In this document: in pieces, positions 1 through 64,000 of the stretch
Position numbering within the stretch: the first letter of the stretch is position 1
Layout of the letters: each line of letters opens with the position of its first letter
Origin: Vicinamibacterales bacterium
GTDB taxonomy: Bacteria; Acidobacteriota; Vicinamibacteria; Vicinamibacterales; UBA8438
Assembly: GCA_965208165.1 (NCBI GenBank)
Contig: OZ242323.1
Coordinates: 2,864,893-2,928,892, forward strand
DNA length: 64,000 nt
Direction of reading: 5' to 3'
Translations under genes and position numbers: made by a program
The notes under the pieces: model-generated
The model's database searches: none
What the model saw: the letters and a program-made list of their open reading frames with translations, nothing else
What the model was told of the DNA's origin: nothing

Positions 1-275
1 GGCGGCCGGGCAGGAGCGGGAGGACCGGATGACGCGGCGGTGGGTAGAGCAGAGGGCTGGAGTGCGTCGAACAGGAGCGGTCCGACCGGATCCATCGGCG
101 CCACCGGCGGGGTCGGCAGCACGTGGAGTGCGGGCACCGTGGCCGCCGACACGACGCCGACCGCCAGCACCCAGTGCCTCGCGGCGGCCGAGCCCCCCCG
201 CAGAACGAGGGCACCGATCAGCGCCAGGAGCAGGATCGCCGACACCTTGAGGGTCAACACGGCCAGAAGGCTCAT
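1..275 (-). CDS. BlaR1-like M56 peptidase/signal transducer, N-terminal fragment (runs off window start)
   Basis: Not in the ORF track (no stop inside window). Reverse translation from ATG at 275 reads MSLLAVLTLKVSAILLLALIGALVLRGGSAAARHWVLAVGVVSAATVPAL... and stays open to position 1. Hydrophobic N-terminus with an SAAxRH-type motif typical of BlaR1/M56 N-termini. The ATG overlaps the stop of the upstream BlaI-family gene (TGATG). Confidence 0.6.
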   Translation of the reverse strand, partial: MSLLAVLTLKVSAILLLALIGALVLRGGSAAARHWVLAVGVVSAATVPALHVLPTPPVAPMDPVGPLLFDALQPSALPTAASSGPPAPARP

Positions 276-748
276 CAACGTTCCTCCCGATTCCCGCGCA
301 TGTCGTTCCCGTTCGGCCCGTCGCCGCGTGACGCGCCCGCGGATCGACCGGCCGTCTGTTGCGCCGCTCTCGCGTCCGAAACGACCCGGGCGATCCGCTC
401 GAGCTCCGGCTCGGTCAGACGCCTGGCCTCCCCGCCGAGCAACGCGGCCACGGCCTGTTCCGCCGACCCGTCGAAGAACGTCTCGACGAGATGCCGCAAC
501 GCCGACCGGCGCGCGGTTCGACGAGGGGTCACCGGGCGATACACGTACCGCAGCCCCACCTCTTCATGACGCACATGCCCCTTCTGCTCGAGAATGCGCA
601 GCTGGGTGCGAACCGTCGACGAACTCGGGTCGCCGGGCAGCTCTTCCCGGACGACGCTCGCCGGGGCGCGGCCGCGCCGAAAGAGGATGTCCATGATCTG
701 CCGTTCGCGACGCGACAGTCGACTGTGCCAGGATCCTGCCATGCTCAT
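275..748 (-). CDS. BlaI/MecI/CopY-family transcriptional repressor
   Basis: 157-aa ORF. The winged-helix N-terminal half (LSRRERQIMDILFRRGRAPASVVREEL..STVRTQLRILEQKGHVRHEEVGLRYVYRP) fits the Penicillinase_R pattern. Translationally coupled to the M56 gene. Confidence 0.8.
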   Translation of the reverse strand: MSMAGSWHSRLSRRERQIMDILFRRGRAPASVVREELPGDPSSSTVRTQLRILEQKGHVRHEEVGLRYVYRPVTPRRTARRSALRHLVETFFDGSAEQAVAALLGGEARRLTEPELERIARVVSDARAAQQTAGRSAGASRGDGPNGNDMRGNREER

Positions 749-785
749 GAGAGTTCGGTTCTCGGTCGTCCGCCGACCTCAGCCG

Positions 786-820
786 ATTATTTTTATAACA
801 CATAGGCCATTAGATTAACA
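786..820. promoter_or_regulatory. AT-rich island in the divergent blaI / DUF1592 intergenic region (candidate promoter/operator)
   Basis: attatttttataacacataggccattagattaaca is the most AT-rich stretch I noticed in a ~70% GC window. On the minus strand it contains TATAAA/AATAAT-like -10 candidates about 45 nt upstream of the blaI ATG. Confidence 0.35.
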
Positions 821-1081
821 GCTGCCTCGATCCCTGACAGCAACCGGCCTGCACACCCCCGGTTGCTGCGGGGTTGCATGGTGCGGACGGTGCTCGTCAG
901 GGTGACCGCTCTCCCGCTTGCCGCCCGCGGTAGCGCTGCAAGGGGACCCTCCTGCACGTTCGCTGATCAACGCAGGCTCCGACGACGAACAGCGCCATGG
1001 GGCCTCCTCCGTGTCCTCCGGACGCGGCCAAACGATCGCATGCCGCCGGAACGACGGTCCAAACGGGGCGAAGGACACACC

Positions 1082-1188
1082 GTCTCATCGCATCGAATCC
1101 GCCGGCCACGCCGCAAGCGAACGCGTCCGTCACCATCTTCGACGACGAGGCCCAAGTCTCATCGCATCGAATCCGCCGGCCACGCCGC
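1082..1188. repeat. Pair of perfect 33-bp direct repeats (1082-1114, 1156-1188), period 74 bp
   Basis: gtctcatcgcatcgaatccgccggccacgccgc occurs twice, identically, in the ~680-bp non-coding gap upstream of the DUF1592 gene. Confidence 0.9.
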
Positions 1189-1434
1189 GCCTTCACGCGG
1201 GTTCCGGTGACGTTTTCGACCCCGCCGGCAACGCGCAAACCGCTCGGTCGAGCCGCCCGGATCGGGTCCGTCGGCGGACCCGGCGTGGAAAACCTCGCGG
1301 ACAACGGCTACACTACGCAGATTGTCCGGCCGGGGGAGCGGAGCCGCCCGCTCGAGATTCCCGGGCCGGTCACCCACACCTGCGGAACGCGTGGACGGCG
1401 GTCGTCACATCGCAAGAAGAGAGTGATCGGGACC

Positions 1435-3861
1435 ATGGTGAGCACCGCCCCGGCCGCCGTTGCGAAAATCGCGTTCTGGCTCGCGCTCGGGTCGATCGCG
1501 TCTCCGTGCCTCGCGAGACCCGCGGCCCCGCCCGCCGCCCCGGACGCGGCGCAGGCGGTGGTCGACGAGACCTGCCGCCGCTGCCACAACGACCGGGCCC
1601 GCTACGGGAACCTGTCGCTGGACCTGTTCGAGGTCGCCCGAGCCGGCGACGACCGCCCCCTGGCGGAGAAGATCATCCGGAAGGTGCGGACGGGCCTGAT
1701 GCCGCCAGCGGGAGCCGCCCGCCCCGCGGAGGTCGACCTCCAGGTCCTTGCGGGAACCCTCGAGACGCTCGTGGACGGCGCCGCCGCCGATCGGCTGCTT
1801 CCTACGCGCCGCACGTTCCAGCGCCTCAACCGCGCCGAGTACGAGCGCTCCATCCGCGATCTCCTCGCCCTCGACGTCCGTGCGAGCGACTACCTCCCGC
1901 TCGATACGAAGAGCGCCGGGTTCGACAACATCGCCGACGTGCAGTTGCTGTCCCCCACCCTGATGAACGGCTATCTCGGGGCCGCGGCCGAGATCAGCCG
2001 GCTGGCGGTGGGCGACCCGACGGCCGGTCCCCGCGAGTCGACCTACAAGGTCACCCGTTGGGTCTCGCAGCGGGAGCAGGTCGAGGGCGCGCCCTACGGG
2101 TCGCGGGGCGGGATCTCCGTCGTCCACACGTTTCCGGCCGACGCCGACTACCGTTTCCGCGTGTCGTTCCACCACGAGACCACCGGTGAGCTGTTCGGCA
2201 GCGGCCGCGGAGCGCTGCACACGACCGAGCATCCCGAGCAGATCGAGGTATCGATAGACGGCGAGCGCGTGGCCCTCCTCGACATCGACCGGTGGATGCA
2301 CGTCTCCGATCCCGACGGCGTCAACCTCCGGACCGATCCGATCCGCGTCACCGCCGGACCGCACCGGGTGTCGGCCGTCTTCGTCCGCCACCTCGAGGGC
2401 CCCGCGCAGGACCTCATCTCGCCTCACGAATGGTCGCTGGCGAGCACGAGCGTCGCCAACGCCTACGGGTTCACCAGCCTGCCCCACCTGCGGGACCTCG
2501 CGATTCGGGGGCCGCTCGATCCCGTCGGCGTATCCGACACGCCGAGCCGGCGGCGCATCTTCACGTGCCGGCCCGCCGCGCCTCGCGACGCGCCCGCGTG
2601 CGCCGGCGAGATCCTCGACCGGCTCGGCACCGCCGCCTACCGCCGGCCGCTGACCGACGACGACCGCGGCGCCCTGGTGGCGCTGTACGAGAGCGGCGCG
2701 GCCGAGGGCGGGTTCGAGGCGGGCGTCCGGATGGCGCTCGAGGGCATTCTCGCCAGCCCCCACTTCGTGTTCCGGTTCGAGGCCCCGCCGGCCGGCGCCG
2801 ACCCGACGGACGGCTTCGCCGTCTCGGACCATGCCCTGGCGTCCCGCCTGTCGTTCTTTCTCTGGGCGTCGGGCCCCGACGCGGAGCTCGTCGACCTCGC
2901 GACCGCCGGCCGCCTGTCCGACCCCGCGGTGCTCGACGCCCAGGTGCGCCGCATGCTCGCCGACCCGCGGGCGGAGGCCCTCGCCACGCGGTTCGCCGCG
3001 CAGTGGCTCCGGCTGCCCGATCTCGAGGCGCTGCATCCGGACGTCCGGACATATCCCGACTTCGACGAGCAGCTCAAGCACGCCATGCGGCGCGAGACGG
3101 AGCTCTTCTTCCACCATCTCGTCCGCGAGGACCGGAGCCTGCTCGAGCTGCTGACCGCCGACTACACCTTCATCAACGAGCGCCTCGCCCGGCACTACCG
3201 GCTCCCCGAGGTCGTCGGCGAGCGCCATCGGCGCGTGCGGTGGCCCGCCCGCCAGCCGCGGCGCGGACTGCTCGAGCACGGCAGCGTGCTGGCCCTGACC
3301 TCGTACGCCGACCGCACCTCGCCGGTGCTCCGCGGCAAGTGGGTGATGGAGGTGCTTCTCGGCAGTCCGCCCCCGCCGCCGCCGCCCGACGTGCCGGACC
3401 TCGACGACACCGCGGCCGCCGACGGCGGCCGGCTGCTGTCCGTGCGGGAACGCCTGGAGCAGCACCGGCGAAGCCCCGCCTGCAGCTCGTGCCACCGGAT
3501 GATGGACCCCATCGGGCTCGCCCTCGAGCACTACGACGTGACCGGGGCGATGCGCGTCAAGGACAGCGGCAACCCGATCGACTCGTCGGGCCGGCTCTAC
3601 GACGGCACGCCGGTCACGAGCGCGGCCGACCTGCGCGCCGCCCTGCTGAAGCGCCCGACCGCCATCGCGCGGACGTTCACCGAGAACCTGATGGCCTACG
3701 CCCTCGGGCGCCGCATCGAGCCCTTCGACATGCCCGCGGTCCGCGAGGTCGCCCGCGCCGCCGAGGCGGACGGCCTGCGCCTCTCCCGCTTCATCCTCGA
3801 GATCGTCCGCAGCCGCGCGTTCCGCACGCAGGGCCGGGCGCCGGATTCCGTGGAGGACTGA
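1435..3861 (+). CDS. DUF1592/DUF1588/DUF1585-family exported protein with CxxCH motif (Planctomycete-type cytochrome-like)
   Basis: In frame with the 954-aa track ORF. ATG 1435 starts a signal-like MVSTAPAAVAKIAFWLALGSIASPCLA. A CRRCH heme-type motif is followed by family-typical blocks (FFLWASGPD, RSPACSSCHRMMDPIGLALE). Followed 6 nt later by its usual DUF1552 partner. Confidence 0.8.
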   Translation: MVSTAPAAVAKIAFWLALGSIASPCLARPAAPPAAPDAAQAVVDETCRRCHNDRARYGNLSLDLFEVARAGDDRPLAEKIIRKVRTGLMPPAGAARPAEVDLQVLAGTLETLVDGAAADRLLPTRRTFQRLNRAEYERSIRDLLALDVRASDYLPLDTKSAGFDNIADVQLLSPTLMNGYLGAAAEISRLAVGDPTAGPRESTYKVTRWVSQREQVEGAPYGSRGGISVVHTFPADADYRFRVSFHHETTGELFGSGRGALHTTEHPEQIEVSIDGERVALLDIDRWMHVSDPDGVNLRTDPIRVTAGPHRVSAVFVRHLEGPAQDLISPHEWSLASTSVANAYGFTSLPHLRDLAIRGPLDPVGVSDTPSRRRIFTCRPAAPRDAPACAGEILDRLGTAAYRRPLTDDDRGALVALYESGAAEGGFEAGVRMALEGILASPHFVFRFEAPPAGADPTDGFAVSDHALASRLSFFLWASGPDAELVDLATAGRLSDPAVLDAQVRRMLADPRAEALATRFAAQWLRLPDLEALHPDVRTYPDFDEQLKHAMRRETELFFHHLVREDRSLLELLTADYTFINERLARHYRLPEVVGERHRRVRWPARQPRRGLLEHGSVLALTSYADRTSPVLRGKWVMEVLLGSPPPPPPPDVPDLDDTAAADGGRLLSVRERLEQHRRSPACSSCHRMMDPIGLALEHYDVTGAMRVKDSGNPIDSSGRLYDGTPVTSAADLRAALLKRPTAIARTFTENLMAYALGRRIEPFDMPAVREVARAAEADGLRLSRFILEIVRSRAFRTQGRAPDSVED

Positions 3862-3866
3862 ACAGC

Positions 3867-5264
3867 ATGGCCTTCGTCACCGGCAAGCATCTCCCGCGCC
3901 GCACGTTCCTGCGAGGCCTCGGGACCACCGTCGCGCTGCCCTTCCTCGACGCGTTCGTGCCCGCCGGCCGGCCGTGGCGGCGGGCGGCGGCGGCCCAGTC
4001 GCTCGACGACCCGACGCGGCTCGTGTGCATCGAGAACGTGCACGGCGCCGCCGGCAGCACCGCCTACGGCGCCTCCCGGCACCTCTGGTCGCCGGCCGCG
4101 ACGGGGCGCGACTTCGACCTGACCCCGAGCGCCCTGATCCCCCTCGAGCCGTTCCGCGACGTGCTGACCATCGTCAGCGACACCGACGTCCGGCCCGCCG
4201 AGGCGGTCACCCCCCCGGAGATCGGCGGCGATCACTTCCGCTCGAGCGCCACCTTTCTCACCCAGTCGCATCCGAAGCAGACCGAGAGCTCGGACGTCCG
4301 GGCCGGCGTCTCCCTCGATCAGCTCTACGCCCAGCGGTTCGGACAGCGGACGCCGATTCCGTCGATGCAGCTCTGCATCGAGAACGTCGATCAGGCCGGG
4401 GGCTGCGCCTACGGCTACTCGTGCGTCTACACCGACACCATCAGCTGGGCGTCGCCGACCGAGCCGCTGCCGATGATCCGGGATCCGCGGCTCGCGTTCG
4501 ATCAGCTGTTCGGGGCCGGCGCCACCCCGGGGGAGCGCGCCGTCCGGCGCCGGCAGCAGCGCAGCGTGCTCGACTTCATCACCCGGGAGGTCGCCCGGCT
4601 CACCCCCACCCTCGATACGGCGGACCGCCGGCGCATGGACCGCTACCTGACGGACATCCGCGAGATCGAGCGGCGGATAGAACGGGTCGAGGCCCGCAAC
4701 CTCGGGGGCGAGCCCCGAGAGCTCCCCAACTCGCCGCCGGGCGTTCCCGACTCGTTCGACGAGCACGTCCGGCTGATGTTCGACCTGCAGGCGCTGGCAT
4801 TCGAGACCGACGTCACCCGGGTCTTCTCGTTCAAGCTCTCGCGCGACGCCACCGGGCGCGTCTACCCCGAGAGCGGCGTCACCCGGGGCTTCCACCCCGC
4901 CTCGCACCACGGCGGGCGCGAGCGCAACATCGAGCAGTTCGCCCGGCTGAACCGCTACCACGTGAGCCTGCTGCCCTACTTCCTGGGCAAGTTGCGGGCC
5001 CTCGAGGAGGGCGACGCGACCCTCCTCGACCGCTCGATGATCGTCTACGGCTCGCCCATGGGCGACCCCAACGTGCACAACCACAAGCGGTGCCCGCTCT
5101 TCGTGGCCGGCGGGGCCAACGGCCGCCTGCCCGGCAACCTGCACCTCCGCGCGGCGCCGGGAACGCCGATGGCGAACGTGATGCTCGACCTCGTCCAGCG
5201 GCTCGGCCTCGACGACGTCGATCGGTTCGGCGACAGCACCGGCGCGTTCTCGTTGATGGCCTGA
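3867..5264 (+). CDS. DUF1552 domain protein with twin-arginine-type signal
   Basis: Distal part of the 990-aa track ORF, starting at ATG 3867. KHLPRRTFLRGLGTTVALPFL is a Tat-like signal. Family blocks FHPASHHGG and GSPMGDPNVHNHKRCPLFVAGG are present. Confidence 0.8.
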   Translation: MAFVTGKHLPRRTFLRGLGTTVALPFLDAFVPAGRPWRRAAAAQSLDDPTRLVCIENVHGAAGSTAYGASRHLWSPAATGRDFDLTPSALIPLEPFRDVLTIVSDTDVRPAEAVTPPEIGGDHFRSSATFLTQSHPKQTESSDVRAGVSLDQLYAQRFGQRTPIPSMQLCIENVDQAGGCAYGYSCVYTDTISWASPTEPLPMIRDPRLAFDQLFGAGATPGERAVRRRQQRSVLDFITREVARLTPTLDTADRRRMDRYLTDIREIERRIERVEARNLGGEPRELPNSPPGVPDSFDEHVRLMFDLQALAFETDVTRVFSFKLSRDATGRVYPESGVTRGFHPASHHGGRERNIEQFARLNRYHVSLLPYFLGKLRALEEGDATLLDRSMIVYGSPMGDPNVHNHKRCPLFVAGGANGRLPGNLHLRAAPGTPMANVMLDLVQRLGLDDVDRFGDSTGAFSLMA

Positions 5265-5305
5265 GGAAACCCGATCCGCAGAGCCGGCATCGCCTGGAGA
5301 AGACC

Positions 5306-7147
5306 ATGCATCGAGCTCGGACCGGCCTCCTCGTGACCTTGCTGTGCGCCGCGGCCGGCCCCGCCGCGGCCGTCGACGCGCCCCTCGCCGACGCGGTCAT
5401 GCGGCAGGACCACGAGGCGGTGCGGTCGCTCCTCGCGGCCGGCGCCGACGTCGACGCGCCGCGCGGCGACGGCATGACCGCCCTGCACTGGGCGGCGCAA
5501 CTCGGCGACGCCGCGACCGCGCGCCGGCTCCTCGGCGCCGGCGCCGACCCGGCCGCGGTGACCCGTCTCGGGCGCCACACCCCCCTGCACGTCGCGAGCC
5601 GCGCCGGCCACGCCCCGGTGATCGCCGCCCTGCTCGACCATCGCGCCGACGCCGAGGCGCTGACGTCGGCCGGGGCCGCCCCCCTGCACTTCGCGGCGCA
5701 GTCGGGAAGCGCCGACGCCGTCGAGGCGCTGCTGGCGCACGGCGCAGACCCCGACGTGCGCGAGCCGCGGTGGGGCCAGACCCCCCTCATGTTCGCGGCG
5801 GGAGCGGGACGGACGGCCGTCGTCGCGCCCCTGCTGGGGTGGGGCGCCGACCCCGGCGCCACCGCGACGGTCGTGGACATCTCGGCCCGCAACGCGTTCG
5901 ACCAGGCGGACAGCCGGCGCCGGCGCGGCCGCATGATCCGGGCCTTCGCGAACCTCCCCCGCGGCGACCAGGCGGACGGCCGCCAGCGGGGCGGTCGCGC
6001 CGCGGCTCGGGCCGGGCGAGCGGCGGAGCGTGGGCCCCGGCGCTTCCAGCCCCCCCGCTCCCGCCAGCCCCGGCCACGACCGGCCGCGCCGCCATCGTAC
6101 CGGGTGCCGGTTCGGCCGCGACCCGCGGCGCCGGCAGCCGAAGCCGACGGCCAGGAAGAGCCGGAACCCCTCGGCTACGCCGATCTGGTCGGGACCCACG
6201 GCGGCCTGACGGCGCTGCTGCTGGCCGCCCGCGACGGCCATGCGGAGACGGCGCTGGCCTTGATCGCGGGCGGCGCCGACGTCAACCAGACGAGCGCCGC
6301 CGACGGCACGAGCCCGCTTCTCATCGCGAGCATCAACGGGCACTTCGATCTGGCCCTGCAGCTCCTCGAGTCGGGGGCCGACCCCACGCTGGCGAGCGAC
6401 GCCGGGGCCACCCCGCTCTACGGCACGCTCAACATGCACTGGGCCCCGAAGGCGCGGCATCCCCAGCCGACCGATCACCTGCAGCAGACCACCTCGTACC
6501 TCGACGTCATGCGGGCGGTGCTCGGGGCGGGGGCCGACGTCAACGCGCGGCTCGAGCGGTCGCTGTGGTACACGACCTACAACCGCGACCTGCTCGGGGT
6601 CGACCGGGCCGGGGCGACCGCCTTCTGGCGCGCCGCCTACGCCCTCGACGTCGAGGCCATGCGGCTCCTGCTCGAGCACGGGGCGGACCCGCACCTCCCG
6701 ACCGTCACCGTGCCGAACCGCCGGCGAGTCCCTTACCCCGACCCGTCCGGCCTGCCCCCGGTCCCCCTCGGCGGCCCCGCCGTGTCTCCCCTGCTCGCGG
6801 CCGCCGGCGTCGGCCACGGCCAGGGATACGCGGGCAACTCGCACCGCCACGTGCCCGACGGCTGGCTTCCCGCGGTCCGGTTCCTCGTCGAGGAGGTCGG
6901 CCTCGACGTTCATTTCCGCGACCACGACGGCTACAACCCTGTCCATCACGCCGCCGCCCGCGGGGACGACGCCCTGATCCGCTATCTCGTCGACCGGGGG
7001 GTCGACGTCACCGCGGTCAGCCGCCGCGGGCAGACGACCGTGGACATGGCCAACGGCCCCGTGCAGCGCATTCAGCCCTTCCCGGACACCATCGCGCTGC
7101 TCGAGAGCCTGGGCGCGAAGAACAACCACCGCTGCCTGAGCTGCTAG
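5306..7147 (+). CDS. Secreted ankyrin-repeat protein
   Basis: ATG 5306 gives the signal peptide MHRARTGLLVTLLCAAAGPAAAVDA. There are many ANK units (GMTALHWAAQLGD, TPLHVASRAGH, APLHFAAQSG, LTALLLAARDGH, SPLLIASINGH, NPVHHAAARGD) split by a Pro/Arg-rich linker. Confidence 0.85.
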   Translation: MHRARTGLLVTLLCAAAGPAAAVDAPLADAVMRQDHEAVRSLLAAGADVDAPRGDGMTALHWAAQLGDAATARRLLGAGADPAAVTRLGRHTPLHVASRAGHAPVIAALLDHRADAEALTSAGAAPLHFAAQSGSADAVEALLAHGADPDVREPRWGQTPLMFAAGAGRTAVVAPLLGWGADPGATATVVDISARNAFDQADSRRRRGRMIRAFANLPRGDQADGRQRGGRAAARAGRAAERGPRRFQPPRSRQPRPRPAAPPSYRVPVRPRPAAPAAEADGQEEPEPLGYADLVGTHGGLTALLLAARDGHAETALALIAGGADVNQTSAADGTSPLLIASINGHFDLALQLLESGADPTLASDAGATPLYGTLNMHWAPKARHPQPTDHLQQTTSYLDVMRAVLGAGADVNARLERSLWYTTYNRDLLGVDRAGATAFWRAAYALDVEAMRLLLEHGADPHLPTVTVPNRRRVPYPDPSGLPPVPLGGPAVSPLLAAAGVGHGQGYAGNSHRHVPDGWLPAVRFLVEEVGLDVHFRDHDGYNPVHHAAARGDDALIRYLVDRGVDVTAVSRRGQTTVDMANGPVQRIQPFPDTIALLESLGAKNNHRCLSC

Positions 7148-7202
7148 CGGTCCCCGGGCAGCGGGGCTTTCGGGGCAGGCCCCATGGCGACCCCGGCGGG
7201 CG

Positions 7203-7255
7203 CGCGCGGGACCGCGCGAACGACGGGCGAGATGGCATCGCGACCCGCGTTTTTG
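7203..7255 (+). terminator. Candidate intrinsic terminator after the ankyrin gene
   Basis: CGCGGG...CCCGCG stem (imperfect extension, ~25-nt loop) directly followed by TTTTT at 7250-7254. T-runs are rare in this sequence. Confidence 0.3.
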
Positions 7256-7273
7256 GGTTATCATGGCCCCTTG

Positions 7274-8344
7274 ATGGCCCCTGCGCCCGTTGAGGTCGCG
7301 CTCACGCTACGGCCGCGCGCCCGTATCGATCTGCTCGATGTCCGCCGCCGCGTGTCGGAGACCCACGGGGACGTGCTCGAACCCTTCCCACGGGCCTTGT
7401 ACAGCTCGTTTCACACCACCGCCGGCTACCTCGAGCAGAGCCTGGCGACGCGACTGAACCGGAAGCTCGGCGGCCTCGGGTCGTACCTCTCCTTCTTCTG
7501 TGAGGTGTTCCCCGAAGGCGCAGGATACAAGCACGACCAGCTCGACCTCCGCGAGGAGCTGTCCGAGGCGCAACGGCGGACCGAGCCCCGCAACGCCGAC
7601 TCGCATCTCGCGTTCATCAGCGCCGGCCTGCGCAGCTGCGTGACCTACCGCGGCCGGAGCCGCGAGCCGGTGTACTTCATCGATCTCGACGGCGTCAATC
7701 GGGGCCGGGCGCGCCAGCGCGTGACCACCGTGCTCGGCTACAACGCCGAGGAAGAGGTGGCGCGCGACCGCGTCACGGTGCCGATGTCCACGCATGCCGT
7801 CGAGTCGGTGAGTCTCAAGGACCCCCGCTTCGGGGTGTTCGAGCGCTGCCAGGAGCTCATCGGACGGCACGGCGTCGACAAGGGCCGCATCCGGCTCACC
7901 CTCGGCCCCGGCGAGGAGCAGGCCGGCCTGACCGTCAACGAGTACGAGACCCTGCTCATGCGCCACGACCTCGCCGAGGTGCTGCGCAACCCGTTGCGGT
8001 TCATGGCCGAGAACAGCCGCGATCTGCTGTCCGATCCGCGATCCATTCCGAACAAGACCATCAACTACGCCAAGTACGACCTGGTGCGGGTGTTCAACGA
8101 AGTGTTCGACGTCCTGCACCTGAGCGACTCGGTGGTCGAACGCATCCTGTCCCGGTTCTTCGTCGCACCCGCCCGCCGCTTCCTTCAGGTGAAGCGCTCG
8201 GTGAGCCTGCCGGTCTCCGACCGCGAGACCCCCGGCGAAGGTCGTCTGGCCCAGGGGCGCTACCAGAGTCCGATCCTGATGCAGTGGCGGCGTAACGCGC
8301 CCTGCGCACGCGTCGTCGACATCACCCTGACCCGCTTCCGCTAG
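7274..8344 (+). CDS. Tandem YjbQ/UPF0047-like domain protein (second domain degenerate)
   Basis: N-terminal half matches YjbQ blocks: FHTTAGYLEQ (cf. HTSASLTLNEN), VFPEGAGYKHD (cf. VPDNGNYEHD), NADSHLAFISAGLRSCVTY (cf. DMPSHIKSSLLGTSL). C-terminal half repeats the fold pattern weakly (GLTVNEYE ... GRYQSPILMQW). The start is uncertain: the track ORF begins at 7184; ATG 7274 follows a TATCAT box. Confidence 0.55.
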   Translation: MAPAPVEVALTLRPRARIDLLDVRRRVSETHGDVLEPFPRALYSSFHTTAGYLEQSLATRLNRKLGGLGSYLSFFCEVFPEGAGYKHDQLDLREELSEAQRRTEPRNADSHLAFISAGLRSCVTYRGRSREPVYFIDLDGVNRGRARQRVTTVLGYNAEEEVARDRVTVPMSTHAVESVSLKDPRFGVFERCQELIGRHGVDKGRIRLTLGPGEEQAGLTVNEYETLLMRHDLAEVLRNPLRFMAENSRDLLSDPRSIPNKTINYAKYDLVRVFNEVFDVLHLSDSVVERILSRFFVAPARRFLQVKRSVSLPVSDRETPGEGRLAQGRYQSPILMQWRRNAPCARVVDITLTRFR

Positions 8345-8385
8345 CTCCAGGCCGCGACGGGCACGCCCCGCGCAAGGAGACCGCC

Positions 8386-9624
8386 ATGAACGTCGATCCG
8401 ACGCGGCGCCGCTTCCTCCACACCCTGGCCGTCGGCAGCGTCATCCGGCCGGTGCTCGCCGGCCGCCCCGCGGCGGCGCAGTCGGGCGAGTCGTTCTGGG
8501 AGGAGGTCCGCCGGCAGTTCGCGTTCCGCGAGGAACGGGTGCCGATGAACGCGGCGAACCTGTGCCCGTCGCCCCGGGCGGTGGGCGAGCGGGTGAGCGC
8601 GCTGACCCGCGACATCGACGTCGACTGCTCGTTCCCGAACCGCGCCAAGTTCGGCCCCCTGCTCGAGGCGTCGCGCGAGGCGGTGGCGGCGCAGCTCGGG
8701 GTCACCGCGGACGAGATCGCCCTCGTCCGGAACACGAGCGAGGCCAACAACGTCGTCAACGCGGGGCTCCCCCTCGACGCGGGCGACGAGGTCGTGGTGT
8801 GGGACCAGAACCACCCGACCAACAACGTCGCGTGGGAGGTGCGGGCGGCGCGCTACGGGCTGGCGGTGAAGCGGGTGGCGACGCCAGCCGCCCCGTCGGG
8901 CGTGGACGAGCTGATCGACGTCTTCGAGCGCGCCCTGACCCCGCGCACGCAGGTGCTGGCGCTGACTCACGTCTCGAACGTGAGCGGCGTACGGCTTCCG
9001 GTGCGCGAGCTGTGCGACATCGCCCACCGCCGCGGCATCCACGTCCACGTCGACGGCGCGCAGAGCTGGGGCGCCCTCGACGTCGACCTGCGCCACCTCG
9101 GCTGCGACTCCTGGACGGGCAGCGCCCACAAGTGGTTCCTCGGGCCGAAGGAGGTCGGGCTGCTCTACGTCCGCGCCGACCGCGTGGCGGACATCTGGCC
9201 GAGCATCGTCGCCCCGAGCTGGGGCGGCGAGGTCGAGCCCCGCCCCCGCGGCGCCCGGAAGTTCGAGTCGCTGGGCCAGCGCGACGACGCGGCCCTCGCC
9301 GCCGTCGCCACGACGGTGGCGTTCCACGACCGCCTGGGCATGGCGCACGTCGAGGCGCGCATCGTCGAGCTCGCGACGGTGCTGAAGACCGGACTCGCCG
9401 AGGCCGGCTTCGAGCTCGTCACGCCGATGGCGCCCGAGCTGAGCGGAGGTGTCGTGATCGCCGCCCGTGCCCCGGATCGGCGGGGTTCCCTGGTGACCGC
9501 GTTGTACGAGCGGTACGGCATCGCCGGGGCCGCCACCGGCGGGCTGCGCCTCTGCCCGCACGTCTACAACACCCTCGAGCACGTTCGTCGCGCGGTTCAC
9601 GGTGCGGCGGCGCTCCGGGCGTGA
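8386..9624 (+). CDS. Class V aminotransferase-fold PLP enzyme (cysteine desulfurase / isopenicillin-N epimerase-like) with Tat signal
   Basis: 412 aa with SD AAGGAG upstream. N-terminus MNVDPTRRRFLHTLAVGSVIRPVLAGRPAAAQ carries a twin-arginine motif. PLP-lysine block SAHKWFLGPKEVGLLYV. Confidence 0.8.
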   Translation: MNVDPTRRRFLHTLAVGSVIRPVLAGRPAAAQSGESFWEEVRRQFAFREERVPMNAANLCPSPRAVGERVSALTRDIDVDCSFPNRAKFGPLLEASREAVAAQLGVTADEIALVRNTSEANNVVNAGLPLDAGDEVVVWDQNHPTNNVAWEVRAARYGLAVKRVATPAAPSGVDELIDVFERALTPRTQVLALTHVSNVSGVRLPVRELCDIAHRRGIHVHVDGAQSWGALDVDLRHLGCDSWTGSAHKWFLGPKEVGLLYVRADRVADIWPSIVAPSWGGEVEPRPRGARKFESLGQRDDAALAAVATTVAFHDRLGMAHVEARIVELATVLKTGLAEAGFELVTPMAPELSGGVVIAARAPDRRGSLVTALYERYGIAGAATGGLRLCPHVYNTLEHVRRAVHGAAALRA

Positions 9625-9809
9625 CGACTCCGACGTCAGCCCCTGGCGGCGCTCCGGGCGTGACGCCCCCGACGTCAGCCCCTGGCGGCGCTCCGGGCGT
9701 GACGCCCGCGACGTCAGCCCCTGGCGGCGCTCCGGGCGTGACGCCCGCGACGTCAGCCCCTGGCGGCGCTCCGGACGTGACGCCCCCGACGTCAGCCCCT
9801 GGCGGCGCC
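9606..9809 (+). repeat. 39-bp tandem repeat x5.2 that reiterates the last codons plus TGA stop of the upstream gene
   Basis: Units start at 9606, 9645, 9684, 9723, 9762 (partial unit at 9801). Unit: ggcggcgctccgggcgtgacgcccccgacgtcagcccct. Unit 1 contains the real stop (TGA 9622-9624). Confidence 0.95.
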
Positions 9810-10289
9810 CCGCATTGCACCGAGGCCTCGACCGGTACGCCGGCGCGTGGCAAGCGCGCCCGCAGGCCGAGGCCGCATAGGGTCGGCGCCACCGTCAAGG
9901 AGCGATCAGCGCCCCGGCGAGCGTCAGGAGCGCCCGCGGGCCGAGGCGCGCCTATGCCTGGCAAGGGGTAAAGAGGGCGCAAGTTGGGTATATTGCAGCC
10001 GCGAACTGCATGTGCGGCACGGCAACCGCAGCCTTGAAGAGGTAGCCGCCCCCGGCAAGCAGCCCGTCCGGCCAACCCAACCGGAGGTCTGCGCCGATCA
10101 CGCCAACCTCCGGCGGGCGTCGTCGGGCGGCAATCGGAGGCCGTTGCGCGACCCTGCGGTCGCGTGGGGAGTTTCGCCGGCCCTGAGCTCCTGCGGTGAC
10201 GATTGCCGGGCCCCAAGCGGGATGCACCGCCGCTCGAATGCAGCGGAGACCCCCACCGCGCGCTGCCGACCGACCGAGACGGGACGCCC

Positions 10290-12044
10290 ATGATGGAATC
10301 GAACGCCGCCGACACCACCCGAGGCATCCGCTACGAGCCCGACGAGCAGCCGCCGCACGCCCTCGCCCTGGGGCTGGGATTCCAGTACGCGATGCTCGCC
10401 GTCGCGGGAATCGTCGTGACCCCCGCCATCGTGGTGCGGGCGGCCGGCGCCGGCGAGGACTACCTGACGTGGGCGGCCTTCGCCGCGCTCGCGATCAGCG
10501 GCGTCACCACGGTGTTCCAGGCCCTCCGCGTCGGCCAGATCGGCTCGGGCTACATCCTGATGATGGGCACCTCGGGCGCCTTCATCGCGGTCTGCGTCAC
10601 CGCCCTCGCGGAAGGGGGGCCGGGGATGCTCGCGTCGCTGGTCGCGGCCTCGGCCCTGGTGCAGTTCGCCCTCTCGGTTCGGCTCGCGCTGCTGCGGCGA
10701 CTCTTCACGCCGACCGTGTGCGGCACCGTGATCATGCTGATCGCGGTGACCGTCATGCCCATCGTCTTCGACATGCTGACCCAGGTGCCGGAGGGGGCCT
10801 CACCGGCCGCGGCCCCCGTCAGCGCCGCCGTCACGATCGTCGTCACCGTCGCGGTGACCCTGCGCGCGGCCGGCGTCTGGCGCCTCTGGGCGCCGGTCAT
10901 CGGCATCGTCTCGGGCTGCGTGGTCGGCGCCGCCTATGGCATCTACGACACCCGGCTCATCGCCGAGGCGGGCTGGATCGGCCTGCCCGCGGGCGACTGG
11001 CCCGGGCTCGACCTGAGCTTCGGGGTGACCTTCTGGTCCCTCCTGCCCGCGTTCGTCTTCGTGACCCTGATCGGGGCCATCGAGACCATCGGCGACAGCG
11101 TCGCCATCCAGCGGGTGTCCTGGCGGAAGCCGCGGGCCGTCGACTTCCGCGCGGTGCAGGGCGCGGTGGCGGCGGACGGGCTGGGCAACCTGCTCTCCGG
11201 GCTCGCGGCCACGGTGCCGAACACGACCTACTCGTCGAGCATCGCGGTGGCCGAGATCACGGGGGTGACCTCGCGCCTCGTCGGCGTGTACATCGGCGCC
11301 GTCTTCGTGGGCCTGGCGTTCCTGCCCAAGTTCATGGGGCTCATCCTCGCGATCCCGGGCCCCGTGGTCTGGGGCTACACCGTCGTTCTGCTGTCCGTGC
11401 TGTTCGTGCTCGGCATGAAGGTGGTGGTGCAGGACGGCATCGACTACCGCAAGGGAGTGGTGGCCGGCGTCGCGTTCTGGGTCGGCACGGGGTTCCAGCA
11501 GCAGTGGATCTTCCCCGAGGCCCTCGGCCCGTGGTGGGGAGGGCTGCTCGGGAACGGCATGACCGCGGGCGGCCTCGCCGCGATCCTCATGACCGCGTTC
11601 CTCGAGCTCGCGCAACCACGGCCTCGACGCATCCGGACCGACCTGAACGTCGACGCCTACCCGAAGATCGACGAGTTCCTCGCCGAGTTCTCGGCCCGGC
11701 ACGGCTGGAGCGAGGCCATGGCCGACCGGGTGCGCGCGGTCGGCGAGGAGACGCTGCTGACCCTCACCAAACCCGCCGAGGAGGGCGCGACGCCCGACGG
11801 ACGGCACCTGCTGCTGACCGCCCGCCGCGACGGGCTCGCCGCGGAGCTGGAGTTCGTGGCCGCGACCGACGACTCGAACATCGAGGACCAACTGGCGCTG
11901 CTCGGAGACCGGAGCGGCGACGCGCCGGGCGACCGCGAGGTCTCGCTGCGGCTGCTGCGCCACTTCGCCTCGTCGGTGCGCCACCAGCAGTACCACGACA
12001 CCGACGTGGTGACCGTCCGCGTCGAGCCGAGGGCCGCCGCCTGA
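10290..12044 (+). CDS. NCS2-family nucleobase (xanthine/uracil-type) permease with extra soluble C-terminal domain
   Basis: In frame with the 613-aa track ORF; start moved to ATG 10290 (MMESNAAD...). Multi-TM body with NCS2-like blocks (GLGFQYAMLAVAGIVVTPAIV, IETIGDSVAIQ, TTYSSSIAVAEITGV). The last ~135 aa are hydrophilic. Confidence 0.75.
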   Translation: MMESNAADTTRGIRYEPDEQPPHALALGLGFQYAMLAVAGIVVTPAIVVRAAGAGEDYLTWAAFAALAISGVTTVFQALRVGQIGSGYILMMGTSGAFIAVCVTALAEGGPGMLASLVAASALVQFALSVRLALLRRLFTPTVCGTVIMLIAVTVMPIVFDMLTQVPEGASPAAAPVSAAVTIVVTVAVTLRAAGVWRLWAPVIGIVSGCVVGAAYGIYDTRLIAEAGWIGLPAGDWPGLDLSFGVTFWSLLPAFVFVTLIGAIETIGDSVAIQRVSWRKPRAVDFRAVQGAVAADGLGNLLSGLAATVPNTTYSSSIAVAEITGVTSRLVGVYIGAVFVGLAFLPKFMGLILAIPGPVVWGYTVVLLSVLFVLGMKVVVQDGIDYRKGVVAGVAFWVGTGFQQQWIFPEALGPWWGGLLGNGMTAGGLAAILMTAFLELAQPRPRRIRTDLNVDAYPKIDEFLAEFSARHGWSEAMADRVRAVGEETLLTLTKPAEEGATPDGRHLLLTARRDGLAAELEFVAATDDSNIEDQLALLGDRSGDAPGDREVSLRLLRHFASSVRHQQYHDTDVVTVRVEPRAAA

Positions 12045-12288
12045 GTACCCGGGGGCTCGTGGCGAGAACCCCGGGATCCGGCCCGGGCGCCCGGCGGGGG
12101 AGCCTGTGCCTTCGTTGCGGTCGCCGCCGAACTGCCCGTCACGGAGTTGGCCGCTTCCCACCGGGGGGCGGCGGCGCGCCGACGGACGCTGACGGATACT
12201 ACCCTGCCACGCGCCGGGCGCCCGAACGGCAGGAACGGGTTGCGCCCGGTACGGTTGGCAACCTCAGTACCGATCACTGTCCTGCGGC

Positions 12289-13248
12289 TCAGGCTCCGGC
12301 CGCGGAGAAGCCGCCCAGCACCCGCTTTCCCAGCGCCGACACGATAAGGTGGACCGCGAGCTCGGCCGTCTGGTTGCGCAGGTCGAGGACCGGGTTGACC
12401 TCGGCGACCTCGAGCGACCGCAGGCCGCCGGAGGCGGCGGCCCGCTCCATGACGGAATGGACCTCGCGCACCGTCAGCCCCCCGGGGACGGGCGTGCCGA
12501 CGCCGGGCGCGGCGGACGGATCGAGGGCGTCCACGTCGAGGCTCAGATGGAAGCCGCCGGTCCCCTCGAGGACGAGGTCCAGCGCCTCGTCGACGACCGG
12601 AGACATGCCGCGCCGGTCCACCTCCTCCATGGTGTAGACCCGCACCCCGAGCGACGCCACCACCGCGGCCTCCTCGGGGTCCACGCTCCGCGCCCCGATG
12701 ACCGCCGCGTTCGCCGGCGAGAGGCGCGCTGCGCCGGGCGCGAACCCGCCGACGCGCGTCAGGGCGTCGGGCCCCTTCCCGAGAATCGCGGCCAGCGGCA
12801 TGCCGTGCAGGTTCCCGCTCGGCGAGGTCTCCGGGGTGTTGGCGTCGGTGTGCGCATCGATCCAGAGCAGTCCGATGCGCTCGCGGGCGGTGCCGCCGCC
12901 CGTCGCCGAGGCCATGCCCGAGACCGTTCCAAGCGCGATCGAGTGGTCGCCGCCGAGAACGACCGGTAGCCGCCCCGTGAGCCGGACCCTCCGCACCTGT
13001 TCGGCGAGCGCCTCGAGGACCGCGGCGATCTCCGCGAGGTAGCGGGCGTTCTCGTCCCCGGGACCGCCGAGAGACTCGACCACCGGGGCGGCGAGGTTGC
13101 CCTCGTCGGAGACCTCGCGCCCGAGGCTGCGAATCCTGTCGACGAGGCCGGCGTTCCGCATCGCCGACGGCCCCATGTCCACGCCCCGGCGGCCGGCCCC
13201 GAGGTCGAGGGGGACTCCGATCACGGACACCGGAGCGCGGGAGGGCAT
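12289..13248 (-). CDS. rocF: Arginase
   Basis: ATG 13248 (MPSRAPVSVIGVPLDLG...), in frame with the 400-aa track ORF. Mn-site blocks GGDHSIALG, DAHTDANTP, SGNLHGMPLA, SLDVDALDP. Confidence 0.85.
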   Translation of the reverse strand: MPSRAPVSVIGVPLDLGAGRRGVDMGPSAMRNAGLVDRIRSLGREVSDEGNLAAPVVESLGGPGDENARYLAEIAAVLEALAEQVRRVRLTGRLPVVLGGDHSIALGTVSGMASATGGGTARERIGLLWIDAHTDANTPETSPSGNLHGMPLAAILGKGPDALTRVGGFAPGAARLSPANAAVIGARSVDPEEAAVVASLGVRVYTMEEVDRRGMSPVVDEALDLVLEGTGGFHLSLDVDALDPSAAPGVGTPVPGGLTVREVHSVMERAAASGGLRSLEVAEVNPVLDLRNQTAELAVHLIVSALGKRVLGGFSAAGA

Positions 13249-13273
13249 GACGATATCGTAGCCCGGACAGCGC

Positions 13274-13311
13274 CGCCCCGGGAGTCTCGCGGCAACGAGA
13301 CTCCCGGGGCG
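13274..13311. other. Perfect 16-bp-stem hairpin/palindrome in the arginase-porin divergent region
   Basis: CGCCCCGGGAGTCTCG-cggcaa-CGAGACTCCCGGGGCG. The GGGAGTC/GACTCCC core resembles the hairpin of the dispersed repeat family. Confidence 0.9.
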
Positions 13312-13503
13312 GCCGCGGGGTCGCGCTGCGGCGTCCACCGCGTTGCGACGCCCCACCACCACCCTTCCGAGGGAGTCGCTCCGGCGGGAAGCAGAAAGGC
13401 AAAGCGCGGCCGCGGGGTCGCGCTGCGGCGTCCGCCGCCTTGCGACGCCCCCACCGACCCTTCCGAGGGAGTCGCTCCCGCGGGAAGCCACGGAAAGGCA
13501 AGA
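13310..13503. repeat. 97-bp tandem direct repeat x2
   Basis: cggccgcggggtcgcgctgcggcgtcc...cttccgagggagtcgctcc..gcgggaagc starts at 13310 and again at 13407, with a few substitutions. Confidence 0.9.
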
Positions 13504-13585
13504 CCGTGATGCCGCGAGTTTCGCGCTCTCTCGCCGCCGCGCGCGACCACGCCCCGCCGGACGCGTGTTAAGTTAGACGGAGCAC

Positions 13586-14932
13586 ATGCTCCGCGGCGCA
13601 GCCGGTACGGCCCCCCGCCGGCAGACAGACAAGGGCCGGCGGCCGGCGCCGCGATCATCCGTGGGCGGCGCGCTCGCGCTGGCCCTCGGCTGGTCCCTCG
13701 CCGGGCCCGCCCACGCCCAGTCGACCGATCCCGGACAGCCGCGCTTCGCCGTCACCGGCCGCCTCCACTGGGACGCGGCCATCTACCGGCGCGTCGACCA
13801 CGCCGGCGCCGGCGTCGGCCCCCGGGAGGCCCGGCCCCTGCCCCGCCGCGCCCGTCTCGGCGCGGGCGGCGGGGCCGGCCGCTTCTCCTGGGTCTTCGTC
13901 GTCGACGCCGACGGCGACCGCGACGGCCCCGCCCGGGCGGTGGAGATCGAGGACGCCGCCGTCCACTACTCGCCGTCGGATGGGATCAGGCTCGGCGTCG
14001 GGAGGATGAAGATCCCGGTGACGTTCGCGGAGAGCGTCTCGTCGAACGACATCGCCTTCATCGAGCGCGCGCTGCCCGTCGACGCGTTCACCGACGAGCC
14101 GCTCGGCCCGAAGGTGACCAACGCCCAGGTCTGGATCTACGGCCGCCACCACCTCGTCGAGGCGGCGGTTCACCTCGCACGCGATGCCGCGGCGGGGCCG
14201 GAGCCCGACGCTCGTGCAAAGAAGCTCGGGGTCACCGGGCGGGCGGCGTTCGCCCCCGTTCGGACCGCGACGAAGGCGTTGCACCTGGGCGGCTGGGCGG
14301 ACCGCTCCGCCGGCCCCGTGGACGCGGCGCGATGGGGCTTCGGGCCCGAGCTGGAGGCTGCGGACGGCCCGACCCTGACCGGCCGACGGCCCGACGGGAC
14401 GCTGGCGTCGCTGGTCCACGGGGGCCTCGAAGCCGCGTGGCTCGACGGCCCGTTCTGGGCGCAGGCCGAGGTGATGGGAGGGCGGTTCCGTCGAGCCGAC
14501 AGGACCGACTACGCGGCCGGCGGATGGTACGCCCAGGTCGGGTACGTGGCGGGCGGCGCCCGCGGCTACGACATGCAGGAGGGAGCCTGGTCGCCGGTCG
14601 CCGTCACCGAGGCGGCGACTGCCGGAGGCATCGGTACCGTGGAGCTCGCGCTGCGCTACAGCCGCGTCGACTTCGGCGAGCCGGTGACCCCCACCGAGAC
14701 CCGGCCGGTGGGCGGCACCGGGCACGCCGGGCGTCAGTCGAACGTGACCGCGGGAGTCAACTGGCACCTCACCGGCCACAGCCGGCTGATGTTCAACGTG
14801 ATCCACGTCGACCTCGACGGCGCCTTCGGCCGCCGCGGGTCCGGCGCCGCGGACGGCACGCCGGGGTCGACCGCGGCGCCCGTCACAGACGCTTTCCGAA
14901 TCTACGGCATGCGCTGGCAGTACAGCTGGTGA
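13586..14932 (+). CDS. Outer-membrane porin, phosphate-selective porin O/P-like
   Basis: 448 aa, GGAG 5 nt upstream of the ATG. Signal peptide ends AHAQ. Beta-rich sequence with aromatic C-terminus ...FRIYGMRWQYSW. Family assignment is by general pattern only. Confidence 0.55.
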   Translation: MLRGAAGTAPRRQTDKGRRPAPRSSVGGALALALGWSLAGPAHAQSTDPGQPRFAVTGRLHWDAAIYRRVDHAGAGVGPREARPLPRRARLGAGGGAGRFSWVFVVDADGDRDGPARAVEIEDAAVHYSPSDGIRLGVGRMKIPVTFAESVSSNDIAFIERALPVDAFTDEPLGPKVTNAQVWIYGRHHLVEAAVHLARDAAAGPEPDARAKKLGVTGRAAFAPVRTATKALHLGGWADRSAGPVDAARWGFGPELEAADGPTLTGRRPDGTLASLVHGGLEAAWLDGPFWAQAEVMGGRFRRADRTDYAAGGWYAQVGYVAGGARGYDMQEGAWSPVAVTEAATAGGIGTVELALRYSRVDFGEPVTPTETRPVGGTGHAGRQSNVTAGVNWHLTGHSRLMFNVIHVDLDGAFGRRGSGAADGTPGSTAAPVTDAFRIYGMRWQYSW

Positions 14933-14957
14933 CGAGCTGAGGCCGGCGTCCAACGAC

Positions 14958-15375
14958 AAGCCGACCGTCATCAAGAGGAACCTGCGGGGACCGGCCCGAC
15001 GACGCCATTCGTACCGCGCTCCGCCAGGGAGGCGCCATTACGGACCGCCGTCCCGCGTCCGCACCTGCCGGGCCCACGAGCGGTTCGCGACGTACCAGTC
15101 GACGAGCCGCTTCACGCCGTCCCGCCACGCCGTACGCGGCTCCCAGTCGAGCAGCCGCTTCGCCTTCAAGCCGACCGTCATCAAGAGGAACCCGCGGGGA
15201 CCGGCCCGACGGCGCCATTCGTACCGCGCTCCGCCAGGGAGGCGCATCACGGACCGCCGTCCCGCGTCCGCACCTGCCGGGCCCACGAGCGGTTCGCGAC
15301 GTACCAGTCGACGAGCCGCTTCACGCCGTCCCTCCACGCCGTACGCGGCTCCCAGTCGAGCAGCCGCTTCGCCTT
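14958..15375. repeat. ~209-bp tandem duplication spanning the 3' end and stop of the epimerase gene plus ~80 bp downstream
   Basis: 14958-15166 is near-identical to 15168-15375. The distal copy keeps a 43-codon C-terminal fragment (KAKRLLDWEPRTAWRDGVKRLVDWYVANRSWARQVRTRDGGP) ending in TAA at 15038, versus TGA at 15247 in the intact gene. Confidence 0.95.
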
Positions 15376-16236
15376 GGAGACGTCCGCCCAGGTCGCCGGC
15401 GCGTCCGCGGAATGGGCCGGCCGGTGCTCGACACGGGCGCGCCGCCCGACGCACGCCTCGACGAAGCCGAGAACGTCGAGCAGGGGCACCGGCGCGCCCG
15501 CGCCGAGGTTGACGACCTCGTGGCCGAGGGGCGCGAGGCCCGCGACGGTGCCGCGCGCGATGTCGTCGATGTACGTGAAGTCCCGCGACTGCGTCCCGTC
15601 GCCGTACAGCCGCACGGGACGGTCCTCGTGAACCCACTGCACGAACCGGAAGAGGCTCATGTCGGGCCGGCCGGCGGGGCCGTACACGGTGAAGTAGCGG
15701 AGGACGGTGACGTCGAGCCCGAAGAGATGGTGATAGGCGTGGCAGAGCCCCTCGGCCGCCTGCTTGGTGGCGGCGTACGGGCTGGGCGGCCGGCTCGTGT
15801 CCGCGTCCTCGCGGTGGGGCATCGGGCCGCGCGCATCGTAGAGGCTCGAGGTCGACGCCAGCACGAACTTCGGCACCCCGCGCTCGCGGCAGAGGTTCAG
15901 CAGGTTGAGGGTGCCGGTGACGTTGGCGTCGACGCAGGCCCAGGGGTCGTCGACGCTGGCCCGGACCCCGGCCCGGGCGGCGAGGTTTATCACGCCGTCG
16001 ATGGGCGGCTCGCGGTCGCACGCGGCCTCGAGCGCGGCGCGATCCGAGACGTCCGCCCGCCGGAACGTGAAGCGCTCGCGGGTTCGCAGCCGCTCGAGGC
16101 GCCAGTGCTTGAGCCGGACGTCGTAGGCGTCGTTCAGATCGTCGACGCCGAGGACCGCGTGACCGCCGTCCAGCAGCTTCTCCGCGACCGCGGCCCCGAC
16201 GAACCCCGCCGCCCCCGCCAGCAGATAGTTCGCCAC
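15247..16236 (-). CDS. NAD-dependent epimerase/dehydratase (UDP-sugar 4-epimerase-like, extended SDR)
   Basis: 329 aa with Rossmann GAAGFVGAAVAEKLL and catalytic YAATKQAAE (YxxxK). Confidence 0.8.
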   Translation of the reverse strand: MANYLLAGAAGFVGAAVAEKLLDGGHAVLGVDDLNDAYDVRLKHWRLERLRTRERFTFRRADVSDRAALEAACDREPPIDGVINLAARAGVRASVDDPWACVDANVTGTLNLLNLCRERGVPKFVLASTSSLYDARGPMPHREDADTSRPPSPYAATKQAAEGLCHAYHHLFGLDVTVLRYFTVYGPAGRPDMSLFRFVQWVHEDRPVRLYGDGTQSRDFTYIDDIARGTVAGLAPLGHEVVNLGAGAPVPLLDVLGFVEACVGRRARVEHRPAHSADAPATWADVSKAKRLLDWEPRTAWRDGVKRLVDWYVANRSWARQVRTRDGGP

Positions 16237-16240
16237 GTGC

Positions 16241-19200
16241 TCACGCGGCGGAGCTGCCCGCCAACCGATCCATGCCCGTCTCGTAGATCTGCCGGACCTG
16301 CTCCGTGACCTCGCGGTAGCGCGCGAGCAGCCCGCTTCCCGACGTCGGCTCCCGCAGCCGGTGCGCGAAGGGCTCCACCGCGTCCGGATCGGTCGGGATG
16401 ACGCCCCCGCCGCCGTCGGTCGCGATGCGCAGCACGGTCTCGAGATCGCGAAGAAAGCCGTAGGCGTCGCGCAGCGCGTCGACCTCGTCGGGGCGCAGGA
16501 ATCCCGTGTCGGGAAACGCGGCCAGCAGGCGCCGCGCCCCCGCGATCCGGAACTCGGGGCGGTCGGGTCCCTCCCTGAGCTGCAGCACCTGCAGCAGGAA
16601 GTCGATGTCGGCGAGGCCGCCGTGGCCGCGCTTGAGATCGAGCTGGTCGCCCGCCGCCTCCTTGGCGAGCTCGCGCTCGATGCGGGCGCGGATGCGCCGG
16701 GCGTAGGCGGTCACGTCGGGCGACCACGGCGCGTACACGAAACGGGTGACGATGTCCTGCACCCGCTCGGCGACCGCGGGGTCGCCGCCCGCGAAGCGGC
16801 ACCGCGTCCACGCCATCCGCTCCCAGATCTCGGCGCGCTCGTGCAGATAGCGCTCGAAGGCGACGACGGACAGGGCGAGGGCGCCCATCCGGCCCTCGGG
16901 ACGCAGCCGGGTGTCGATCTCGTACGCCGCCCCCGCCCCCGTGCGCTTCGAGAGCAGGTCGTGGATGGCCCGCACGAACTTCTGCTGCGGTTCGAACCAC
17001 GACCCGTCGCCATCGTACAGGAACACGATGTCGAGGTCAGAGTGAACGGTCAGCTCGCGGCTCCCGAGCTTGCCGAGGGCGAAGACCGCCCAGCCCGTCT
17101 CCGGATCGGCCGGCGCCGGCCCCGGCGGGCGGTGGCGGGCGACCACCCGCGCCGCCGCCTGCAACGCGCAGTCGGCGACGAGAGAGAGCTTGTCGTTGAG
17201 CTTGTCGAGGCGGCGCTCGGTCAGCCACTCGACGAGCCCCTTGAACTCCTGTATCGCCTTGACCCGCCGGAACGGATCCAGGCTCGAGGCGAGGTCGTCC
17301 CCCGCCGCGACCTCGTCGAACCCGCGGACCACCTCGTCCCGAAACGTGTCGGGATCGACGACGGCGCGCCCGAGCGAGTCGAGGAGCTCCGGATACGCGG
17401 CCAGCCGTCCCGCGTAGAGGTCGCCGGCGTCGAGCCCCGACACGAACCGCCGGCGCAGCTCCTCGTCGTCGAGAAGGGTGCGGAAGAGGGCCCCGGCCGC
17501 GCCCGAGCGCGCCGCCACCCGCTCGAAGCGCACGAGCATGCGGCTGAGCCCGGCCGGCGTCCCGCCCGCCAGCATCTCGGCCAGCAGGTTCGCCAGCAGG
17601 TTCCTCGCCGACGACCAGCCGTGCGACGGCGCCGCGTCGAGGGCCCGCATGGCGTCGAGGGCGCTGGCCGGCTCGTCGACGCCGGCCTCGGCGAGGCGGG
17701 CCCGCGCCTCGTCGTCGGGCATGTCCCCCGAGAGCAGCCGGAACATCGTGCGGCCGGCGAGGCCCCCGTCCTCCTGCTCCCCTTCGAACAGGTCGGCGTA
17801 GACCGCGTGCACGCGGTCCCGGTGGCGGTTCAGCACCTCCGTCAGGGTCTCGAGGTCGTCGAACCCGAGCCGGCGCGCCAGCGCCCGGAGCCCCCGTTCC
17901 GTGCCGGAGAGGGTGTGGGTCTGCTGGCCCTGCGCGACCTGCAGGCCGTGCTCGACGTTCCGCAGGAAGACGTACGCGGCCGCCAGGTCCCGCTGCACCT
18001 CCGGCTCGATGAACCCGTGGGCGCCGAGATGGTCGAGGGCGGTCAGCGTGTGGCCGGTGCGCAGGTCCGGCGTCTCGCCGCCGTAGATGATCTGGAACAC
18101 CTGCGCGAACAGCTCGATCTCGCGGATGCCGCCGCGGCCCTCTTTCACGTTCTGGTCCAGATCGCCGCGCTTGCCGTGCTCGCGGTCGGCCCGCGCCTTG
18201 TAGCGCGCGAGCTCCTCGATGGCCGCGTGGTCCAGGTATTTTCGGTACACGAAGGGAACGGTCAGCTCCACGAACCGGCGCCCGAGGTCGAGGTCGCCCG
18301 CGATCGGCCGCCCCTTGATGAGCGCGAACCGCTCGAACGTCTCGCCCATGCTCTCGTAGTACTGCGCCGACTGCTTCAGCGAGTAGACGAGGTTCCCGCC
18401 CTGCCCCATGGGCCGGAGGCGCATGTCGACCCGGTAGAGGTAGCCCTCGCCGGTATGCGCGCTGAGCAGGCTCGTGAGCCGGCGCCCCAGCTTCTGGTAG
18501 CGCCGCTGGGCGGTCCCCGTGGTGTCGTCCGGGGCGTCGTAGACGTAGATGAGGTCGATGTCGGAGCTGTAGTTGAGATCGGCGCCGCCGAGCTTGCCCA
18601 TGCCGATGACCGCGAACCGCCCCGGCAGCGGGCCGTCGGCCGCCGCCTGCTCGGCCGTCGCGATGTCCAGCACCTTGTCGACCAGGGTGTCGGCGAGGTT
18701 CGAGAGCTGGGCGGTCGTCGACGTCAGCGTCTCCCGGTTCAGCATGCCGAAGAGATCCATGGCCGCGACCCGCAGCATCTCGCGCCGCTGGTAGCGCTTG
18801 AGCCCGTCCACCTGGAGCTCCACGGAGCTGTCGCCGTCGATCAGCCGGGCGAGCTCGCGGTCGTAGTCGTGGCGGTCCGGCGGCGCGCTGTCGAGCTCGT
18901 TCCGCAGCCAGTGCAGGTAGCCGGGGTTGCGGATGAGAATCTCGCTGAGGAACGGGGAGGTCCCGAGAATCTGCGCCAGGATGTCGAGGACGTGCGGGTC
19001 CTCCTGCAGGGTGCCGATGAACGACGCCTTCGGCGTTCGGGTGGCGACGTAGCGGCAGAACCCGACGACGGCGGCGTCGGGGTCCGGCGTCGTCGCGAGC
19101 TCGTCGAACAGCAGGGGCGCGAGATTGCCCAGGGCCACGCGGCTGGTCAGGTCGTCGGCGAGCTGCTGCAGCTGCTGGTCGGCGGCGGCGCCGTCGCGCA

Positions 19201-19297
19201 TGCCGCAGCCCTCGAGAAACCGCGCGGCCGCCTCGGGGCTGAGGTCGGCGCCCAGGAAGATGTCCTTCGGTGCGACGGCGTTCGGTTCGGACGGCAT
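16241..19297 (-). CDS. glnE: Glutamine synthetase adenylyltransferase / adenylyl-removing enzyme
   Basis: ATG 19297 (MPSEPNAVAPKD...), in frame with the 1260-aa track ORF, whose 5' part runs through glnB. Two nucleotidyltransferase cores: GMGKLGGADLNYSSDIDLIYVY and ALGKLGSRELTVHSDLDIVFLY. Confidence 0.85.
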   Translation of the reverse strand: MPSEPNAVAPKDIFLGADLSPEAAARFLEGCGMRDGAAADQQLQQLADDLTSRVALGNLAPLLFDELATTPDPDAAVVGFCRYVATRTPKASFIGTLQEDPHVLDILAQILGTSPFLSEILIRNPGYLHWLRNELDSAPPDRHDYDRELARLIDGDSSVELQVDGLKRYQRREMLRVAAMDLFGMLNRETLTSTTAQLSNLADTLVDKVLDIATAEQAAADGPLPGRFAVIGMGKLGGADLNYSSDIDLIYVYDAPDDTTGTAQRRYQKLGRRLTSLLSAHTGEGYLYRVDMRLRPMGQGGNLVYSLKQSAQYYESMGETFERFALIKGRPIAGDLDLGRRFVELTVPFVYRKYLDHAAIEELARYKARADREHGKRGDLDQNVKEGRGGIREIELFAQVFQIIYGGETPDLRTGHTLTALDHLGAHGFIEPEVQRDLAAAYVFLRNVEHGLQVAQGQQTHTLSGTERGLRALARRLGFDDLETLTEVLNRHRDRVHAVYADLFEGEQEDGGLAGRTMFRLLSGDMPDDEARARLAEAGVDEPASALDAMRALDAAPSHGWSSARNLLANLLAEMLAGGTPAGLSRMLVRFERVAARSGAAGALFRTLLDDEELRRRFVSGLDAGDLYAGRLAAYPELLDSLGRAVVDPDTFRDEVVRGFDEVAAGDDLASSLDPFRRVKAIQEFKGLVEWLTERRLDKLNDKLSLVADCALQAAARVVARHRPPGPAPADPETGWAVFALGKLGSRELTVHSDLDIVFLYDGDGSWFEPQQKFVRAIHDLLSKRTGAGAAYEIDTRLRPEGRMGALALSVVAFERYLHERAEIWERMAWTRCRFAGGDPAVAERVQDIVTRFVYAPWSPDVTAYARRIRARIERELAKEAAGDQLDLKRGHGGLADIDFLLQVLQLREGPDRPEFRIAGARRLLAAFPDTGFLRPDEVDALRDAYGFLRDLETVLRIATDGGGGVIPTDPDAVEPFAHRLREPTSGSGLLARYREVTEQVRQIYETGMDRLAGSSAA

Positions 19298-19397
19298 GGG
19301 ACGTCCTTGCGGCCGGCGGAACGACGCGGGTCCCGTCCGGGGTTGACCGGCACGACCGCGCGTCGGGCGGCGGGGCCGCAGGCGGCGATGGCCGGCC

Positions 19398-19471
19398 GGG
19401 AGTCTGCGCCGCGGAACCGCGCGTACTCCCGGAGATTGGTTGGCGCCGGGCGAAGCCGAAGGCGACGGGGC
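19398..19471 (+). repeat. Copy of the ~80-nt hairpin repeat family (opposite orientation to flanking genes)
   Basis: GGGAGTCTGCGCCGCGGAACCGCGCGTACTCCC + GGAGATTGGTTGGCGCCGGGCGAAGCCGAAGGCGACGGGGC. Its tail touches the glnB stop (cta 19471-19473). Confidence 0.8.
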
Positions 19472-19803
19472 TAGGCCACGTCGGTCTCCCCGGTCCGGAT
19501 CACCCAGCTCTGCTCGACCGGCAGCACGAACACCCGGCCGTCGCCGATCTCGCCGGTGCGGGCCGCGTCCATGATGACCTCGACGGCCTCGTCGACCGCC
19601 TCGTCGGCCACCACGATCTCGACCTTGGTCTTCGGCAGCAGACTGATGTCGTACTCGCGCCCGCGGTAGATGGTGGTGTGGCCGCGCTGGCGGCCGTGCC
19701 CGCGCACCTCGGTAACGGTGATGCCGGGGATGCCGCGCTTCGCGAGCCCGTCCTTGATGACGTCGACCTTGCTCGGCCGCACGATGGCCTTTATCAGCTT
19801 CAT
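19471..19803 (-). CDS. glnB: Nitrogen regulatory protein P-II
   Basis: 110 aa from ATG 19803: MKLIKAIVRPSKVDVIKDGLAKRGIPGITVTEVRGHGRQRGHTTIYRGREYDISLLPKTKVEIVV... with T-loop Tyr51. Confidence 0.9.
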   Translation of the reverse strand: MKLIKAIVRPSKVDVIKDGLAKRGIPGITVTEVRGHGRQRGHTTIYRGREYDISLLPKTKVEIVVADEAVDEAVEVIMDAARTGEIGDGRVFVLPVEQSWVIRTGETDVA

Positions 19804-20122
19804 TTCCGCATCCGCGTGGGTTCGCCGGACCGTCGCCGGGGCCCGGCCCGTGCCTCCTCTCGGCACGAGTGTACACGTTCGGAGCCGGGCGGAGCACGAC
19901 TACCCCTCCTGTTCCTCTCCCGTACCCCTCCCGCCCCTCTCCCGCCCGCGAACGCCGGCCGTGGCACGCCTTCCGCACCTGCCCGACGCCCGGCGGGCTA
20001 TCATACTGGAGACCGCCGCGCATCGCGCGGCGACTCCGGATGTAGTACGATTCTCTGTCCGGCCCGCCGCCCCGCGCGGGCCGCCGCGGTTCGGACCTTC
20101 AGCTCTCGACGAGTCGCATCGT

Positions 20123-21277
20123 ATGGTCGTCGGCATCCCTGCAGAGACCTTCCCCGGCGAGCGGCGTGTCGCCACCGTCCCCGCGGTGGTTCCGGCCCTC
20201 ATGAAGGCCGGCCTCGACGTGCTGCTGGAGCCCGGCGCGGGCGCGGCGGCGGGATTCCCGGACGCGGACTACGTCGATAAGGGCGCGGCCCTCGCGACGG
20301 ATCGGGCGCACCTCTTCGCGACTGGCGACGTCGTCCTCCAGGTTCGCGCCCTCGGCGCCAACCCCGACGCGGGGCGCGCCGATCTCGATCTGCTCCGACC
20401 AGGGCAGGTCGTCATCGGGCTGTCCGAGCCGCTCGGCGCGCCGGCGGCGGCCCGCGAGCTCGCCGCGCGCGGCGCCACCGCGTTCTCGATGGAGCTCATT
20501 CCCCGCATCACCCGCGCCCAGAGCATGGACGCGCTGTCGTCGATGGCCACCATCGCCGGCTACAAGGCGGTGCTGGTGGCGGCCGAGGCCCTGCCCCGCA
20601 TGTTCCCGATGATGATGACGGCGGCGGGCACCGTCACCCCGGCCCGCGTCTTCGTCGTCGGGGCGGGAGTGGCGGGGCTGCAGGCCATAGCTAGCGCGCG
20701 GCGGCTGGGGGCCAAGGTCGAGGCCTACGACGTCAGGCCGGCCGTCAAGGAGCAGGTCGAGAGCCTGGGCGCCTCGTTCGTGGACCTGCCCCTCGACACC
20801 GCCGGCTCGGAGGACGCGGGCGGCTACGCCAAGGCCCAGGACGAGACGTTCTACGCCCGGCAGCGCGAAATGATGGGCCGGGTGGTGGCGGCGAGCGACG
20901 TCGTCGTCACCACCGCCCTCATCCCCGGGCGGCCCGCCCCGGTGCTCGTGACCGACGCGATGGTGGCGGGGATGACCCCGGGTTCGGTGGTGGTGGACCT
21001 GGCGGCCGAGCGGGGCGGCAACGTCGAGCCGTCGCGGCCCGACGAGGTGGTGACGGCCCACGGCGTCACCGTGCTCGGCCCCACCAACCTGCCGTCCACG
21101 GTGCCGTACCACGCCAGCCAGATGTACGCCCGGAACGTCTCGGCGTTGCTGCTGCACCTGGTCCGGGACGGCGCCGTGGCGCTCGACCCCGACGACGAGA
21201 TCACGTCGGGCACGCTGGTGTCGCGCGACGGCGAGGTCGTCCACCCCCGGGTCCGCGAGCTCCTCGAAAAGGCCTGA
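20123..21277 (+). CDS. pntA: NAD(P) transhydrogenase subunit alpha, part 1
   Basis: ATG 20123 (MVVGIPAETFPGERRVATVP...). Rossmann VFVVGAGVAGLQAIASARRLGA. Followed by the two membrane subunits. Confidence 0.9.
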   Translation: MVVGIPAETFPGERRVATVPAVVPALMKAGLDVLLEPGAGAAAGFPDADYVDKGAALATDRAHLFATGDVVLQVRALGANPDAGRADLDLLRPGQVVIGLSEPLGAPAAARELAARGATAFSMELIPRITRAQSMDALSSMATIAGYKAVLVAAEALPRMFPMMMTAAGTVTPARVFVVGAGVAGLQAIASARRLGAKVEAYDVRPAVKEQVESLGASFVDLPLDTAGSEDAGGYAKAQDETFYARQREMMGRVVAASDVVVTTALIPGRPAPVLVTDAMVAGMTPGSVVVDLAAERGGNVEPSRPDEVVTAHGVTVLGPTNLPSTVPYHASQMYARNVSALLLHLVRDGAVALDPDDEITSGTLVSRDGEVVHPRVRELLEKA

Positions 21278-21296
21278 CATCGCGCCGAGGTCCCCG

Positions 21297-21575
21297 ATGG
21301 ATGCGTTCCTGCCCCTGCTGACGATCTTCATGCTCGCGGTCTTCGTCGGCTTCGAGATCATCACCAAGGTGCCGCCGTTGCTCCACACGCCGCTGATGTC
21401 GGGCAGCAACGCCATCTCCGGCATCACCATCATCGGGGCGCTCCTGTCGGTCGCCTCGCCGAACCGGGCGACGATGGTCCTCGGGTTCCTCGCCCTGGTC
21501 ATCGCGACCATCAACGTCGTGGGCGGCTTCCTGGTCACGCACCGCATGCTCGGCATGTTCCGGAAGAAGGACTGA
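21297..21575 (+). CDS. NAD(P) transhydrogenase subunit alpha, part 2 (membrane)
   Basis: 92 aa with three hydrophobic helices, positioned between alpha-1 and beta as in split Pnt systems. Confidence 0.85.
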   Translation: MDAFLPLLTIFMLAVFVGFEIITKVPPLLHTPLMSGSNAISGITIIGALLSVASPNRATMVLGFLALVIATINVVGGFLVTHRMLGMFRKKD

Positions 21576-21583
21576 GGCCGACC

Positions 21584-22978
21584 GTGGACAGTGCGATCAA
21601 TCTCGTCTACCTGGCCGCCTCGGCCCTCTTCATCCTCGGCATCCGCGGCCTCACGCATCCGCGGACGGCGGTGCGCGGCAACCTGATGGGCGCGGCCGGG
21701 ATGCTGCTGGCGGTGGTGGCGACGCTCCTCGACCGGCAGGTCTTCGGCGCCGGCCCCCAGGGGCTGGCCATGATCCTCGCCGGCGTGGCCCTCGGCGGGG
21801 CCATCGGCGCCACGCTGGCCCTGCGCATCGCGATGACCGCGATGCCCGAGATGGTGGCGCTGCTGAACGCCTTCGGGGGCGGCGCCTCGGCCCTGGTGGC
21901 GGGCGCGGTGCTGGTGAGCGCGACCGAGCCGTCGGCCCAGACCACGGTGGCCACCGTCGCCTCCGGCCTCATCGGCTCCGTCACCTTCTGGGGCAGCCTC
22001 GTCGCGTTCGACAAGCTGCGCGGGCTGCTGCTGCCCGACGCGCCGGTCGTCTTCCCGGGGCAGCAGGTCCTCAACGGCGCCATCGCGCTGGCGGCGCTCG
22101 GGCTCGGCGCGATGGTCATCGCCGATCCCGGCACCATCGCCTTCTACGCGGGCCTCGTGGCCGTCGCGTCGGTGCTCGGCGTCCTGCTGACGATCTCCAT
22201 CGGCGGGGCCGACATGCCCGTCGCCATCGCGCTCCTCAACTCCTACTCGGGCCTCGCCGCCGCCTCGACCGGCTTCGTCCTCAGCAACGACATCCTCATC
22301 ATCACCGGCTCGCTCGTCGGCGCCTCCGGCATCATCCTGACCCGCATCATGTGCAAGGCGATGAACCGGTCGCTCGTCAACGTGCTGGTGGGGGCGATCG
22401 CCGAGGGCGGCGGGTCGAAATCGGACGCGGACGAAGTGTACGCCGGGCGCGTCAAGAGCACCTCGGCCGAGGAGGTGGCGATGCTCTTCGACGGGGCGCG
22501 CCGCACCGTGATCGTCCCCGGCTACGGCCTCGCCGTCTCGCAGGCGCAGCACCAGGTGCGAGACCTCGCGAACCTGCTCGAGTCGCGGGGCGTCGAGGTG
22601 GAGTACGCCATCCACCCCGTCGCGGGCCGCATGCCCGGGCACATGAACGTGCTGCTCGCCGAGGCCGACGTCGACTACGACAAGCTGAAGGAGATGGACG
22701 CCGTCAACCCGTCGTTCGAGCAGACCGACGTCAGCCTCGTCATCGGCGCCAACGACATCGTCAATCCCGACGCCCGCACCGACCCGTCGAGCCCCATCGC
22801 GGGCATGCCGATCCTGAACGTCGACCAGTCCCGCACCGTCGTCGTCATCAAGCGCAGCCTCTCCCCCGGGTTCGCCGGCGTCCCGAACCCGCTCTTCGCC
22901 GCCGACAACACGCTGATGTTCTTCGGCGACGGCAAGCAGGCGGTGCTCGAGCTGATCGCCGCCGTCAAGGAGTCGTGA
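21584..22978 (+). CDS. pntB: NAD(P) transhydrogenase subunit beta
   Basis: 464 aa, GTG start. N-terminal TM bundle plus a C-terminal NADP(H) domain (GYGLAVSQAQH, AGRMPGHMNVLLAEA, VIGANDIVNP). Confidence 0.9.
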   Translation: MDSAINLVYLAASALFILGIRGLTHPRTAVRGNLMGAAGMLLAVVATLLDRQVFGAGPQGLAMILAGVALGGAIGATLALRIAMTAMPEMVALLNAFGGGASALVAGAVLVSATEPSAQTTVATVASGLIGSVTFWGSLVAFDKLRGLLLPDAPVVFPGQQVLNGAIALAALGLGAMVIADPGTIAFYAGLVAVASVLGVLLTISIGGADMPVAIALLNSYSGLAAASTGFVLSNDILIITGSLVGASGIILTRIMCKAMNRSLVNVLVGAIAEGGGSKSDADEVYAGRVKSTSAEEVAMLFDGARRTVIVPGYGLAVSQAQHQVRDLANLLESRGVEVEYAIHPVAGRMPGHMNVLLAEADVDYDKLKEMDAVNPSFEQTDVSLVIGANDIVNPDARTDPSSPIAGMPILNVDQSRTVVVIKRSLSPGFAGVPNPLFAADNTLMFFGDGKQAVLELIAAVKES

Positions 22979-23085
22979 CCGCGAACGGGGCGCACACCGC
23001 GGACCGTAACGTCCCCGGCCGGGACCGCTCCCACCGCAGCCATCGGCGGGCCAAGACGAGATGACGCAGTCCACGGGAGATCCGC

Positions 23086-23235
23086 CAGCGCCGGTCTCGG
23101 ATCCGCTCCCCGCTCGTCAGGAAAGCGAAGGCGGGATGATGCCGTCGACGGATGCGCCGCCGGCGCCAGTGTCGGATCCGCACCGTGCTCGTCGGGAAGG
23201 CGAAGACGGGATGATGCCGTCGACGGACCCGCCCG
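23086..23235 (+). repeat. 75-bp (25-codon) tandem duplication x2 covering the start-codon region of the ABC ATPase gene
   Basis: tcggatccgc anchors at 23097 and 23172. Both units end with gggATGATGccgtcgacgga (ATG at 23136 and 23211). Confidence 0.9.
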
Positions 23236-24011
23236 AGGCGCTGAGACTGACCGGGGTGCGGCTGGTCCGCGACCGGACGACCATCCTCGAGGGCATCGAC
23301 TGGCGGGTCCGCGCCGGCGAGCGCTGGGTGGTGCTCGGCCCCAACGGCAGCGGCAAGACCACCCTGTGCCAGATCCTCACCCTCTACCAGCACCCGTCCT
23401 CGGGCTCGGTCACCGTGCTCGGCGGCGAGCTCGGCCGGGTCGACGTGCGGGCCCTGCGCCTGCGCATCGGGGTCACGAGCGCCGCCCTCGCCGCGATGAT
23501 CCCGTCCGCCCTGACCGCCGAGCAGATCGTGGTTGCCGGCAAGGAGGCGGCACTGGCCCCCTGGTGGCACCGCTACGACGAGGCCGACCGGGACCACGCG
23601 CGGCGCTGCCTTGCCCGCGTCGACTGCCTGGGCCACGCCGGACAGCGTTTCACGACGCTGTCGTCGGGCGAGCGCCAGCGGGTGCTGCTGGCCCGGGCCC
23701 TGATGTGCACGCCGGGCCTCATGGTGCTGGACGAGCCGAACGCCGGCCTCGATCTGCCGGGCCGCGAGCAGCTCGTGCAGACCCTGGCCAACCTCGGCCG
23801 CTCCGATCCCGAGCTGCCGATCGTCCTCGTCACGCATCACCTGGACGAGATCCCGCCCGGGTTCACCCACGCCCTCCTGCTCGCGTCGGGCCGCATGGCC
23901 GCCGCCGGTCCCATCGAGGACGTGCTGACTCCGCCGGCCCTGTCGGCATGCTTCGGGCTGGCCCTGGAGGTCGACCACCGCCACGGCCGGTGGCAGGCGC
24001 GGGCCAGGTAG
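23211..24011 (+). CDS. ABC transporter ATP-binding protein (no adjacent permease)
   Basis: Walker A GPNGSGKTT, signature LSSGERQ, Walker B LMVLDEP. Start ambiguous (23061, 23136 or 23211, all in frame); 23211 gives a normal-length N-terminus. Confidence 0.75.
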   Translation: MMPSTDPPEALRLTGVRLVRDRTTILEGIDWRVRAGERWVVLGPNGSGKTTLCQILTLYQHPSSGSVTVLGGELGRVDVRALRLRIGVTSAALAAMIPSALTAEQIVVAGKEAALAPWWHRYDEADRDHARRCLARVDCLGHAGQRFTTLSSGERQRVLLARALMCTPGLMVLDEPNAGLDLPGREQLVQTLANLGRSDPELPIVLVTHHLDEIPPGFTHALLLASGRMAAAGPIEDVLTPPALSACFGLALEVDHRHGRWQARAR

Positions 24012-24243
24012 TGGCCCGTTTCCGGGAGCCTGTCGCGAGGAGACGTCGGGCGCGAAGCCGACAACCCCGGAGCCTCGACAAGACGCCCCTCGGGCAGGCG
24101 GCTCGACGCACCCGGTCACGGGCGTTCCACCGCGGGCTCCCGGAGCAACGGCGTCTCCGCCCAGGGGAACCCATGGACGGCGGCGGTAACGGCCGGTCGC
24201 AACGGCGTCCCCGCGGCCGAGGCAGCCGCCGGTCCCCGATCCC

Positions 24244-25365
24244 TCAGGACGCCGCGAACACGCTGGCCCGCAATTCGTCGACGAGGGCCCCCACGACCTT
24301 CGTGAAGTCGCCGGTCTCCGCGTACACCTGCCGTTGCGCGGCGCAGCTCGGCCCGGTCTGCATGAGGTCGCGGACGCCGGCCAGCTCGCGGTGGCTGCCG
24401 AGCCGCTTCGACACCGGCTCGATCGTTTCCAGCAGACGGTGTATCGAATCCGCCAGGGGCTCGAGCCGGCCCTCCTCGTCCACGATGACCTCCGCGTCCA
24501 GCGCCCACCGCGCGGCGCGCCACTTGTTCTCGCGGACGATCCAGTAGCGCTGCACGGGCAGATACACGCCGTTGTCGTACTGGTCCCCGAGCCACACCAC
24601 GAGCGCCTGGATCAGCGCGGTCATCGCGACGATGTCGTCCAGGGTCGGCAACCCGTCGCAGATGCGCACCTCGACCGTCCCGAACTGCGGGTGGGGCCGG
24701 ATGTCCCACCAGATCTCGCGCACCGACTCGATGGCCCCCGCTCCCACCAGGGTGATCATCAGCCGCTGGAACTCGGCCCAGTTCAGGAGCCGGTAGGGCA
24801 GCCCCGCCGTCGGGAGGCTCTCGAAGATCTTCACCCGGCACGAGGCGAGCCCCGTCTCCTCGCCCTGGAAGAACGGCGAGCTCGCCGACAGCGCGAGCAG
24901 ATGGGGAATGTAGGTGGTCAGGGCGTTGAAGATGGCGATGGCCTTCTCGCCGCTCTCGATGCCCACGTGCACGTGCAGGCCGAAGATCATCAGCCGCCGG
25001 GCCGGCCACTGGCACCGGTTGGCGAGCAGGTGATAGCGCTCCTTGTCGGTGATCTTCTGCTCGGCCCACCGCGAGAACGGATGCGTGCCGGTGCTCGCGA
25101 GCTGGTAGCCGAGGTCGTCGCACAGCCCGTAGAGCCCGCGCAGGCGCTCCGCCAGCTCGCGGCGGACCGCCGCGACGTCGGCGCACGGGTCGGTATTGAT
25201 CTCGATGGTCGACTGGATCAGCTCCGGCTTGAGGTGGGGAACGGCCGCGCGCTCGAGGATGTCGGAGGCCCCCGACACGAGGTTCCCCGTCTCCGGATCG
25301 ATGATCTGCAGCTCCACCTCGACCCCGAGGGTTGGCGCGGGCGAGCCGTTGAACGAGATGCGCAT
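24244..25365 (-). CDS. ybdK: Carboxylate-amine ligase, glutamate-cysteine ligase family 2
   Basis: 373 aa from ATG 25365: MRISFNGSPAPTLGVEVELQIIDPETGNLVSGASDIL... Typical GCS2/YbdK N-terminus and length. Confidence 0.75.
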   Translation of the reverse strand: MRISFNGSPAPTLGVEVELQIIDPETGNLVSGASDILERAAVPHLKPELIQSTIEINTDPCADVAAVRRELAERLRGLYGLCDDLGYQLASTGTHPFSRWAEQKITDKERYHLLANRCQWPARRLMIFGLHVHVGIESGEKAIAIFNALTTYIPHLLALSASSPFFQGEETGLASCRVKIFESLPTAGLPYRLLNWAEFQRLMITLVGAGAIESVREIWWDIRPHPQFGTVEVRICDGLPTLDDIVAMTALIQALVVWLGDQYDNGVYLPVQRYWIVRENKWRAARWALDAEVIVDEEGRLEPLADSIHRLLETIEPVSKRLGSHRELAGVRDLMQTGPSCAAQRQVYAETGDFTKVVGALVDELRASVFAAS

Positions 25366-25537
25366 CGTCGCTTCCCTGCTCGATGGTGAGATTGCGCGCT
25401 GCCCGAGACCGGCGAACCGCGCGGCGGCGCGCCCGCCCCGGGGCGTCCGGCGGACGGGCCAGTATACCCGCTCGAATCGCGCCGAGTCTCCACGAGGCGA
25501 CTTCCCTTCCCGGTCGCGGGGATGAGATAGTGGACCC

Positions 25538-25984
25538 GTGGGCGCCGCGTCACCACGTGCCACTCTGGTCCGCTACACGCTCTACCAGATCCCGGAATGG
25601 GTGCTGGCGGTGGTCGCCGCCATCCTGCTCTACCGGTGGGGCGTCCTGCCGGGCTGGGCCGCGGCCCTGCTCGTGGCGGGCGTGATGGCCAAGGACGCGG
25701 CGCTGTATCCGCTGCTGCGGACCGCCTACGAGAACGACACCTCGACCGCGATCGAACGTCTCGTCGGGCTGCGCGGGGTGGCCGTCGAGCCGCTCGCGCC
25801 GCAAGGCTACGTGCGGGTCCGCGGCGAGCTCTGGCGCTCGGAGGCGCCGGCGGCCGGACGCGAGATCCGCCCTGGCCATCCCGTGACCGTCCAGGCGGTA
25901 CGGGGCACGACGCTGCTGGTCTGCCCCGCGCCGCCGCTCGCGGGGGCCCGGAACCTCGAAAAGAGCGCCGCAGAGGGACGATAA
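25538..25984 (+). CDS. NfeD-family membrane protein (C-terminal OB-fold)
   Basis: 148 aa, GTG start. Two TM helices, then GLRGVAVEPLAPQGYVRVRGELWRSEA...IRPGHPVTVQAVRGTTLLV, the NfeD OB pattern. Confidence 0.6.
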   Translation: MGAASPRATLVRYTLYQIPEWVLAVVAAILLYRWGVLPGWAAALLVAGVMAKDAALYPLLRTAYENDTSTAIERLVGLRGVAVEPLAPQGYVRVRGELWRSEAPAAGREIRPGHPVTVQAVRGTTLLVCPAPPLAGARNLEKSAAEGR

Positions 25985-26382
25985 GCCGAATTCTGTACCC
26001 GCCCCCGCCCGCGAACGGACAGGCGCCAGGCGACGACCATTCCTCTAGCCCCGCCATCGCTGGCGGGGTCGAGCAACCTACCCGGAGGCTTCGGACGGGC
26101 CGCCCTCGAACGCCTCCCTATTCGGTCTTGCTCCGTGCGGGGTTTAGCCTGCCATCCGCCTTGCGGCGGACGCGGTGCGCTCTTACCGCACCTTTTCACC
26201 CTTACCGCCCGGCGAACCGTTAACCGGCACGCCGGGAGGCGGTATGTTTTCTGTGCCACTTTCCTTCAGGTCGCCCTGACCGGGGATTACCCGGCGCACT
26301 GCCCTCCGGAGTTCGGACTTTCCTCCCCACCCGATGCCCCGAAGGGCACCGCGTGCAGCGGTCGCCTGTCCCTCTGCGGCGC
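25965..26382 (-). ncRNA. rnpB: RNase P RNA, bacterial type A
   Basis: The minus strand carries GGGAGGAAAGTCCGAACTCC, GGTAAGGGTGAAAAGGTGCGGTAAGAGCGCACCGCG, GAGCAAGACCGAATAGGG, CCGGGTAGGTTGCTCGA and ACAGAATTCGGCTTAT in the order seen in E. coli M1 RNA. P1 pairs GCCGCAGAGGGAC (5') with GTCCCTCTGCGGC (3'), followed by CTCTTTTC. Ends are +/-5 nt. Confidence 0.93.
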
Positions 26383-26419
26383 GTAGACTCTCGGTGTCTT
26401 CGCTCGGCCCTCCTCCTCA

Positions 26420-26498
26420 GCCCGCCAATCGCCGCCTGCGGCTCCGATTGGCGCCCAGCCAACCCTGCCGGCAGCCTGCACCGCCCACGGCGCGCGCT
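26420..26498 (-). repeat. Degenerate copy of the ~80-nt hairpin repeat family
   Basis: gcccgccaatcgccgcctgcggctccgattggcgcccagccaaccctgccggcagcctgcaccgcccacggcgcgcgct aligns along its length with the copy at 26612-26693. Confidence 0.75.
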
Positions 26499-26613
26499 GC
26501 TAGTGTCCCGTATCAGTGGTTCGCGAAATAATTCAGGGCGACTCTTCTTCCCGGGTCACGGGCGTTCTCACCCATGCGAGATATTTCGCGAACTTCGCTG
26601 GCAGGACACTAGC
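26499..26613. other. 115-bp inverted-repeat element (MITE-like or structured RNA), lower GC
   Basis: Outer arms GCTAGTGTCC (26499-26508) / GGACACTAGC (26604-26613). Inner arms GTTCGCGAAATA (26519-26530) / TATTTCGCGAAC (26582-26593), each containing the palindrome TTCGCGAA. The ~50-bp core is unique. Confidence 0.7.
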
Positions 26614-26693
26614 CCGCCCATCGTCGCCTTCGGCTCCGCTGGGCGCCCAACCAACCCTGCCAGGAGTCTGCACCGTTCTACGGCGCAGACTCC
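26612..26693 (-). repeat. Copy of the ~80-nt hairpin repeat family directly after the stop of the NtrC-type gene
   Basis: Minus strand reads TAG-GAGTCTGCGCCGTAGAACGGTGCAGACTCC-TGGCAGGGTTGGTTGGGCGCCCAGCGGAGCCGAAGGCGACGATGGGCGGGC. Confidence 0.85.
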
Positions 26694-28063
26694 TAGGCGT
26701 CCGCATCCTGCGAGATCCCGTACTGCTCCAGCTTCTTGTAGAGATTGCTGCGCGGGGTGTCGATGACCTCCGCCGTCCTCGAGATGTTCCAGCCGTGCTC
26801 GCGCAGCTTGTCGATGAGGAACGCGCGCTCCGCCCGCTCCTTGAACTCGCGCAGGGTGCCGGCCTGACTCGCGGCGAGGCCCGCCGCGCCGTCCCGGACC
26901 CCCGTCCGCACCACCGCGCGGACGTCGCCCACCTCGATGGTCTCGCCCGGGGTCATCACCAGCAGGCGCTCCACGGTGTTCCTCAGCTCGCGGATGTTCC
27001 CCCGCCACCGCTCCCCGGCCAGCGCCGCTGTCGCGGCCGGGGTGAAGTCGCGGGGCCGGAAGTTGTTGTCCCGGCAGAACAGCGCCGTGAAGTGGCGGAC
27101 GAGCCGCGGAATGTCCTCCCGCCGGTCGCGCAGCGGCGGCACCCGGATCGGGATGACGCTGAGCCGGAAGTAGAGGTCCTCGCGAAAGCGCTCGTTGTCG
27201 ATGTCCGCCTCGAGGTTCCGGTTGGTGGCCGCGAGCACGCGCACGTCGACCTCGATGGTCCGGGCCGAGCCGAGCCGCTCGACCTCTCCCTCCTGCAGCA
27301 CGCGCAGCACCTTGGCCTGGGTGCGGAGACTCATGTCGCCGACCTCGTCGAGGAAGATGGTGCCGCGATCGGCCTGCTCGAACTTGCCGATCTGCTTCTG
27401 GGTCGCTCCCGTGAACGCGCCCCGCTCGTGCCCGAACAGCTCCGACTCGATCAACTCTTCGGGCAGCGCGGCGCAGTTCACCTGCACGAACCGCTCGCGG
27501 CCCCGCCGGCTGTTGCGGTGAATGGCCCGCGCCACCAGCTCCTTCCCGACGCCGCTCTCCCCCTGGATGAGCACCGTGCTCGTCGTTGGCGCGGCCCGCC
27601 CGATCGCGTCCGTCACCCCTCGCAGGGCCGGGCTCTCCCCCACCATCTCGTGACGGATCTCGGCGAGCGCGCGGTAACGGCTGACCTCGGTCTTGAGCCG
27701 GTGCTGCTCCAGGGCGTTCCGGATGTTGACCTTGAGGACGTCCCCCTCGAACCCCTTCTCGAGAAACGTGAACGCGCCCTGCTTCGTCGCCTCGACCGCG
27801 GTGCTGATGGTGCCGTGGCCGGAGATGACGATCACGGGGACGGGGTCGCCGCGCTCCCGCAGGCGCCGCAGGACCTCCAGGCCGTCCATCCCCGGCATCT
27901 TCACGTCGAGCAGCACGAGGTCGACGCTCTCGGCGCCGAGCAGGTCGAGGCCTTCGCGGCCGCTGCGCGCGAACAGGCACTCGTAGCCCTCGTACTCGAG
28001 AGTCATCTTGAGGGCGTCGCGCACCCCCTCGTCGTCGTCGACCACCAGAATACGCTCGGTCAT
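26693..28063 (-). CDS. Sigma-54-dependent response regulator (NtrC/AtoC family), no adjacent histidine kinase
   Basis: Receiver domain ([14 protein letters not shown] ... [11 protein letters not shown]), AAA+ sigma-54 interaction domain ([30 protein letters not shown]) and a Fis-type HTH ([25 protein letters not shown]). GTG 28066 and ATG 28063 are both possible starts. Confidence 0.9.
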
Positions 28064-28078
28064 CACCCTGCGCCGGTC

Positions 28079-28084
28079 ATTATA
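28079..28084 (-). promoter_or_regulatory. Perfect TATAAT hexamer 12 nt upstream of the regulator start (candidate -10, very short leader)
   Basis: Minus strand reads cttATAAT-context TATAAT gaccggcgcagg GTGATG. No convincing -35 element. Confidence 0.3.
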
Positions 28085-28257
28085 AGTTCCCGAAAGGGCC
28101 GGCGGATGCGGGACCGCGGCCGGGCACCGCGGGAATGGCGCATGCGGAGCGCCCGATCTTCGGGGGTCGAGCCAGGTCGAGGAACGTCCCTCGCGCGCGA
28201 TCGGCCGGCGGCGCAGGGAACCAGGAGCAGCGCTTCGACACGGAGCCGGGGCCGGCG

Positions 28258-29283
28258 TCAGCGGTCCCGGGCCAGCACGTAGTCGGGCAGCGCCATGAGG
28301 GCGTCGAGCTCCGGTGAAGGGGGAAAACCCTCGAGAAACCGCTTCGCGGCCTCGGCGAACTCCGCCGCCCGCTCGAAGGCGAGGTCGAGCACGCGATGCT
28401 CGGTCAGCAGGCCGCGCAGCTCGTTCCAGGCGTCGGGCGAGAAGCGGCGGTCCCGCACCAGCGCGTCCAGCAGGGCGCGGGCCGGCGCCCCCGCCTTTCG
28501 GAGGAGGTAGATCGCGGGCAGCGTCATCTTGCCCTCGCGCACGTCGCCGCCGACCGGCTTCCCGAGCACGCTCTCATCGGCGGTGTAGTCGAGGAGATCG
28601 TCGACGAGCTGGAACGCGATGCCGAGATTGGTGCCGTAGTCGCGCAGGGCGGCCTGTCGGGCCTCGGACAGCCCGCCGAGCATCCCGCCGATCTGGGCGC
28701 AGCCGCCGAAGAGGTGGGCGGTCTTGCGCCTGATGATCTCCAGGTGCTCTTCCTCGGTGATGTCCACGTCGCCGACCTTGGTGAGCTGGTACAGCTCGCC
28801 CTCGATCATGCCCCGCGTGACGTCGCAGAGCAGCCGCACGAGATCGAGAGAATCGACGGTCAGGGCCATGCCCATCGACTTGATGTAGAGGTAGTCGCCG
28901 AGAAGGACGGTGATGTCGTTGCCCCACCGGGCGTGCACGGTCGCTCGCCCGCGGCGCGTGATCGCGTCGTCGATCATGTCGTCGTGAACGAGGGTGGCGG
29001 TGTGGATGAACTCCACCACCGCCGCGTAGAGGGTGGCGCTCTCGCCCCGGTAGCCGCCGAGCCGCGCGCACATGAGCAGGAGCGCCGGCCTCACCCGCTT
29101 GCCGCCGCTCGCCTGCAGATAGCGGCCGATCTCGGGAATCAGCTCGACCCGCGACTCGATGTGGTGGACGAACTTCTGCTCGACCGATTCCAGATCCGCG
29201 CGTATGGGCTCGAAGATCTCGGCAAGGTCCGGGGGGACAGAGGTTCTCGACACGGCGGCGTCTCGCGCCCCGGATTTCAGCAC
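28258..29283 (-). CDS. Polyprenyl diphosphate synthase (trans-IPPS, octaprenyl/GGPP-type)
   Basis: DDxxD motifs LVHDDMIDD and FQLVDDLLD. Start set to GTG 29283 (VLKSGARD...), with GGAG 7 nt upstream; the track ORF extends to 29445. Confidence 0.8.
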   Translation of the reverse strand: MLKSGARDAAVSRTSVPPDLAEIFEPIRADLESVEQKFVHHIESRVELIPEIGRYLQASGGKRVRPALLLMCARLGGYRGESATLYAAVVEFIHTATLVHDDMIDDAITRRGRATVHARWGNDITVLLGDYLYIKSMGMALTVDSLDLVRLLCDVTRGMIEGELYQLTKVGDVDITEEEHLEIIRRKTAHLFGGCAQIGGMLGGLSEARQAALRDYGTNLGIAFQLVDDLLDYTADESVLGKPVGGDVREGKMTLPAIYLLRKAGAPARALLDALVRDRRFSPDAWNELRGLLTEHRVLDLAFERAAEFAEAAKRFLEGFPPSPELDALMALPDYVLARDR

Positions 29284-29299
29284 AGTTGCGCTCCAAGTG

Positions 29300-30130
29300 T
29301 CAACGAGACAACCCTTTAGGGGGCGGTACGCGCCGTGTCCGAGACGGAGTGGCGCAGAGGAAGAGCGCCTCGAAGGCGGCCGCGGTCCGCTCTGACACCT
29401 CGCCGGGGAGCGCCCCCCGCACCTCCGCCACCACGTCGACGACACGGGCCACCCACGCCGGCTCGTTGCGGCGCCCCCGATGCGGGACCGGCGCCAGGTA
29501 CGGGGCGTCGGTCTCGACGAGCAGCCGTTCCCACGGCACGACGGCGGCCGCCTCGCGCACCGTCTCCGCCCGCCGGAACGTCGCGATGCCCGAGAACGAC
29601 ACGTGGAAGCCGAGGTCGACGGCCCGCCGCGCCGTCGCCGCGTCCCCGGTGAAGCAGTGGAACACGCCGCCCGGGGGCGGCGCGCCCTCCCCCTCCAGAA
29701 CCGCGAAGGTGTCCTCGTCCGCCTCGCGGGTGTGGATCACGATGGGGCGCCCCAGCTCGCGCGCCACCCGCACCTGGGTCCGGAACACCTCGCGCTGGAC
29801 CTCGCGCGGCGCGAAGTCGTAGTGATAGTCGAGCCCGATCTCGCCCACCGCGCGGGCGCCGGGCCGCGCCGCGACGGCCGCTCGCAGCCGCGGCTCCACC
29901 TCGTCGAGGCATGCGGCGAACTCCCCGGCCTGATGGGGATGCACGCCCACCGCGAACCTGACGTCCGGCCACGCCCCGGCCACCCGCTCCGCCCGGGCCG
30001 CCTCGGCCGGGTTGGTGGCGTCGAGGATGCACAGCGCGCCCTGGAGCCCGGCCGCCCGGGCCCGCTCGACCACCGCGTCGAGGTCGTCGGCGAACGCCTC
30101 GTCGGCGAGATGACAGTGCGAATCGAACAT
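29300..30130 (-). CDS. tatD: TatD-family metal-dependent hydrolase/DNase
   Basis: 276 aa. MFDSHCHLADE..., IVIHTREA, FHCFTGD, LLVETDAPYL blocks. Confidence 0.85.
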   Translation of the reverse strand: MFDSHCHLADEAFADDLDAVVERARAAGLQGALCILDATNPAEAARAERVAGAWPDVRFAVGVHPHQAGEFAACLDEVEPRLRAAVAARPGARAVGEIGLDYHYDFAPREVQREVFRTQVRVARELGRPIVIHTREADEDTFAVLEGEGAPPPGGVFHCFTGDAATARRAVDLGFHVSFSGIATFRRAETVREAAAVVPWERLLVETDAPYLAPVPHRGRRNEPAWVARVVDVVAEVRGALPGEVSERTAAAFEALFLCATPSRTRRVPPPKGLSR

Positions 30131-30406
30131 CGGCGCCCCTGATCCGCTCAGAGAGTCCCACCCCCGGTTCGGACCGCCGACCGGGTCGGTTGGCGGTTGA
30201 ACCGAGACCGCCGGGCCGGGAGCACGGCGCGACCACTCGCGCCGGACCGCACCCGGGGGGCGCCGGCGACCGCCGAGACGCCCGCGCGGCCGGGCGCGAC
30301 GAGGGCGCGCACCGGGCCCTGGCCACCACCGATCGACCCGGCCGCGCGAGATGCACCGCCGGTCGAATGCTGCGCGGGGTTCGCCACGGACTCCTCGCTC
30401 TCCGGC

Positions 30407-32509
30407 CTATCGGACCCGGGCCCCCGGGGGGGCGGCGGCCGGGTCGTCCACCCCCAGGAGCACCGGCTGACCGTCCGGATCGGTCGCGGCCAGGATCATC
30501 CCGTTCGACTCGACCCCCATCAGCTTCGCCTTCGCGAGGTTGGCGACGATCACCACCGAGCGCCCCACCAGAGTCTCGGGGGCATAGGCGCGGGCAATGC
30601 CCGCGACCAGCGTACGCTCGCCGGCCCCGTCGTCCACGGTCACCCGGAGCAGCTTCTTCGACTTGGGAATCGCCTCGGCCGCGAGCACCCTGGCCACCCG
30701 AAGCTGGACCTTCATGAAGTCGTCGAACGAAATGCGCGGCTCGTCCGGGAGAGGCGCCGGCGCGTCGGCCGCGGGCGCCCCCGCCTCGGCCGCCGCGCCT
30801 GAAGCAGCCGGTGACGAGTCCTCGAGCGGGGCCCCGGCGGGGCTGTCGTCCGTCATGGTCTTCCCTGTTCCCTTCTCCGCGGCGACACCCTTCCCGTCGC
30901 CCGCGTTGCCGACCTGCCGCCTGCCGGCGGTCGGCGACCCTGCCTGTGCGGCGGCGACGCCGGCCCGGTCGGCGGCGGTCCCGCCGAGGGTCCCGCCGGC
31001 CTCGAGCCGCGGCCAGAGCGGCGGCCCCTGAACGACCTGCCGCTCGCCGCCCGACCAGGCCGCGTCGCGATCGAGCCGGGCCTCCGCCACCGGATCGGTC
31101 CGGCCCATCCGCCGCCATATCTCGGCGCACGACGACGGCATCGCCGGCCACAGCAGCAGGGCCGCAATCCGCACCGCCTCCGCCATCTCGAACAGCGCCT
31201 GGTCGAGATCGCCCGCGCGATCGGGCGCCTTCGCCAGCACCCATGGCTCCGACCGGGTGATGAACTCGTTGGCGGCGTCGATGAGATCGAAGGCCGCCGC
31301 CATCCCCGCGTGGAGCTCGTAGTCGTCGAGGGCCGCGCGGTACCGGCGCACCACGTCGGCGGCGCGGTCCGCCAGGCGCGGCGCCGCGCCCGCCACCGGC
31401 GCCACCCGGCCCCCGCGGTACTTGTGGGCCATCGCGGTGACCCGGTTCACCAGGTTGCCGAAGTTGTTCGCCAGATCGGCGTTGTACCGCTCGTCGAAGC
31501 GCTCCCACGTGAAGTCGCCGTCCTGTCCGTAGACGATCTCCTTGGCGAGATACAGGCGCAGGGGGTCGGGACCCAGCCGGTCGGCGGCCTCGAGGGGATC
31601 GACGCTGGTCCCGAGCGACTTGCTCATGCGCTGGCCCTGCCAGTTCACCCACCCGTGGCCGAACACCCGCCGGGGCAGCTCGATGCCCGCGCTCATGAGC
31701 ATCGCCGGCCACACCACCGCGTGGAAGCGGGTGATGTCCTTCCCCACCACGTGCAGGTCGGCCGGCCACCACCTCGCGAACTGCTCCTCGTCGGTGCCGT
31801 ACCCGACGGCCGCCATGTAGTTGGTCAGGGCGTCGAACCAGACGTAGACCACGTTCGACGGGTCGAACGGCAGGGGAATCCCCCAGCGCTGCCCGGTGCG
31901 GCTGATGGAGATGTCGTCGAGGCCGCGCTCGAGCAGCCGCAGCATCTCGTTGCGCCGGACCTCGGGCTGCACGAAGCCCGGGTGGGCCGCGTAGTGCTCC
32001 AGCAACCGGTCCCGGTACCGGGACAGGCGGAAGAAGTGGTTCTTCTCCTTGAGCCAGTCCGGCCTGGTACGGTGCACCGGACACTCGCCGTCGACGAGGT
32101 CCTTGTCCTGCTTGAAGGCTTCGCACGAGACGCAGTACCACCCCTCGTACTCGCCCTCGTAAAGGTCGCCGGCGGCGGCGATGCGCTCGACGAGGGTCGT
32201 CACCGCCACCCGGTGGCGTTCCTCGGTGGTGCGGATGAAGTCGTCGAACGACACGTCGAGCTTGGCCCAGACGTCGCGGAACACCCCCTCCATCCGGTCG
32301 CAGAAGGCGAGCGGGTCGAGCCCGAGCTCGGCCGCGCGCTGGAAGACGTTCTGCGAGTGCTCGTCGTTGCCCATGACGAAGCGCGTGGACAGGCCGCACA
32401 GGCGGCGGTAGCGGGCGATGACGTCGGCCGTCACCTTCTCGTAGGCCGTGCCCAGGTGGGGCCGGCTGTTGACGTAGTCGATCGCCGTCGTCAGATAGAA
32501 GCGCCTCAT
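30407..32509 (-). CDS. metG: Methionine--tRNA ligase with C-terminal tRNA-binding (Trbp111/EMAP-like) domain
   Basis: ATG 32509 (MRRFYLTTAIDYVNSRPHLGTAYEKV...). KMSKS variant RMSKSLG, Zn knuckle CVSCEAF..CPVH, an Ala/Gly-rich linker, then ...VVIVANLAKAKLMGVESNGMILAA. Confidence 0.9.
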   Translation of the reverse strand: MRRFYLTTAIDYVNSRPHLGTAYEKVTADVIARYRRLCGLSTRFVMGNDEHSQNVFQRAAELGLDPLAFCDRMEGVFRDVWAKLDVSFDDFIRTTEERHRVAVTTLVERIAAAGDLYEGEYEGWYCVSCEAFKQDKDLVDGECPVHRTRPDWLKEKNHFFRLSRYRDRLLEHYAAHPGFVQPEVRRNEMLRLLERGLDDISISRTGQRWGIPLPFDPSNVVYVWFDALTNYMAAVGYGTDEEQFARWWPADLHVVGKDITRFHAVVWPAMLMSAGIELPRRVFGHGWVNWQGQRMSKSLGTSVDPLEAADRLGPDPLRLYLAKEIVYGQDGDFTWERFDERYNADLANNFGNLVNRVTAMAHKYRGGRVAPVAGAAPRLADRAADVVRRYRAALDDYELHAGMAAAFDLIDAANEFITRSEPWVLAKAPDRAGDLDQALFEMAEAVRIAALLLWPAMPSSCAEIWRRMGRTDPVAEARLDRDAAWSGGERQVVQGPPLWPRLEAGGTLGGTAADRAGVAAAQAGSPTAGRRQVGNAGDGKGVAAEKGTGKTMTDDSPAGAPLEDSSPAASGAAAEAGAPAADAPAPLPDEPRISFDDFMKVQLRVARVLAAEAIPKSKKLLRVTVDDGAGERTLVAGIARAYAPETLVGRSVVIVANLAKAKLMGVESNGMILAATDPDGQPVLLGVDDPAAAPPGARVR

Positions 32510-32600
32510 CTCTGCCGCACCCCGACCTCGCTCGGACGGCCGCCCGGCCTCGGGCCGGCGGCGTGTCCCGCCCAACCCGCCTCTCGACCGGCCACGCGCC

Positions 32601-33812
32601 TCAACGACCGCGCGCCCCCGCCGCCAGCCCCGCGTCCCGCGACGCCTGAACAGCGGCGCCGTGGACCTCCTTCGCCGACACACGATGCTCGCGGGCCGCG
32701 CGCGCGCAGTCCTCGAACTCCGGGGCCACGTTGACCACCGCGGCGCCGCGCCGCGCCACCTTGCATCGTATCTCGCCGTAGCCGGTCGCAACCGGGACGA
32801 CCTCGCGATCGAGCACCTCCCGGGTCACCTCGCCGTAGCGGAGGCCGATGGTGCTCGTCTCCCGGAACAGGGCCGCGCAGACGGCTTCCCGGCACCCCGG
32901 CGGCGCGAGGACCGTGACGTGCGTCCCCGGGCGGTTCTTCTTCATCTGCACCGGCGTGTAGAACACGTCGAGCGCCCCGGCGTCCTGCAGACGCTCCATG
33001 AGCACCCCGAAGATCTCGGGGTTCATGTCGTCGATCTCGCACTCGACGGAGACCACGCGTTCGGAAGGACCCGCGTCCGCCGCCTCGCCGACCAGGACCC
33101 GCAGCACGTTGGGATGGCCTCGGGGGTCGCGCGAGCCCGCGCCGTAACCGATGCGCTCGATCCGCATCGCCGGCAACGCGCCGTACTCGCCCGCGAACTC
33201 GGACACCAGCAAGGCGCCGGTCGGGGTCAGCAGCTCGCCCGCCGGCGGCCCCGCGTACACCGGCGCCCCCTTGATCAGCTCCGCCGTCGCCGGCGCCGGC
33301 ACCGGCATCGTCCCGTGCGCGCAGGGCACCGTGCCGCTGCCGACGTTGACGGCCGAGGCCGCGATGCGCTCGGCCCCGAACCACTCGAGGGCGAAGACCC
33401 CGCCGACGACGTCCACGATCGAGTCGAGCGCCCCCACCTCGTGCAGATGCACCTTCTCGACCGGCATCCGGTGTATGGCGGCCTCGGTCTCGGCCAATCG
33501 CCGGAACAGGCGGGCCGCCCGCCCCCGGGACGCCTCGGAAAGCGCCGACCGCTCGACGAGCTTCAGGATACCGGAGAGATGGCGGTGCGGATGGCCGGCG
33601 CCGTCCCCGGCGGCCTCCGTCACCGTGAACTTCGTGGCCCCGACGCCGGAGCGGGTCACCGGCTCGGCCGAGACGGCGCACTCGTCGCCGAGGGCCAGGC
33701 TCCCCAAGGCCTCCCGGAGGCGCTCGAAGGGCAGTCCCGCATCGAGCAGGGCGCCGATGAGCATGTCGCCCGACGCGCCGGAGAAACAGTCCAGATAGAG
33801 AATCCGCCCCAT
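32601..33812 (-). CDS. larC: Nickel-pincer cofactor biosynthesis protein LarC (DUF111)
   Basis: ATG 33812: MGRILYLDCFSGASGDMLIGALLDAGLPFERL..., the characteristic DUF111 N-terminus. 403 aa. Confidence 0.8.
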   Translation of the reverse strand: MGRILYLDCFSGASGDMLIGALLDAGLPFERLREALGSLALGDECAVSAEPVTRSGVGATKFTVTEAAGDGAGHPHRHLSGILKLVERSALSEASRGRAARLFRRLAETEAAIHRMPVEKVHLHEVGALDSIVDVVGGVFALEWFGAERIAASAVNVGSGTVPCAHGTMPVPAPATAELIKGAPVYAGPPAGELLTPTGALLVSEFAGEYGALPAMRIERIGYGAGSRDPRGHPNVLRVLVGEAADAGPSERVVSVECEIDDMNPEIFGVLMERLQDAGALDVFYTPVQMKKNRPGTHVTVLAPPGCREAVCAALFRETSTIGLRYGEVTREVLDREVVPVATGYGEIRCKVARRGAAVVNVAPEFEDCARAAREHRVSAKEVHGAAVQASRDAGLAAGARGR

Positions 33813-33859
33813 GCGTTCCCAGAAGCCCTGCCGGCGACACGCCCAACGCCCCCGCAAGG

Positions 33860-34040
33860 TCGCCGGGGGTCCGAGTCGCAGAAGTGCGCGCCAGCGACTA
33901 CTCCCGCCGCGCCCGCGAGGCCGTGCCCAACCGAGTCGCAAGAGTTCCGCGCCAGCGACACTCTCGACGCGCCCACAAGGCGGTGCCCGACCAAGTCGCA
34001 AAGTCTCGCGCCAGCGAGACTTCCAACGCGACCGTCAGGT
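33860..34040. repeat. 60-bp tandem repeat x3 downstream of radC
   Basis: (g/a)agtcgca anchors at 33873, 33933, 33993. Each unit has a short AGTCGC...GCGAC(T) hairpin that decays from copy to copy. Confidence 0.85.
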
Positions 34041-34052
34041 CGCGCGGTCGCG

Positions 34053-34721
34053 CTAGAGCCGCCCCATCTCCTTGAAGCTGCAGTACTTGGCGTCGGCCAG
34101 AATCACGTGGTCGACCACTTCGATCCCCATCACCAGCCCCGCCTCGACCAGCCTCGCCGTCAACGCCACGTCGTCGCCGCTGGGCGTCGGGTCGCCCGAC
34201 GGGTGATTGTGGAACAGCACTATCGCCGCCGCTCCCCCGCTCGCCGCGGCCCTGAACACCTCTCGCGGATGAACGAGGCTGGCGTCGAGGGTCCCCGTCG
34301 ACAGCAGCGTGGTCTTGAGGACGCGGTGCTTCGTGTCCAGCAGCACGATGCCGAACTGCTCGACGGGACGGGCGCCGTAGCTCGGCAGCAGGAAGGACGC
34401 GACCTCCCGCGGAGAAGCCACCCGCTCCCGGTGATTCGGGGGCCGCACCAGCGTGCGCCGGCCCAGCTCGACGGCGGCGAGCACCTGCGCCGCCTTCGCC
34501 GCCCCGAGCCCCTTCAGGCGACACAGATCGCCGAGGGACTGCCGTGTCAACCCATGCACCCCCCGCACCGCGGCCAGGACCCGGTTCGAGACGTCGATCG
34601 CGTTCGCGTCGCGGAACCCGTGACCGAGGACGATGGCAAGCAACTCGTTGTCGCCCAGACCTGACGGCCCGAGACGCTCGAGCTTTTCGCGGGGTCGGTC
34701 GTGGAGAGCGAGTGACTTCAT
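34053..34721 (-). CDS. radC: RadC-family JAB/MPN domain protein
   Basis: ATG 34721 (MKSLALHDRPREKLERLGPSGLGDNELLAIVLG...). JAMM motif HNHPSGDPTPS. Confidence 0.85.
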   Translation of the reverse strand: MKSLALHDRPREKLERLGPSGLGDNELLAIVLGHGFRDANAIDVSNRVLAAVRGVHGLTRQSLGDLCRLKGLGAAKAAQVLAAVELGRRTLVRPPNHRERVASPREVASFLLPSYGARPVEQFGIVLLDTKHRVLKTTLLSTGTLDASLVHPREVFRAAASGGAAAIVLFHNHPSGDPTPSGDDVALTARLVEAGLVMGIEVVDHVILADAKYCSFKEMGRL

Positions 34722-35010
34722 CGTACCACACGGCGGGGGCCGCACGCCGGCCCGGTCGGGGGGCCGGCCCCGTCACGGCCGGCCGCCACCTCGACTCGCC
34801 TGCAAGAACCGGGCACATGTGGCGGAAAGCGAGGGTCCGTGGCGGTTGCCCCAGGAATAGCGTCTCCATCCGAGGATGATCGCCGGCGGCGTCCCGGCCC
34901 GGCCGCGAGGACGTACGCGTACGATGCGCGCAGGCGTCTCGATCGGGATTGCGGGTCTTGCGCTCAATCCCGCCCGCGGCCAGGCGCGCGGCACTCGTCC
35001 GGTCCGCCGG

Positions 35011-35245
35011 GCCCGCCCATCGTCGCCGGCGGCTCCGCTCGGCGCCCCACCCGACCCGCCGGGAGTCAGCGCCGTTTCACGACTCCCAGCCCGCCCATCG
35101 TCGCCGGCGGCTCCGCTCGGCGCCCCACCCGACCCGCCGGGAGTCAGCGCCGTTTCACGACTCCCAGCCCGCCCATCGTCGCCGGCGGCTCCGCTCGGCG
35201 CCCGACCGACCCTCGGGGAGTCAGCGCCGTCTTCACGGCGCGGGC
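35011..35245 (-). repeat. Three tandem 78-bp units of the hairpin repeat family; the last unit overlaps the dapF stop codon
   Basis: gcccgcccat anchors at 35011, 35089, 35167. The final hairpin is GGAGTCAGCGCCGT-cttc-ACGGCGCGGGCTCC, whose right arm is the dapF terminal codons (QEPAP-stop, tca at 35233). Confidence 0.9.
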
Positions 35246-36036
35246 TCCTGCCCGAGCCAGCGCCCGGCCATGACGATGTCCGCCCACCCCGTCAGATGGA
35301 TGCCCTCGTCCGTCCAGCGCACGCGCTGCACGCCGCCCGGCGAAACCACCTCGACCTCGCGCGAGGCGCCGCCGAAGGCTGCCGCCGCCACCGCGCTCGC
35401 GCACGCTCCGGTGCCGGACGCGGCCGTCGGACCAACGCCGCGTTCCCAGATGAGTATCCGAAGCCGGGAGGCCGACTCCACCTCGACCAGCTCGACGTTG
35501 GTGCCTTCGGGGAACGCCGGATGGGTGGCGAGGGCGGCGCCGAGACGGTGGAGGCGGCGCTCGCTCACCTCGCCCCCGAGCACGATGCACTGGGGATTCC
35601 CGACCGACAGCTCGACGACCTCGACCTGCTCGCCGCCCGCCTCCACCTGCCGTCGACGGAGCCCCACCGGCGAGCCCATGAGGGCGTCGAACGTGGTCCG
35701 CCCGCCCGCCGACCCGACCCGCGCCAGTGGTACCGGGCCGGCATCGGTCTCGATGACCGGGCGACCGAGAGAGGGCCGTCCGCGGACGACGATCGCGGCC
35801 AGGCAGCGCACCGCGTTGCCGGACACCTCCGCCCGCCCCCCGTCCGCGTTGTAGAGGACCATCCGGGCGCCGGCCTCGGTGGCCGCGTGGAGCACGAGCC
35901 CGTCTCCCCCCACACCGGTGTGCCGGTCGCAGAGGCGGCGGGCCAGCGCGGCGCGCCCGGCCTCGGCGGTCTGCTCGATGGGAACGAAGAGAAAGTCGTT
36001 GCCGTAGGCGTGGGCCTTGACGAGGTCGAGTGGCAT
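35233..36036 (-). CDS. dapF: Diaminopimelate epimerase
   Basis: 267 aa. MPLDLVKAHAYGNDFLFVP..., active-site Cys blocks (NADGGRAEVSGNAVRC, ERGVGPTAASGTGACA). Confidence 0.85.
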   Translation of the reverse strand: MPLDLVKAHAYGNDFLFVPIEQTAEAGRAALARRLCDRHTGVGGDGLVLHAATEAGARMVLYNADGGRAEVSGNAVRCLAAIVVRGRPSLGRPVIETDAGPVPLARVGSAGGRTTFDALMGSPVGLRRRQVEAGGEQVEVVELSVGNPQCIVLGGEVSERRLHRLGAALATHPAFPEGTNVELVEVESASRLRILIWERGVGPTAASGTGACASAVAAAAFGGASREVEVVSPGGVQRVRWTDEGIHLTGWADIVMAGRWLGQEPAP

Positions 36037-36058
36037 GGTTGCCGGGGTCCGTCTCCGA

Positions 36059-36907
36059 TCAGGGCCCCAGCGGGCTCCTGAACACCCAGGTGAGGCCGAC
36101 GGTCACGCCGACCTTGGGATCGAGGGCAGTGAGCCCGGTGAACAATCCGCCGTCCAACCGGACCGCCCCGCGGGTATGGCGCAGCCCGAAGGTCATGCGA
36201 CCGCGGCTCTCCGTGCCGGGCGGCGGCGTCCCCCGCCGCGTGCTGATGCGCCCGTTGAGCTCGCCGACGATCTCCGACGCGGCGGTTATCGCCCGAGCCA
36301 CCGAGACCCCGTAGGCCAGCACGTCGTTCTGGCGGTCGCCGCGCGTCGGGTCCGACAGAATGCCCACGCCGATGTTGCCGACGAGGCGGATCGACTGCAC
36401 CGTCTTGCCGACGAGCAACGACTGGAAGAAGTCCATGGTGTCGAGCCCGAGCCCGGTCTCGTTGCTGGCGTTCGGCAGCCGCGTGGCGAACCGCAGGCCG
36501 ACGGCCGGCATCACCGCGCCTTCGTCGGCCAGCTTGACCTTGGCGCCGATCACGGCGTCCTCCCAGCCCCGCGTCGTGTCGCCGGGGACCTCGACCATGT
36601 GCGCCAGCGGTGCGTCGAAGCGCTCGGAGATGACGAGGCGGCTGATGGACACCGCCTCGAGCTGTATCTCGGCCCGCGACCCCATGCCGAAGCTGAGGCC
36701 GAGCCGTGGCAACCGCAGGAGCTGCCCCTGGAGCCCCGACACGGGAAAGATGTGGTTCCACGTGTTGTCGATGCCGGCCTCGAGGAGCACGAGGCCGTCC
36801 CCGACGGGCTCGGGGTCCTCGGTCAGCAGCGGCCGCTGCTGGGCCGCCCCCGCCCCCGCGACCAGGCAGAATCCAATCACCCACCCCGCCAGACGCGTCA
36901 ACCTCAT
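36059..36907 (-). CDS. Putative outer-membrane beta-barrel protein (transporter / MetA-pathway-like)
   Basis: 282 aa. Signal MRLTRLAGWVIGFCLVAGAGAAQQ, alternating beta pattern, ends ...GVTVGLTWVF-RSPLGP. Family call is tentative. Confidence 0.45.
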   Translation of the reverse strand: MRLTRLAGWVIGFCLVAGAGAAQQRPLLTEDPEPVGDGLVLLEAGIDNTWNHIFPVSGLQGQLLRLPRLGLSFGMGSRAEIQLEAVSISRLVISERFDAPLAHMVEVPGDTTRGWEDAVIGAKVKLADEGAVMPAVGLRFATRLPNASNETGLGLDTMDFFQSLLVGKTVQSIRLVGNIGVGILSDPTRGDRQNDVLAYGVSVARAITAASEIVGELNGRISTRRGTPPPGTESRGRMTFGLRHTRGAVRLDGGLFTGLTALDPKVGVTVGLTWVFRSPLGP

Positions 36908-36919
36908 CCTTCTCCCCGT

Positions 36920-37369
36920 TCAGAATGCCTTCCCGGTGTCGAGGAGGATCGTCACCGGCCCGTCGTTGACGGAGTCGACCTCCATGTGCGCCTGAAACAC
37001 CCCGGTCTCGACCCGGACCCCGTCATCGCGGAACCGCCGGACGAGCTCGTCGTACACGGGGCGCGCTTCTTCCGGACGCGCGGCCGCGTCGAACGAGGGT
37101 CGCCGCCCCCGACGACAGTCTCCGTAGAGGGTGAACTGGGAAACGAGCAGGATGCCCCCGCCGACATCGCGCACGGAACGGTTCATGCGCCCGTCGTCGT
37201 CCGGAAAGACGCGCAACCCGACGACCTTGTCGACCAGACAGGACACGGCGTCGCGCCCGTCGCCGCGTGCGATCCCCACCAGCACCAGCAGCCCGCGCCG
37301 AATGCTGCCCACCGTCTTCTCGTCGACGGTGACCCGGGCCGAGCTCACCCGCTGAACGACGGCTCGCAT
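36920..37369 (-). CDS. dtd: D-aminoacyl-tRNA deacylase
   Basis: 149 aa. MRAVVQRVSSARVTVD...GLLVLVGI...SQFTLYGD...GRRPSF. Confidence 0.9.
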   Translation of the reverse strand: MRAVVQRVSSARVTVDEKTVGSIRRGLLVLVGIARGDGRDAVSCLVDKVVGLRVFPDDDGRMNRSVRDVGGGILLVSQFTLYGDCRRGRRPSFDAAARPEEARPVYDELVRRFRDDGVRVETGVFQAHMEVDSVNDGPVTILLDTGKAF

Positions 37370-37462
37370 CGATTTCCTGAAGCCCGCGCGCGCGACGACC
37401 CCGGATCGGCCTCCCCCGGGACGCCCGATAGGGAAACGCGGCGCGCAGGCATCGCGGCGCGT

Positions 37463-38290
37463 TCAGACGGCCGCCGCCTCGCCGGAGGACGGCGCCGCCG
37501 GGAGGGATGCGGCCAAGCCCGCCCGAAGCTCCGACACCGGGTTCAGGCGCCGGTCGAGCAGGTGACGCCCGGCGACGTTGCCGAGCGCCTTCAGCATCGA
37601 CTGCTTCACCCCCGGATGCTCCCGTTCGAGGTCGAGCAGCAGCCGCTTGACGCGCTGCCTCTGCAGCCCCAGGTCGCCGCAGGCCGGACAGCAGCAGCCG
37701 ATCACGGGCAGGCCCGCCTGCCGGGTATAGTCCCGCGCCTCCTCCTCGCTGACGTAGGCCAGTGGGCGAACGACCACGTGGCGTCGATCGTCGGAAACCA
37801 GGCGGGCCGGCATCGCCTTCAGGGCCCCGGCGAAGAACAGGTTCAGCAGCAGCGTCTCGATGAAATCGTCGGCGTGATGCCCGAGGGCGATCTTGGTTGC
37901 CCCCACCTCGCCGGCGATTCGGTACAGGACGCCGCGCCGGAGGCGGGCGCAGAGCGAGCAGGGGGTCGCCCGCTCGTCGAGCTTGTCGTCGATGATCGCG
38001 CCGATCGTCGTGTGCTCGACCCGCAGCTCCCAACCCCGCTCCTCGCAGGCCCGCTCGAGCTCGTCGTGCCGGTAGTCGCGATAACCCGAATGCACGTTCA
38101 CCGCCACCAGGGTGAAGTCGATCGGCGCCCGCCGCCGCAGCGCGTCCAGCAACTGCATCAGGGCCCAACTGTCCTTGCCGCCGGACAGGCCGACCATGAC
38201 CCGATCGCCGTCCTCGATGAGCTCGAAGTCGACGATGGCCTTGGTCACCCTGCGGGCCAGCTTCTTCTCGAGTGCGCTCTCGTACGCCAT
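37463..38290 (-). CDS. ttcA: tRNA 2-thiocytidine biosynthesis protein TtcA (PP-loop ATPase)
   Basis: ATG 38290 (MAYESALEKKLARRV...). PP-loop GLSGGKDS and Cys clusters CSLCARLRRG and CCCPACG. The track ORF over-extends through the repeat array. Confidence 0.85.
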   Translation of the reverse strand: MAYESALEKKLARRVTKAIVDFELIEDGDRVMVGLSGGKDSWALMQLLDALRRRAPIDFTLVAVNVHSGYRDYRHDELERACEERGWELRVEHTTIGAIIDDKLDERATPCSLCARLRRGVLYRIAGEVGATKIALGHHADDFIETLLLNLFFAGALKAMPARLVSDDRRHVVVRPLAYVSEEEARDYTRQAGLPVIGCCCPACGDLGLQRQRVKRLLLDLEREHPGVKQSMLKALGNVAGRHLLDRRLNPVSELRAGLAASLPAAPSSGEAAAV

Positions 38291-38409
38291 GACTGTGCCG
38301 TCGGGGTGTCGTGCCGCAGACCGGTCCGGCGGGCGGTGCGCCGCAGTCCCGGCGCCCGGCGAACGCGCTCCCCGGGCCGCTGCGATCCAAGTCCATGATA
38401 CGACGAAAA

Positions 38410-38803
38410 GCGGCGGGTGGAGCAGTCCGCGCCGTCCTGCGCCCGGACGCCGAATCAGTCGAGGAACGTCCGGGGACCAGCGCTCGATCACCATCGGGCC
38501 GAACAGAAGCGGCGGGCGGAAGCAGTCCGCGCCGTTTCTGCGCCCGGACGCCGCATCGGTCGAGGAACGTCTGGGACCAGCACTCGAGCACCATCAGGCC
38601 GAGCAGGAGCGGCGGGCAGTCCGCGCCGTTCTGCGCCCGAACGCCGCATCAGTCGGGGAACGTCCGGGGACCAGCGCTCGAGCACCATCAGGCCGAGCAG
38701 GAGCGGCGGGCGGAAGCAGCCCGCACCGTCCTGCGCCCGGACGCAGAATCAGTCGAGGAACGTCTGGGACCAGCGCTCGAGCACCATCAGGCCGAACAGG
38801 AGA
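38410..38803. repeat. ~93-101-bp tandem repeat x4 reiterating the last 18 codons plus stop of the AsnB-like gene
   Basis: tca/tcg-gtc(g)agg anchors at 38455, 38556, 38649 and 38749 (the real stop). Each unit is [~47-nt spacer with GCAGTCCGCGCCGT..CTGCGCCCGGAC hairpin] + [tcagtcgaggaacgtctgggaccagcgctcgagcaccatcaggccgaacagga]. Confidence 0.9.
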
Positions 38804-40635
38804 CGGGCATGGTCGCGGCGGCCGGCCAGATGCTCGTCGACCCTGCGGGTGACCTCGCCGGGCTCGAACCAGCCCCGCCGACGCACCTGGTCGGGCCCCA
38901 GGAGGTCCTGCATCGGCAGGGCCCACTGGTGCCGCAGCCAGGTCCGGGTGGGCATGAAGAACCCCGCCGTCGGCCGTTGCAGCGTCGACTCCGGCAGGAG
39001 CGGGCGGAGCGCGAGCTTGAGGATGTACTGGCGGTCGCCGTTCCGGATCTTCAGGGAGCCGGGCATCGAGAACGCCAGCTCCATGACGTCGACGTCGAGA
39101 AAGGGCGCCCGCGTCTCCAGGGAGGTCGCCATGCTCAGCCGGTCGACGGCCACGAGCAGATCGTCGCTCAGGAACACCTGCAGATCCGCGTACAGCTGGC
39201 GGTTGAGGAGGTCGTCGGTGTGGGCGCCCTGCAGATGACGGCGAATCGGCGCGTACACGTCGCTGTCGACGAGGGCCCGGCGAAGGGCCGGCGTGTAGAT
39301 GCGCCGCTTCTCGGGAACGTCGAGGACCGTCATCCACCGGTAGTGCGCGATGTTCTCGGGGCCCGTCGCCAGCCCCCGGGCGAAGCGGCGCAGCCGGTTG
39401 ATGACCCCCTGCTTCTTCTCGCTGTGCGGCAACAGGGCCGTCGCCGCCGAGAGCAGCCGCAACGCGGCGTCGGGAGCCAGCTTCGACACGCGCCGCGCCA
39501 GCGCCTCGATCCGGTAGGTCCGGTAGCCGCCGAAGAGCGCGGCCCCCCCGCTGCCGGACAGGGCCGTGGTCACGTGCTGGCGGGCGATCTGCGACACCAG
39601 GAAGATCGGGAACGACGAGGCGTCGGCGAACGGCTGATCGAAATGGGCCGCCACGCGCTCGAACAACGTGGCGAGGTCGGGGTCGACCACCGCCTCCCGG
39701 TGGTCCGTCCCGAAGTGGGACGCCACCGCACGGGCCTGGGGCAGCTCGTCGTAGCCGGCCGCGTCGAAGCCGACGCTGAACGTGGAGACCGGCTGCTCGG
39801 CCGCCGTCGCCATCAGGCCGACGACGGCGCTCGAATCGACGTCCCCCCCCATGAACGCGCCGAGGGGCACGTCCGACATCATCTGGGCGGTGACCGCCCG
39901 CGACAGCGCCTCGCGGAGCGCCGACGCCGCCTCGTCGTCGCTCCAGCTCCGGATCGGCACCGAGGCCGGGTCCCAGTACCGCTCGATCTTCACCGAGCCC
40001 CGCTCGTAGATCAGGTAGTGGGCCGGGGGCAGGCTCCGGACGTCGGCGAAGATGGTCCGGGGGTTCAGCACGAACCCGTAGGTCAGGAACTGATCCAGCG
40101 CTTCGAAGTCCATCTCCCGCGACGCTTCAGGCCGCAGGAGCAGGGCCTTCATCTCGGAGCCGAACAGGAGGCGTTGCGGCGTCTGCGCATAGAAGAGGGG
40201 CTTCTCGCCGGCCCGGTCGCGACCGGCGAAAAAGCGGCGGTTGTTCGCATCCCATAATGCGAAGGCGAACATGCCGCGCAGGCGGGTCACCACGTCGACC
40301 CCGAACGCCTCGTAGCCGTGCAGTATGACCTCGACGTCGGACCGGCTCCGAAACCGGTGGCCCCTCCCGATGAGCTCCCGGCGCAGCTCGGCGTGGTTGT
40401 AGATCTCGCCGTTCGCCACGAGATGCGTCGACCCGTCCTCGCTCGAGAACGGCTGCTGCCCGTTGCGGACGTCGATGATCGGCAGCCGCCGCATGCCGAG
40501 GCCCACCCCCGGCCGGACGAGCTGGCCGTGCTGATCGGGCCCCCGATGGCGCAGGGTCTCGACCATGCGATTGACCTGGGTCGGATCCACCGGGCGGGCC
40601 GGGTCACGTTCGACGATGCCGGCGATACCGGACAT
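38749..40635 (-). CDS. Asparagine synthase (glutamine-hydrolysing) family protein with Ser in place of the N-terminal nucleophile Cys
   Basis: ATG 40635: MSGIAGIVERDP... (canonical is MCGI). GATase-2 blocks (GPDQHG, ANGEIYNH) and a synthetase PP-loop variant (GAFMGGDVDSSAVVG). 628 aa. Confidence 0.75.
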   Translation of the reverse strand: MSGIAGIVERDPARPVDPTQVNRMVETLRHRGPDQHGQLVRPGVGLGMRRLPIIDVRNGQQPFSSEDGSTHLVANGEIYNHAELRRELIGRGHRFRSRSDVEVILHGYEAFGVDVVTRLRGMFAFALWDANNRRFFAGRDRAGEKPLFYAQTPQRLLFGSEMKALLLRPEASREMDFEALDQFLTYGFVLNPRTIFADVRSLPPAHYLIYERGSVKIERYWDPASVPIRSWSDDEAASALREALSRAVTAQMMSDVPLGAFMGGDVDSSAVVGLMATAAEQPVSTFSVGFDAAGYDELPQARAVASHFGTDHREAVVDPDLATLFERVAAHFDQPFADASSFPIFLVSQIARQHVTTALSGSGGAALFGGYRTYRIEALARRVSKLAPDAALRLLSAATALLPHSEKKQGVINRLRRFARGLATGPENIAHYRWMTVLDVPEKRRIYTPALRRALVDSDVYAPIRRHLQGAHTDDLLNRQLYADLQVFLSDDLLVAVDRLSMATSLETRAPFLDVDVMELAFSMPGSLKIRNGDRQYILKLALRPLLPESTLQRPTAGFFMPTRTWLRHQWALPMQDLLGPDQVRRRGWFEPGEVTRRVDEHLAGRRDHARLLFGLMVLERWSQTFLD

Positions 40636-40878
40636 GGGCAGGCTGGAGAAAGGGCGAATCCGCCACCGGCGGCCGGACCACTGCCGGCCGTGTGCAGACG
40701 CGACGATGGTACAATGGGCGCGGTCCGTAATCATCAGTTTCTTTGGCGAATCGGGCGGATCGCTCCTTCCGCGGTTCGTTTCTTCCCGCGCGGCATTGCC
40801 CGTCGCGGCGGTGGCGTCCCCGCGAATCGAGAGGCAGGTCCTCCATCGTCGGCGCCCGGCCCGAATCAGGACCGACTC

Positions 40879-41940
40879 ATGTCCCACGCCGTCGCCCGCC
40901 TCGTCGCCGGGGCGGCCGCCGCGACGCTCCTCGCCGCGTGCGGTGCGCCGGACGCCGGCCCGGTGCTGGCTCCGTTCCGAGCCGAGCTGGACCGGCTCGT
41001 GCGCGAGGCGGAGACCGCGCGGCGCATCGCCGTCGGCGGCGTGGACGACTGGCTCTTTCTCGCTCCCGAGCTGCGGCTGGTGAGCCTGGACGGCCTGCGG
41101 GAATCGGACCCCGCCGACGTGGCGGCGCCGGCGGCGGAAACGGGCCCCGTCGCGACCATTCTCGACCTGCACCGCCAGCTCGAGGCGCTGGGCGTCGAGC
41201 TGCTCCTGGCCCCGGTGCCGCCGAAGTCGGTCATCTTCCCCGAGAAGGTGTCCGCAGCGGTGGCGGTTCCCATTCCGGTGCCGCGTCTCGACCCCGCCCT
41301 CGAACGGCTCTACGATCGGCTCCGCGCGGGCGGCGTCGACGTCCTGGACCTGACGGATCACTTCATCCGCGAGCGCTTCCACGCGGAGGGTCCGCTGTAC
41401 TGCCGCACCGACACCCACTGGTCGGGCAGCGGATGCACGACGGCCGCCGCCGCCATCGCCGCCGACGTCCGGGCCCGGCCGTGGCATGCGGAGCTCGCTA
41501 CGGAGTCGTTCGGGGCGAGCTGGTACAGCACCGGCATCAGCGGCGACCTCACCGGGGCCGGCGGCGTCCCCGCGCCCCGGGAAGAGTTGCGCCTGCGGGG
41601 GGTGATTCGCGCGACGGGTCGCGACCGCACCGCGGTCGCGACCGATCCCGAGAGCCCCGTCCTGCTCATCGGCGACAGTCACGCGCTGGTGTTCCATGCC
41701 GGCGGCGACCTGCACGCCACCGGGGCGGGGCTGCCCGATCAGCTCGCCTTCGAGCTCGGCCTCCCCGTCGATCTCGCGGCGACGCCGGACCCCTCCCCCG
41801 TGGCCGCCCTCGAGGCGCTCGTCGAGCGGGTTCGCGCCGACCCGGGCTACTGGAGCCGGAAGCGGCTGGTCATCTGGTGCTTCGCGGCGCGCGGGTTCGG
41901 CGCGCGCGACGACTGGCGTCCGGTATCCATCGCGCCGTGA
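40879..41940 (+). CDS. AlgX/AlgJ-like SGNH-fold lipoprotein (putative polysaccharide O-acetyltransferase)
   Basis: ATG 40879. Lipobox LLAAC. CRTDTHWSGSG (DxHW block) and LLIGDSH (GDS). In frame with the 540-aa track ORF. Confidence 0.55.
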   Translation: MSHAVARLVAGAAAATLLAACGAPDAGPVLAPFRAELDRLVREAETARRIAVGGVDDWLFLAPELRLVSLDGLRESDPADVAAPAAETGPVATILDLHRQLEALGVELLLAPVPPKSVIFPEKVSAAVAVPIPVPRLDPALERLYDRLRAGGVDVLDLTDHFIRERFHAEGPLYCRTDTHWSGSGCTTAAAAIAADVRARPWHAELATESFGASWYSTGISGDLTGAGGVPAPREELRLRGVIRATGRDRTAVATDPESPVLLIGDSHALVFHAGGDLHATGAGLPDQLAFELGLPVDLAATPDPSPVAALEALVERVRADPGYWSRKRLVIWCFAARGFGARDDWRPVSIAP

Positions 41941-43043
41941 CCGAAGTCCCCCTCGTCGACCTCCGCGCGCAGTACGCGTCGATCAGACACGAGATCGACG
42001 AGGTGGTGGCGCGCGTGCTCGCGAGCGGCCGGTTCGCGCAGGGGCCCGAGGTGTCCGCCTTCGAGCGCGAGTTCGCCGCGTTCTGCGGCGCCGGCCACGG
42101 CGTCGCCGTCAACTCCGGCACCAGCGCCCTCCACCTCGCCCTCCTCGCGGCCGGCGCCGGACCCGGCGACGAGGTGATCACGGTCCCGTTCACGTTCATC
42201 GCCACCGTCGCGGCCATCCGGTACACCGGCGCGACCCCGGTGTTCGTCGACATCGACCCGCGGACCCGCACCATGGACGTGGACCGGGTCGAGGAGGCGA
42301 TGAGCGCGCGGACGAAGGCGGTGGTCCCCGTGCATCTCTTCGGCCATCCCGCCGACCTCGACCCGCTGCTCGCCCTCGCCCGCCGGCGCGGCGTGACGGT
42401 CATCGAGGATGCGGCGCAGGCGCACGGGGCCGAGTACCGCGGCCGCCGGGTCGGCGGCCTCGGAGACCTGGGCTGCTTCAGCTTCTACCCCACCAAGAAC
42501 CTCGGGGCGTACGGCGAGGGCGGCATGGTCGTCACCAGCGACGAGGCGCACGCCCGCGCCGTTCGCGCGCTGCGGAGCTGGGGCGGCGACGACCGGCGCT
42601 CGCCGCCGCAAGCCGGCTTCAACTACCGGATGGAGGCCCTGCAGGGCGCCATTCTCCGGGTCAAGCTCCGTCATCTCCCGACCTGGACGGCGGCCCGCCG
42701 CCGCATCGCCGCCGCCTACGACCGCGCGCTGGCCCCGACCGGGGTCACCGTGCCCGCGGCCGGGCCGGACGTCCGGCCCGTCTACCACTGCTACGCGGTG
42801 GAGACGCCGCGTCGGGACGTCCTGCGCCGGGCGCTCGAAGCGGAAGGAATCGGGACCGGGCTGCACTACCCGGCGCCGATACACCTGCAGGCCTGCTGCG
42901 CCGATCTCGGCGGCCGGGCCGGCGACCATCCCCACGCCGAGGCGGCCGCCGGCCGCACGCTGAGCCTGCCCATCTACCCCGAGCTGCCGCAGGACGTGCC
43001 GCCGCGGGTGGCCGAGATCGCGGGGCGGGTCTGCCGGGAGTGA
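41937..43043 (+). CDS. DegT/DnrJ/EryC1/StrS-family sugar aminotransferase
   Basis: GTG 41937 overlaps the upstream stop (GTGA). VNSGTSALHLAL and FYPTKNLGAYGEGG (PLP-Lys). ~368 aa. Confidence 0.85.
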   Translation: MTEVPLVDLRAQYASIRHEIDEVVARVLASGRFAQGPEVSAFEREFAAFCGAGHGVAVNSGTSALHLALLAAGAGPGDEVITVPFTFIATVAAIRYTGATPVFVDIDPRTRTMDVDRVEEAMSARTKAVVPVHLFGHPADLDPLLALARRRGVTVIEDAAQAHGAEYRGRRVGGLGDLGCFSFYPTKNLGAYGEGGMVVTSDEAHARAVRALRSWGGDDRRSPPQAGFNYRMEALQGAILRVKLRHLPTWTAARRRIAAAYDRALAPTGVTVPAAGPDVRPVYHCYAVETPRRDVLRRALEAEGIGTGLHYPAPIHLQACCADLGGRAGDHPHAEAAAGRTLSLPIYPELPQDVPPRVAEIAGRVCRE

Positions 43044-43144
43044 CCCTTGCGATGGGGTCGAATGCCTGCCCCGTCAGCCGAGGAACCGACGCGCGGCTAT
43101 CGGAATCGCGGTCCGGATGCCCGCGACCGACGGGGCGCGGGCCC

Positions 43145-43714
43145 TCACGGCCGCGGCTCGGACGGTTCGTAGTAGCGCCGGTAGTCCTGGCCGATGCCCC
43201 GCCGGAAGAGCCAACCGCCGAGCGGACCCAGCCACCGCAGCACGTGGTGCATGTGGCGCAGGTCGGTCAGCTCGATGAGGTTCCCGTCGGGGTCCCGGGC
43301 GAAGAACAGGGTGTGGCCGTGGGGCGACCGCTCGGGCCGGCTGACGATCTCCACCCCCTTGTCCGCCAGGTAGTCGTGCCAGCGCGCGGTGTCCCGCACG
43401 TTGAAGCAGAGGTGCGTCAACCCGACGCGGTTCCAGGCCACCTCGGCCGCCGGCCGGTCCGGCCGGAACTCGAAGATCTCGATCACCGCCCCCCCCGGCA
43501 CCCGGATCCAGCCGATCTTGCAGGTCGGCTCGGGGGCGTCGACCCCGAAGAAGCCCTGTATCCGCTCCGTCGGGGCGTCTGACACGCCCACCAGGGGGCA
43601 CCCGAAGACGTCCCAGTAGAACCGGACCGCCCGGTTGAAGTCGGCCACCGTGATGCCGGTGTGGCTGAATGAACGTACGCGCACGATGGTGTCCTCCCTG
43701 CTCTCCCCGGCCAC
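43145..43714 (-). CDS. VOC (glyoxalase/bleomycin resistance/dioxygenase) family protein
   Basis: 189 aa. FSHTGITVADFNRAVRFYWDVFG ... GLTHLCFNVRD ... FFARDPDGNLIEL. Confidence 0.7.
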   Translation of the reverse strand: MAGESREDTIVRVRSFSHTGITVADFNRAVRFYWDVFGCPLVGVSDAPTERIQGFFGVDAPEPTCKIGWIRVPGGAVIEIFEFRPDRPAAEVAWNRVGLTHLCFNVRDTARWHDYLADKGVEIVSRPERSPHGHTLFFARDPDGNLIELTDLRHMHHVLRWLGPLGGWLFRRGIGQDYRRYYEPSEPRP

Positions 43715-43789
43715 GCGCCGGCCTCGGAAGCGGGCAATTCGACTCGGCCGCCGCGCTGCGGCGCGGCCGCCTCGGCCCGTCCTGCGCCG

Positions 43790-44169
43790 AGGCCAGCCCG
43801 CCCGTCGAGGCCTGACGGCGTCGCTGGACGCCCGACCGACCTCCAGGGTCCGCGCCGTGCTACGGCGCAGACTACGGCGTCGCTGGACGCCCGACCGACC
43901 TCCAGGGTCCGCGCCGTGCTACGGCGCAGACTACGGCGTCGCTGGACGCCCGACCGACCTCCAGGGTCCGCGCCGCGCTACGGCGCAGACTACGGCGTCG
44001 CTGGACGCCCGACCGACCTCCAGGGTCCGCGCCGTGCTACGGCGCAGACTACGGCGTCGCTGGACGCCCGACCGACCTCCAGGGTCCGCGCCGTGCTACG
44101 GCGCAGACTACGGCGTCGCTGGACGCCCGACCGACCTCCAGGGTCCGCGCCGTGCTACGGCGCAGACTC
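43790..44169 (-). repeat. Hairpin-family copy followed by a 59-bp sub-unit repeated x6; the last unit contains the GMC gene stop
   Basis: tcgctggacg anchors at 43821, 43880, 43939, 43998, 44057, 44116 (period exactly 59). Unit: acggcgtcgctggacgcccgaccgacctccagggtccgcgccgtgctacggcgcagact. One substitution in copy 3. Confidence 0.95.
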
Positions 44170-45732
44170 CTGGCGCGCAGCCCCCTGCGTCCCCCGCGCC
44201 GCCATCTCGCCGGGACCGCAGCGGAGCTCCGTCCCCCGGATGTGATCGGCCGCCCGAAGGGCCTGGGCGACGATGGTCAGGCCCGGGTTGACGGCCGCCG
44301 ACGACGGAAAGAACGACGCATCGACGACGAAGAGGTTCTCGACGTCGTGCGACCGGCACCAGGGATCGAGCACGGAGCGCCGCGGATCGGTCCCGAAGCA
44401 CAGGGTGCCGCACTGGTGGGTCGTGTTGTGGATCGACCGCGGATGGACGTAGACGATCCCGAGCCCGAGCCGGCGCAGCATCCGCCGGACCTCGCGGACG
44501 AGCCGGTCGTGCGCGCGCACGTTGTTCGGGCGGTAGTCCAGCCGGATGCGCCCGCCGGCGTCGACCGTCACCCGGTTGTCGGGCCGGGGCAGGTCCTCGG
44601 TCATCGCGAGCCAGTCGAGCCCCCGCGCCACCCAGTAGTCGAAGAAGCCCAGCGGCATCCACGGGACGGCGGTCTGGGCCATGACCCCGTGGGTCCGCCC
44701 CTGGGACTGGATCTGCCCGAGCGGGTACCCCCCGTCCGGCCCCTCGAGATAGAAGTCGTTGATCGCCACCGTCTTCTGGAACTCGGTGTGGTTGCGGCGG
44801 AACGGATGGAACCCCGCCATCATCGTCGCGAGGTGCGCCATGTAGCGCCGCCCCACGAGACCCGAGGAGTTCGCGAGGCCGCGCGGGTGCTTCCCGTCGG
44901 CCGACTGCAGCAGCAGCCCCGCCGAGTTGACCGCCCCGCACGACAGGACCACGAGGGACGCCTCGACCCGGCGCCGCTCGCCGGCGTGGTCGACCTCCAC
45001 CGCCTCGACCCGGCGGCCGCCGGGGTCCGTCAGCAGGCGCCGGGCCCGCGCCCCGGTCCACAGGGTGACGTTGTCGCGCCCGGCCGCGGGACGCACGCAG
45101 CAGACGTCGGCGTCGCTCTTCGCGTCGCGGTGGCAGGGAAACGAGTTGCACGTGTTGCACAGGATGCAACGCCCTGGCTCTCCCGGCCCCCGGAGCCCCA
45201 GGGGCAGAGGCGAGGGATGGAGACCCTGCTCGCGGATGCGGGCCACCCAGGCCTCCACCTGCTCCGCGTGAGGAACCGCGGCGTGCGGGAAGGGCTTCCG
45301 CGGGGCCTCGGTCGGATCCGCACCGGCGGTCCCGTGCACCTCGTACAGCCGCTCCGCCCGCTCGTAGTACGGCTCGAAGGCATCGTAGTCGACCGGCCAG
45401 GCCGGCGAGACCCCGTCGACGTGCTCCGTCTCGCCGAAGTCCTCGCGGCGCATCCGGAAGAGGACGCTGCCCCAGAACTTGGTGTTGCCCCCGACGCAGT
45501 AGTGCATGTACGGGCGGAAGGGCTTGCCATCGCCGTCCAGCCAGCGCTCCGACGTCTGGTAGCGCCGATGCTTCCAGACCGCCGCGGGGTCGCGGTTCTC
45601 GGGCTCCAGGGGCACGAAGCGGCCCCGCTCGAGCAGCAGGATGCGGGCCGGGGAGTCGGCCAGGGCGCGGGCCACGGTGCCGCCCCCGGCGCCGGTCCCG
45701 ATGATGACGACGTCGTAGCGCTCGCTCGGCAT
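44155..45732 (-). CDS. GMC-family FAD oxidoreductase
   Basis: 525 aa. N-terminal YDVVIIGTGAGGGTVARALAD FAD motif. C-terminal catalytic region ...HQCGTLCFG... Confidence 0.8.
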   Translation of the reverse strand: MPSERYDVVIIGTGAGGGTVARALADSPARILLLERGRFVPLEPENRDPAAVWKHRRYQTSERWLDGDGKPFRPYMHYCVGGNTKFWGSVLFRMRREDFGETEHVDGVSPAWPVDYDAFEPYYERAERLYEVHGTAGADPTEAPRKPFPHAAVPHAEQVEAWVARIREQGLHPSPLPLGLRGPGEPGRCILCNTCNSFPCHRDAKSDADVCCVRPAAGRDNVTLWTGARARRLLTDPGGRRVEAVEVDHAGERRRVEASLVVLSCGAVNSAGLLLQSADGKHPRGLANSSGLVGRRYMAHLATMMAGFHPFRRNHTEFQKTVAINDFYLEGPDGGYPLGQIQSQGRTHGVMAQTAVPWMPLGFFDYWVARGLDWLAMTEDLPRPDNRVTVDAGGRIRLDYRPNNVRAHDRLVREVRRMLRRLGLGIVYVHPRSIHNTTHQCGTLCFGTDPRRSVLDPWCRSHDVENLFVVDASFFPSSAAVNPGLTIVAQALRAADHIRGTELRCGPGEMAARGTQGAARQESAP

Positions 45733-45738
45733 CGCGGT

Positions 45739-46779
45739 TCAGGTTGCCGGCCCGCGGGCCGCCGCCGAGGGTGCCCTCGCCGTGTCTGCCGCGTAGATCT
45801 GGTCCATGATCCGCTGGTCGTCCATGGCCGTCTCCAGGCTCATCTCGGGCTGGCGTCCTGATCGAATGGCGTCCGCGAAGTCACGGTACATCGCCTGGTA
45901 GCCGCGTATGTCCCGCCACCCCGGCAGGAGCAGCCGCGGAAACCCGCGGCTCCGCACGAGGACGAAGCCCCCGTTGGACTCGAACGTGATGACGCCGTCC
46001 CGCCCGTACAGCTTCGACAGCCGGACCCCGCGCAGCAGCGAGGGCACCTCGCGCGAGTAGAACAGGGCGCCGGAGGCGCCGTTCGCGTACCGGAACGCGG
46101 CCAGCATGCTCTTCGCGCGTCGGTCCGGACCCCGCTGCGAAGGCGGCGGCGCGAACCCGACGGCGGCGGTGATGGCCGGCCCCAGGCTGTTGGCGAGGTG
46201 CAGCCAGTGGATGCCCTCCTCGAAGAAGGCGTCGCCGCCCGCCATGCTCTCGTCGTTGCGCCAGTCGTCGGCCGCCTTCAGCCGCTCGACCACCGTCGTG
46301 AACTGGGCGAGCAGCAGATCGCCGATGACGCCGCGGGCGAGGAGGCGCCGCAGACAGACGGCCAGCGGCTTGTAGTGATCGTTCTCGCCGACCAGGACCA
46401 CCCGGCCGGCGCGGTCCCGCGCCGCCTGCACCCGACGGTAGTCCTCCATGCAGAGGAAGGCGGGCTTCTCCACGATCACGTGCTTGCCGGCCGCCAGCGC
46501 CTGCAGGGCCAGATCGAGATGGAACCGAGGCGGCACCGCGACGACCACCGCGTCCACCCGGGGGTCGTCGATCGCCGCCGCGTAGCCGTCGTAGCTGCAC
46601 GCGCCGCGGTACCGCCGCCGACAGGCCTCGGCCCTCTCCCCGTCCCGGCTCGCGTAGCTCCAGGTGACGACCTCCCGCAAGCGCCGCAGGTGGCGGCTGT
46701 GCACCCCGGTGATGAACCCGCACCCCAGGAACGCCAGGCGCACCGGCCCGTCCCGCCGTCCCGCGTCCGAGGCCGTCAT
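45739..46779 (-). CDS. Gfo/Idh/MocA-family NAD(P)-dependent oxidoreductase
   Basis: LAFLGCGFITGVHSRHL Rossmann, HVIVEKP block. Start set to ATG 46779 (MTASDAG...); the track start at 46791 is TTG. Confidence 0.8.
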   Translation of the reverse strand: MTASDAGRRDGPVRLAFLGCGFITGVHSRHLRRLREVVTWSYASRDGERAEACRRRYRGACSYDGYAAAIDDPRVDAVVVAVPPRFHLDLALQALAAGKHVIVEKPAFLCMEDYRRVQAARDRAGRVVLVGENDHYKPLAVCLRRLLARGVIGDLLLAQFTTVVERLKAADDWRNDESMAGGDAFFEEGIHWLHLANSLGPAITAAVGFAPPPSQRGPDRRAKSMLAAFRYANGASGALFYSREVPSLLRGVRLSKLYGRDGVITFESNGGFVLVRSRGFPRLLLPGWRDIRGYQAMYRDFADAIRSGRQPEMSLETAMDDQRIMDQIYAADTARAPSAAARGPAT

Positions 46780-46783
46780 CTCA

Positions 46784-46864
46784 GCCCGCAATTCGTCGCC
46801 TGCCGTTCCGCTTGGCGCCCACCAGCCCTCCCGGGAGTCCGCGGCGTCCTGCGGCCCAGGCTCC
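46784..46864 (-). repeat. Copy of the ~80-nt hairpin repeat family between the GT2 and Gfo/Idh/MocA genes
   Basis: Minus strand reads GGAGCCTGGGCCGCAGGACGCCGCGGACTCCC-GGGAGGGCTGGTGGGCGCCAAGCGGAACGGCAGGCGACGAATTGCGGGC. It ends 5 nt before the ATG at 46779. Confidence 0.75.
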
Positions 46865-46951
46865 GGCCCCGAGAACCGTCCTGCGGCCGCCGCGCCGTCC
46901 CGACCGGGCTCGCCGGCGAGGCCGGCGCCGACCCCACTGCCCGGACCCCGT

Positions 46952-47938
46952 TCACTCGCGGGATCGAGGCGCCGACGCCGGGTCGGCGGGCGTCTCGAGC
47001 ACCTCGCGGACGTAGTAGGTCGGCTTGTCCTGCGACTCGTGGTACGTCCGGACCTGCAGCTCGGCCAGGAGCCCGAGGGTTACGAGCTGCACCCCCGTGA
47101 ACAGCAGCAGGATGCCGAACAGCAGCAGCGGCCGCCCGCCGATGTCCTGGCCCTCGAACAGCCGGATCCAGGCCAGCCACCCGGTGATCGCGGCGCCCGC
47201 CGCGCCCATCGCGAGACCGACGAGGCCGAAGATCTGCAGCGGACGGGTCGAGTAGCTCAGCAGGAACTTGACGGTGACGAGGTCCAGGATCACGTGAGGG
47301 GTCCGGGACAGCCCGTACTTCGACCGACCGTGCCGGCGGGGCCGGTGGTTGACGACCACCTCGGCGATGCGGACCCCCTGCTCGCTCGCGATGGCGGGGA
47401 TGAAGCGGTGCATCTCGCCGTAGAGGCGCAGCGACTTGACCACCCCGGCCTGGAACACCTTGAGCGAGCAGCCGTAGTCGTGCAGCCGCACGCCGGTGAC
47501 GCGGGAGATGAGCCGGTTGGCGACGGCCGAGACGAGCCGGCGCGAGAGCCAGGGGTCGCGGCGCGCCTTGCGCCACCCGCAGACGATGTCGAACCCCTCG
47601 CCGAGCTTGTCGATCATCCGCGGAATCTCGCCCAGGTCGTTCTGCAGGTCGCCGTCGGCGGTTGCGATGAGGCGTCCCCGGGCGGCCGCGAACCCGGCCG
47701 AGAACGCCGCCGTCTGTCCGAAGTTGCGGCGCAGGCGGACCACCCGCATCCGGGGGTCGGACGCCTGCAGCCGGGCGAGCCGCTCGAACGTGCCGTCGGT
47801 GCTGCCGTCGTCGACGAAGACCATCTCGTAGGTGCGCCCCCAGGCGTCCAGGGTCCCCGTCAGCTCCCGGTAGAGCTCATCGACGTTCGGGGCCTCGTCC
47901 AGGAGAGGAATGACGACGGACAGCTCTGGGCTCATCAA
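46952..47938 (-). CDS. Family 2 glycosyltransferase, polyprenyl-phosphate sugar transferase type (ArnC/DPM1-like)
   Basis: 328 aa. LSVVIPLLDE, VFVDDGSTDGT, RNFGQTAAFSAG, two C-terminal TM helices. Confidence 0.8.
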   Translation of the reverse strand: MMSPELSVVIPLLDEAPNVDELYRELTGTLDAWGRTYEMVFVDDGSTDGTFERLARLQASDPRMRVVRLRRNFGQTAAFSAGFAAARGRLIATADGDLQNDLGEIPRMIDKLGEGFDIVCGWRKARRDPWLSRRLVSAVANRLISRVTGVRLHDYGCSLKVFQAGVVKSLRLYGEMHRFIPAIASEQGVRIAEVVVNHRPRRHGRSKYGLSRTPHVILDLVTVKFLLSYSTRPLQIFGLVGLAMGAAGAAITGWLAWIRLFEGQDIGGRPLLLFGILLLFTGVQLVTLGLLAELQVRTYHESQDKPTYYVREVLETPADPASAPRSRE

Positions 47939-48044
47939 TCGCGGAGTGGAGACGCGGTTCGGCGGGATTATATGCCGGACGCGACGGCGCCGGGCCGGGG
48001 CGAACGAGCGCGGGGCACCCCGACCGCCGCCGTCCCGTGCGGCC

Positions 48045-48752
48045 TCAGAACCCGACGTTGAACGTGAAGGCGGTGGTCATTCCTCCCAGATCGATTCGCT
48101 CGGCGAGGAAGCCCTGGTCGAGGCCGACCACGCCCTGGGCGTCCTGGTAGCGGAACTCGATCCCCGCCGCGTAGCGACGTCCCCCGAACCGCAACCCCGC
48201 GAGGTAGACGCGACCGACGTCGCTGCCGTTCGCCGTGTACTGGCCCCAGAAAACGGGCGCGTCCTCGTAGCCGAAGTCGATGAACTCGCCGACCTCGCTG
48301 TAGCGCCAGTTGAAGAGGCCCACCCCCGCGCCCGCGTAGGGCTGCACCACCGCCCGCCGCCCGAAGGGGAAGAAGCGGGCGGTTGCGGTGACCGGCGCCA
48401 CCCGCAGCGTGAAGTCCTGCTCGATCTCGGTGCCGTCGAAGTCGACGAACTGGTCGTAGACGCTGAAGGCCGTCCGCCGGTACCAGCCGGCCCCGACCCC
48501 GACCTCCAGGTAGTCTCCGACCCCGAGGAGCCACTCGGCGCCGACGCTGGCGCCGTTCAGGTCGTCCGGGAAGAAGTAGAAGTCCTGCAGGTTCGCGAGC
48601 AACACGTCATCGGCGATGCGCGTATCCGCCCCCCGGACCGTGAACCGCCCCAGGTTCAGGCTCAGCCAACTGTCCTGCGCCAGCAGCGGCGCCGGCCACG
48701 CGAGCGCCAGCAGCGCCGCCAGCGCGATCCCTCGCATCGACCTCATCGACAT
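48045..48752 (-). CDS. Outer-membrane beta-barrel protein
   Basis: 235 aa, strong SD GAGGAGGA. Signal ...ALLALAWPAPLLAQD, alternating beta pattern, terminal ...TTAFTFNVGF. Confidence 0.6.
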   Translation of the reverse strand: MSMRSMRGIALAALLALAWPAPLLAQDSWLSLNLGRFTVRGADTRIADDVLLANLQDFYFFPDDLNGASVGAEWLLGVGDYLEVGVGAGWYRRTAFSVYDQFVDFDGTEIEQDFTLRVAPVTATARFFPFGRRAVVQPYAGAGVGLFNWRYSEVGEFIDFGYEDAPVFWGQYTANGSDVGRVYLAGLRFGGRRYAAGIEFRYQDAQGVVGLDQGFLAERIDLGGMTTAFTFNVGF

Positions 48753-48830
48753 CTCGTCCTCCTCACGGGCCGCCGGCCGCGCCCAAGCCGTCGTGTCGCG
48801 GCCGGCTTCGGTGACCCGCTACGGGGATAC

Positions 48831-48845
48831 GCAACAGTCGTGCCA
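48831..48845 (-). promoter_or_regulatory. Sigma-54 (-24/-12) promoter
   Basis: Minus strand reads cccTGGCACgactgTTGCgt, an exact match to TGGCAC-N5-TTGC. It lies ~80-90 nt upstream of the OMP ATG (48752). Confidence 0.7.
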
Positions 48846-48907
48846 GGGCCAGGATTTCCGACAACCTGCTTTCTTGCAGCAACTTGAAGGGTTCTCGCCA
48901 GAAAATT

Positions 48908-48931
48908 CGGTGTCCATTCCAGATGACACCG
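48908..48931. promoter_or_regulatory. Inverted repeat CGGTGTC-N10-GACACCG, candidate enhancer-binding-protein site (UAS)
   Basis: 7-bp perfect arms centred ~75 bp upstream of the -24 GG, inside a lower-GC patch. Confidence 0.4.
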
Positions 48932-49104
48932 CGCAAGCTACCCCATCCTACCTGCCGGCTTGCCGTTTCCGCTCGGGCAGAGATGGACGAAGGCGCGCGG
49001 CGGTGGGGCGATTCCGGCGTCGAGGATGAGAGGCTGCGCGGAGCACCGGCAACCGCTGGCAACCGTCTCAGCCCGGCGTGGTATCGTCGGATGGGACCTC
49101 ACGG

Positions 49105-49608
49105 TCAGGACTCCGGGACGATGTCGAGGGTGTAGTCGAGCATCCGGTCGCCGTCGAAGATCCAGCGGCCCGCGAACCGGCGCCCTCCGACGACGAGCGG
49201 CAGCCAGTGGCGGTCGTCCTCCCACATCTCGTCGAAGGGGATCGCGCCGACGTCGAACCAGAAGGGCGCGGCCTCGTCGGTCTCCACCGGCTCGCCGTCG
49301 ACGTCCGCCGCGCGGTACACGCGGACGAACGTCGAGTAGCCGTCGACGAACTGGAAGCAGTGCTGGCCGAGCCGGACGAGGCCGAGCGGGGTCACCCCCA
49401 GCTCCTCGCGCATCTCCCGGACCGCGCAGTCGTCGAACGTCTCCCCCGCCTCGCGCCGGCCGCCGGGGCCGTTGATCTTGCCGGCCCCGAGCCCGCGCTT
49501 CTTGCGGATGAGGAGGATGCGCCGGTCCTTGACGACGAAGACGAGGGTCGCAGGATCGACGGCCCGCCACGACGTCCAGTCGATCTCGCGCACGCGCCGC
49601 GCCGTCAT
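49105..49608 (-). CDS. NUDIX hydrolase (MutT-like)
   Basis: ATG 49608 overlaps the upstream stop (ATGA). Nudix box GGRREAGETFDDCAVREMREELG. Confidence 0.85.
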   Translation of the reverse strand: MTARRVREIDWTSWRAVDPATLVFVVKDRRILLIRKKRGLGAGKINGPGGRREAGETFDDCAVREMREELGVTPLGLVRLGQHCFQFVDGYSTFVRVYRAADVDGEPVETDEAAPFWFDVGAIPFDEMWEDDRHWLPLVVGGRRFAGRWIFDGDRMLDYTLDIVPES

Positions 49609-50432
49609 CCCGCCGGCTCCTGCCCCACGTCGGGGGACCGGAGCGATCGGCTCGCGATAATCCGGAGCATCTCGTCGTGAACACGCCCGTTCGAGGCGAC
49701 GATCTCGTCGCCGTGGGTGTCGAACGCACCGCCGTCGAACCGCGACAGCCGCCCCCCCGCCTCCTCGACCACGAGGCTGGCCGCCGACATGTCCCAGGGG
49801 TGCAGGCGCTGCTCCCAGAAGCCGTCGAACCGTCCCGCCGCCAGGTAGCACAGGTCGAGGGCGGCGGAGCCGAGCCGCCGCACCGCGCGCGCCCGGGCGA
49901 CGAAGGCGCCGAAGAGCCCGACCAGGTCGTCCACGTTGGCGTGCACATCGTAGGGGAACCCCGTGCAGAGCATCGCGTCGAGCACCGAACCGGTATCGGA
50001 CACCCGCAGGGGGGCGTCGTTCAGCCAGGCCCCGGCGCCCCGTTCGGCGGTGAACAGCTCCCGGCGCGTGGGGTCGTAGACGGCCGCCACGACCGGCCGC
50101 CGGTCCACTTCCAGCGCCAGGCAGGAGCAGAAGATGGGCAGGCCGTGTGCGAAGTTGACGGTGCCGTCGAGAGGGTCGAAGACCCACTGGTGGCGGGCCG
50201 CCGCCCGCCCGGGGTCGTTCCCGAGCTCCTCGGCCAGCACCTCGTGTGCGGGAAAGCGCTCCGCGATGACGGCGCGGCCCATCCGTTCGACCTCGACGTC
50301 GATGGCGGTGACGAGATCGATCGCGCCCTTCTTGCGGACCTGGAGATCGCCGCCGAGGCGGTCGAGCTGGATCTCGCCGGCGCGCCGCACGATCTCGACG
50401 GCGGTGGCCAGCCACGTGGAAGGGTGCGTCAT
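49605..50432 (-). CDS. Inositol monophosphatase family protein
   Basis: WVFDPLDGTVNFAHG and WDMSAASLVVEEAGG blocks. Start at ATG 50432 or 50456. Confidence 0.85.
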   Translation of the reverse strand: MTHPSTWLATAVEIVRRAGEIQLDRLGGDLQVRKKGAIDLVTAIDVEVERMGRAVIAERFPAHEVLAEELGNDPGRAAARHQWVFDPLDGTVNFAHGLPIFCSCLALEVDRRPVVAAVYDPTRRELFTAERGAGAWLNDAPLRVSDTGSVLDAMLCTGFPYDVHANVDDLVGLFGAFVARARAVRRLGSAALDLCYLAAGRFDGFWEQRLHPWDMSAASLVVEEAGGRLSRFDGGAFDTHGDEIVASNGRVHDEMLRIIASRSLRSPDVGQEPAG

Positions 50433-50436
50433 GTCG

Positions 50437-50931
50437 TCAGGCAGGAGAGTCCGCACCGTTCCGCGGCGCGGACCCCTGGGGGGCCGATTCGCGGGAGACC
50501 GCCTGGAGGGACTTCACCATCACCACCTCCATGCCCCCCTCCGGCGCCCGCCCGATGCGCACCTCGTCCATGAGGCTGCGCATGAAGAAGATGCCCCGGC
50601 CGCTCGACTTCAGCAGGTTCTCGGGGGCCAGGGGATCGGCAATCTCGACCGGGTCGAAGCCGTCGCCCTGGTCGACGACCCGCACCGTCAATCGCTTCGG
50701 ATCGGACGGGGGGGCCAGCCCGAACTCGACGGTGACGAGCTTGTCCTCGATGTCCCGGTTCCCGTGCTTGATGGCGTTGATCACGGATTCGCGGACCGCC
50801 ACCCCGATCCAGTGAATCGAGTCGCCGTCGAATCCGACGATCTTCCCCAGCTCGTCGCTGACGACCTGGACGAAGTCCACCATGTCGAAGTGACTGCGGA
50901 ACGTCAGACGAACGACAGGGTCGCTGGTCAT
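50437..50931 (-). CDS. RsbW/SpoIIAB-like anti-sigma regulatory factor (HATPase_c-type Ser kinase)
   Basis: ATG 50931 (MTSDPVVRLTFRSHFDMVDFV...). N-box AVRESVINAIKHGN, G-box VVDQGDGFD, SSGRGIFFM. Confidence 0.7.
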   Translation of the reverse strand: MTSDPVVRLTFRSHFDMVDFVQVVSDELGKIVGFDGDSIHWIGVAVRESVINAIKHGNRDIEDKLVTVEFGLAPPSDPKRLTVRVVDQGDGFDPVEIADPLAPENLLKSSGRGIFFMRSLMDEVRIGRAPEGGMEVVMVKSLQAVSRESAPQGSAPRNGADSPA

Positions 50932-51155
50932 GCGGCTGTGTCTCGGTCGGGATGAACGGTTCCCCCCGGCTCTCGCGGCGCGCGCCCGGGCCGCCGGCCC
51001 CTCCGGGGCCCGCGGCAGTAGACGCGCCGCCCCGGCCACCCTCCCGGCATCGGGCGCGGCGACGCAAGTGCGTAACATACTGTCGCTCCCCGCTCGGCGC
51101 AAGACCGGCCGCGCCGCGAACCTCCCCGTCGCGCCCCCCGATCGCGCTCCCCTGA

Positions 51156-51161
51156 TATAGT
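51156..51161 (+). promoter_or_regulatory. TATAGT -10-like hexamer 7 nt upstream of the aroA ATG (candidate leaderless promoter)
   Basis: cctgaTATAGTgctggcgATG. No SD and no obvious -35. Confidence 0.3.
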
Positions 51162-51168
51162 GCTGGCG

Positions 51169-52491
51169 ATGTCGTCCGTCGTCGTGCAACCCGCCGCCCG
51201 TGTCCGCGGCCGCGTCCCGGTACCCGGCGACAAGTCGATCTCGCATCGCTACGCGCTGCTCGCCGCGCTGGCCGAGGGCCGGTCGACCATCGCCGGCTAC
51301 GCGCCGGGGGCCGACTGCGCCTCCACCTTGGCGTGCCTCCGCGCACTCGGGGTCCGCGTGGAGGGGCCCCGATCAGCCGGCGGGGCGACCGGCCGGCCGG
51401 TCGTGATCGTCGACGGCCGCGGCGTCGGCGGCCTCGGAGCGCCGACGGGGCCCCTGGATGCCGGCAACTCCGGCACGACCCTCAGGCTGCTGTCCGGCGC
51501 TCTCGCCGGCCATCGGTTCACCAGCGTCATCACCGGGGACGGCTCGCTCCGCCGCCGGCCGATGCGCCGGATCATCGAGCCCCTCTCGCGGATGGGGGCG
51601 CGGGTGACGGGCGACGGGGGTTGCCCGCCCCTCACCATCGCCGGCTCGCGGCTCGAGGGCATCGACTACACGCCGCCGGTCCCGAGCGCCCAGGTCAAGA
51701 GCGCGGTGCTCCTGGCCGGGCTCCACGCGTCGGGCGACACCACGGTGAGAGAGACCGCCGCCACCCGGAACCATACGGAGCTGGCCTTGCCGATGTTCGG
51801 CGCCGAGCTGCGTCGGGTCGACGGCGGCGTCACGCTGCGCGGCGGACAGCGCCTGCGGGCGGCCGGGCTGACGGTGCCCGGCGACCTGTCGTCCGCCGCG
51901 TTCTGGGCGACCGCCGCCGCCGCCCTGCCCGGCTCGGACGTCACCCTCGAGGACGTGGGGCTCAACCCCACCCGCACGGGCATCCTCGCCTGGCTCCGGC
52001 GGGCGGGGGCGGTCGTGGACCTGCTGCAGGTCATCGAGGACACCGGCGAGCGGCAGGGCTCCATCCGGGTCCGCCACGGCGGCAATCGCGCGCTCACGGT
52101 GGGGCCGGCGGACGTGCCGGGGCTCATCGACGAGCTGCCGGTGCTGGCGGCGCTGGCCACGCATGGCGGCGAGCTGCGCGTGACCGGCGCCGGAGAGCTG
52201 CGGCACAAGGAGAGCGACCGCATCAGCGCGCTGGCCGACGGCCTGCGCGCGCTCGGAGGACACGTCGAGGAGGTGGCGGACGGCTTCCACGTCGCCGGCG
52301 CCCGGCCGCTTCGGGGCGGCGAGGCCGACGCGGCCGGCGACCACCGGCTCGCGATGGCGTTCGCCATCGCCGCCCTCGGCGCCCGGCAGCCGAGCCGAAT
52401 CCGCAACGCCGAGGCCGTCGACGTGTCCTACCCGGGCTTCTTCGATGTGCTGGCGGCCCTCTGCATCCCCAGGCAGCAGTCCGCGCCGTGA
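51169..52491 (+). CDS. aroA: 3-phosphoshikimate 1-carboxyvinyltransferase (EPSP synthase)
   Basis: VPGDKSISHRYALLAALAEG, LDAGNSGTTLRLL, LRHKESDRI blocks. The last codons (QQSAP-TGA) form the left arm of a repeat hairpin. Confidence 0.9.
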   Translation: MSSVVVQPAARVRGRVPVPGDKSISHRYALLAALAEGRSTIAGYAPGADCASTLACLRALGVRVEGPRSAGGATGRPVVIVDGRGVGGLGAPTGPLDAGNSGTTLRLLSGALAGHRFTSVITGDGSLRRRPMRRIIEPLSRMGARVTGDGGCPPLTIAGSRLEGIDYTPPVPSAQVKSAVLLAGLHASGDTTVRETAATRNHTELALPMFGAELRRVDGGVTLRGGQRLRAAGLTVPGDLSSAAFWATAAAALPGSDVTLEDVGLNPTRTGILAWLRRAGAVVDLLQVIEDTGERQGSIRVRHGGNRALTVGPADVPGLIDELPVLAALATHGGELRVTGAGELRHKESDRISALADGLRALGGHVEEVADGFHVAGARPLRGGEADAAGDHRLAMAFAIAALGARQPSRIRNAEAVDVSYPGFFDVLAALCIPRQQSAP

Positions 52492-52640
52492 ATCGGCGCG
52501 GACTGCCGCGGACTGGTTGGGCGCCAGGCGGAGCCGCCGGGCGACGATTGGAGGGCGAGGAGTCCGCGCCGTGGAACGGCGCCGACTCCGGCAGGATTGG
52601 CCGGGCGCCAAGCGGAGCCGTCAGGCGACGATTGGAGGGC
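52476..52640 (+). repeat. Two tandem copies of the ~80-nt hairpin repeat family in the aroA-aroK spacer
   Basis: Copy 1: CAGTCCGCGCCG-tgaat-CGGCGCGGACTG (perfect 12-bp stem containing the aroA stop) + ...GGTTGGGCGCCAGGCGGAGCCGCCGGGCGACGATTGGAGGGC. Copy 2: GGAGTCCGCGCCGT-ggaa-CGGCGCCGACTCC + ...GATTGGCCGGGCGCCAAGCGGAGCCGTCAGGCGACGATTGGAGGGC. Confidence 0.9.
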
Positions 52641-52679
52641 GAGCCGCCCCCGGTTCCGGCCCGGACGCGGCGTCTGCCG

Positions 52680-53177
52680 ATGCGCACTGACAAGATCTAC
52701 CTGGTCGGGTTCATGGGCGCCGGCAAGAGCAGCGTCGCCGGCGCCCTCGGCGGGAAGCTGGGTTGGCGCGTCGAGGACATCGACGACCTCATCGAGACGC
52801 GCGAGGGCATGACCGTCGCCGACATCTTCTCGCGGCGCGGCGAGGCCTACTTCCGCCGCGTGGAACGGTCGGTGCTGGCCGCCCAGGTTCCGGTGCGTCA
52901 CGCGGTGGTCGCGACCGGCGGGGGCACCTACGCGGACCCCGCCAACCGCTCCCTGATCGATCGCGACGGCGTCTCGATCTGGCTTGATGTATCCTTGACG
53001 CAGGTCATCGAGCGATTGCCGAGCGACGGAAGACGACCGCTGGCCGCCGATCGAGCGGGCATGACGCGGCTCTTTCGCGACCGGCTGGCCGCCTACCGGC
53101 GCGCCCACGTCCGGCTGGACGCCGGCGCGCCGGTCGGAGATATCGTCGAACGGATCATCGACCGGCTGGAGTTGTAG
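52680..53177 (+). CDS. aroK: Shikimate kinase
   Basis: ATG 52680: MRTDKIYLVGFMGAGKSSVAGALG... (Walker A), ATGGG block. 165 aa. Confidence 0.9.
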   Translation: MRTDKIYLVGFMGAGKSSVAGALGGKLGWRVEDIDDLIETREGMTVADIFSRRGEAYFRRVERSVLAAQVPVRHAVVATGGGTYADPANRSLIDRDGVSIWLDVSLTQVIERLPSDGRRPLAADRAGMTRLFRDRLAAYRRAHVRLDAGAPVGDIVERIIDRLEL

Positions 53178-53289
53178 CCGGCCGACCTGGCGGGCAGCCG
53201 ACCGGCTCGATACCCGGCACCCGCGGTGAGGCCGCGCGTCGCGCCTGGATGAGGCGCGTCCGCGGGCCGGCGTGGCGAGGCCGTTCCCG

Positions 53290-54039
53290 ATGCGCTTCCT
53301 GATTCTCAGCGACATACACGGCAACATCGACGCTCTCGACGCGGTGCTCGCCCGCTCGCCGCCCGAGTCCTACGACCGCTTGCTGGTGCTGGGCGATCTG
53401 GTCGGCTACTGCGCGAACCCGAACGAGGTCGTCGAGCGCATCTTCCAGCTCGAGCCGGACGTCGTCATCCGGGGCAACCACGACAAGTTCTCGACCGGGG
53501 TGGCGGAGCCCGACGACTTCCGCCGGGTCTCGGCGGAGGCGGCGCGCTGGACCCACAGGGCCCTCACTTCTGAGAACCGGGAGCGGGTGGCGGCGCTGCC
53601 GGCGGGACCGAAGCGGGTGAACCGCGAGATAGAGGTGTGTCACGGCACGCTGTCGGACGAGGACACCTACATCGCCGACGAAGAGGACGCGATCCGGGCC
53701 TTCGAGGCCTCGCGACGCCCCATCTGCTTCTTCGGCCACACCCACGTGCCGGTGGCCTACGTGCAGCGGGGGTCCGACGTGGCGGTGACCCACCCCATAC
53801 CGGGCGGCCCCGACACCACCGTCATCAACGTGGACAAGAAGTGGCGCTATCTCGTCAACCCGGGCTCGGTGGGACAACCCCGCGACACCGACTCGCGGGC
53901 GTCCTACGCGGTCTACGACTCGAAGAGGCCGAGCATCGAGCTCCGGCGCGTGCCCTATCGCATCGACCTCGCGCAACAACGCATCACCGAGGTGGGGCTT
54001 CCCGAGAGCCTCGCCTTCAGGCTCGGCCTGGGTCGCTAG
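53290..54039 (+). CDS. Metallophosphoesterase (YfcE/MJ0936-like)
   Basis: MRFLILSDIHGN, GDLVGY, RGNHD, FFGHTH, NPGSVGQPRD. GTG 53272 is an alternative start. Confidence 0.85.
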   Translation: MRFLILSDIHGNIDALDAVLARSPPESYDRLLVLGDLVGYCANPNEVVERIFQLEPDVVIRGNHDKFSTGVAEPDDFRRVSAEAARWTHRALTSENRERVAALPAGPKRVNREIEVCHGTLSDEDTYIADEEDAIRAFEASRRPICFFGHTHVPVAYVQRGSDVAVTHPIPGGPDTTVINVDKKWRYLVNPGSVGQPRDTDSRASYAVYDSKRPSIELRRVPYRIDLAQQRITEVGLPESLAFRLGLGR

Positions 54040-54161
54040 TGGTGTGTCCGAGGAATGACTTTGTAGTTGTTCCCATGCAGCCGACGGACCGTGGAACCGC
54101 TGCACCGCGCCCGAAGGGCGCCAGCGAACAGGCCGAGGCGCCCGCCTGACAAGTGCCAAGG

Positions 54162-54193
54162 GCCTCCCGCGGCCCTCGACGCCCGCGGGAGGC
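54162..54193. terminator. 11-bp perfect GC hairpin between convergent genes (candidate bidirectional terminator)
   Basis: GCCTCCCGCGG-ccctcgacgc-CCGCGGGAGGC. No U-tract. Confidence 0.4.
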
Positions 54194-54200
54194 AACGGGG

Positions 54201-54356
54201 TCAGGCGTCCCGGGCCTTCCTCCGGGCGGCTCGCTCCTCGCGGCGCCGCAGCTCCGCCGCGTAGGCGTCCGCGGCGGCGCGGGACCCGAGGATCCAGCCG
54301 ACCACCAGCCCCAGCAGCAGGATGGCGGGAATGTAGACGAAGTGTCCGGCGGGCAT
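54201..54356 (-). CDS. Small (51 aa) single-TM protein at the distal end of the ccm operon (not in ORF track)
   Basis: Hand translation: MPAGHFVYIPAILLLGLVVGWILGSRAAADAYAAELRRREERAARRKARDA-stop. GAGG lies ~13 nt upstream and the ORF starts 14 nt after the ccmD-like stop. GC3-rich codon usage like its neighbours. Confidence 0.4.
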   Translation of the reverse strand: MPAGHFVYIPAILLLGLVVGWILGSRAAADAYAAELRRREERAARRKARDA

Positions 54357-54370
54357 CGTCGGGGGAAGCC

Positions 54371-54709
54371 TCAGCCGTCGTCGCGGTCTCCGATGCGGCG
54401 GTTCGCGTCGGCGAGCTCGGCCTCGACGGTGCCCAGCCGCTGCCAGATCGTCCAGAGGTAGCCGACGGCGATCGCCCAGACGACGGCGTAGGCGCCGGCC
54501 ACGAGGGGCGCCGCCGGCATCTGGTCCTCCGGCGGAATGTCGGCCATCGGCACGAAGCCGTCCTGGGCCGCGGTCGTGGCGGGCTGGGCCGCATCAAGCA
54601 CGGCCATGCCGGCCGCCGCGCCGACGACCAGCCCCAGCACCAGCACGCGGGACACACCCCATCGAGACGCCGCCCGCCGCGACGCGCCACGCAGACGCAG
54701 AATCCCCAC
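54371..54709 (-). CDS. ccmD: CcmD-like heme exporter small subunit (start uncertain)
   Basis: The C-terminal part APLVAGAYAVVWAIAVGYLWTIWQRLGTVEAELADANRRI fits CcmD (one TM plus a basic tail). GTG 54709 overlaps the ccmC stop; internal ATGs (MAVLD.., MADIPP..) are alternative starts. Confidence 0.55.
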   Translation of the reverse strand: MGILRLRGASRRAASRWGVSRVLVLGLVVGAAAGMAVLDAAQPATTAAQDGFVPMADIPPEDQMPAAPLVAGAYAVVWAIAVGYLWTIWQRLGTVEAELADANRRIGDRDDG

Positions 54710-55380
54710 TAGTCCTCCTCCAACGCCAGGTAGAGGCGATCGAGCGCCGCCCGCTGCTCTTCCAGCCGGGTCCGGGCCGCGAGCAGCGCCATGCACAACA
54801 CGATGAACCCGGCGAACGACCACCAGAGCGGAAGCCCGAAATCGACCGGGAGCGTGGGCACCACCGACGTGCGGGGATGAACGGTGCGCCAGATCTCGGT
54901 CGAGACGTAGAGGAACGGCACGTTGGCCATGGCGAAGATGCCGACTCCCGCCGCAAGCCGATCGGAACCGGCCCCGCCGTACTGGCGCAGGAGCAGATAG
55001 GCGACCAGGATCAGCTCCAGGATCACCGCCATCGTCAACCGGGCGTCCCACTGCCACCACACTCCCCAGGCCTTGATCCCCCACAGGGGCCCGGTGATGA
55101 GTCCCATCAGCCCGAACACCACCGCCAGCTCGGCCGCGGCGACGGCGAGGCGGTCGGCCGCCGGCTTCCCCCGGAACAGGTACTGCACGCTCGCGATGCC
55201 GAGCACGAAGACGGCGAGGAACATCGCCATCCACGCCGGGAAATGGAAGTAGAAGATCTTCTGCACCAGCCCCATCGTCGATTCGTAGGGCGCCCGGATG
55301 ATGACGATGGGAGCGGTCACGAAGAAGAAGGCCGACAGGCCCGCGAGCACGGGAAAGAAGCGTCGGTTCATCGCTGTCAT
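54709..55380 (-). CDS. ccmC: Heme exporter protein CcmC
   Basis: Trp-rich WGVWWQWDARLT motif. ATG 55380 overlaps the ccmB stop (ATGA). Confidence 0.9.
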   Translation of the reverse strand: MTAMNRRFFPVLAGLSAFFFVTAPIVIIRAPYESTMGLVQKIFYFHFPAWMAMFLAVFVLGIASVQYLFRGKPAADRLAVAAAELAVVFGLMGLITGPLWGIKAWGVWWQWDARLTMAVILELILVAYLLLRQYGGAGSDRLAAGVGIFAMANVPFLYVSTEIWRTVHPRTSVVPTLPVDFGLPLWWSFAGFIVLCMALLAARTRLEEQRAALDRLYLALEED

Positions 55381-56060
55381 TCTGTCATGACCGGCTCGAA
55401 TGTCCATAGCGCGAGGGTCAGGAACACCGCGTCGAAGAAGAACAGCAGGCCGATCCAGAGCCGCGCCATCGCGAGGTTCGGCTCGGGGTCGATGAGCACC
55501 GCGGTGCCGCTGACCCCCATGATCAGCACCGGGATGGTAACCGGATACAGCAGCACCGGCAGCAGGACGGCGCGGCTGCGGGCGCGCACGAGCATCGCCG
55601 AGAACAGGGTCCCCACGCTCGCGAACCCCAGGGTGCCGAGCGACAGCAGCGCGAAGAGCCGAACCGGATGCCGGAACAGCGGGGCCTCGAACAGGAACGC
55701 CACCATGACCGTCACGATCGCCTCGACCACCGCCAGGAGCAGCAGCAGGCCCACCAGCTTGCCGACGTAGATGGCGGGGCGGGCCACCGGCGCCAGCAGC
55801 AGGCCCCGCAGGGCGTCGTGATACCGCTCCCGCTCGAAGGCGCGGCCGAGAGCCAGGGTGCCGGAAAAGGCGATGGCGATCCAGAGGATGCCCGCCGCCG
55901 CCCCCTCCACCGCGCGCCCGGCCCGGACGAAGCCGAACGAGAACACCAGCACGCAGGAGATGGCGAAGAAGACGGTCGTGAACAGCAGCTCGCGGCTGCG
56001 CGACTCGACGCGCAGGTCCTTGCGGACGACGAGCCAGGCCACCCGCAGGAACTCCCTCAT
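55377..56060 (-). CDS. ccmB: Heme exporter protein CcmB
   Basis: 227 aa, six hydrophobic segments, between ccmA and ccmC. ATGA overlap with the ccmA stop. Confidence 0.85.
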   Translation of the reverse strand: MREFLRVAWLVVRKDLRVESRSRELLFTTVFFAISCVLVFSFGFVRAGRAVEGAAAGILWIAIAFSGTLALGRAFERERYHDALRGLLLAPVARPAIYVGKLVGLLLLLAVVEAIVTVMVAFLFEAPLFRHPVRLFALLSLGTLGFASVGTLFSAMLVRARSRAVLLPVLLYPVTIPVLIMGVSGTAVLIDPEPNLAMARLWIGLLFFFDAVFLTLALWTFEPVMTE

Positions 56061-56782
56061 CGCGCGCCCCCGGCCGCGACGGCGGCCCGGTACCGCTCGC
56101 GCAGCGTCCCCTCGCCCCCGAGGGGCCGCAACCGGCCCGCCCGCAGCAGGAGCGCCCGGTCGAGGAGGCCGTCGACGATGTCGAGGTCGTGGGTGGCGAG
56201 CACGACGATGCGCCCCTTGGCCCGCAGGTCCCCGAGCCGCGCCACGAGCCGGCCGCAGGACGCCTCGTCGAGCCCCGTGAACGGCTCGTCGAACAGGGCC
56301 AGGCGCGGGTCGTGCAGCAGCGCGCGCTCCAGGGCCAGCCGCTGCCGCATGCCGCGCGAGAACCCCTCGACCACGTCGTCGGCGCGGTCTTCGAGACCGG
56401 CCCGGGCCAGGGCCTGCGCGGCCGCGCGCCGGGGGTCGTCGACGCCGTGGAGCCCCGCGAAGAACTCCAGGTTCTCGCGGGCCGACAGCTCCGGATACAG
56501 CTGCAGATCGTGGGAGAGGAAACCGATGTGGCCGCGGAGCGCCGCGCCCGCCTCGCCGGCCGTCGCCGAGCCGTAGCGCACGCTCCCCGCGGAGGGCGCG
56601 GCGAGGGTCGCGAGCACCGACAGCAGGGTCGACTTGCCGGCCCCGTTCGGGCCGAGCAGCCCGACGATCTCGCCGGCCGCGCAGTCGAACGTCACGCGGG
56701 ACAGGGCGCGACGGCGCCCAAAATGACGGGACACTCCGGCCACCGCGATCCGCTCGAAGTCGACGGGGTTGGGAATCGGCAC
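56057..56782 (-). CDS. ccmA: Heme exporter ATP-binding protein CcmA
   Basis: Walker A GPNGAGKST, signature-like FSRGMRQRL, Walker B LALFDEP. No nearby ATG; GTG 56782 chosen (ATG 56863 possible). Confidence 0.8.
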   Translation of the reverse strand: MPIPNPVDFERIAVAGVSRHFGRRRALSRVTFDCAAGEIVGLLGPNGAGKSTLLSVLATLAAPSAGSVRYGSATAGEAGAALRGHIGFLSHDLQLYPELSARENLEFFAGLHGVDDPRRAAAQALARAGLEDRADDVVEGFSRGMRQRLALERALLHDPRLALFDEPFTGLDEASCGRLVARLGDLRAKGRIVVLATHDLDIVDGLLDRALLLRAGRLRPLGGEGTLRERYRAAVAAGGAR

Positions 56783-57001
56783 TCGGCTCTCAACACCCGG
56801 CCGGTCCAGACGCGAGAGCCCCGGCCCGCGGCCCCGACCCTCCGCGAGACCCCGGGAGCCCATGGTGAAGGAACCGGGATTCGACCGGCCGGGCGCCGGG
56901 CGCCCCGTCGATCCGCCGGCGCCCTCCGGGAGCGGTGCAACCCGGTGCCTCACGAGCTCGCAGCCGGTTGCAAGTCACCAATCGAGCCCCGAGCGCCGCG
57001 A

Positions 57002-58285
57002 TCAAGCGGGCGCCTGACCCGAAACGGCCGCCGCGACGCCGACCGCGAGACCCTCGTCCAACTCCCGCAGGACGTCCTGGAGCTGGTCGATCAACTCGGC
57101 CCGCCGCGTCCCGTACCGCGTGGACTTGATCCGGCCCTGCCGATGCTGCCGCTCCACCTTGACGAGCTCGGTGAACAGCTTCTCGCGGCGGCGCTCCAGG
57201 GTCTCGCGCCGGTTCGGCTCCGCCGGGCCTCCGGCCCCCGAAGACCCCACGAACCCGATGGCGACGATGAGCGCCGACAACGCCAGGGTGACGATGCGGG
57301 GCCATCCACTGTGGTGGGGCAGGCCGCTCAGCTCCAGGACCACCGGCTCCCCCGCCGGCACCCGCCGGCCGGCGCCCCAGATCAGGGCCGACAGTCCCGT
57401 CTCGTCGGCGCCCATCTCGCCGCGCCGCTCGATCTGGGCCGACGCCACGTCTAGCGCGCCCCACTGCTCGACGAAGACCAGCAACTGCTCGAAGTCCGCG
57501 GGAAAGATCTGCGACAGCACGAGGTCGCCTCCCGAGTAGGGCAGGATGCAGGCCACGTGCACCGGGGTCACCCCCGGCTCGAAGGCACCCTGCACCCACA
57601 CCCGCGGGCCGTCGACGAGGGTCCGCGGCGTGGAGCCCTGCAACACCGTCCCTGCCTGCGCCCCCGGCGGCAACCGGAACTCGAACGGCAGCTCGGGCTC
57701 GACCGGCCACGGCGACTGGTTGAACACGTCGAGCAGGTAGTACACCTCGATCTGCTCTTCGCCGAGCTCGACGAGGATGCGCGATTCCTGGCTCAGGGTC
57801 ACCCGGCCCGTGCGCGCCTCGGGACGGGCGTCGGCGTCGCCGGGGTCGCCCGACGCCCCCACCAGCAGGACCGCCACCCCGCCCCGGCCCGGCGCCGCGA
57901 ACCGCAGCGACTCCAGCGCCACCCCGTCGAGCTCGGTCGCCACCGTCACCTGCTCGCCCGGGTTCAGGGTCAGGAAGGTCGCCCGGCCTTCCCCGTCCGT
58001 GTCCGCCGTCGACACCCGGTCGCCGGCCCTGAGCTCGACCGTCTGACCGGCCACGTTGTTCGCGAAGCTGCCGCGGATGACCCGCACCGTGATCGACCCG
58101 TCCGAGAGGTTGGGGTCGGGGCGGGGAATCCCCGACATCTGCCGCGGGTCCGGCTGGGCGAGCACGGACGCGGCGGCGAAGCACAGCAGCACGACGGCGG
58201 CGACCGGACCCGTCGCTCCCGTCGCGCGCCGCGGAAGCCTCCCGGCGCCCGGAACGGTCCGGACGCGGCGAGCGGTCCCGTTCAT
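57002..58285 (-). CDS. Secreted carboxypeptidase-regulatory-like (beta-sandwich) domain protein with C-terminal TM anchor and coiled tail
   Basis: ATG 58285 overlaps the upstream stop (ATGA). Signal ...LLCFAAASVLAQPD. GSITVRVIRGSF..VAGQTVELRAGDRVSTADTDGEGRATF is CarboxypepD_reg-like. TM IVTLALSALIVAIGFVG, then RRETLERRREKLFTELVKVERQHRQGRI. Confidence 0.5.
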   Translation of the reverse strand: MNGTARRVRTVPGAGRLPRRATGATGPVAAVVLLCFAAASVLAQPDPRQMSGIPRPDPNLSDGSITVRVIRGSFANNVAGQTVELRAGDRVSTADTDGEGRATFLTLNPGEQVTVATELDGVALESLRFAAPGRGGVAVLLVGASGDPGDADARPEARTGRVTLSQESRILVELGEEQIEVYYLLDVFNQSPWPVEPELPFEFRLPPGAQAGTVLQGSTPRTLVDGPRVWVQGAFEPGVTPVHVACILPYSGGDLVLSQIFPADFEQLLVFVEQWGALDVASAQIERRGEMGADETGLSALIWGAGRRVPAGEPVVLELSGLPHHSGWPRIVTLALSALIVAIGFVGSSGAGGPAEPNRRETLERRREKLFTELVKVERQHRQGRIKSTRYGTRRAELIDQLQDVLRELDEGLAVGVAAAVSGQAPA

Positions 58286-58860
58286 GCCACCGCCCCCGTC
58301 AGCTCCGCGCCGCACTCCTTGCAGAAACGGGCGTCCCTGTCGTTGGAAGTCCCGCAGCCGCCGCAGGTCCGACTCGCGACGCCGGACGCGGCCGCCGCCG
58401 GCTCCGGCTGGCGGCCCATCCGCTCCTCCAGCTCGCGCTCGATGACCGCGAGGAAGTCGACCGCCTCGACGTCGAGCTGCTTCATGAGGCGGATCGCCCG
58501 CGCCCGGAGTCGCCCGCCCATCTCCTGGAAGTCGGCGTCCGACACCTTGCCCATGGCGCGGTCGAACTCGAGCTCCTTGATGGACCGCAGCACCAGGGTC
58601 TTCTCGCGCTCCACCGCGGCCCGGCTCCGCGAGCCGGCCATCACCGTCGTCTCCTGGAAGGTGCCCTGGGTGAGCGGCATGATCGCCCGGTAGATCATCA
58701 GCCCCACGAAGCCGGCCGCGCCGACGGCCAGGGTCAGCAGGATCGCGGCGACCGGGTCCGACGGCCTCCCGACGAGGATCGCGACCGTGGCCGCCACCAG
58801 GGCGGCGAGGACGAACAGGTGCCAGGGGCGGAAGGAGGAGGTGTCGATGGCCCGCTTCAT
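58282..58860 (-). CDS. Two-TM protein with CcmI-N-like helical segment and C-terminal zinc ribbon
   Basis: 192 aa. TMs WHLFVLAALVAATVAILV and ILLTLAVGAAGFVGLMIY. LRSIKELEFDRAMGKVSDADFQEMGGRLRARAIRLM. C-terminus CGGCGTSNDRDARFCKECG (CxxC..CxxC). Confidence 0.5.
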   Translation of the reverse strand: MKRAIDTSSFRPWHLFVLAALVAATVAILVGRPSDPVAAILLTLAVGAAGFVGLMIYRAIMPLTQGTFQETTVMAGSRSRAAVEREKTLVLRSIKELEFDRAMGKVSDADFQEMGGRLRARAIRLMKQLDVEAVDFLAVIERELEERMGRQPEPAAAASGVASRTCGGCGTSNDRDARFCKECGAELTGAVA

Positions 58861-58864
58861 GGAG

Positions 58865-61372
58865 TCAGTCGAGGTCCCGCAGCTCGTCGTCCAGACGGGC
58901 TTCGAGAAGGTCGCGCTCCTCGTCGGGGCGGCCGTCGTCCGACGGCGGCGCCTGGTCGCCGGGACGCGTCCAGCGCACCAGGGCGGCGCCCAGCGCTACC
59001 GCGCCCGTCGCGGCCAGGAAGTACGGAAAGAGCCACGCGAGACGGTTAAAGCCCTCGTCGAGGGGCGCGGCGAGCGCCTCCTGGCTCTGGTGCTTGTCGA
59101 TGTAGAAGCGGAGCACCTCGTCGCGGGTCAGCCCCTCGGCGACCAGGTTCCTGAGCTCCTCGCGGGTGGCGGAAGCCTCGGCGCACGTGCACTCGGCGAG
59201 GATCTTCTTGCCGCACCCCGGGCTGCCGCACATGCAGACGAGCGAGCGCTGCAGGTCGAGCTCGAGCGCGCTCGCGGGGACGTTGGCGTCCTGCAGGGCG
59301 CCCTCGATCGCGACCGGTTGGGCCGCGGCGACCGCGGGCAGCATGGCCGTCAGCCCGAACGCGAGCAGCGCCATCGTCGCCGTCGACGCGGTCGCGGCCC
59401 CCTCCGGCACGGTCGCCCCCGCGTAGGCGAAGGCGCTCTCGGGCAGCAGCGCGATGCCCGTGCCCAGCGCCAGCACCGTGAAACCGAACCAGATCCAGTT
59501 CACCAGGGGGTTCACGGTGATCTGGAAGCTCGCGGCCTGATCGCTGAGCTCGTAGCCGGCGAGCACGATGTAGAGGTCGTCGGCGATCGTCCTCCGCATC
59601 GCGACCTCGGTCGTCGGCTCGGTCTCGTGCTTGAAGAAGAACCAGCGCGCCGGGTAGAGCTCGCCGACGACCTCGTCGTCCTCGAGCACCGTCATGTGGG
59701 CGGTGATCATCTGCTTCTGCGAGTCGGTGTTCTGGCTCAACCGGTCGTAGCGCACGGTGTAGGGCCCCAGCTCGTGCGCGTCTCCCGGCTTCAGCAGCAC
59801 CTGCGAGTCGAGCTTGTAGCCGGCCCCCGCGAAGCCGAGGAACATCAGCACGATGCCGACGTGCACGACGTAGCCGCCGTAGCGGCGCCGCGACCGGGCC
59901 ACGAGCCCGATCATCGCCGTCATCAGGTCCGTCCCCGTCGCCTCCCGCCGCACCGCCGCGCCGCGGATGAACTCCTGGCTGATGGTCCCGACCACGAACG
60001 CACACAGGGCGAAGCACAGCCCCGACACCCAGACCCGGAAGCCGAGCGCATACAGGCCGACGCCCGTGACCACCGCGAGCACCACCGGCCACATGAACTG
60101 GTAGCGCAGGTTCGAGGGCGACGACCGCCGCCACGCCAGCAGCGGCCCGATGCCGGTCAGGGTCAGCAGGATGAGGCCGATCGGCAGCATCCACTTCGTG
60201 AAGAACGGCGGCCCCACCGTCAGCCGCATGCCCGTGACCGCCTCGCTCAGGGTGGGGAACATCGTCGCGAACAGCACGAAGACGGCCGAGAACAGCAGAA
60301 TCCAGTTGTTCACGAGGAACGCGGCCTCGCGCGACACCCATGATTCGAGCTCGTTCCGCGCCCGCAGCAGCGGCAGCCGGTAGATCACCAACCCGAAGCT
60401 GAAGATCAACAGGACGACCATGAAGATCGTGAACATCCACGCCAGCGCGATGTCCTGGCCGAACGCATGCACCGACTGCACGATCCCCGACCGGGTCATG
60501 AACGTTCCGAAAATGGTGAGGAAGAACGTCAGGATGACGAGCGTCATGTTCCACACGCGGAGCATGCTGCGCCGCTCCTGCACCATCACCGAGTGGAGAA
60601 ACGCGGTCGCCGTGAACCACGGCAGCAGGCCGGCGTTCTCGACCGGGTCCCAGCCCCAGTAGCCGCCCCAGCCGAGCTCCTCGTAGGCCCAGATCATCCC
60701 CAGCGTCAGCCCCAGCGACAGGAACAGCCAGGACATCATCGTCCACCGGCGCACCGCCCGCAGCCACGAGTCGTCGAGGTGCCCGGTGATCAGCGCCGCC
60801 ATCCCGAAGGCGAACGGAATCGTCATCCCGACGAAGCCCGTGTAGAGCGACGGCGGGTGAATCGCCATGTAGGGGTTCTGGAGCAGCGGGTTGAGCCCCC
60901 GCCCGTCGAGTGGCGCCTGAGTCAGGTAGGTCGCGAAGGGGTTCTTGTGCACGATCATCACGAACAGGAAGAACATCTGCACGACCGCGATGACCGCGAC
61001 GACGTAGGGAATCAGCTCGCGCTGCCGCTCCCGGTTCGAGTAGACGGCGGCCGACCCGAAGGCGGCGAGCAGCGTCACCCAGAACATGATCGACCCGTCG
61101 AGCCCGCCCCAGTACGACGTGAACTGGTAGAACAGCGGCTGGGCCGAATCGGAGTACTGGTCGACGTAGCGGATCGAGTAGTCCTCGGTGATGAAGGCGT
61201 GGATGATGACGGCCGACGCCAGGAGCATCAGCGCGGTGACGAGGTACGAGGCGCCGATGCCGCTCTCGATCAGCCGGGTCGAGCGGCGGCGCGCCCCCGC
61301 CACCGAGATGACGGCGGCGTAGGTGCAGACGACGAAGGCGGCCAGGAGGGTGAACGAGCCCAGGGATGCCAT
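58865..61372 (-). CDS. ccmF: Cytochrome c heme lyase CcmF fused in frame to a CcmH-like domain
   Basis: 835 aa. CcmF body with the W-rich WGGYWGWDPVENA motif. From the in-frame ATG at 59374, a signal-like MALLAFGLTAMLPAVAAAQP followed by LVCMCGSPGCGKKILAECTCAEASATREELRNLVAEGLTRDEVLRFYIDKH and a TM, i.e. CcmH-like architecture. Confidence 0.85.
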   Translation of the reverse strand: MASLGSFTLLAAFVVCTYAAVISVAGARRRSTRLIESGIGASYLVTALMLLASAVIIHAFITEDYSIRYVDQYSDSAQPLFYQFTSYWGGLDGSIMFWVTLLAAFGSAAVYSNRERQRELIPYVVAVIAVVQMFFLFVMIVHKNPFATYLTQAPLDGRGLNPLLQNPYMAIHPPSLYTGFVGMTIPFAFGMAALITGHLDDSWLRAVRRWTMMSWLFLSLGLTLGMIWAYEELGWGGYWGWDPVENAGLLPWFTATAFLHSVMVQERRSMLRVWNMTLVILTFFLTIFGTFMTRSGIVQSVHAFGQDIALAWMFTIFMVVLLIFSFGLVIYRLPLLRARNELESWVSREAAFLVNNWILLFSAVFVLFATMFPTLSEAVTGMRLTVGPPFFTKWMLPIGLILLTLTGIGPLLAWRRSSPSNLRYQFMWPVVLAVVTGVGLYALGFRVWVSGLCFALCAFVVGTISQEFIRGAAVRREATGTDLMTAMIGLVARSRRRYGGYVVHVGIVLMFLGFAGAGYKLDSQVLLKPGDAHELGPYTVRYDRLSQNTDSQKQMITAHMTVLEDDEVVGELYPARWFFFKHETEPTTEVAMRRTIADDLYIVLAGYELSDQAASFQITVNPLVNWIWFGFTVLALGTGIALLPESAFAYAGATVPEGAATASTATMALLAFGLTAMLPAVAAAQPVAIEGALQDANVPASALELDLQRSLVCMCGSPGCGKKILAECTCAEASATREELRNLVAEGLTRDEVLRFYIDKHQSQEALAAPLDEGFNRLAWLFPYFLAATGAVALGAALVRWTRPGDQAPPSDDGRPDEERDLLEARLDDELRDLD

Positions 61373-61504
61373 CGTGATTAGACCTCGCGGAGGAGTGTTC
61401 GAAGGCCCGCCCCGAGCGGGCGGGGCCTCCCCTGACGGAGGAGGGGCGATCCGCGGACCGCCCCCGCCGAAGCTCGACTCCCGTCGGAACGCCGAGGAAC
61501 TCCA

Positions 61505-61585
61505 GCCCGCCGATCGTCGCCCGCGGCTCCGCTCGGCGCCCTACCAATCCGGCAGGAGTCCGCGCCCTTCCACGGCGCCGACTCC
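61505..61585 (-). repeat. Copy of the ~80-nt hairpin repeat family downstream of ccmE
   Basis: Minus strand reads GGGAGTCGGCGCCGTGGAAGGGCGCGGACTCC-TGCCGGATTGGTAGGGCGCCGAGCGGAGCCGCGGGCGACGATCGGCGGGC. Confidence 0.85.
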
Positions 61586-61586
61586 C

Positions 61587-61619
61587 AGTAGCTCGACGCC
61601 GCTAGTAGCTCGACGCCGC
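61587..61619. repeat. 16-nt perfect direct repeat (period 17) duplicating the terminal codons of ccmE
   Basis: agtagctcgacgccgc at 61587-61602 and 61604-61619. The ccmE stop (cta) is at 61602-61604. Confidence 0.9.
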
Positions 61620-62024
61620 CGCGCCCAGGGTGGGCTTGGGCTCGTACTTGGACGGGCACTTGGCCATCACCCCGTTCGGCTTCACGGAGAAGCCGTGGGG
61701 CGACAGCTGCCCCGAGATGACCACCTCCGAGCCGTCCTGGAAGGTGTCGGGAACGATGCCGGTGTACTCGGCGTCGATCACGGAACCGTTGTTCTCGACC
61801 TTGAACCGGTACTCCAGGGTGTTCGGCTTGACGAGCCGGGACCCCGGCACCACGTATCCGTGGACCTGGAGATTCTTGCCGTACCACGCCTCGGGCTCGG
61901 CCAGGACCTCGTCGACGTGCATGTAGTACTCGGTGCCCTCGGCGAGCGTCCCCCAGAGCAGCCCGCCGAACGCGGCGGACAGGACCAGGGTGGTCACGAT
62001 CATCTTCACGGTCTTGGCTGGCAT
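61602..62024 (-). CDS. ccmE: Heme chaperone CcmE, CXXXY variant
   Basis: 140 aa, N-terminal TM plus OB-fold. The heme-attachment region reads VMAKCPSKYEP where canonical CcmE has (L/V)AKHDENY. Confidence 0.85.
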   Translation of the reverse strand: MPAKTVKMIVTTLVLSAAFGGLLWGTLAEGTEYYMHVDEVLAEPEAWYGKNLQVHGYVVPGSRLVKPNTLEYRFKVENNGSVIDAEYTGIVPDTFQDGSEVVISGQLSPHGFSVKPNGVMAKCPSKYEPKPTLGAAASSY

Positions 62025-62124
62025 GCTGTTGCACCCTCATGGCGCGAAGACCGCAGTCCGTCTTCGGACGCCAAACCGAAAATCGCCGGATATGCTGAAG
62101 GATACCGTGACGAAGCCCGGCCGG

Positions 62125-62730
62125 TCAACGGTGCGGGCCGCGAAATGCGGGCTCCGCGGCGGCGGGACTCCCCCCGTCGGCGAGCTCGCGGAGCAGACCG
62201 TCGACCAGCTCGACGGGCAACCCCACCACGTTGGTGTACGACCCCTCGATGCGGGTGACGAACCGCGATGCCCGGCCCTGGATCGAGTACGCGCCGGCCT
62301 TGTCGGCCGATTCGCCCGTCGCCACGTACCACGCGACGTCGCCGGGGCTCAGCGCCCGGAAGACCACGCGGGTCGACTGCACGCCGTCGCGGCAGCGGTC
62401 GGCAGCGTGCAGGGCGACGCCGGTCAGCACCTCGTGGGCCCGGCCGGACAGCCGGCGCAGCATGGCGGCCGCCCCCGCGGCGCCGTCCGGCTTGCCCAGC
62501 ACCGCGCCGTCGACCACCACGAGCGTGTCGGCCCCGAGCACCACCGCTCCCCGATGGCGCGGCGCCACCGCCGCGGCCTTCTCGCGCGCCAGTCGGCGCA
62601 CCAGCTCGCGCGGGGCCTCCCCCTCCCGCCGGCGCTCGTCGATGTCGGCCGGCGCCACCTCGAACCGGTAGCCGGCGCAGGTCAGCAGCTCCGACCGGCG
62701 CGGCGAGCGGGAGGCGAGCACGAGTCGCAT
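62125..62730 (-). CDS. maf: Maf-like nucleoside triphosphate pyrophosphatase
   Basis: 201 aa. MRLVLASRSPRRSELL..., GADTLVVVDG, AGAYSIQG. Confidence 0.9.
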   Translation of the reverse strand: MRLVLASRSPRRSELLTCAGYRFEVAPADIDERRREGEAPRELVRRLAREKAAAVAPRHRGAVVLGADTLVVVDGAVLGKPDGAAGAAAMLRRLSGRAHEVLTGVALHAADRCRDGVQSTRVVFRALSPGDVAWYVATGESADKAGAYSIQGRASRFVTRIEGSYTNVVGLPVELVDGLLRELADGGSPAAAEPAFRGPHR

Positions 62731-62754
62731 TGAGCCTGGATGTTACATTACAGT
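62725..62754 (+). promoter_or_regulatory. Sigma-70-like promoter (TTGAGC-18 nt-TACAGT) placing the TSS at or next to the ATG at 62762 (leaderless)
   Basis: cgcaTTGAGCctggatgttacatTACAGTaaatcggATG. Lower-GC patch, -10 ends 7 nt before the ATG, no SD. Confidence 0.4.
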
Positions 62755-62761
62755 AAATCGG

Positions 62762-63166
62762 ATGCGGGGCGGCCATCGCGGCGGGAAGGGCGGATCGATG
62801 ACGGCGGCGGGACGGTGCACCACCGCCGCCGTCGGGGCCCTGTTGCGCGACCAGCCGCTCTCGCCCGGCAAGGTCTCGCTGGCCTGGAGGGCCGCCGTCG
62901 GGCCGGGCTTCCACCGGGTCACGACGGTCGCGCTCGAGCCCGAGGGCACGTTGCGGGTCAGCGCCGCCGACCGGCACTGGGCCCGCGAGCTCCACCGGTC
63001 GCGCCCCCTCGTCGCCGCGCGGCTGAAGCAGCTCCTCGGCGACGGGGTCGTGACCCGCATCGAGATCGCAACATCGCGTCACCGCGGAGGAGAGACAGTC
63101 CCATGCGAGAGTCGGTCATCGTCAGCGCCGCCCGCCTGCCCACCGGGAAGTTCCTCGGCGCCCTGA
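62762..63166 (+). CDS. DUF721 (DciA-like) domain protein
   Basis: 134 aa. PLSPGKVSLAWRAAVGPGFHRVTTVALEPEGTLRVSAADRHWARELHRSRPLVAARLKQLLG fits the DUF721 pattern. The 3' end overlaps the thiolase start by ~64 nt. Confidence 0.55.
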   Translation: MRGGHRGGKGGSMTAAGRCTTAAVGALLRDQPLSPGKVSLAWRAAVGPGFHRVTTVALEPEGTLRVSAADRHWARELHRSRPLVAARLKQLLGDGVVTRIEIATSRHRGGETVPCESRSSSAPPACPPGSSSAP

Positions 63167-64000
63167 AGAGCCTGCCGGTCACCGATCTGGGGGCCCGGGT
63201 GGTCCGCGAGGCGGTCGCCCGCGCCGGCATCGAGCCCGGATTGGTCGACGAGTGCATCATGGGCAACGTGGTCTCCGCCGGGGCCGGCCAGGCCCCGGCG
63301 CGGCAGGCGGCCATCAGGGGCGGGCTCCCCGACCACGTCGGGGCCCTGACCATCAACAAGGTGTGCGGGTCGGGCCTCAAGGCGGTCATGCTCGCCTCGC
63401 AGGGCATCGCGACGGGAGACATCGACGTCGCCGTGGCCGGGGGCATGGAGTCGATGAGCAACTGCCCCTACATGCTCACGCGGGCGCGAGAGGGCATGCG
63501 CATGGGCAACGCCGAGGTCCTCGACTCGATGCTCCACGACGGGCTCTGGTGCTCGCTCGAGAACCAGGGCATGGGCATCGCCTGCGAGGCGGTGGTCGAG
63601 CGCTACGGCGTCTCTCGCGACGACCAGGACGCCTTCGCCGCCGCGAGCCACCACAAGGCGGCACGGGCCATCCGCGAGTGCTGGTTCAAGGACGAGCTCC
63701 TGCCCGTCGAGATCCCGCAGCGCCGCGGCGACCCCGTCCGGCTCGAGTACGACGAGCCGGTGCGGCCCGACACCAGCGCCGAGGCCCTGGGCAGGCTACG
63801 GCCGGCCTTCAAGAAGGAGGGCGGCACGGTGACCGCGGGGAACGCCCCGGGGGTGAACGACGGCGCCGCCGCCGTCGTCATCATGGCCGCCGACCGGGCC
63901 GAGGCGCTCGGCCTGACCCCGATGGCCCGGGTCGTCGGGCAGGCGGTGAGCGGGCTCGCGCCGAAGTGGCTGCTGATGACCCCGGTCGAGGCGGTCCGCA
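63103..64000 (+). CDS. Acetyl-CoA C-acetyltransferase (thiolase), 5' part, runs off window end
   Basis: Not in the ORF track (no stop in window). GGAGGAG SD, then ATG 63103: MRESVIVSAARLPTGKFLGALKSLPVTDLGA...NKVCGSGLKAVM (active-site Cys)...GNAPGVNDGAAAVV. Confidence 0.85.
   Translation, partial: MRESVIVSAARLPTGKFLGALKSLPVTDLGARVVREAVARAGIEPGLVDECIMGNVVSAGAGQAPARQAAIRGGLPDHVGALTINKVCGSGLKAVMLASQGIATGDIDVAVAGGMESMSNCPYMLTRAREGMRMGNAEVLDSMLHDGLWCSLENQGMGIACEAVVERYGVSRDDQDAFAAASHHKAARAIRECWFKDELLPVEIPQRRGDPVRLEYDEPVRPDTSAEALGRLRPAFKKEGGTVTAGNAPGVNDGAAAVVIMAADRAEALGLTPMARVVGQAVSGLAPKWLLMTPVEAVR

Follow-up and report, generated by a model that had tools for sequence, protein, structure and literature searches.

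Repeats that gather at the ends of bacterial genes have been described in several systems. REP/BIME clusters, known from Proteobacteria and other groups, are many copies of a short perfect palindrome that lie mostly downstream of an ORF, past its 3' end, and often give that ORF its TAG stop (PMC3733652). They occur as singletons, dimers and clusters, close relatives differ in their content, and the supply of TAG stops by REPs that are reiterated in tandem with flanking DNA has already been documented (Di Nocera et al. 2013, PMC3733652). The MIRU-VNTRs of mycobacteria are dispersed intergenic units of 40–100 nt in a high-GC genome, arranged head-to-tail in strain-variable copy number. According to their description, MIRUs enter at start codons, and translation of their internal ORF is coupled to that of the gene downstream (PMC12548453). 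Bacterial minisatellites, or VNTRs, arise when strands slip and mispair at short direct repeats. Rickettsia palindromic elements (RPEs) and intragenic REPs are palindromic repeats that are translated within host proteins.

The repeats considered here lie in a 64-kb window, the whole stretch of DNA that was analysed, from a soil acidobacterium (Vicinamibacterales). Both kinds of repeat found in it are already known in bacteria, and with a probability of about 0.75 they reflect two known processes that overlap at gene ends: a REP-like element positioned on stop codons, and ordinary tandem duplication. The dispersed element, element 1, shares with REP/BIME clusters all of the features listed above. 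It is REP-like by its sequence features, and a RAYT link is not part of this likeness. Unlike REPs, whose terminal GTAG or CGTC tag is unpaired, its hairpin has a paired CTAG or CAGG at the base; a second in-frame stop in the loop, a conserved tail of ~45 nt that folds as a second hairpin and the acidobacterial host are further differences. The unit size, the intergenic dispersal, the head-to-tail order, the variable copy number and the high-GC genome recall MIRU-VNTRs, but, by their description, MIRUs differ from element 1, which sits on the stop of the upstream gene and in which a coupling ORF is not evident. Like RPEs, element 1 is translated, but it touches only the extreme C-terminus and terminates the ORF, whereas RPEs are in-frame insertions inside genes.

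Element 1 is ~84 nt long and contains a perfect hairpin of 15–17 bp, CTAGGAGTCTGCGCCG-TAGAA-CGGCGCAGACTCCTAG, followed by the weaker second hairpin; the stability of the hairpin gave z = -6.8 and -4.5. Two in-frame stop triplets lie within it (TAG GAG TCN GCG CCG TAG/TGA), and in the window and its relatives all upstream ORFs end at hairpin offset +1 or +16. Among 122 metagenome sites, 59 ORFs are in this frame, 44 ending at the base TAG and 15 at the loop TAG, and the other two frames account for 4 ORF ends each. Where an ORF abuts the element on metagenome contigs, the upstream gene terminates on an element stop at 59 of 67 sites. Loss of the base TAG makes the ORF run five codons further to the loop stop and leaves a tail of the form ...E(S/P)AP*; the translated C-terminal tails comprise 4–13 residues, e.g., ESAP. 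The same hairpin closes many unrelated genes, its orientation is generally that of the upstream gene, and it has been gained and lost at orthologous sites among close relatives. The identity of the element and its stop-codon frame are established, and its position on TAG may result from targeting of TAG or from the survival of in-frame insertions only. The insertion at gene boundaries suggested by an earlier, sequence-only reading of this DNA fits the dispersed element.

Copies of element 1 outside the arrays, apart from the solo hairpin given last, were located with nhmmer. A single copy at 61505–61586 (minus strand), between ccmE and ccmF, has its loop stop mutated to TGG. The hairpin-base TAG of another (26612–26695, minus) is the stop (26693–26695) of a sigma-54 response regulator, an identity taken from the gene calls of a same-species assembly (L096), and a degenerate copy at 26420–26502 (minus) lies 110 nt downstream of it and adjoins the RNase P RNA gene. 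The copy at 19399–19467 (plus), between glnB and glnE, is oriented opposite to both genes and supplies no stop. A diverged copy at 46784–46864 (minus) lies between two co-oriented genes, 88 nt past the upstream stop. A solo hairpin at 50446–50478 (minus), within the 3' end of a HATPase_c_2 gene, has lost the loop stop; its reading frame is the same (..QGSAPRNGADSPA*).

Tandem arrays were called with TRF across the window, which gave ten (A1–A10). All seven gene-end arrays of the sequence-only reading were recovered and its gene identities agree with Pfam (A1 Aminotran_5, A3 Epimerase, A4 ABC_tran, A6 DAP_epimerase, A7 Asn_synthase, A8 GMC_oxred, A10 CcmE); three others, A2, A5 and A9, had been missed. 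Its statements that the arrays span stops, that the gene-proximal ORF is intact and that unit lengths differ also stand. Its claim that the arrays are independent of the dispersed family fails for A6 and A8, which are tandem element 1, and in part for A10, which abuts an element hairpin, and for A7, whose unit contains a decayed one. The repeated last codons are true gene ends at the class-V, epimerase and AsnB genes, and belong to the element hairpin at dapF, the GMC oxidoreductase gene and aroA. Taken as a whole, that interpretation is partly supported.

A6, A8 and A9 match element 1 by nhmmer (E = 1e-5 to 1e-21) and by unit alignments. A6 (35011–35249, minus; TRF 35011–35237, 78 nt x2.9, 96% matches) comprises three head-to-tail copies. 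The dapF gene stops (35233–35235; array stops were placed from ORF ends and sequences) at the TGA that the gene-proximal hairpin carries in its loop, so that the protein ends in ...QEPAP*, and both hairpin and loop stop are kept in four relatives (L001, L002, L003, L007). A8 (43796–44172, minus; TRF 43815–44168, 59 nt x6.0, 99%) is made of six copies, each truncated to 59 nt, and the TAG in the first loop is the stop (44155–44157) of the GMC oxidoreductase (...QESAP*). In relatives this site spans 18–260 nt, with one full element in L001 and none in L005, L006 and L008. A9 (52475–52640, plus; TRF 52478–52643, 84 nt x2.0) contains two head-to-tail copies, and the aroA stop inside it (52489–52491) is the TGA of the first loop (...QQSAP*). 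The A9 site lacks the element in L090, L091 and L094, where the gap is 104–106 nt vs. 269 nt in the window. A5 (33871–34030, minus; TRF, 60 nt x2.7) is intergenic, with the radC stop (34053) on one side and the larC start on the other, and is built from another small hairpin element, here called element 2; the relative L002 has element 1 x2.5 in its place.

The tandem copies could in principle have come from repeated targeted insertion, with new elements entering a TAG that flanks an existing copy and no local duplication. A TAG does lie between tandem copies, e.g., GGGCGGGC TAG GAGTC in L002, divergence between the two full copies in L002 is ~20%, which fits independent insertions, the single copy at 26612–26695 has a further TAG after its 3' end and so a TAG on each side, and TAG directly precedes GAGTC in 87 of 130 metagenome matches. 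This route is nevertheless rather unlikely to have built the arrays of the window, because the copies in each array share private features. The two distal copies of A6 are 100% identical and have a left-arm deletion in common, the truncation of A8 is the same in six of six copies at 99% identity, and both copies of A9 carry the atypical tail GATTGGAGGGCGAG. Such shared deletions and tails indicate that A6, A8 and A9 are local amplifications of element 1.

A1, A3, A7 and A10 can be read as ordinary duplications. A1 (9606–9812, plus; 39 nt x5.3, 96%) repeats the last 6 codons and TGA (9622–9624) of a class-V PLP enzyme with ~20 nt downstream. The relative L084 has 1.3 copies, and an ancestral 12-nt direct repeat, GGCGGCGC[T/C]CCG, recurs 39 nt apart and flanks the unit. 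A3 (14957–15375, minus; 209 nt x2.0, 97%) comprises the last 43 codons and stop (15247–15249) of the epimerase gene with ~80 nt of convergent intergenic DNA; its distal copy carries TAA and one inserted nucleotide, and the sequence is single-copy in L084–L088. A7 (38408–38799, minus; ~100 nt x4.0, 85%) repeats the last 17 codons and stop (38749–38751) of an AsnB-like gene with ~49 nt that hold the decayed element-1-type hairpin, and is single-copy in L001–L004 and L095. A10 (61587–61619, minus; x1.9, 100%), at the end of ccmE, has a unit of 17 nt rather than the 16 nt first given. Its TAG stop (61602–61604) arises at the unit junction, and the array directly adjoins the hairpin of the copy at 61505–61586; in relatives, ccmE ends in ...AGCTAC TAG, with neither the duplication nor element 1. 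A2 (13309–13488, no strand assigned; 97 nt x1.9) is wholly intergenic, between divergent arginase-family and porin genes, and is missing from L084, L087 and L088, whose corresponding gap measures 60–75 nt vs. 345 nt in the window.

In the class-V, epimerase and AsnB arrays, genuine gene ends have simply been duplicated. A1, A3, A7 and A10 resemble minisatellites in their head-to-tail local unique sequence, which has no dispersed counterpart, in the direct repeat ancestral to A1 and in polymorphic copy number, and the slippage-type duplication proposed earlier suits all four. Short direct repeats or microhomology probably gave rise to them, through slipped mispairing or illegitimate recombination, and they would then have grown and shrunk through slippage or unequal exchange; junction microhomology is weak at A3 (8/12, imperfect) and A7 (~2 nt). 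Duplications of this kind might arise anywhere and last only where no gene is broken. As spacers are ~100 nt and units 40–200 nt, the survivors would often include a gene end. Both this molecular route and the role of selection as a filter are inferred.

A4 (23053–23227, plus; 75 nt, i.e., 25 codons, x2.3, 82%) is a 5'-terminal repeat of the ABC ATPase gene. The sequence-only reading had described it as decaying copies of the start, a view contradicted by the upstream ATG, which is in frame in five genomes (the window, L081, L084, L087, L088) with spacings of 23, 25 and 27 codons. The array is in frame with the ORF, the gene-caller start is at 23211 and the distal ATG at 23061, and one copy is present in L085/86, two in L084/87/88 and three in the window. 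Judging from this frame, A4 is probably a translated 25-aa N-terminal repeat that was duplicated in frame.

A single dedicated mechanism, in which stable hairpins just past stops stall replication or repair and lead to template switching, would make the 3' ends of genes in this lineage inherently prone to duplication. An element hairpin lies in or next to six of the ten arrays (A5, A6, A7 in decayed form, A8, A9, A10), tandem copies occupy 3 of 8 element sites in the window vs. ~10% in metagenome contigs (as head-to-tail dimers or trimers), and an independent array of unrelated sequence (18 nt x5.4) is present at the GMC 3' end of the relative L003. Under a geometric null model with purifying selection, seven of the ten arrays include a stop where 3.5 are expected (P = 0.02). 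With the element arrays removed, the count falls to 4 of 7 vs. 2.45 expected, which is not significant, and of the 24 non-element arrays in related contigs (782 kb) just 3 include a coding stop. The units of A1, A2, A3 and A4 have neither exceptional structure nor the element, and those of A1, A3, A7 and A4 are no more stably folded than shuffled sequences (z >= 0), so that slippage at terminator-like hairpins, put forward earlier, fails as a shared cause. A single dedicated mechanism appears decidedly improbable, and the stop-codon enrichment beyond simple geometry is modest. Start-spanning arrays are rarer than expected (1 observed vs. ~3.7), for which promoter selection is assumed.

Array density distinguishes the window from ordinary minisatellite-bearing bacterial chromosomes (1.4 vs. 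0.1–0.2 per 10 kb in related loci). With thresholds of period >=15 and score >=100, the window has 1.41 arrays per 10 kb, against 0.19 in relatives (10 orthologous loci) and 0.11 in more distant Acidobacteriota (70 loci), and the earlier impression that seven loci is a high number is borne out by this baseline. Arrays per kb are 4–13 times those of relatives, orthologous loci included; metagenome contigs (782 kb), chosen for carrying element 1, have 0.5 per 10 kb. The two generic processes, the element and ordinary duplication, do not explain this density, from which it is inferred that the window's lineage duplicates DNA at a higher rate or deletes it at a lower one.

Selected regulatory devices in mRNA, such as terminators in a stack, stabilisers of the 3'-UTR or contingency loci tuning the flanking genes, would be in keeping with the placement of arrays between co-oriented or convergent genes, with copy-number variation from strain to strain and with the view that REPs near stops work as RNA elements (PMC3733652). 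This is very unlikely, as close relatives have the same genes without the arrays, distal copies gather substitutions, indels and lost stops like neutral DNA, direct inspection found no T-run after the hairpins, and an Rfam search matched no family. Assembly stutter is scarcely credible: the source assembly is a metagenome-style long-read assembly and fragmented gene calls in L097 suggest indel errors, but copies differ by point changes, the arrays recur in two more same-species assemblies from other samples (L081/L097, ERZ25084387; L096, ERZ21861969; 98–99.5% identity) that are independent of the source assembly, the short-read scaffold L098 crosses A6 without gaps at 2.9 copies, and the A3 tail-to-head junction is found in short-read contigs L082 and L083.

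The arrays are thus genuine. L098 also covers 3.2 units of A7, and L081 has both the A3 junction and A2. At ~93–95% nucleotide identity, array sequences are single-copy or absent in relatives, and the expansions are restricted to the window's lineage. Copy number differs between strains of the same species: A1 has 5.3 copies in the window vs. 3.3 in L081, A5 2.7 vs. 7.5 in L096 and L097, and A6 3 vs. 4 in L097; L096 has 4 copies of A7 and 6.0 of A8.

All seven tandem arrays that had been noticed at gene ends in the sequence-only reading were found by TRF at their reported places, together with three further ones (A2, A5, and A9). The ten arrays are A1 (9606-9812, 39 nt x 5.3 copies), A2 (13309-13488, 97 nt x 1.9), A3 (14957-15375, 209 nt x 2), A4 (23053-23227, 75 nt x 2.3), A5 (33871-34030, 60 nt x 2.7), A6 (35011-35237, 78 nt x 2.9), A7 (38408-38799, 100 nt x 4), A8 (43815-44168, 59 nt x 6), A9 (52478-52643, 84 nt x 2), and A10 (61587-61619, 17 nt x 1.9). 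The gene names agree with Pfam (Aminotran_5, Epimerase, Asn_synthase with GATase, GMC_oxred, DAP_epimerase, CcmE, and ABC_tran). According to ORF ends and unit alignments, stop codons lie inside the arrays of the class-V enzyme (A1), the epimerase (A3), DapF (A6), the AsnB-like protein (A7), the GMC oxidoreductase (A8), AroA (A9), and CcmE (A10). The G+C content of the window is 70-75%. Assembly stutter can be excluded because independent long-read and short-read assemblies carry the arrays. Copy numbers were compared within the species for A1-A8. In a 99.5% identical assembly (ERZ21861969), A6, A7, and A8 have 2.9, 4.0, and 6.0 copies, and A5 has 7.5 copies versus 2.7 in the window. In a second one (L081/L097, ERZ25084387), A2-A4 are unchanged, A1 has 3.3 copies versus 5.3, A5 has 7.5, and A6 has one additional unit, so that its copy number is 3 or 4 depending on the assembly. 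A short-read scaffold crosses A6 with zero gaps, and A7 is covered for 3.2 units. Two short-read contigs open with the final 55 nt of the A3 unit, after which the unit head follows; this is the duplication junction. Other assemblies of the species, from other samples, also contain identical epimerase and D-Tyr-tRNA deacylase proteins. Exact-protein look-ups with the 241-aa ABC protein of the window and with its 343-aa TtcA ORF gave no match. The repetition of gene ends is thus confirmed by TRF and by independent assemblies, and A1, A5, and A6 are true VNTRs.

The arrays are lineage-specific. A scan of GTDB species genomes anchored on dapF assigned the window to Vicinamibacterales (Acidobacteriota). 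The best DapF matches were the complete MAG chromosomes OZ220718.1 and OZ242003.1 (96% DapF identity), and at least 20 kb of gene order is conserved with the window in ten relatives (L001-L010). The relatives compared have approximately 93-95% nucleotide identity (L001, L002, and L095) or are more distant. Their sites hold 1.3 copies for A1, one copy for A3, a single hairpin for A6, a hairpin with the asnB end in one copy for A7, and one or the other of two elements in 0-2.5 copies for A5; the A8 site ranges from 18 nt without an element up to one full element. A2 was not found at the orthologous site of the relatives, nor was an element at the A9 site or a duplication at the A10 site. In relative L003 (2162-2259), the 3' end of the GMC oxidoreductase gene bears a different array of 18 nt x 5.4 (GGAAGGGGCGCGCGGGGT), a second, independent repeat expansion at that gene end; its unit is a multiple of three, and the array seems to lie ahead of the stop codon, as a repeat of 6 aa. 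In L087 (13377-13601), a 79-nt x 3 array of the dispersed element described below overlaps the end of an arginase-family gene, where the window has no element, so stop-codon element arrays arise at different genes in different species. IS transposases (DDE_Tnp_1; DDE_3 with HTH) and an integrase fragment occur in other relatives (L085/L086, 12400-17900; L090/L091, 13483-14571). Synteny breaks at these points, in the arginase-permease block and in the metallophosphoesterase-shikimate kinase spacer.

The density of arrays per 10 kb is 1.41 in the window, 0.19 at the orthologous loci of the ten relatives, 0.11 at loci of more distant Acidobacteriota, and 0.5 in metagenome contigs selected for the element. 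The impression that seven such loci looked high was therefore correct, as the density lies above the measured baselines, 4-13-fold in comparison with the relatives. Enrichment at ORF ends was upheld only in part. The null model used a gene map that had been curated by means of gene calls at related loci (53 spacers with a median of 106 nt; 10.5% non-coding). Duplications with the unit sizes seen in the window were placed on it at random, provided that they left every gene intact. Per ten arrays, the model predicts 3.5 with a stop codon and 3.7 with a start codon, against 7 and 1 observed (P(>=7) = 0.02). This stop excess is modest, and when the three element arrays are removed, 4/7 arrays span a stop versus 2.45 expected. 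Across 782 kb of related contigs, a coding stop was present in just 3 of 24 non-element arrays. The stop-spanning pattern can be accounted for by geometry, by purifying selection, and by the position of the stop codon that the dispersed element itself brings. The 4-13-fold excess of arrays over the relatives is the sole part left unexplained by known processes.

The arrays at dapF and the GMC oxidoreductase gene had been regarded as independent of the dispersed repeat family of this region. Unit alignment contradicts this view: A6 and A8, and also A9, belong to this approximately 84-nt family (element 1), of which nhmmer detects 16 copies, distributed over 8 sites of the 64-kb window. Its hairpin of 33-37 nt has a perfect stem of 15-17 bp (fold z = -6.8) and the consensus CTAGGAGTCTGCGCCG-TAGAA-CGGCGCAGACTCCTAG; it is followed by a spacer of about 14 nt and a second hairpin, GGGCGCC..GCGGAGCCG..GGCGACGAT.GGCGGGC. 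The 5' end of the first hairpin is CTAG, CAGG, or TGGG, base-paired with the 3' end, and GTAG is confined to the loop (CCGTAGAACGG). No inverted repeat is formed by the two ends of the 84-nt unit, GGAGTC... and ...GGGCGGGC; the hairpin on its own could be taken for two abutted TIRs. TAG stands on both flanks of the single copy at 26612-26695, and TGG/TGG and TAG/TGA flanks occur elsewhere. Element 1 abuts the upstream stop, and the next start is 110-500 nt away or the genes are convergent. The hairpin is not an intrinsic (Rho-independent) terminator, as it is followed by CTGGCAGGGTTGGTTGGGCG with no T-run. A search of Rfam returned nothing but RNase P, both for the whole window at the gathering threshold and for an element region at E <= 1. 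This bacterial RNase P RNA of class A (25966-26377, minus strand, 291 bits) is full length, and two element-1 copies are situated directly upstream of it on the plus strand.

One frame of element 1 reads TAG GAG TCN GCG CCG TAG/TGA; the other two are open from end to end. The stops of DapF (..QEPAP*), GMC (..QESAP*), and AroA (..QQSAP*) are located in the hairpin loop, and those of the sigma-54 regulator of the window and of RadC in six relatives at the base TAG. In the window, element 1 supplies the stop codon at 6/9 sites, and at two further sites, a solo hairpin (50446-50478) and that of ccmE, the stop frame is likewise read or abutted. Scanning metagenomes for exact copies of a hairpin 21-mer gave at least 130 matches in at least 120 contigs. 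At 59 of the 122 non-internal sites, the upstream coding ORF ends in the stop frame (44 at the base, 15 in the loop), and just 4 and 4 ORFs enter the other two frames, so that the stop frame accounts for 59/67 ORF-abutting sites. Given these counts and the shared loop and base stops, what had been seen as reiterated last codons at the element loci is the sequence of element 1 itself, which also supplies the stop. The HATPase_c_2 gene runs through the solo hairpin in the stop frame. Its anti-sigma-type product (50437-50526, minus strand) ends in ..ESAPQGSAPRNGADSPA*, with two successive SAP motifs from the hairpin arms, which indicates that the coding region has taken up element sequence. In L095 (3060-5402), gene calling merges the GMC oxidoreductase gene with the glyoxalase-family gene that follows it into a fused ORF of 780 aa, which spans a degenerate copy of the element.

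The two distal copies of A6 are 100% identical and have a common left-arm deletion, a 59-nt truncation is common to all copies of A8 (99% identity), and both copies of A9 have an atypical tail. These private features indicate that local amplification built the three arrays. Tandem copies also occur at metagenome loci, with 20 dimers and 2 trimers among 217 element clusters. In L002, the tandem copies are approximately 20% diverged with TAG between them, and there the evidence leans towards what may have been repeated insertion at TAG. A5 is made up of a different small hairpin element (element 2), which also occurs upstream of a permease gene in the window and nested in element 1 in L007. In the composite, element 2 (CGCGACC..GGTCGCG..GGAGTTTCGC..) lies within the element-1 tail, between GGAGGCCG and GCGACGA. 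It occurs at about 10085-10200 in the window and at 10787-10930 and 11855-12000 in L007; since it recurs at different loci of different species, it seems to propagate as a unit.

At other loci, genuine gene ends are duplicated together with downstream DNA, comprising 6 codons in A1, 43 in A3, and 17 in A7. The unit of A7 joins 51 nt from the asnB gene to a decayed element-type hairpin. In A10, 17 nt are duplicated, which re-creates TAG where the units meet; this array directly adjoins an element-1 hairpin. Slippage at terminator-like hairpins had been proposed as a shared mechanism. As a general explanation it is unsupported, because the units of A1, A2, A3, A4, and A7 do not fold better than shuffled sequences (z >= 0), and for these arrays hairpin-driven slippage is rejected. 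A short direct repeat flanking the unit is a classic slippage substrate. The 39-nt unit of A1 is flanked by a 12-nt direct repeat that was already present in the ancestral sequence, and the array has 1.3 copies in L084 (flanks GGCGGCGCTCCG / GGCAGCACCCCG), 3.3 in L081, and 5.3 in the window. At the junctions of A3 and A7, microhomology is weak, and the relatives have a single copy.

The array at the ABC ATPase gene had been interpreted as decaying copies of the start. Its 75-nt unit corresponds to 25 codons, and the distal ATG (MTQST...) is in frame with the ORF in the window, L081, L084, L087, and L088. In-frame spacings are 25, 25, 23, and 27 codons; in L085 the unit occurs only once. An in-frame distal ATG in five genomes favours a translated N-terminal repeat over decaying non-coding copies, and the reading frame thus argues for A4 being such a repeat. 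The N-terminus (23061-23235) would carry a Pro-rich 25-aa repeat in frame, with 1, 2, or 3 copies across the relatives; the gene calls, of 265-267 aa, begin after the repeat.

These observations correspond to a REP-like element with tandem clusters and to ordinary VNTRs, both of which are known kinds. The earlier interpretation is retained insofar as the arrays are real and dense, and is abandoned with regard to independence from the element and a shared hairpin slippage. MIRU-VNTRs also consist of dispersed intergenic units in tandem with strain-variable copy numbers, as in A6 (3 vs 4) and A5 (2.7 vs 7.5). However, the insertion sites of MIRU-VNTRs are start codons, and their internal ORF overlaps the downstream gene or is coupled to it (PMC12548453), whereas element 1 abuts the upstream stop, and this feature rules out MIRU membership. 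Element 1 resembles the REP super-families in being a short palindromic stem-loop with many copies near ORF 3' ends, whose termini can supply a TAG stop, but it has no conserved unpaired GTAG or CGTC end tetranucleotide. Judged by its sequence features, it may be called REP-like; it is not placed in the REP super-families, which are also associated with RAYT (Y1 tyrosine transposase) genes flanked by REPs, because this end tag is missing; the analysis covered the 64-kb window and 20-kb loci. The tandem reiteration of A6 (x3), A8 (x6), and A9 (x2) is like that of REP clusters or BIME-like arrays, as is reiteration together with flanking DNA in the A7 unit, and the REPs of Di Nocera et al. show the same behaviour as element 1. 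A1 resembles a slippage minisatellite, with local head-to-tail copies, a boundary direct repeat, a near-single copy in a relative, and a polymorphic copy number. Literature searches returned nothing specific on Vicinamibacterales repeats or on the join-points of REP-mediated duplications.

In this species, small tandem duplications may also arise at a rate that is heritable and raised several-fold, concentrated at gene 3' ends and driven by the very stable stop-codon hairpin element, but this is unlikely, with roughly one chance in seven. In that case, hairpins on stop codons would lead to fork stalling or template switching and, consequently, to duplications. Gene ends would then be under constant remodelling, with replaced stops, ESAP-type tails, and 3' UTR arrays that vary between strains, and the phenomenon would be a lineage-specific mutational syndrome rather than generic VNTR noise.

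The REP-like family is the first described for Vicinamibacterales, an abundant and barely cultured group of soil Acidobacteriota, and the strain-variable tandem repeat loci could be used as strain markers in long-read metagenomes. Annotation in this clade requires caution, as many genes take their final four or five codons and their stop from repeat sequence, and ORFs can be over-extended into arrays (316 aa called for an ABC ATPase of about 266 aa, and 343 aa for a TtcA of 275 aa). The in-gene direct repeats D7 and D10 of the ankyrin-repeat protein gene (5344-7293, plus strand) are ordinary coding repeats with no relation to the arrays. The longest TtcA ORF (37463-38494, minus strand) begins within A7, and homologues and conservation place the true start at 38290. 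A motif about 100 nt upstream, CTTTCGTCGTATCATGG, is kept in 10/10 relatives and may be a promoter or a leader.

Follow-up and report, generated by a model that had tools for sequence, protein, structure and literature searches.

A TAG-associated repeat at the 3' ends of unrelated genes and its probable part in a shared C-terminal tail in a Vicinamibacterales genome

Gene ends and repeat copies in the window

The window, the whole 64,000-nt stretch of DNA analysed here, contains genes for a GMC-family oxidoreductase, DapF, AroA and an RsbW-like anti-sigma kinase that end inside copies of a short repeat, together with further copies of the same repeat:

19396 to 19482, plus strand: a more diverged repeat copy (pattern search, nhmmer)
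26416 to 26493, minus strand: a partial repeat copy, mainly module 2 (nhmmer)
26601 to 26694, minus strand: a full repeat copy with the stop at its left flank; a regulator gene ends ...DADA with a TAG directly adjoining GAGTCTGCGCCG, and TAG occupies the left, the loop and the right triplet alike
35005 to 35250, minus strand: about three repeat units with a 78-nt period, downstream of dapF (TRF, nhmmer)
35233 to 35250, minus strand: dapF tail Q-E-P-A-P-TGA (CAG GAG CCC GCG CCG TGA), within a repeat copy (left arm and loop)
43792 to 44173, minus strand: array of six truncated 59-nt repeat units (TRF 59 nt x 6.0, 99% match; nhmmer)
44155 to 44172, minus strand: GMC-family oxidoreductase tail Q-E-S-A-P-TAG (CAG GAG TCT GCG CCG TAG), made up, in the first repeat copy, of the left flank CAG, the left arm of the hairpin and the TAG in its loop
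44155 to 45732, minus strand: GMC-family oxidoreductase ORF of 525 aa, with a conserved domain to about residue 502 and a genus-specific variable tail in the last 23 or so residues (NCBIfam, orthologues)
46779 to 46864, minus strand: a diverged repeat copy (nhmmer)
50437 to 50500, minus strand: RsbW-like anti-sigma kinase tail ...ESAP-QGSAP-R-NGADSPA-stop (...SRESAPQGSAPRNGADSPA-stop), whose frame crosses both hairpin arms to a TGA
52474 to 52491, plus strand: aroA tail Q-Q-S-A-P-TGA (CAG CAG TCC GCG CCG TGA), in the left arm and loop
52474 to 52652, plus strand: two tandem 84-nt repeat units in the aroA-aroK gap (TRF, nhmmer)
61483 to 61586, minus strand: a full-length repeat copy with all three triplets decayed to TGG (nhmmer)

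DapF (TIGR00652, its profile ending at residue 259 of 267) and AroA (TIGR01356) are identified by NCBIfam matches above cut-off. The C-terminal domain matches of the GMC-family protein all fall below curated whole-protein cut-offs, and the RsbW/SpoIIAB-like matches are likewise below curated cut-offs. In each 59-nt unit of the array behind the oxidoreductase gene, the hairpin has TAG in its loop, and another TAG lies 12 nt upstream. The four tails reported in an initial annotation of this DNA are all present, and its observation that the oxidoreductase gene, dapF and aroA share their ends within the left arm and loop of one hairpin holds.

A repeat confined to one genus

In this genome, that of a soil Vicinamibacterales acidobacterium, nhmmer placed about 728 copies of a unit of about 84 nt in 601 arrays; the repeat was found in one Vicinamibacterales genus only. 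The unit begins with a 35-nt hairpin with a stem of 16-17 bp, GAGTCTGCGCCG-TAG-AACGGCGCAGACTC, which is followed by a second module of about 45 nt, and its two hairpins differ in sequence. The predicted fold of the repeat has a free energy of -55 kcal/mol (z = -5.1). In the youngest copies TAG stands at three sites, here called the left, loop and right triplet: directly 5' of the hairpin, within its loop, and at the 3' end of the unit. The flanks of the repeat are TAG or its transition products. Tandem units run head to tail with periods of 59, 78 or 84 nt, and the window contains 25 matches to the hairpin pattern where 0.18 are expected. A scan of the window with Rfam covariance models at gathering thresholds matched RNase P RNA alone and no family for the repeat. 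The repeat unit is a non-autonomous element.

Genes that end at the hairpin

Shared QESAP-type gene endings are far beyond chance. A genome-wide survey of C-terminal tripeptides, based on 4,737 ORFs defined by a crude GC3 criterion, found SAP-stop to be the commonest (58 genes; the runner-up, AGR-stop, has 33), and PAP-stop ends 21 further genes. A coding frame enters the hairpin in 180 copies, with the stop at the loop triplet in 59 and exactly 15 nt upstream in 52; no other stop offset is represented by more than four copies, and only six copies are read through. Since the gene criterion missed dapF itself, 59 is a minimum. At the upstream position the stop is always TAG and never TGA, directly adjoins the hairpin and is in frame with the loop triplet (binomial p = 3e-24, given 35% TAG usage among the stops of this genome, whose GC content is 71%). 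Relative to the upstream gene, 180 copies are co-oriented and 18 face away. The initial proposal that the hairpin loop donates the stop codon is supported; at least 59 genes stop at the loop triplet.

Orthologous gene ends

Orthologue ends were checked at about 24 loci, with repeat-free or TAG-state orthologues as comparators. Of the 12 informative loci, 10 (aroA, dapF, GMC, L27, fabZ and five others) encode the full native protein, last residue included, with the Q codon exactly at the position of the relatives' stop. DapF of the nearest outgroup genus (L236), for example, ends ...AGRWLG-stop (TGA), its last residue matching exactly the one that precedes Q. In four empty-site relatives (L007, L011, L014, L016) AroA ends CVPA or CDPG with TAG at the Q position; in G017 (L010) it ends CVPR, with TAG plus an element, and in the genome studied here the same region reads CIPR-QQSAP-stop. 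Other orthologues likewise stop just before Q, with the ends IRKE, RIDVE (seven relatives), HGR, GPAQ, LPLES, HFR and DETE.

As read from these alignments, the Q-E-S/P-A-P tail is in most cases a five-residue extension of an otherwise intact protein. The earlier claim that the element replaces the native C-terminus therefore fails as a general rule, with 10 of 12 informative loci extended, and stands at two loci with small true replacements: RpoC changes from ...RDQAVE-stop to ...RDQESAP-stop and another protein from ...IADEGRLRS-stop to ...IADQEPAP-stop. The view that the shared ending is element-derived and not ancestral coding sequence is supported, since repeat-free orthologues have no QESAP-type end.

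The GMC-family oxidoreductase has a variable terminus. Orthologues of at most about 80% identity, largely from other genera, typically stop within two to six residues of the conserved ...ADHIxET motif, as in ...ETELRSLS-stop with TGA, and some stop later (80 loci). Close relatives carry tails of 15-45 aa, several of them ending ESAP-stop or EFAP-stop, and in two (L034 and L039) the tail position reads CGG TAG followed by a degenerate copy (...ERAR-stop).

Insertion at TAG triplets

Empty and filled sites can be compared directly. At one locus the genome studied here has CAC TAG [81-nt core] TAG GTCCTGAAGCC where relatives have CAC TAG GTTCTGAAGCC, and similar pairs occur at four more loci. The repeat is seen inserted at TAG triplets as a single block of 84 nt, always oriented the same way with respect to the TAG; young copies have TAG on both sides and empty sites a single TAG. 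TAG is not an absolute requirement, since at one locus an 84-nt block of CAG plus core lies before GAG, six codons ahead of the native TGA. A TAG triplet directly followed by AACGGAGCGGCC immediately downstream of fabZ in a relative (G013) was considered as a half element and rejected as coincidence, the remainder being unlike the repeat.

Three insertion models fit the data: insertion 3' of TAG, insertion with a 3-bp TAG duplication, and insertion of CAG plus core 5' of the stop. The triplet correlation, the age classes and the empty/filled pairs each fit more than one of them; the left and right triplets, for instance, are identical in 51 of 285 copies against 35 expected (p = 0.0005), which equally fits core plus TAG inserted beside a TAG. 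The accumulation of copies flush with gene ends and co-oriented with them can be explained by stop TAGs being sites where insertion is harmless. It requires no recognition of stop codons as such, because at least 14% of the TAGs outside the coding mask are stops, and about 18% of arrays are located at TAG stops. The alternative raised in the initial annotation, that insertion is directed to a sequence frequent at the ends of genes, is consistent with these results, the target being the TAG triplet, usually a stop codon.

Fate of the three triplets

All three triplets decay with copy age. From the youngest to the oldest identity class, TAG falls from 100% to 63% and 45% in the loop, from 47% to 25% and 10% on the left, and from 67% to 18% and 6% on the right. 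The loop triplet is a stop in 59 of 65 copies with a sense left triplet, compared with 27 of 52 copies in which the left TAG is intact (Fisher p = 2e-6) and 124 of 294 intergenic copies (Fisher p = 2e-13). Because the loop stop is kept where it is in use, these sequence counts indicate selection on the loop triplet as a stop. The left TAG is retained in 52 of 117 gene-abutting copies versus 19 of 294 intergenic ones (p = 3e-18).

Median copy identity declines with the left triplet in the order TAG, CAG, CGG. Predicted stems with CAG are 2.3 kcal/mol more stable than those with UAG, and stems with UGG are less stable; CAG is in excess over TGG at the left triplet, matching this order. The TAG or CAG state differs among species at aroA, L27, GMC and RsbW, although separate insertions into one hot TAG could give the appearance of a single insertion that is polymorphic for TAG and CAG. 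Copies with the stop in the loop are not significantly older than those with the stop on the left (identity 0.872 versus 0.885, p = 0.28).

The RsbW-like gene has gone further. Its tail comprises an old ESAP remnant, a former stop that is now CAG, and a second hairpin in which the loop triplet is CGG; translation crosses the whole hairpin because the loop TAG became CGG, in agreement with the read-through described at first. Relatives end (Q/R)ESAP-stop with TAG or TGA, one of them (G003) with ESAP-stop, where the stop is a TAG followed by an intact element, and the read-through is common to the genome studied here and G002.

Origin of the five-residue tail

The repeat inserts as an 84-nt block at a TAG in one orientation, an event that gene stop codons would tolerate. 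With the left TAG intact, the protein would end normally (52 genes). With CAG, or more rarely CGG or GAG, as the left triplet, translation would enter the left arm, read GAG TCN GCG CCG as E-S-A-P and terminate at the loop TAG or TGA, the left and loop triplets being in the same frame because they are 15 nt apart; this would give the uniform Q-E-S/P-A-P tail (at least 59 genes). Once the loop stop had decayed too, the frame would continue across the hairpin, the condition found in the RsbW-like gene. A T-to-C change at the left triplet after insertion is presumed, and it may be favoured because of the extra C-G pair in the stem and tolerated because the loop TAG is a spare stop. Judged on sequence comparison, this account of TAG-targeted insertion, loss of the left stop and a five-residue tail reaching the loop stop is likely to be correct as a whole.

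A tail made at insertion itself, with CAG plus core landing before or replacing the native stop and the native TAG ending up on the right, is rather unlikely. It would suit the 6 of the 15 youngest copies that are already CAG on the left, four of them with TAG on the right, although several follow the ...GGGC end of a previous unit and look array-internal. The unambiguous CAG-plus-core block before GAG and a copy in G002 with CAG left and TAG right point the same way, as does L27, where four empty-site relatives have TGA and not TAG at this position, a state that neither TAG-target model explains simply. However, 52 copies have a left TAG at genes whose orthologues have TAG in the same place, right-end triplets are alike in both classes, left-TAG copies are younger than left-CAG copies (p = 0.03), and species can differ at the same locus, some having TAG and others CAG or CGG. 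These observations favour loss of the left stop after insertion.

Insertion into, or recombination with, the last codons of an ORF, so that QESAP-stop replaces the native C-terminus, fits rpoC and one other gene but is improbable as the general route: 10 of the 12 informative loci are complete to the residue before Q with the relatives' stop at Q, and random insertion predicts three frames where only the loop-stop frame is seen. That QESAP descends from ancestral coding sequence, or is a peptide tag selected at the C-terminus (for sorting or degradation, for instance), is extremely improbable, and the ancestral version is ruled out by the orthologue ends. The tail is uniform and the loop stop is under selection, but the latter shows no more than that longer read-through does harm. 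The tail is missing from repeat-free orthologues and also appears and disappears between sister species; intergenic copies have the same sequence, down to the variation at the third position of the Ser codon, a base that pairs with the right arm; and the tailed proteins (RNA polymerase beta', L27, FabZ, AroA, DapF) are functionally unrelated. The extension of proteins by a TAG-targeted repeat remains the preferred reading.

If so, this is a quantified case of a selfish repeat altering protein C-termini without breaking genes. A single base change in a stop codon would place the same five residues on more than 1% of the proteome, and the second stop inside the element would limit the damage. 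Tails, stops and "conserved C-terminal motifs" of this kind in Vicinamibacterales annotation would be repeat-derived, and the data point to an insertion activity specific for TAG in a soil phylum that has received little study.

Comparison with known repeats

GTAG-tagged REPs are high-copy, short, GC-rich stem-loops near gene 3' ends whose palindrome has TAG at its 5' edge (Di Nocera, De Gregorio & Rocco 2013, PMC3733652; Nunvar et al. 2010, PMC2817692). The repeat shares the GC-rich stem-loop, the location near gene 3' ends, the 5'-edge TAG and the tandem and mosaic arrangements, and its 35-nt hairpin and 728 copies agree with the definition of a REP as an imperfect palindrome of 20-40 bp in more than 100 mostly extragenic copies. 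It appears to differ in that the G before TAG is not conserved (of 52 copies, 27 have G and 20 have C there, in line with a third codon position) and in that the AG of TAG or CAG pairs with the CT of the right arm. The 84-nt unit is a head-to-tail doublet of two different hairpins and not an inverted pair of REPs as in a REPIN. We found no description of a second in-frame loop TAG that gives a uniform five-residue tail for GTAG-tagged REPs. A RAYT (IS200/IS605-type Y1 transposase, PF01797) was detected in none of 22 genomes of the genus, while the same search matched 6 of 14 control genomes; a RAYT-driven REP is thus ruled out by the absence of PF01797 from this genome and its 21 congeners. 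The orientation and left-edge TAG fit an IS200/IS605-like insertion 3' of a short target, but the Y1 enzyme is absent from the genus genomes.

Coxiella QMITE1/2 (PMC5896051) and enterobacterial repeats of the RU/ERIC type (Delihas 2007, PMC2759123) insert so that they extend over the terminal 1-50 bp of functional genes. Small MITE-type repeats can supply C-terminal residues and stops (PMC5896051, PMC2759123), as in EnhC, which has a 33-residue extension in the Dugway strain where another strain stops just before the element (PMC5896051). In contrast to these MITEs, the repeat has no terminal inverted repeats (TIRs), targets specifically TAG and has a fixed relation to the gene frame; the TAG target and the fixed frame together cause dozens of genes to gain the same five residues. 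In the consensus, the 5' end GAGTCTGCGCCG is unrelated to the reverse complement of the 3' end GCCCGCCAATCGTC, and among elements bounded by both repeat ends only copies interrupted by other inserts were found, with no long element. A classical MITE with TIRs is not supported. The same genomes hold at least one other TAG-flanked MITE family, which does bear TIRs.

REP ends that supply TAG stops and MITEs that overlap gene 3' ends have both been published already, and the QESAP-tail repeat is a variation on known small-repeat behaviour, not a separate kind of system. The MIRUs of Supply et al. (1997) reportedly also lie in operon intergenic regions, have frames overlapping the upstream stop and the downstream start, and are in some cases tandem; they resemble the repeat in their intergenic position, their overlap with the upstream gene's stop and their occasional tandem reiteration. 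MIRUs are not known to be hairpin-based or to have a TAG-TAG fail-safe arrangement.

A broader proposal, which we regard as doubtful, is that the repeat is a RAYT-independent, orientation-specific, TAG-targeting mobile element whose loop TAG was shaped as a spare stop 15 nt downstream in frame, and which together with the TAG-flanked MITE family might act as a lineage-specific driver of amber-rich stops, TGA/TAG turnover and stepwise ESAP accretion. If this were true, the spare loop stop would protect a gene hit at its stop codon from harm, even once its original stop had decayed.

In E. coli, a REP within 15 nt of a stop codon lowers translation (Liang, Rudd & Deutscher 2015, as summarised in PMC12306157). 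Similarly, a stable hairpin here starts 0 nt after the stop in 52 genes or encloses the stop in at least 59; the stop lies in the hairpin loop here, whereas according to that summary it lies upstream of the REP in E. coli. Ribosomes would have to melt the hairpin to terminate, and by analogy a REP-like effect on expression is plausible. Should hairpins at stop codons reduce or stabilise expression in the manner of E. coli REPs, the effect would reach about 110 genes, including rpoC, rpmA, fabZ, aroA and dapF.

The repeat unit and its distribution

The genome from which the window is taken (C1:2864893-2928892, C1 being its contig) measures 7.24 Mb with 71% GC, and the public genomes nearest to it are MAGs of uncultured Vicinamibacterales (Acidobacteriota). 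Alignment of the DNA 3' of genes ending in S/P-A-P-stop yielded a consensus unit of (C/T)AG, then GAGTCTGCGCCG TAG AACGGCGCAGACTC CTGGCAGGGTTGGTTGGGCGCCAAGCGGAGCCGCAGGCGACGATTGGCGGGC, then (T/C/G)(A/G)G, that is, an 81-nt core with TAG-like triplets on its left, in its loop and on its right. In the folded unit (-55 kcal/mol, z = -5.1) a strong 17-bp hairpin is followed by a weaker one; the unit matches no Rfam family. A profile search identified 728 copies in 601 arrays genome-wide, the majority solo and 93 containing 2-6 units. Within the window lie 16 copies, distributed over 9 loci, and the hairpin pattern matches 25 times versus 0.18 expected by shuffling. Each of the genus's 21 other genomes contains copies 95-99% identical to the consensus; across 19 further genera of the order the repeat is essentially missing, with one weak match. 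Long variants of mosaic structure, with extra hairpins (GCGCGACCTTGCGGTCGCG and GGAGTTTCGC...GCGAAACTCC) within the second module, occur at two loci of relatives (L010, L120) and in this genome at C1(+) 1091099 and C1(+) 5299803.

Gene ends at the repeat

The initial annotation claimed that the hairpin arm supplies the last codons and stop of unrelated genes. The ends it cited for four genes in the window were all found exactly as it gave them:

44155-44172, minus strand: end of the GMC-family oxidoreductase gene, CAG GAG TCT GCG CCG TAG
35233-35250, minus strand: end of dapF, CAG GAG CCC GCG CCG TGA
52474-52491, plus strand: end of aroA, CAG CAG TCC GCG CCG TGA
50437-50500, minus strand: end of the RsbW-like gene, ...SRESAPQGSAPRNGADSPA-stop

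NCBIfam matches are consistent with these names; curated cut-offs are exceeded by aroA and dapF only, the GMC-family and RsbW/SpoIIAB-like matches being under cut-off. All four profiles stop short of the tail, at residue 434 of 443 (aroA), 259 of 267 (dapF), about 502 of 525 (GMC domain) and 249 of 269 (RsbW-like). A genome-wide survey of such endings among 4,737 ORFs called by GC3, a crude set that misses dapF, ranked SAP-stop first among C-terminal tripeptides, with 58 genes; a further 21 end in PAP-stop.

Both the orientation and the frame of the element are fixed relative to the TAG triplets on which it sits. A coding frame enters the hairpin from the 5' side in 180 copies. Stops cluster at two places, the loop triplet, which donates the stop of 59 genes, and a point exactly 15 nt further upstream, used by 52. 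Every other offset has at most 4, and read-through occurs in only 6 genes. The two peaks share one frame. The upstream stop is TAG in 52/52 cases, though the majority stop of the genome is TGA (p = 3e-24), and each lies flush against GAGTC...; the 59 loop-stop genes have CAG (41), CGG (7) or another sense codon at this position. Only 18 copies point away from the neighbouring gene. TAG makes up 35% of stops in the crude ORF set (1,676/4,737) despite the 71% GC, and at several loci closely related species differ in whether the orthologous gene stops at TGA or TAG.

Extension of intact proteins

Comparison with orthologues, the check that the initial annotation asked for, shows that intact proteins have been lengthened by five residues. 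Replacement of the native C-terminus, as the initial annotation had it, does not hold as a general rule: at 10 of 12 informative loci homology is complete to the residue before Q, the Q codon stands in place of the native stop and the change is a pure five-residue extension. The tail is element-derived, as repeat-free orthologues end before Q. A chimeric query of the C-terminal 90 residues of 11 more loop-stop genes and dapF retrieved 60 regions, in which repeat-free relatives stop at the Q position, their last residue being the one before Q:

Endings of repeat-free relatives and their stops
IRKE: TAG or TGA
RIDVE: TAG in 7/7 relatives
HLPHGR: TAG
...GPAQ (fabZ): TAG or TGA
...LPLES (L27, the rpmA product): TGA
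...EHFR: TAG
...DETE: TAG

In same-genus genomes without the repeat, aroA ends ...SICVPA or ...CDPG with TAG precisely at our Q codon and about 45 nt between this stop and aroK; in G017 it ends ...CVPR TAG with the repeat following at once, and in this genome and six others it ends ...CxPR/G-(Q/R)xS(A/V/T)P. Every genus member has a tail on dapF, which in the closest outgroup genus terminates with TGA after ...AGRWLG, its last residue being the one that precedes our Q. GMC orthologues with at most about 80% identity in most cases terminate only a few residues away from a conserved ...ADHIxET motif (for example, ...ETELRSLS), and tails within the genus vary from 15 to 45 residues; in two relatives ...ERAR TAG and then a degenerate copy stand in the place of our ...GAAR-QESAP.

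True small replacements were found at two loci. In rpoC, native ...RDQAVE corresponds to ...RDQESAP; in the second gene a CAG+core 84-nt block lies six codons ahead of the native TGA, changing ...IADEGRLRS to ...IADQEPAP. In two genus genomes (G001 and G002; L131, L132), L27 ends ...LPLESAP, and the native last codons GAG TCC appear to have merged with the element's GAGTCC, as by a 9-nt slip. At the G001 aroA-aroK junction (L002), the repeat and both stops are deleted between AGGC and GGGC microhomologies, and aroA has a new 16-residue tail reading into the aroK start codon region.

The RsbW-like gene reads through a hairpin, as was correctly recognized at the outset. Its relatives end (Q/R)ESAP with TAG or TGA, and in G003 ESAP TAG is followed by an intact element. 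In this genome and G002 the former stop is CAG, and the hairpin that follows has CGG or CAG in its loop; thus, the frame crosses both arms (QGSAP-R-NGADSPA), ending at a TGA adjoining the following gene.

Insertion site and fate of the TAG triplets

Eleven genes ending at the left TAG were compared with relatives in the same way as the loop-stop set. Clean pairs of filled (own) and empty (relatives) sites indicate that the insert is a single 84-nt block adjoining TAG, with a TAG-like triplet on each side:

Filled and empty sites
Locus 1: filled, CAC TAG [81-nt core] TAG GTCCTGAAGCC; empty, CAC TAG GTTCTGAAGCC
Locus 2: filled, TAG [core] TGG CTCGGCGCC; empty, TAG CTCGGCGCC
Locus 3: filled, TAG [core] CAG ...; empty, TAG ...
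Locus 4: filled, TAG [core] GAG ...; empty, TAG ...

Among relatives with an empty site, almost all have TAG at the corresponding position; in the few with TGA, it is often part of a TGATG that overlaps the start of the following gene. This fits the alternative first suggested, a target common at gene ends, the target being the TAG stop. TAG stops constitute at least 14% of TAGs outside the coding mask and about 18% of arrays lie on them, so no dedicated stop-codon recognition is required. The right end, GGGC followed by TAG, contains CTAG, which makes TAG available on the opposite strand too; 14 of 45 convergent genes end exactly there. The loop TAG of older copies also receives new copies (for example, GCA TCT GCG CCC TAG followed by GAGTCTGCGCCGTAG), which accounts for stacked tails such as ...ESAP-QGSAP....

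The left triplet matches the right one in 51/285 copies, more than the 35 expected (p = 0.0005). All three TAGs decay with age, copies being ranked by identity to the consensus:

TAG retention in youngest, middle and older copies
Left: 47%, 25%, 10%
Loop: 100%, 63%, 45%
Right: 67%, 18%, 6%

Median copy identity falls from TAG to CAG to CGG. Decay yields both CAG and TGG at the right and in the loop, and almost exclusively CAG at the left; a stem with CAG gains a C-G pair (-35.5 versus -33.2 kcal/mol), and UGG destabilizes it.

The left TAG would be the native stop or its duplicate, with TAG changing to CAG after insertion. Alternatively, CAG-headed copies may insert directly ahead of the stop, as suggested by the CAG+core block at the ...IADQEPAP locus, by the TGA of L27 empty sites and by the CAG already carried by 6 of the 15 youngest copies, although several of these six follow a preceding unit's GGGC end and look array-internal.

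Each TAG is conserved exactly when it serves as a gene's working stop. The loop is a stop in 59/65 copies whose left triplet is a sense codon, versus 27/52 with the left TAG intact and 124/294 intergenic copies (Fisher p = 2e-6 and 2e-13, respectively), and the left TAG is kept in 52/117 gene-abutting versus only 19/294 intergenic copies (p = 3e-18). This sequence pattern supports, indirectly, both translation of the tails and a harmful effect of longer read-through.

Comparison with known elements

The family was compared with the GTAG-tagged REP elements of Di Nocera et al. (2013). In Coxiella, functional genes have MITEs overlapping their last 1-50 bp, and EnhC of one strain is lengthened by such an element; E. 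coli REPs no more than 15 nt from the stop reduce translation (Liang et al. 2015, as summarised in PMC12306157). The present family thus acts like a known kind of element but differs in being an 84-nt head-to-tail doublet without a RAYT, in its strict TAG flanks, and in a second in-frame TAG in the loop that gives at least 59 proteins the same Q-E-S/P-A-P tail. Y1/RAYT transposase (PF01797) was detected in 0/22 genus genomes, the same search being positive in 6/14 control genomes, and searches for terminal inverted repeats or a long parent element found neither. Overall, the loop-donated stop, element-derived tail and TAG-stop target stand, and replacement gives way mostly to extension.

Other repeats and features

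Further features of the window are:

25966-26377, minus strand: bacterial RNase P RNA class A (Rfam RF00010, 291 bits), flanked by two repeat copies
26580-26600, minus strand: second MITE-like family, right of the copy at 26601-26694
9606-9812: tandem repeat, 39 nt x 5.3
13309-13488: tandem repeat, 97 nt x 1.9
14957-15375: tandem repeat, 209 nt x 2
38408-38799: tandem repeat, 100 nt x 4

Several of these tandem repeats, which belong to other families, lie at gene ends. The second MITE-like family, also found at C1(+) 5484745, is unrelated, about 105-115 nt long and bounded by terminal inverted repeats TGTCC(C/T)G...C(A/G)GGACA. It is inserted beside or within the hairpin element and has TAG flanks too; thus, TAG-flanked insertion is not confined to one family here. 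A third insert of ~113 nt, bounded by TAG...TAG, lies between relatives of a left-TAG gene and the downstream neighbour in four species (L171, L172, L174, L176); at this locus G011 (L178) has CAT TAG ATG without the insert, and three others have overlapping TGATG.

Follow-up and report, generated by a model that had tools for sequence, protein, structure and literature searches.

A lineage-specific family of small, mobile double-hairpin repeats at gene 3' ends in Vicinamibacterales

The REP/REPIN-RAYT systems have been described by Bertels and Rainey (2011; PMC3116915) and by Di Nocera et al. (2013; PMC3733652). In the GTAG-tagged REPs, which lie at most 20 bp from gene 3' ends, the tag often gives the flanking ORF its TAG stop (PMC3733652). 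The ends of IS200/IS605 elements and their ORF-less derivatives, the palindrome-associated transposable elements, are moved by the Y1 transposase TnpA (PMC6006769). In Acidobacteria, atypical high-copy hairpins accompany Y1 transposases of class 3, with about 600 copies of these hairpins in Solibacter usitatus (Quentin et al. 2018, PMC6006769).

In this work we have analysed a dispersed hairpin repeat present in the window, by which we mean the whole 64-kb stretch of Vicinamibacterales DNA under study, and have followed it into related genomes. Vicinamibacterales rank among the most abundant bacteria of soils and, to our knowledge, are known almost solely from metagenome-assembled genomes (MAGs). 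Our results show that the repeat is mobile and confined to Vicinamibacterales and their close relatives among the Acidobacteriota. We see in it a previously undescribed family within a known type of small mobile DNA rather than a new kind of gene switch, most likely a REP- or IS200/IS605-end-like non-autonomous element that integrates at YAG.

The repeat in the window and its architecture

Our analyses confirm that the repeat family is genuine, with 16 units at 8 sites of the window (Table 1). A covariance model built from the window copies and run without filters on the window returned exactly the loci of the initial annotation and no additional strong ones (E values from 1e-15 to 1e-7), and an independent repeat finder also recovered the copies (families D1, D3, D4, D16 and I1). 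The copies that had been listed are all present at the positions and on the strands given, and both array structures, 3 x 78 nt and 6 x 59 nt, were found again. The alignment of 11 full units contains 23 invariant columns, and the 23-base core pattern GGCGCCNNGCGGAGCCGN{2,3}GGCGACGA matches seven times in the window and never in 100 dinucleotide-preserving shuffles. Two further degenerate pieces had been proposed and are weak: one is a remnant of hairpin 1, and the other (~10079-10187) is not significant (E=0.57). Pfam supports the gene names assigned to the flanks (aroA/aroK, dapF/radC, GMC oxidoreductase, NtrC-type regulator, GT2/Gfo-Idh-MocA, ccmE/ccmF and P-II/GlnE) and the location of copies within operons, as in the aroA-aroK and ccmE-ccmF gene pairs. 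The element has the orientation of the upstream gene at eight of nine loci, the exception being 19398(+), as had been stated. Rfam holds no family that matches the element, in keeping with the earlier failure to name one; in the window only RNase P scored above the gathering threshold, and the best sub-threshold matches of the element were chance ones (E>1).

Table 1. Copies of the element in the window
Feature	Position	Strand	Covariance-model match	Structure and surroundings
Single unit, shortened 3' part (model positions 3-76)	19396..19474	+	19394-19483	Antisense to flanking genes; terminal CTAG (19471-19474) holds the TAG stop of the minus-strand P-II gene
Unit with degenerate hairpin 1	26418..26502	-	26414-26505	RNase P RNA gene (26377-25966) 40 nt downstream; L049 has two units in tandem here
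Best-preserved unit	26608..26695	-	26606-26698	TAG stop of the NtrC-type regulator (26695-26693), immediately before the hairpin, plus an 85-nt insertion (26692-26608, GAGTC...GGGCTAG)
Array of three head-to-tail units	35009..35250	-	35005-35253 (three units)	35164-35250 full length; 35086-35161 and 35009-35083 without part of the hairpin-1 5' arm and 100% identical to each other; dapF (Pfam DAP_epimerase) stop TGA 35235-35233 in the loop of the first hairpin
Array of a first unit, 59-nt sub-units and a last unit with complete tail	43793..44173	-	43790-44175 (array)	Six 99% identical sub-units spaced at 59 nt, each with hairpin 1 and half the tail; GMC oxidoreductase stop TAG 44157-44155 in the loop of the first hairpin
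Single unit between GT2 and Gfo/Idh/MocA genes	46781..46865	-	46778-46869	GT2 stop (46952) 83 nt upstream; Gfo/Idh/MocA start (46779) 2 nt downstream
Hairpin-1-only remnant, weak match	50426..50481	-	50426-50481 (E=0.017)	In the last codons of the gene at 50437-50883
Unit A	52474..52559	+	52471-52553	5' CAG; hairpin 1 52474-52508; hairpin 2 52522-52553; 3' GGGCGAG; aroA (Pfam EPSP synthase) stop TGA 52489-52491 within the hairpin-1 loop
Unit B	52558..52643	+	52554-52646	Hairpin 1 52557-52591; hairpin 2 52606-52637; 37 nt from unit end to aroK (Pfam SKI) start (52680)
Single unit between ccmE and ccmF (start 61372)	61502..61588	-	61499-61590	ccmE TAG stop 61604-61602, 12 nt upstream

Units A and B stand head-to-tail and have one GAG in common at their junction; since the aroA stop lies inside the loop of unit A, the final five aroA codons (Q-Q-S-A-P) are element sequence. 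Upstream of P-II, where the window has no unit, contigs L114/L116 carry 2-4 units, with flanks too diverged to define an empty site.

The unit is about 85 nt long and contains two hairpins, in the order (C)YAG, hairpin 1, a G-rich spacer of 16 nt, hairpin 2 and GGC-YAG. Hairpin 1 has 15-18 bp (GGAGTCTGCGCCG-TAGAA-CGGCGCAGACTCC), and its stem runs through the YAG. What had been noted as a conserved tail after this stem is indeed conserved, but contains a second, covarying hairpin that had been overlooked, with 11 bp including G.A pairs (CGCCNA-g-CG-ga-GCC-gca-GGC-ga-CG-a-TN'GGCG), which ends 3 nt before the terminal YAG; one of its pairs occurs as A-T 44, C-G 43, G-T 26 and G-C 14 times. This model, based on the consensus fold and covariation, replaces a structure of the tail obtained earlier with RNAalifold. 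As RNA, the consensus has a folding energy of -52.6 kcal/mol (z = -5.5), and as DNA one of -31.8 kcal/mol (z = -6.3). About 50 nt of non-hairpin sequence are conserved together with the hairpin, and some positions are invariant, for example the CCG in the hairpin-2 loop region. However the element ends are parsed, the consensus lacks terminal inverted repeats: GGAGTCTGCGCC at the 5' end compares with GCCCGCCAATCG for the reverse complement of the 3' end, and about two of eight bases agree when the ends are aligned in inverted orientation.

In 84 single copies the commonest tetramers at the 5' foot are CTAG (25), CCAG (21), GTAG (11) and CCGG (8), and at copies abutting a stop codon CTAG (48) and GTAG (38). 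Within a copy, the YAG variant at the 5' end shows no correlation with that at the 3' end (Fisher p = 0.7), so neither simple target duplication nor pure decay accounts for them. Very-short-patch repair as a source of CTAG to CCAGG changes was considered and dropped, as CCWGG is not enriched (ratio 0.9).

Distribution, mobility and the search for an enzyme

The unit is present in 112 tiles of 8 kb from 28 other genomes, all of them Vicinamibacterales, Vicinamibacteria or Acidobacteria MAGs. Carrier sequences include OY760734.1, OZ244051.1, OZ253457.1 and the contig ERZ21861969:ctg21559l, the last being 98-99.6% identical to the window. Together with the window, these 29 genomes contribute 168 sites in ~945 kb, namely 134 single sites and 34 clusters, and in 33 of the 34 clusters the units are arrayed head-to-tail, with mixed orientation in the remaining one. 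Not counting the ascertained site of each tile, the density is ~56 sites per Mb, or a few hundred when extrapolated to a genome of 6-7 Mb. Searches of IMG/VR and of phage and plasmid collections returned zero copies. Across the 29 genomes the copies are 89% identical to one consensus, and their identity to each other is 83.2% between and 84.2% within genomes. Housekeeping genes in conserved synteny, with no function in common, flank the copies.

That the element is mobile follows from four precise pairs of filled and empty sites between genomes that are 92-95% identical. The insertion at 26608 of the window is absent from the orthologous site of MAG contig L049 (~92% identical), which reads GACGCCTAG directly followed by TGTCC and keeps CTAG; likewise, the empty allele keeps ATAG in L034 (filled in L024 at 3821), CGAC in L024 (filled in L034 at 2679) and CCAG in L097 (filled in L006 at 2029). 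The tetramer is present once in empty and twice in filled sites, which is compatible with insertion 3' of a short target or with a duplication of 3-4 bp. The number of units varies at four further orthologous sites, and in a genome of 98-99.8% identity four of four sites were unchanged. The precise presence/absence polymorphisms bear out the part of the initial annotation that saw REP-type mobile DNA; its BIME organisation did not hold, mixed orientation being confined to one of 34 multi-unit clusters.

The search for the mobilising enzyme was negative within what it covered. The absence of a RAYT-like gene from the window was corroborated, as it contains no Y1/RAYT-like ORF. An HMM of RAYT proteins from 108 diverse representatives detected no Y1/RAYT ORF in ~970 kb of Vicinamibacterales DNA, or ~0.5% of the genomes, and because the sample covers only this fraction the negative is weak evidence. 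The best tblastn match of E. coli RayT in 945 kb was spurious (E = 0.34), a homologous-protein search with the same query gave enterobacterial relatives only, and none of 80 RAYT-bearing metagenome loci carries the element. Inverted copies enclose ordinary genes (LRR, methyltransferase, DUF885, HIT, HU and TAtT), and isolated tail-only and hairpin-only matches in the same ~0.5% of the genomes have no flanking transposase. The supplement of PMC6006769 has no Vicinamibacteria entries. A 500-bp segment repeated in one genome (L022/L027) proved to consist of the element and the 5' portion of a gene with weak similarity to Uma2, a linkage that was not consistent. In L002, a low-GC island with a PIN-like gene, which is not a transposase, lies beside partial copies.

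Stop codons, orientation and competing explanations

The initial annotation placed the hairpin near stop codons; this was borne out, and the proximity is in fact exact, a point it had missed, since the TAG, TGA or CTAG of the element is itself the stop. At 115 sites with a co-oriented upstream gene, the 5' TAG of the element is the stop codon in 40 (last base at model position 6) and an in-frame TAG/TGA of the hairpin-1 loop in 17 (last base at model position 21), while its 3' CTAG ends 21 further, converging genes; altogether, the element's own TAG, loop TAG/TGA or terminal CTAG serves as a stop codon at 77 of 162 sites. Stops abutting the element are TAG 87, TGA 10 and TAA 2, versus TGA 376, TAG 180 and TAA 16 elsewhere. 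In L024 a former TAG is now CGG, and the ORF extends five codons to the loop TAG. The genome is 72% GC, and TAG/CTAG is scarce apart from stop codons: the window has 13 CTAG where 161 are expected, four of them at element ends and six at other stop codons. The exact coincidence with stop codons argues for YAG/TAG-directed insertion rather than for selection of a function at 3' ends.

We therefore favour, with a probability of about 0.6, a non-autonomous mobile family of ~85-nt units that integrates at YAG and is moved in trans, probably by an HUH/Y1 enzyme. The element would integrate at YAG with a preference for CTAG, so that the tetramer is found on both sides of a filled site and once in an empty one. 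Insertions inside genes would be lost and, given that TAG/CTAG is scarce except at stops, the surviving copies would be those on TAG stop codons. Such an insertion would preserve the stop and, should that stop decay, the hairpin-1 loop may supply a second one in frame, 15 nt downstream. Arrays may then expand and contract locally by slippage or unequal exchange. The mover would be an HUH/Y1 transposase that acts specifically on single strands, of RAYT or IS200/IS605 type and encoded outside the window; we infer this type from precedent and from the architecture, that is, a tetranucleotide at the foot of a GC-rich hairpin and subterminal hairpins at both ends in place of inverted repeats. Once inserted, the element would be co-transcribed as a 3'-UTR or intercistronic double hairpin, and it may protect or modulate the upstream message. 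Several points stand against this proposal: no Y1/RAYT was found in the DNA sampled, there is no replication-strand bias, the 5' and 3' YAG are uncorrelated, and one of the empty sites is CGAC.

The orientation of the copies also bears on a rival explanation, a host-selected RNA module. Under this explanation, which we consider unlikely, the double hairpin in the 3'-UTR or between cistrons would make the upstream mRNA more stable, adjust translation termination or operon polarity, or serve as the binding site of a conserved protein; selection would keep the distribution and mobility would merely spread it. In unidirectional contexts orientation follows local transcription at 79 sites against 18 (81% co-oriented), a bias that persists at copies not abutting a stop (33 vs 7), and divergent intergenic regions are under-used, with 12% of the sites versus 29% of the intergenic bases. 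The persistent bias away from stops, together with the equal identity within and between genomes, leaves room for selection on the copies themselves; the closeness of all copies to one consensus, the invariant CCG and the covariation that maintains hairpin 2 point the same way. G.T pairs of the consensus are possible on the sense strand only, and 271 G.T cells were counted vs 112 A.C cells, but the excess is gone outside three positions (126 vs 102), so we rejected it as proof of RNA function. On the other hand, close relatives differ by gains and losses of the element that no other change compensates, 18 sites are antisense and 17 lie in divergent regions, array units with a truncated hairpin 1 or no tail persist, the flanking genes share no function, no T-tract is present, and target choice is the simpler account of the exact TAG coincidence. 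Replication strand had no effect in a concordance test within the same 8-kb tile (orientation agrees 27 times and disagrees 36), which was used because the GC skew of the tiles is too noisy and confounded by gene strand. We regard as rather improbable that an undescribed mobilisation system, neither RAYT nor IS200-type, homes to YAG/TAG on the non-template strand of transcribed DNA, or that the copies are a domesticated protein-binding module of the 3'-UTR, conserved throughout the order; homing of this kind would make orientation track transcription and not replication. If either were true, stop codons would be dedicated landing pads and the in-frame loop stop a built-in safeguard.

A classical MITE, that is, a deletion derivative of a DDE insertion sequence of the IS5 or IS630/Tc1 type that duplicates a CTAG or TA target, would explain why the tetramer flanks filled sites at either end and is present once at empty ones, much like a target duplication of 2-4 bp. 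Moreover, a different small element, a true inverted repeat with TA flanks, occupies the same CTAG site in the window (26503-26609, between the units at 26418..26502 and 26608..26695) and in L049, which indicates that DDE elements with such targets inhabit these genomes. We nevertheless find this origin quite improbable, given the lack of terminal inverted repeats whatever the parse, the uncorrelated tetramers of each copy, and the strict head-to-tail arrays and strand asymmetry, which a symmetric element with inverted repeats would not be expected to show. Chance duplication of an intrinsic terminator that lacks a U-tract, or a mere background of GC-rich hairpins, is very improbable and already refuted as a sufficient explanation. 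A strong GC-rich hairpin does follow directly after many genes, but the core pattern is missing from shuffled sequence, the ~50 nt of non-hairpin sequence are conserved alongside, copies lie within the aroA-aroK and ccmE-ccmF pairs, and others are antisense to genes or upstream of them. Neither the TGGCAGGG after hairpin 1 nor the GGCTAG after hairpin 2 forms a T/U run, and no terminator-like site between 43000 and 62500 coincides with a copy. The element is not an intrinsic terminator, and the terminator reading offered earlier fails on these grounds; taken as a whole, the initial interpretation is partly supported.

The element matters for annotation, as it sets the stop codon of many genes, may pass for coding sequence and, where the original TAG has decayed, leaves short element-encoded tails such as Q-Q-S-A-P on AroA and Q-E-P-A-P on DapF. 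Since the number of array units varies between close relatives, the arrays are natural VNTR markers and likely assembly break points. YAG target choice combined with the scarcity of CTAG/TAG makes a clean case of what can explain the accumulation of small mobile repeats at 3' ends. Two hairpins with YAG ends are a concrete search image for the mobilising enzyme, which would be of practical interest if it integrates single-stranded DNA at a site of 3-4 nt.

Relation to known systems

By inspection, the consensus contains no integron attC core sites (RYYYAAC ... GTTRRRY). With bacterial MITEs (TA/CTAG targets; derived from IS630 or IS5, for example the Correia elements) the element shares small size, high copy number, a short duplicated target, intergenic location and co-transcription with neighbouring genes, while it lacks the terminal inverted repeats that define them. 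By description, the MIRUs of Supply et al. (1997) are also alike: they reportedly form head-to-tail arrays of 40-100 bp units in variable number, lie between genes within operons of a high-GC bacterium, keep the orientation of the genes, overlap the upstream stop codon, and include shorter classes without part of the long unit. Unlike in our element, however, we know of no hairpin pairs in MIRUs and of no description of a precise YAG target.

Like the ends of IS200/IS605, the element has a subterminal hairpin at each end without terminal inverted repeats, appears to insert beside a short specific sequence while bearing a similar one at its 3' end, leaves a precise empty site and has asymmetric strands. 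Unlike that of IS608 and ISDra2, which is tied to the lagging-strand template, its orientation follows transcription; hairpin 1 begins right at the junction, with no separate guide tetranucleotide, and no autonomous parent was found in the tiles sampled (~0.5% of genomes).

The REP/REPIN-RAYT systems, which are said to be treated also in Nunvar 2010 and Ton-Hoang et al. 2012, offer parallels too. Like REPs, the element is chromosomal, lineage-restricted and not found in phage or plasmid collections, is estimated at a few hundred copies per genome with slow turnover, and is extragenic, near the 3' ends of genes in unidirectional or convergent arrangement. Much as in GTAG REPs, a GC-rich hairpin of 12-18 bp has an NTAG tetranucleotide at its 5' foot, and the tag is often the TAG stop of the flanking ORF (PMC3733652), although here it is CTAG or CCAG more often than GTAG. 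REPs are 20-40 nt long, whereas this unit, at 85 nt, also includes a G-rich spacer and another conserved hairpin; its copies stand alone or head-to-tail and almost never form the inverted pairs of REPINs and BIMEs, and, unlike in REPIN/RAYT systems, no RAYT was found in the ~970 kb sampled. The hairpins of class 3 TnpA(Y1) in Acidobacteria and Planctomycetes (PMC6006769) differ in their foot, CnGA there and YAG here as compared by description only, and have been described from other acidobacterial classes; they resemble our element in belonging to the same phylum, in being high-copy and in falling outside the canonical definition of a REP. With the family described here, the range of REP-like elements reaches a further class of Acidobacteriota.

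The two-hairpin unit and its copies in the window

Our results show that the dispersed hairpin repeat is a mobile, non-coding, two-hairpin element that lacks inverted-repeat ends and is bracketed by YAG tetramers. The unit consensus is CTAG/GAGTCTGCGCCGTAGAACGGCGCAGACTCC-TGGCAGGGTTGGTTGGG-CGCCAAGCGGAGCCGCAGGCGACGATTGGCG-GGCTAG. Hairpin 1 has a 15-bp stem, extended by 2-3 further pairs through the 5' YAG (Y4-G79 and A5-T73). What the initial annotation had taken for a conserved tail contains a second hairpin, CGCC-N-A/g/CG/ga/GCC-gca-GGC/ga/CG/a/T-N'-GGCG, whose N-N' pair covaries (A-T 44, C-G 43, G-T 26, G-C 14, with ~10 non-pairs) and in whose internal loops G.A pairs are possible. The predicted folding energy of the consensus is -52.6 kcal/mol for RNA (z = -5.5) and -31.8 kcal/mol for DNA (z = -6.3). 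When the two ends of the repeat were compared, they were not inverted repeats of each other. The 5' and 3' YAG variants within one copy are uncorrelated. G.T pairs, which the sense strand alone can form, number 271 against 112 A.C cells; this is no more than a hint of strand-specific use, because the excess depends on three positions (126 versus 102 at the others).

Every copy listed in the initial annotation is present in the window, and a generic repeat finder also recovered the dispersed family. Its shared consensus goes beyond the GC background (window G+C 72%), since 11 aligned full units have 23 invariant columns; a 23-base core of the tail matched 7 times in the window and 0 times in 100 dinucleotide-preserving shuffles. 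The covariance model made from the window copies, in an unfiltered scan, returned the same loci and no other significant match. Two pieces described as degenerate proved weak, one (50426-50481) being a remnant of the hairpin alone and the other (~10079-10187) giving no significant match. Pfam bears out the identity of the genes that flank the copies (aroA/aroK, dapF/radC, GMC oxidoreductase, NtrC-type regulator, GT2/Gfo-Idh-MocA, ccmE/ccmF, P-II/GlnE). The initial annotation did not recognise the family as a named one; an Rfam search of the window returned RNase P RNA only and nothing like the hairpin repeat even at E = 10, and no description was found in Rfam or in the literature searched.

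Distribution and turnover

A core-pattern scan over 185,579 species-representative genomes gave at least 112 matching tiles of 8 kb, and all 112 listed tiles come from Vicinamibacterales, Vicinamibacteria or 'Acidobacteria bacterium' MAGs (at least 28 genomes). The core pattern had no match in IMG/VR, nor the consensus in phage and plasmid collections. Over ~945 kb, the covariance model and a profile HMM together counted 216 non-overlapping units at 168 sites, 134 of them single and 34 arrays of 2-6 units; once one ascertained site per tile is discounted, ~56 sites per Mb remain, which extrapolates to several hundred in a genome of 6-7 Mb. The copies share 89% identity with a single consensus, and their similarity is about equal between genomes (83.2%) and within a genome (84.2%).

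At each of four orthologous sites, one genome carries the element and another, 92-95% identical to it, has a precise empty site (see the table). The empty alleles retain one tetramer (CTAG, ATAG, CGAC, CCAG) and the filled alleles carry one per side; two of the four pairs lie at a TAG stop, and a third precedes a start codon. The number of units varies at four further orthologous sites (e.g. 1 versus 2 upstream of rnpB, 3 versus 1, 2 versus 4), and seven sites are conserved at 92-95% identity. A contig with 98-99.8% identity shows no change at any of the four sites that can be compared, nor in how many units they hold. Taken together, these sequence comparisons indicate that turnover is real but slow. 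For the arrays of 99-100% identical truncated units (3 x 78 nt, 6 x 59 nt), the best reading is that they arose by slippage in place or by unequal exchange and not by re-insertion.

Four ENA metagenome contigs 98-99.8% identical to the window (ERZ24894576:ctg39456l, L115; ERZ25084387:ctg30235l, L117; ERZ21861969:ctg21559l, 2.2 Mb, L199; ERZ23496164 scaffold_9280, L200) are probably from the same species and offer a route to the rest of its genome. Several small elements are stacked at the same (C)TAG site upstream of rnpB. We found none of the window's local tandem repeats in the other loci.

Features of the hairpin repeat and its neighbourhood (L numbers are loci or contigs from other genomes; slashes in flanking sequences mark junctions)
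Feature	Location	Observation
Filled/empty pair	window 26608-26692	Empty L049 reads GACGCCTAG/TGTCC; in the window the gene's TAG stop is followed immediately by an insertion of 85 nt, GAGTC...GGGCTAG
Filled/empty pair	L024 3821	Empty L034 reads GGATAG/CCGGAG; the filled allele has CGG in place of the old TAG, and its frame continues five codons to the loop TAG
Filled/empty pair	L034 2679	Empty in L024
Filled/empty pair	L006 2029	Empty in L097
NtrC-type gene stop	window	Element's 5' TAG
aroA, dapF, GMC oxidoreductase stops	window	In the hairpin-1 loop; the last five codons are therefore element sequence
P-II stop	window	In the 3' CTAG of the sole antisense copy
ccmE 3' end	window 61589-61620 (-)	14-nt duplication directly before the element (CGTCGAGCTAC-TAG ... 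CGTCGAGCTAC-TGG)
Antisense copies inside long ORF calls	L010 414-502; L068 1430-1516, 2064-2151	Frame open through the element (e.g. ...HLARQSSPHGSAWRPANPAGVRAVLRRRLPA...)
Unrelated ~105-nt element between two copies upstream of rnpB	window 26503-26609; ortholog L049 4305-4409	Terminal inverted repeats, inner TTCGCGAA boxes, TA-flanked (cTA/GTGTCC...GGACAC/TAg); 13 single TIR-like matches in 945 kb
P-II/GlnE hot spot	window 19298-19470, 19878-19972; L114 2747-3480; L116 2602-3610; L118	Between P-II stop and family copy, relatives at 90-94% identity additionally have a hairpin repeat of ~70 nt (CCGCAGCCGCGGCGAG...CTCGCCACGGGCTGC), a further inverted-repeat element and three CCGCCTAG; upstream of P-II, 2-4 units in relatives, none in the window
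Local tandem repeats	window 9567-9851, 13309-13527, 14957-15386, 38408-38802, 23050-23241, 33871-34034	39 nt x6 (overruns 3' end of gene 8386-9624), 97 nt x2, 210 nt x2, ~97 nt x3-4, 75 nt x2
Tandem expansion of 33871-34034	L199 4071-4404	Contig 98-99.6% identical
500-bp segment, 94% identical, twice in OZ251506.1	L022 6970-7467; L027 1184-1682	Element copy, TATAAT, then gene start with weak sub-threshold Uma2 (putative endonuclease) match; third homologue (L044, 51% identity) has no adjoining element
Low-GC island (56-62% versus ~70%)	L002 4758-6373	Beside a tail-only copy; 409-aa ORF without Pfam match, and ORF with PIN/VapC-like N-terminus by eye

Exact coincidence with TAG stop codons

Genes were called by codon-position G+C. 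In unidirectional contexts 79 sites are co-oriented with the genes and 18 opposite (p = 3e-10). Convergent genes flank 32 sites and divergent genes 17; divergent spacers make up 29% of intergenic bases yet hold 12% of sites. At 115 sites the upstream gene is co-oriented with the element, and its stop codon ends on model position 6 (a TAG directly before hairpin 1) in 40 of them and on position 21 (TAG or TGA, in the hairpin-1 loop) in 17, the loop stop being in the same frame as the 5' TAG, 15 nt later. At 21 sites a converging gene stops in the palindromic 3' CTAG. The element provides or abuts the stop codon at 77 of 162 sites, and the stops it touches are TAG 87, TGA 10 and TAA 2, against TGA 376, TAG 180 and TAA 16 elsewhere. 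The coincidence with TAG stops is exact and far beyond chance, and at 17 sites the gene ends at the element's own in-frame loop stop. The earlier proposal that the hairpin begins at or overlaps stop codons was right for the NtrC-type, aroA, dapF and GMC oxidoreductase genes, where the relation is exact and not one of mere nearness; at ccmE it looks as if the copy once abutted the stop and was then displaced by the short tandem duplication.

The orientation bias extends to copies that touch no stop (33 versus 7). Selection on the transcript could account for this, and so could insertion into the non-template strand where it lies exposed during transcription. The antisense copies inside ORF calls are in-frame intragenic insertions or gene-call artefacts. 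In the window CTAG occurs 13 times where composition predicts 161 (4 at element ends, 6 at other stop codons, 1 in RNase P RNA, 2 inside genes), and over 945 kb of Vicinamibacterales loci it stands at 0.27 of the Markov expectation. In the window and these loci TTAG and TAA show comparable avoidance, and CCWGG is not enriched.

Proposed mechanism and comparison with known systems

How could the hairpin repeat come to lie on stop codons? We propose that it integrates at YAG with a preference for CTAG, which is suggested by the CTAG:GTAG ratio, 48:38 at stop-abutting copies and 41:118 at element-free TAG stops. Insertions into coding sequence would be removed and, with TAG and CTAG scarce outside stops, copies would build up on stop codons. 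Insertion beside the palindromic CTAG would keep the stop in either orientation, which would explain the 5'-abutting and 3'-abutting classes.

A purely functional RNA module may be a secondary role of the repeat, but it would not account for copies gained and lost between relatives, for antisense copies, for those in divergent regions or for the exact TAG coincidence. Termination fares no better: the initial annotation had held the repeat to be not simply a terminator, which stands, as there is no T-run and copies lie inside aroA-aroK and ccmE-ccmF, and its suggestion of a U-tract-less terminator falls, as none of the terminator-like sites in window 43000-62500 is at a copy. A classical DDE MITE might be suspected from the true inverted-repeat element flanked by TA at the same site (window 26503-26609), but the hairpin repeat itself has no terminal inverted repeats, and on this the reading fails.

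The architecture of the mobile element matches that used by single-strand HUH/Y1 transposases. It has a GC-rich hairpin footed by a tetranucleotide and another hairpin that is subterminal, it lacks inverted repeats, and its empty sites are precise. Two points have direct precedent: GTAG-tagged REPs frequently provide the TAG stop of neighbouring ORFs and lie within 20 bp of 3' ends (PMC3733652), and class 3 Y1 genes accompanied by atypical hairpins in high copy number occur in Acidobacteria (PMC6006769). We found no Y1-like ORF in ~970 kb, which says little because this sample is only ~0.5% of the carrier genomes, and no hairpin repeat beside 80 RAYT genes from metagenomes.

The hairpin repeat is an undescribed, order-wide family of small bacterial mobile repeats, of use in the annotation and typing of Vicinamibacterales and as a defined search image for the moving enzyme. 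IS608 and ISDra2 follow the replication strand; the orientation of the hairpin repeat is not set by it, since sites within the same 8-kb tile agree in 27 cases and disagree in 36. The earlier REP/BIME assignment holds for REP-like working and not for REPIN/BIME organisation, which we tested and did not find. The family thus works like REP or an ORF-less IS200/IS605 derivative and is filed in neither, because that organisation, the replication-strand rule and a transposase were not found; in array behaviour and stop-codon overlap it resembles the mycobacterial MIRUs.
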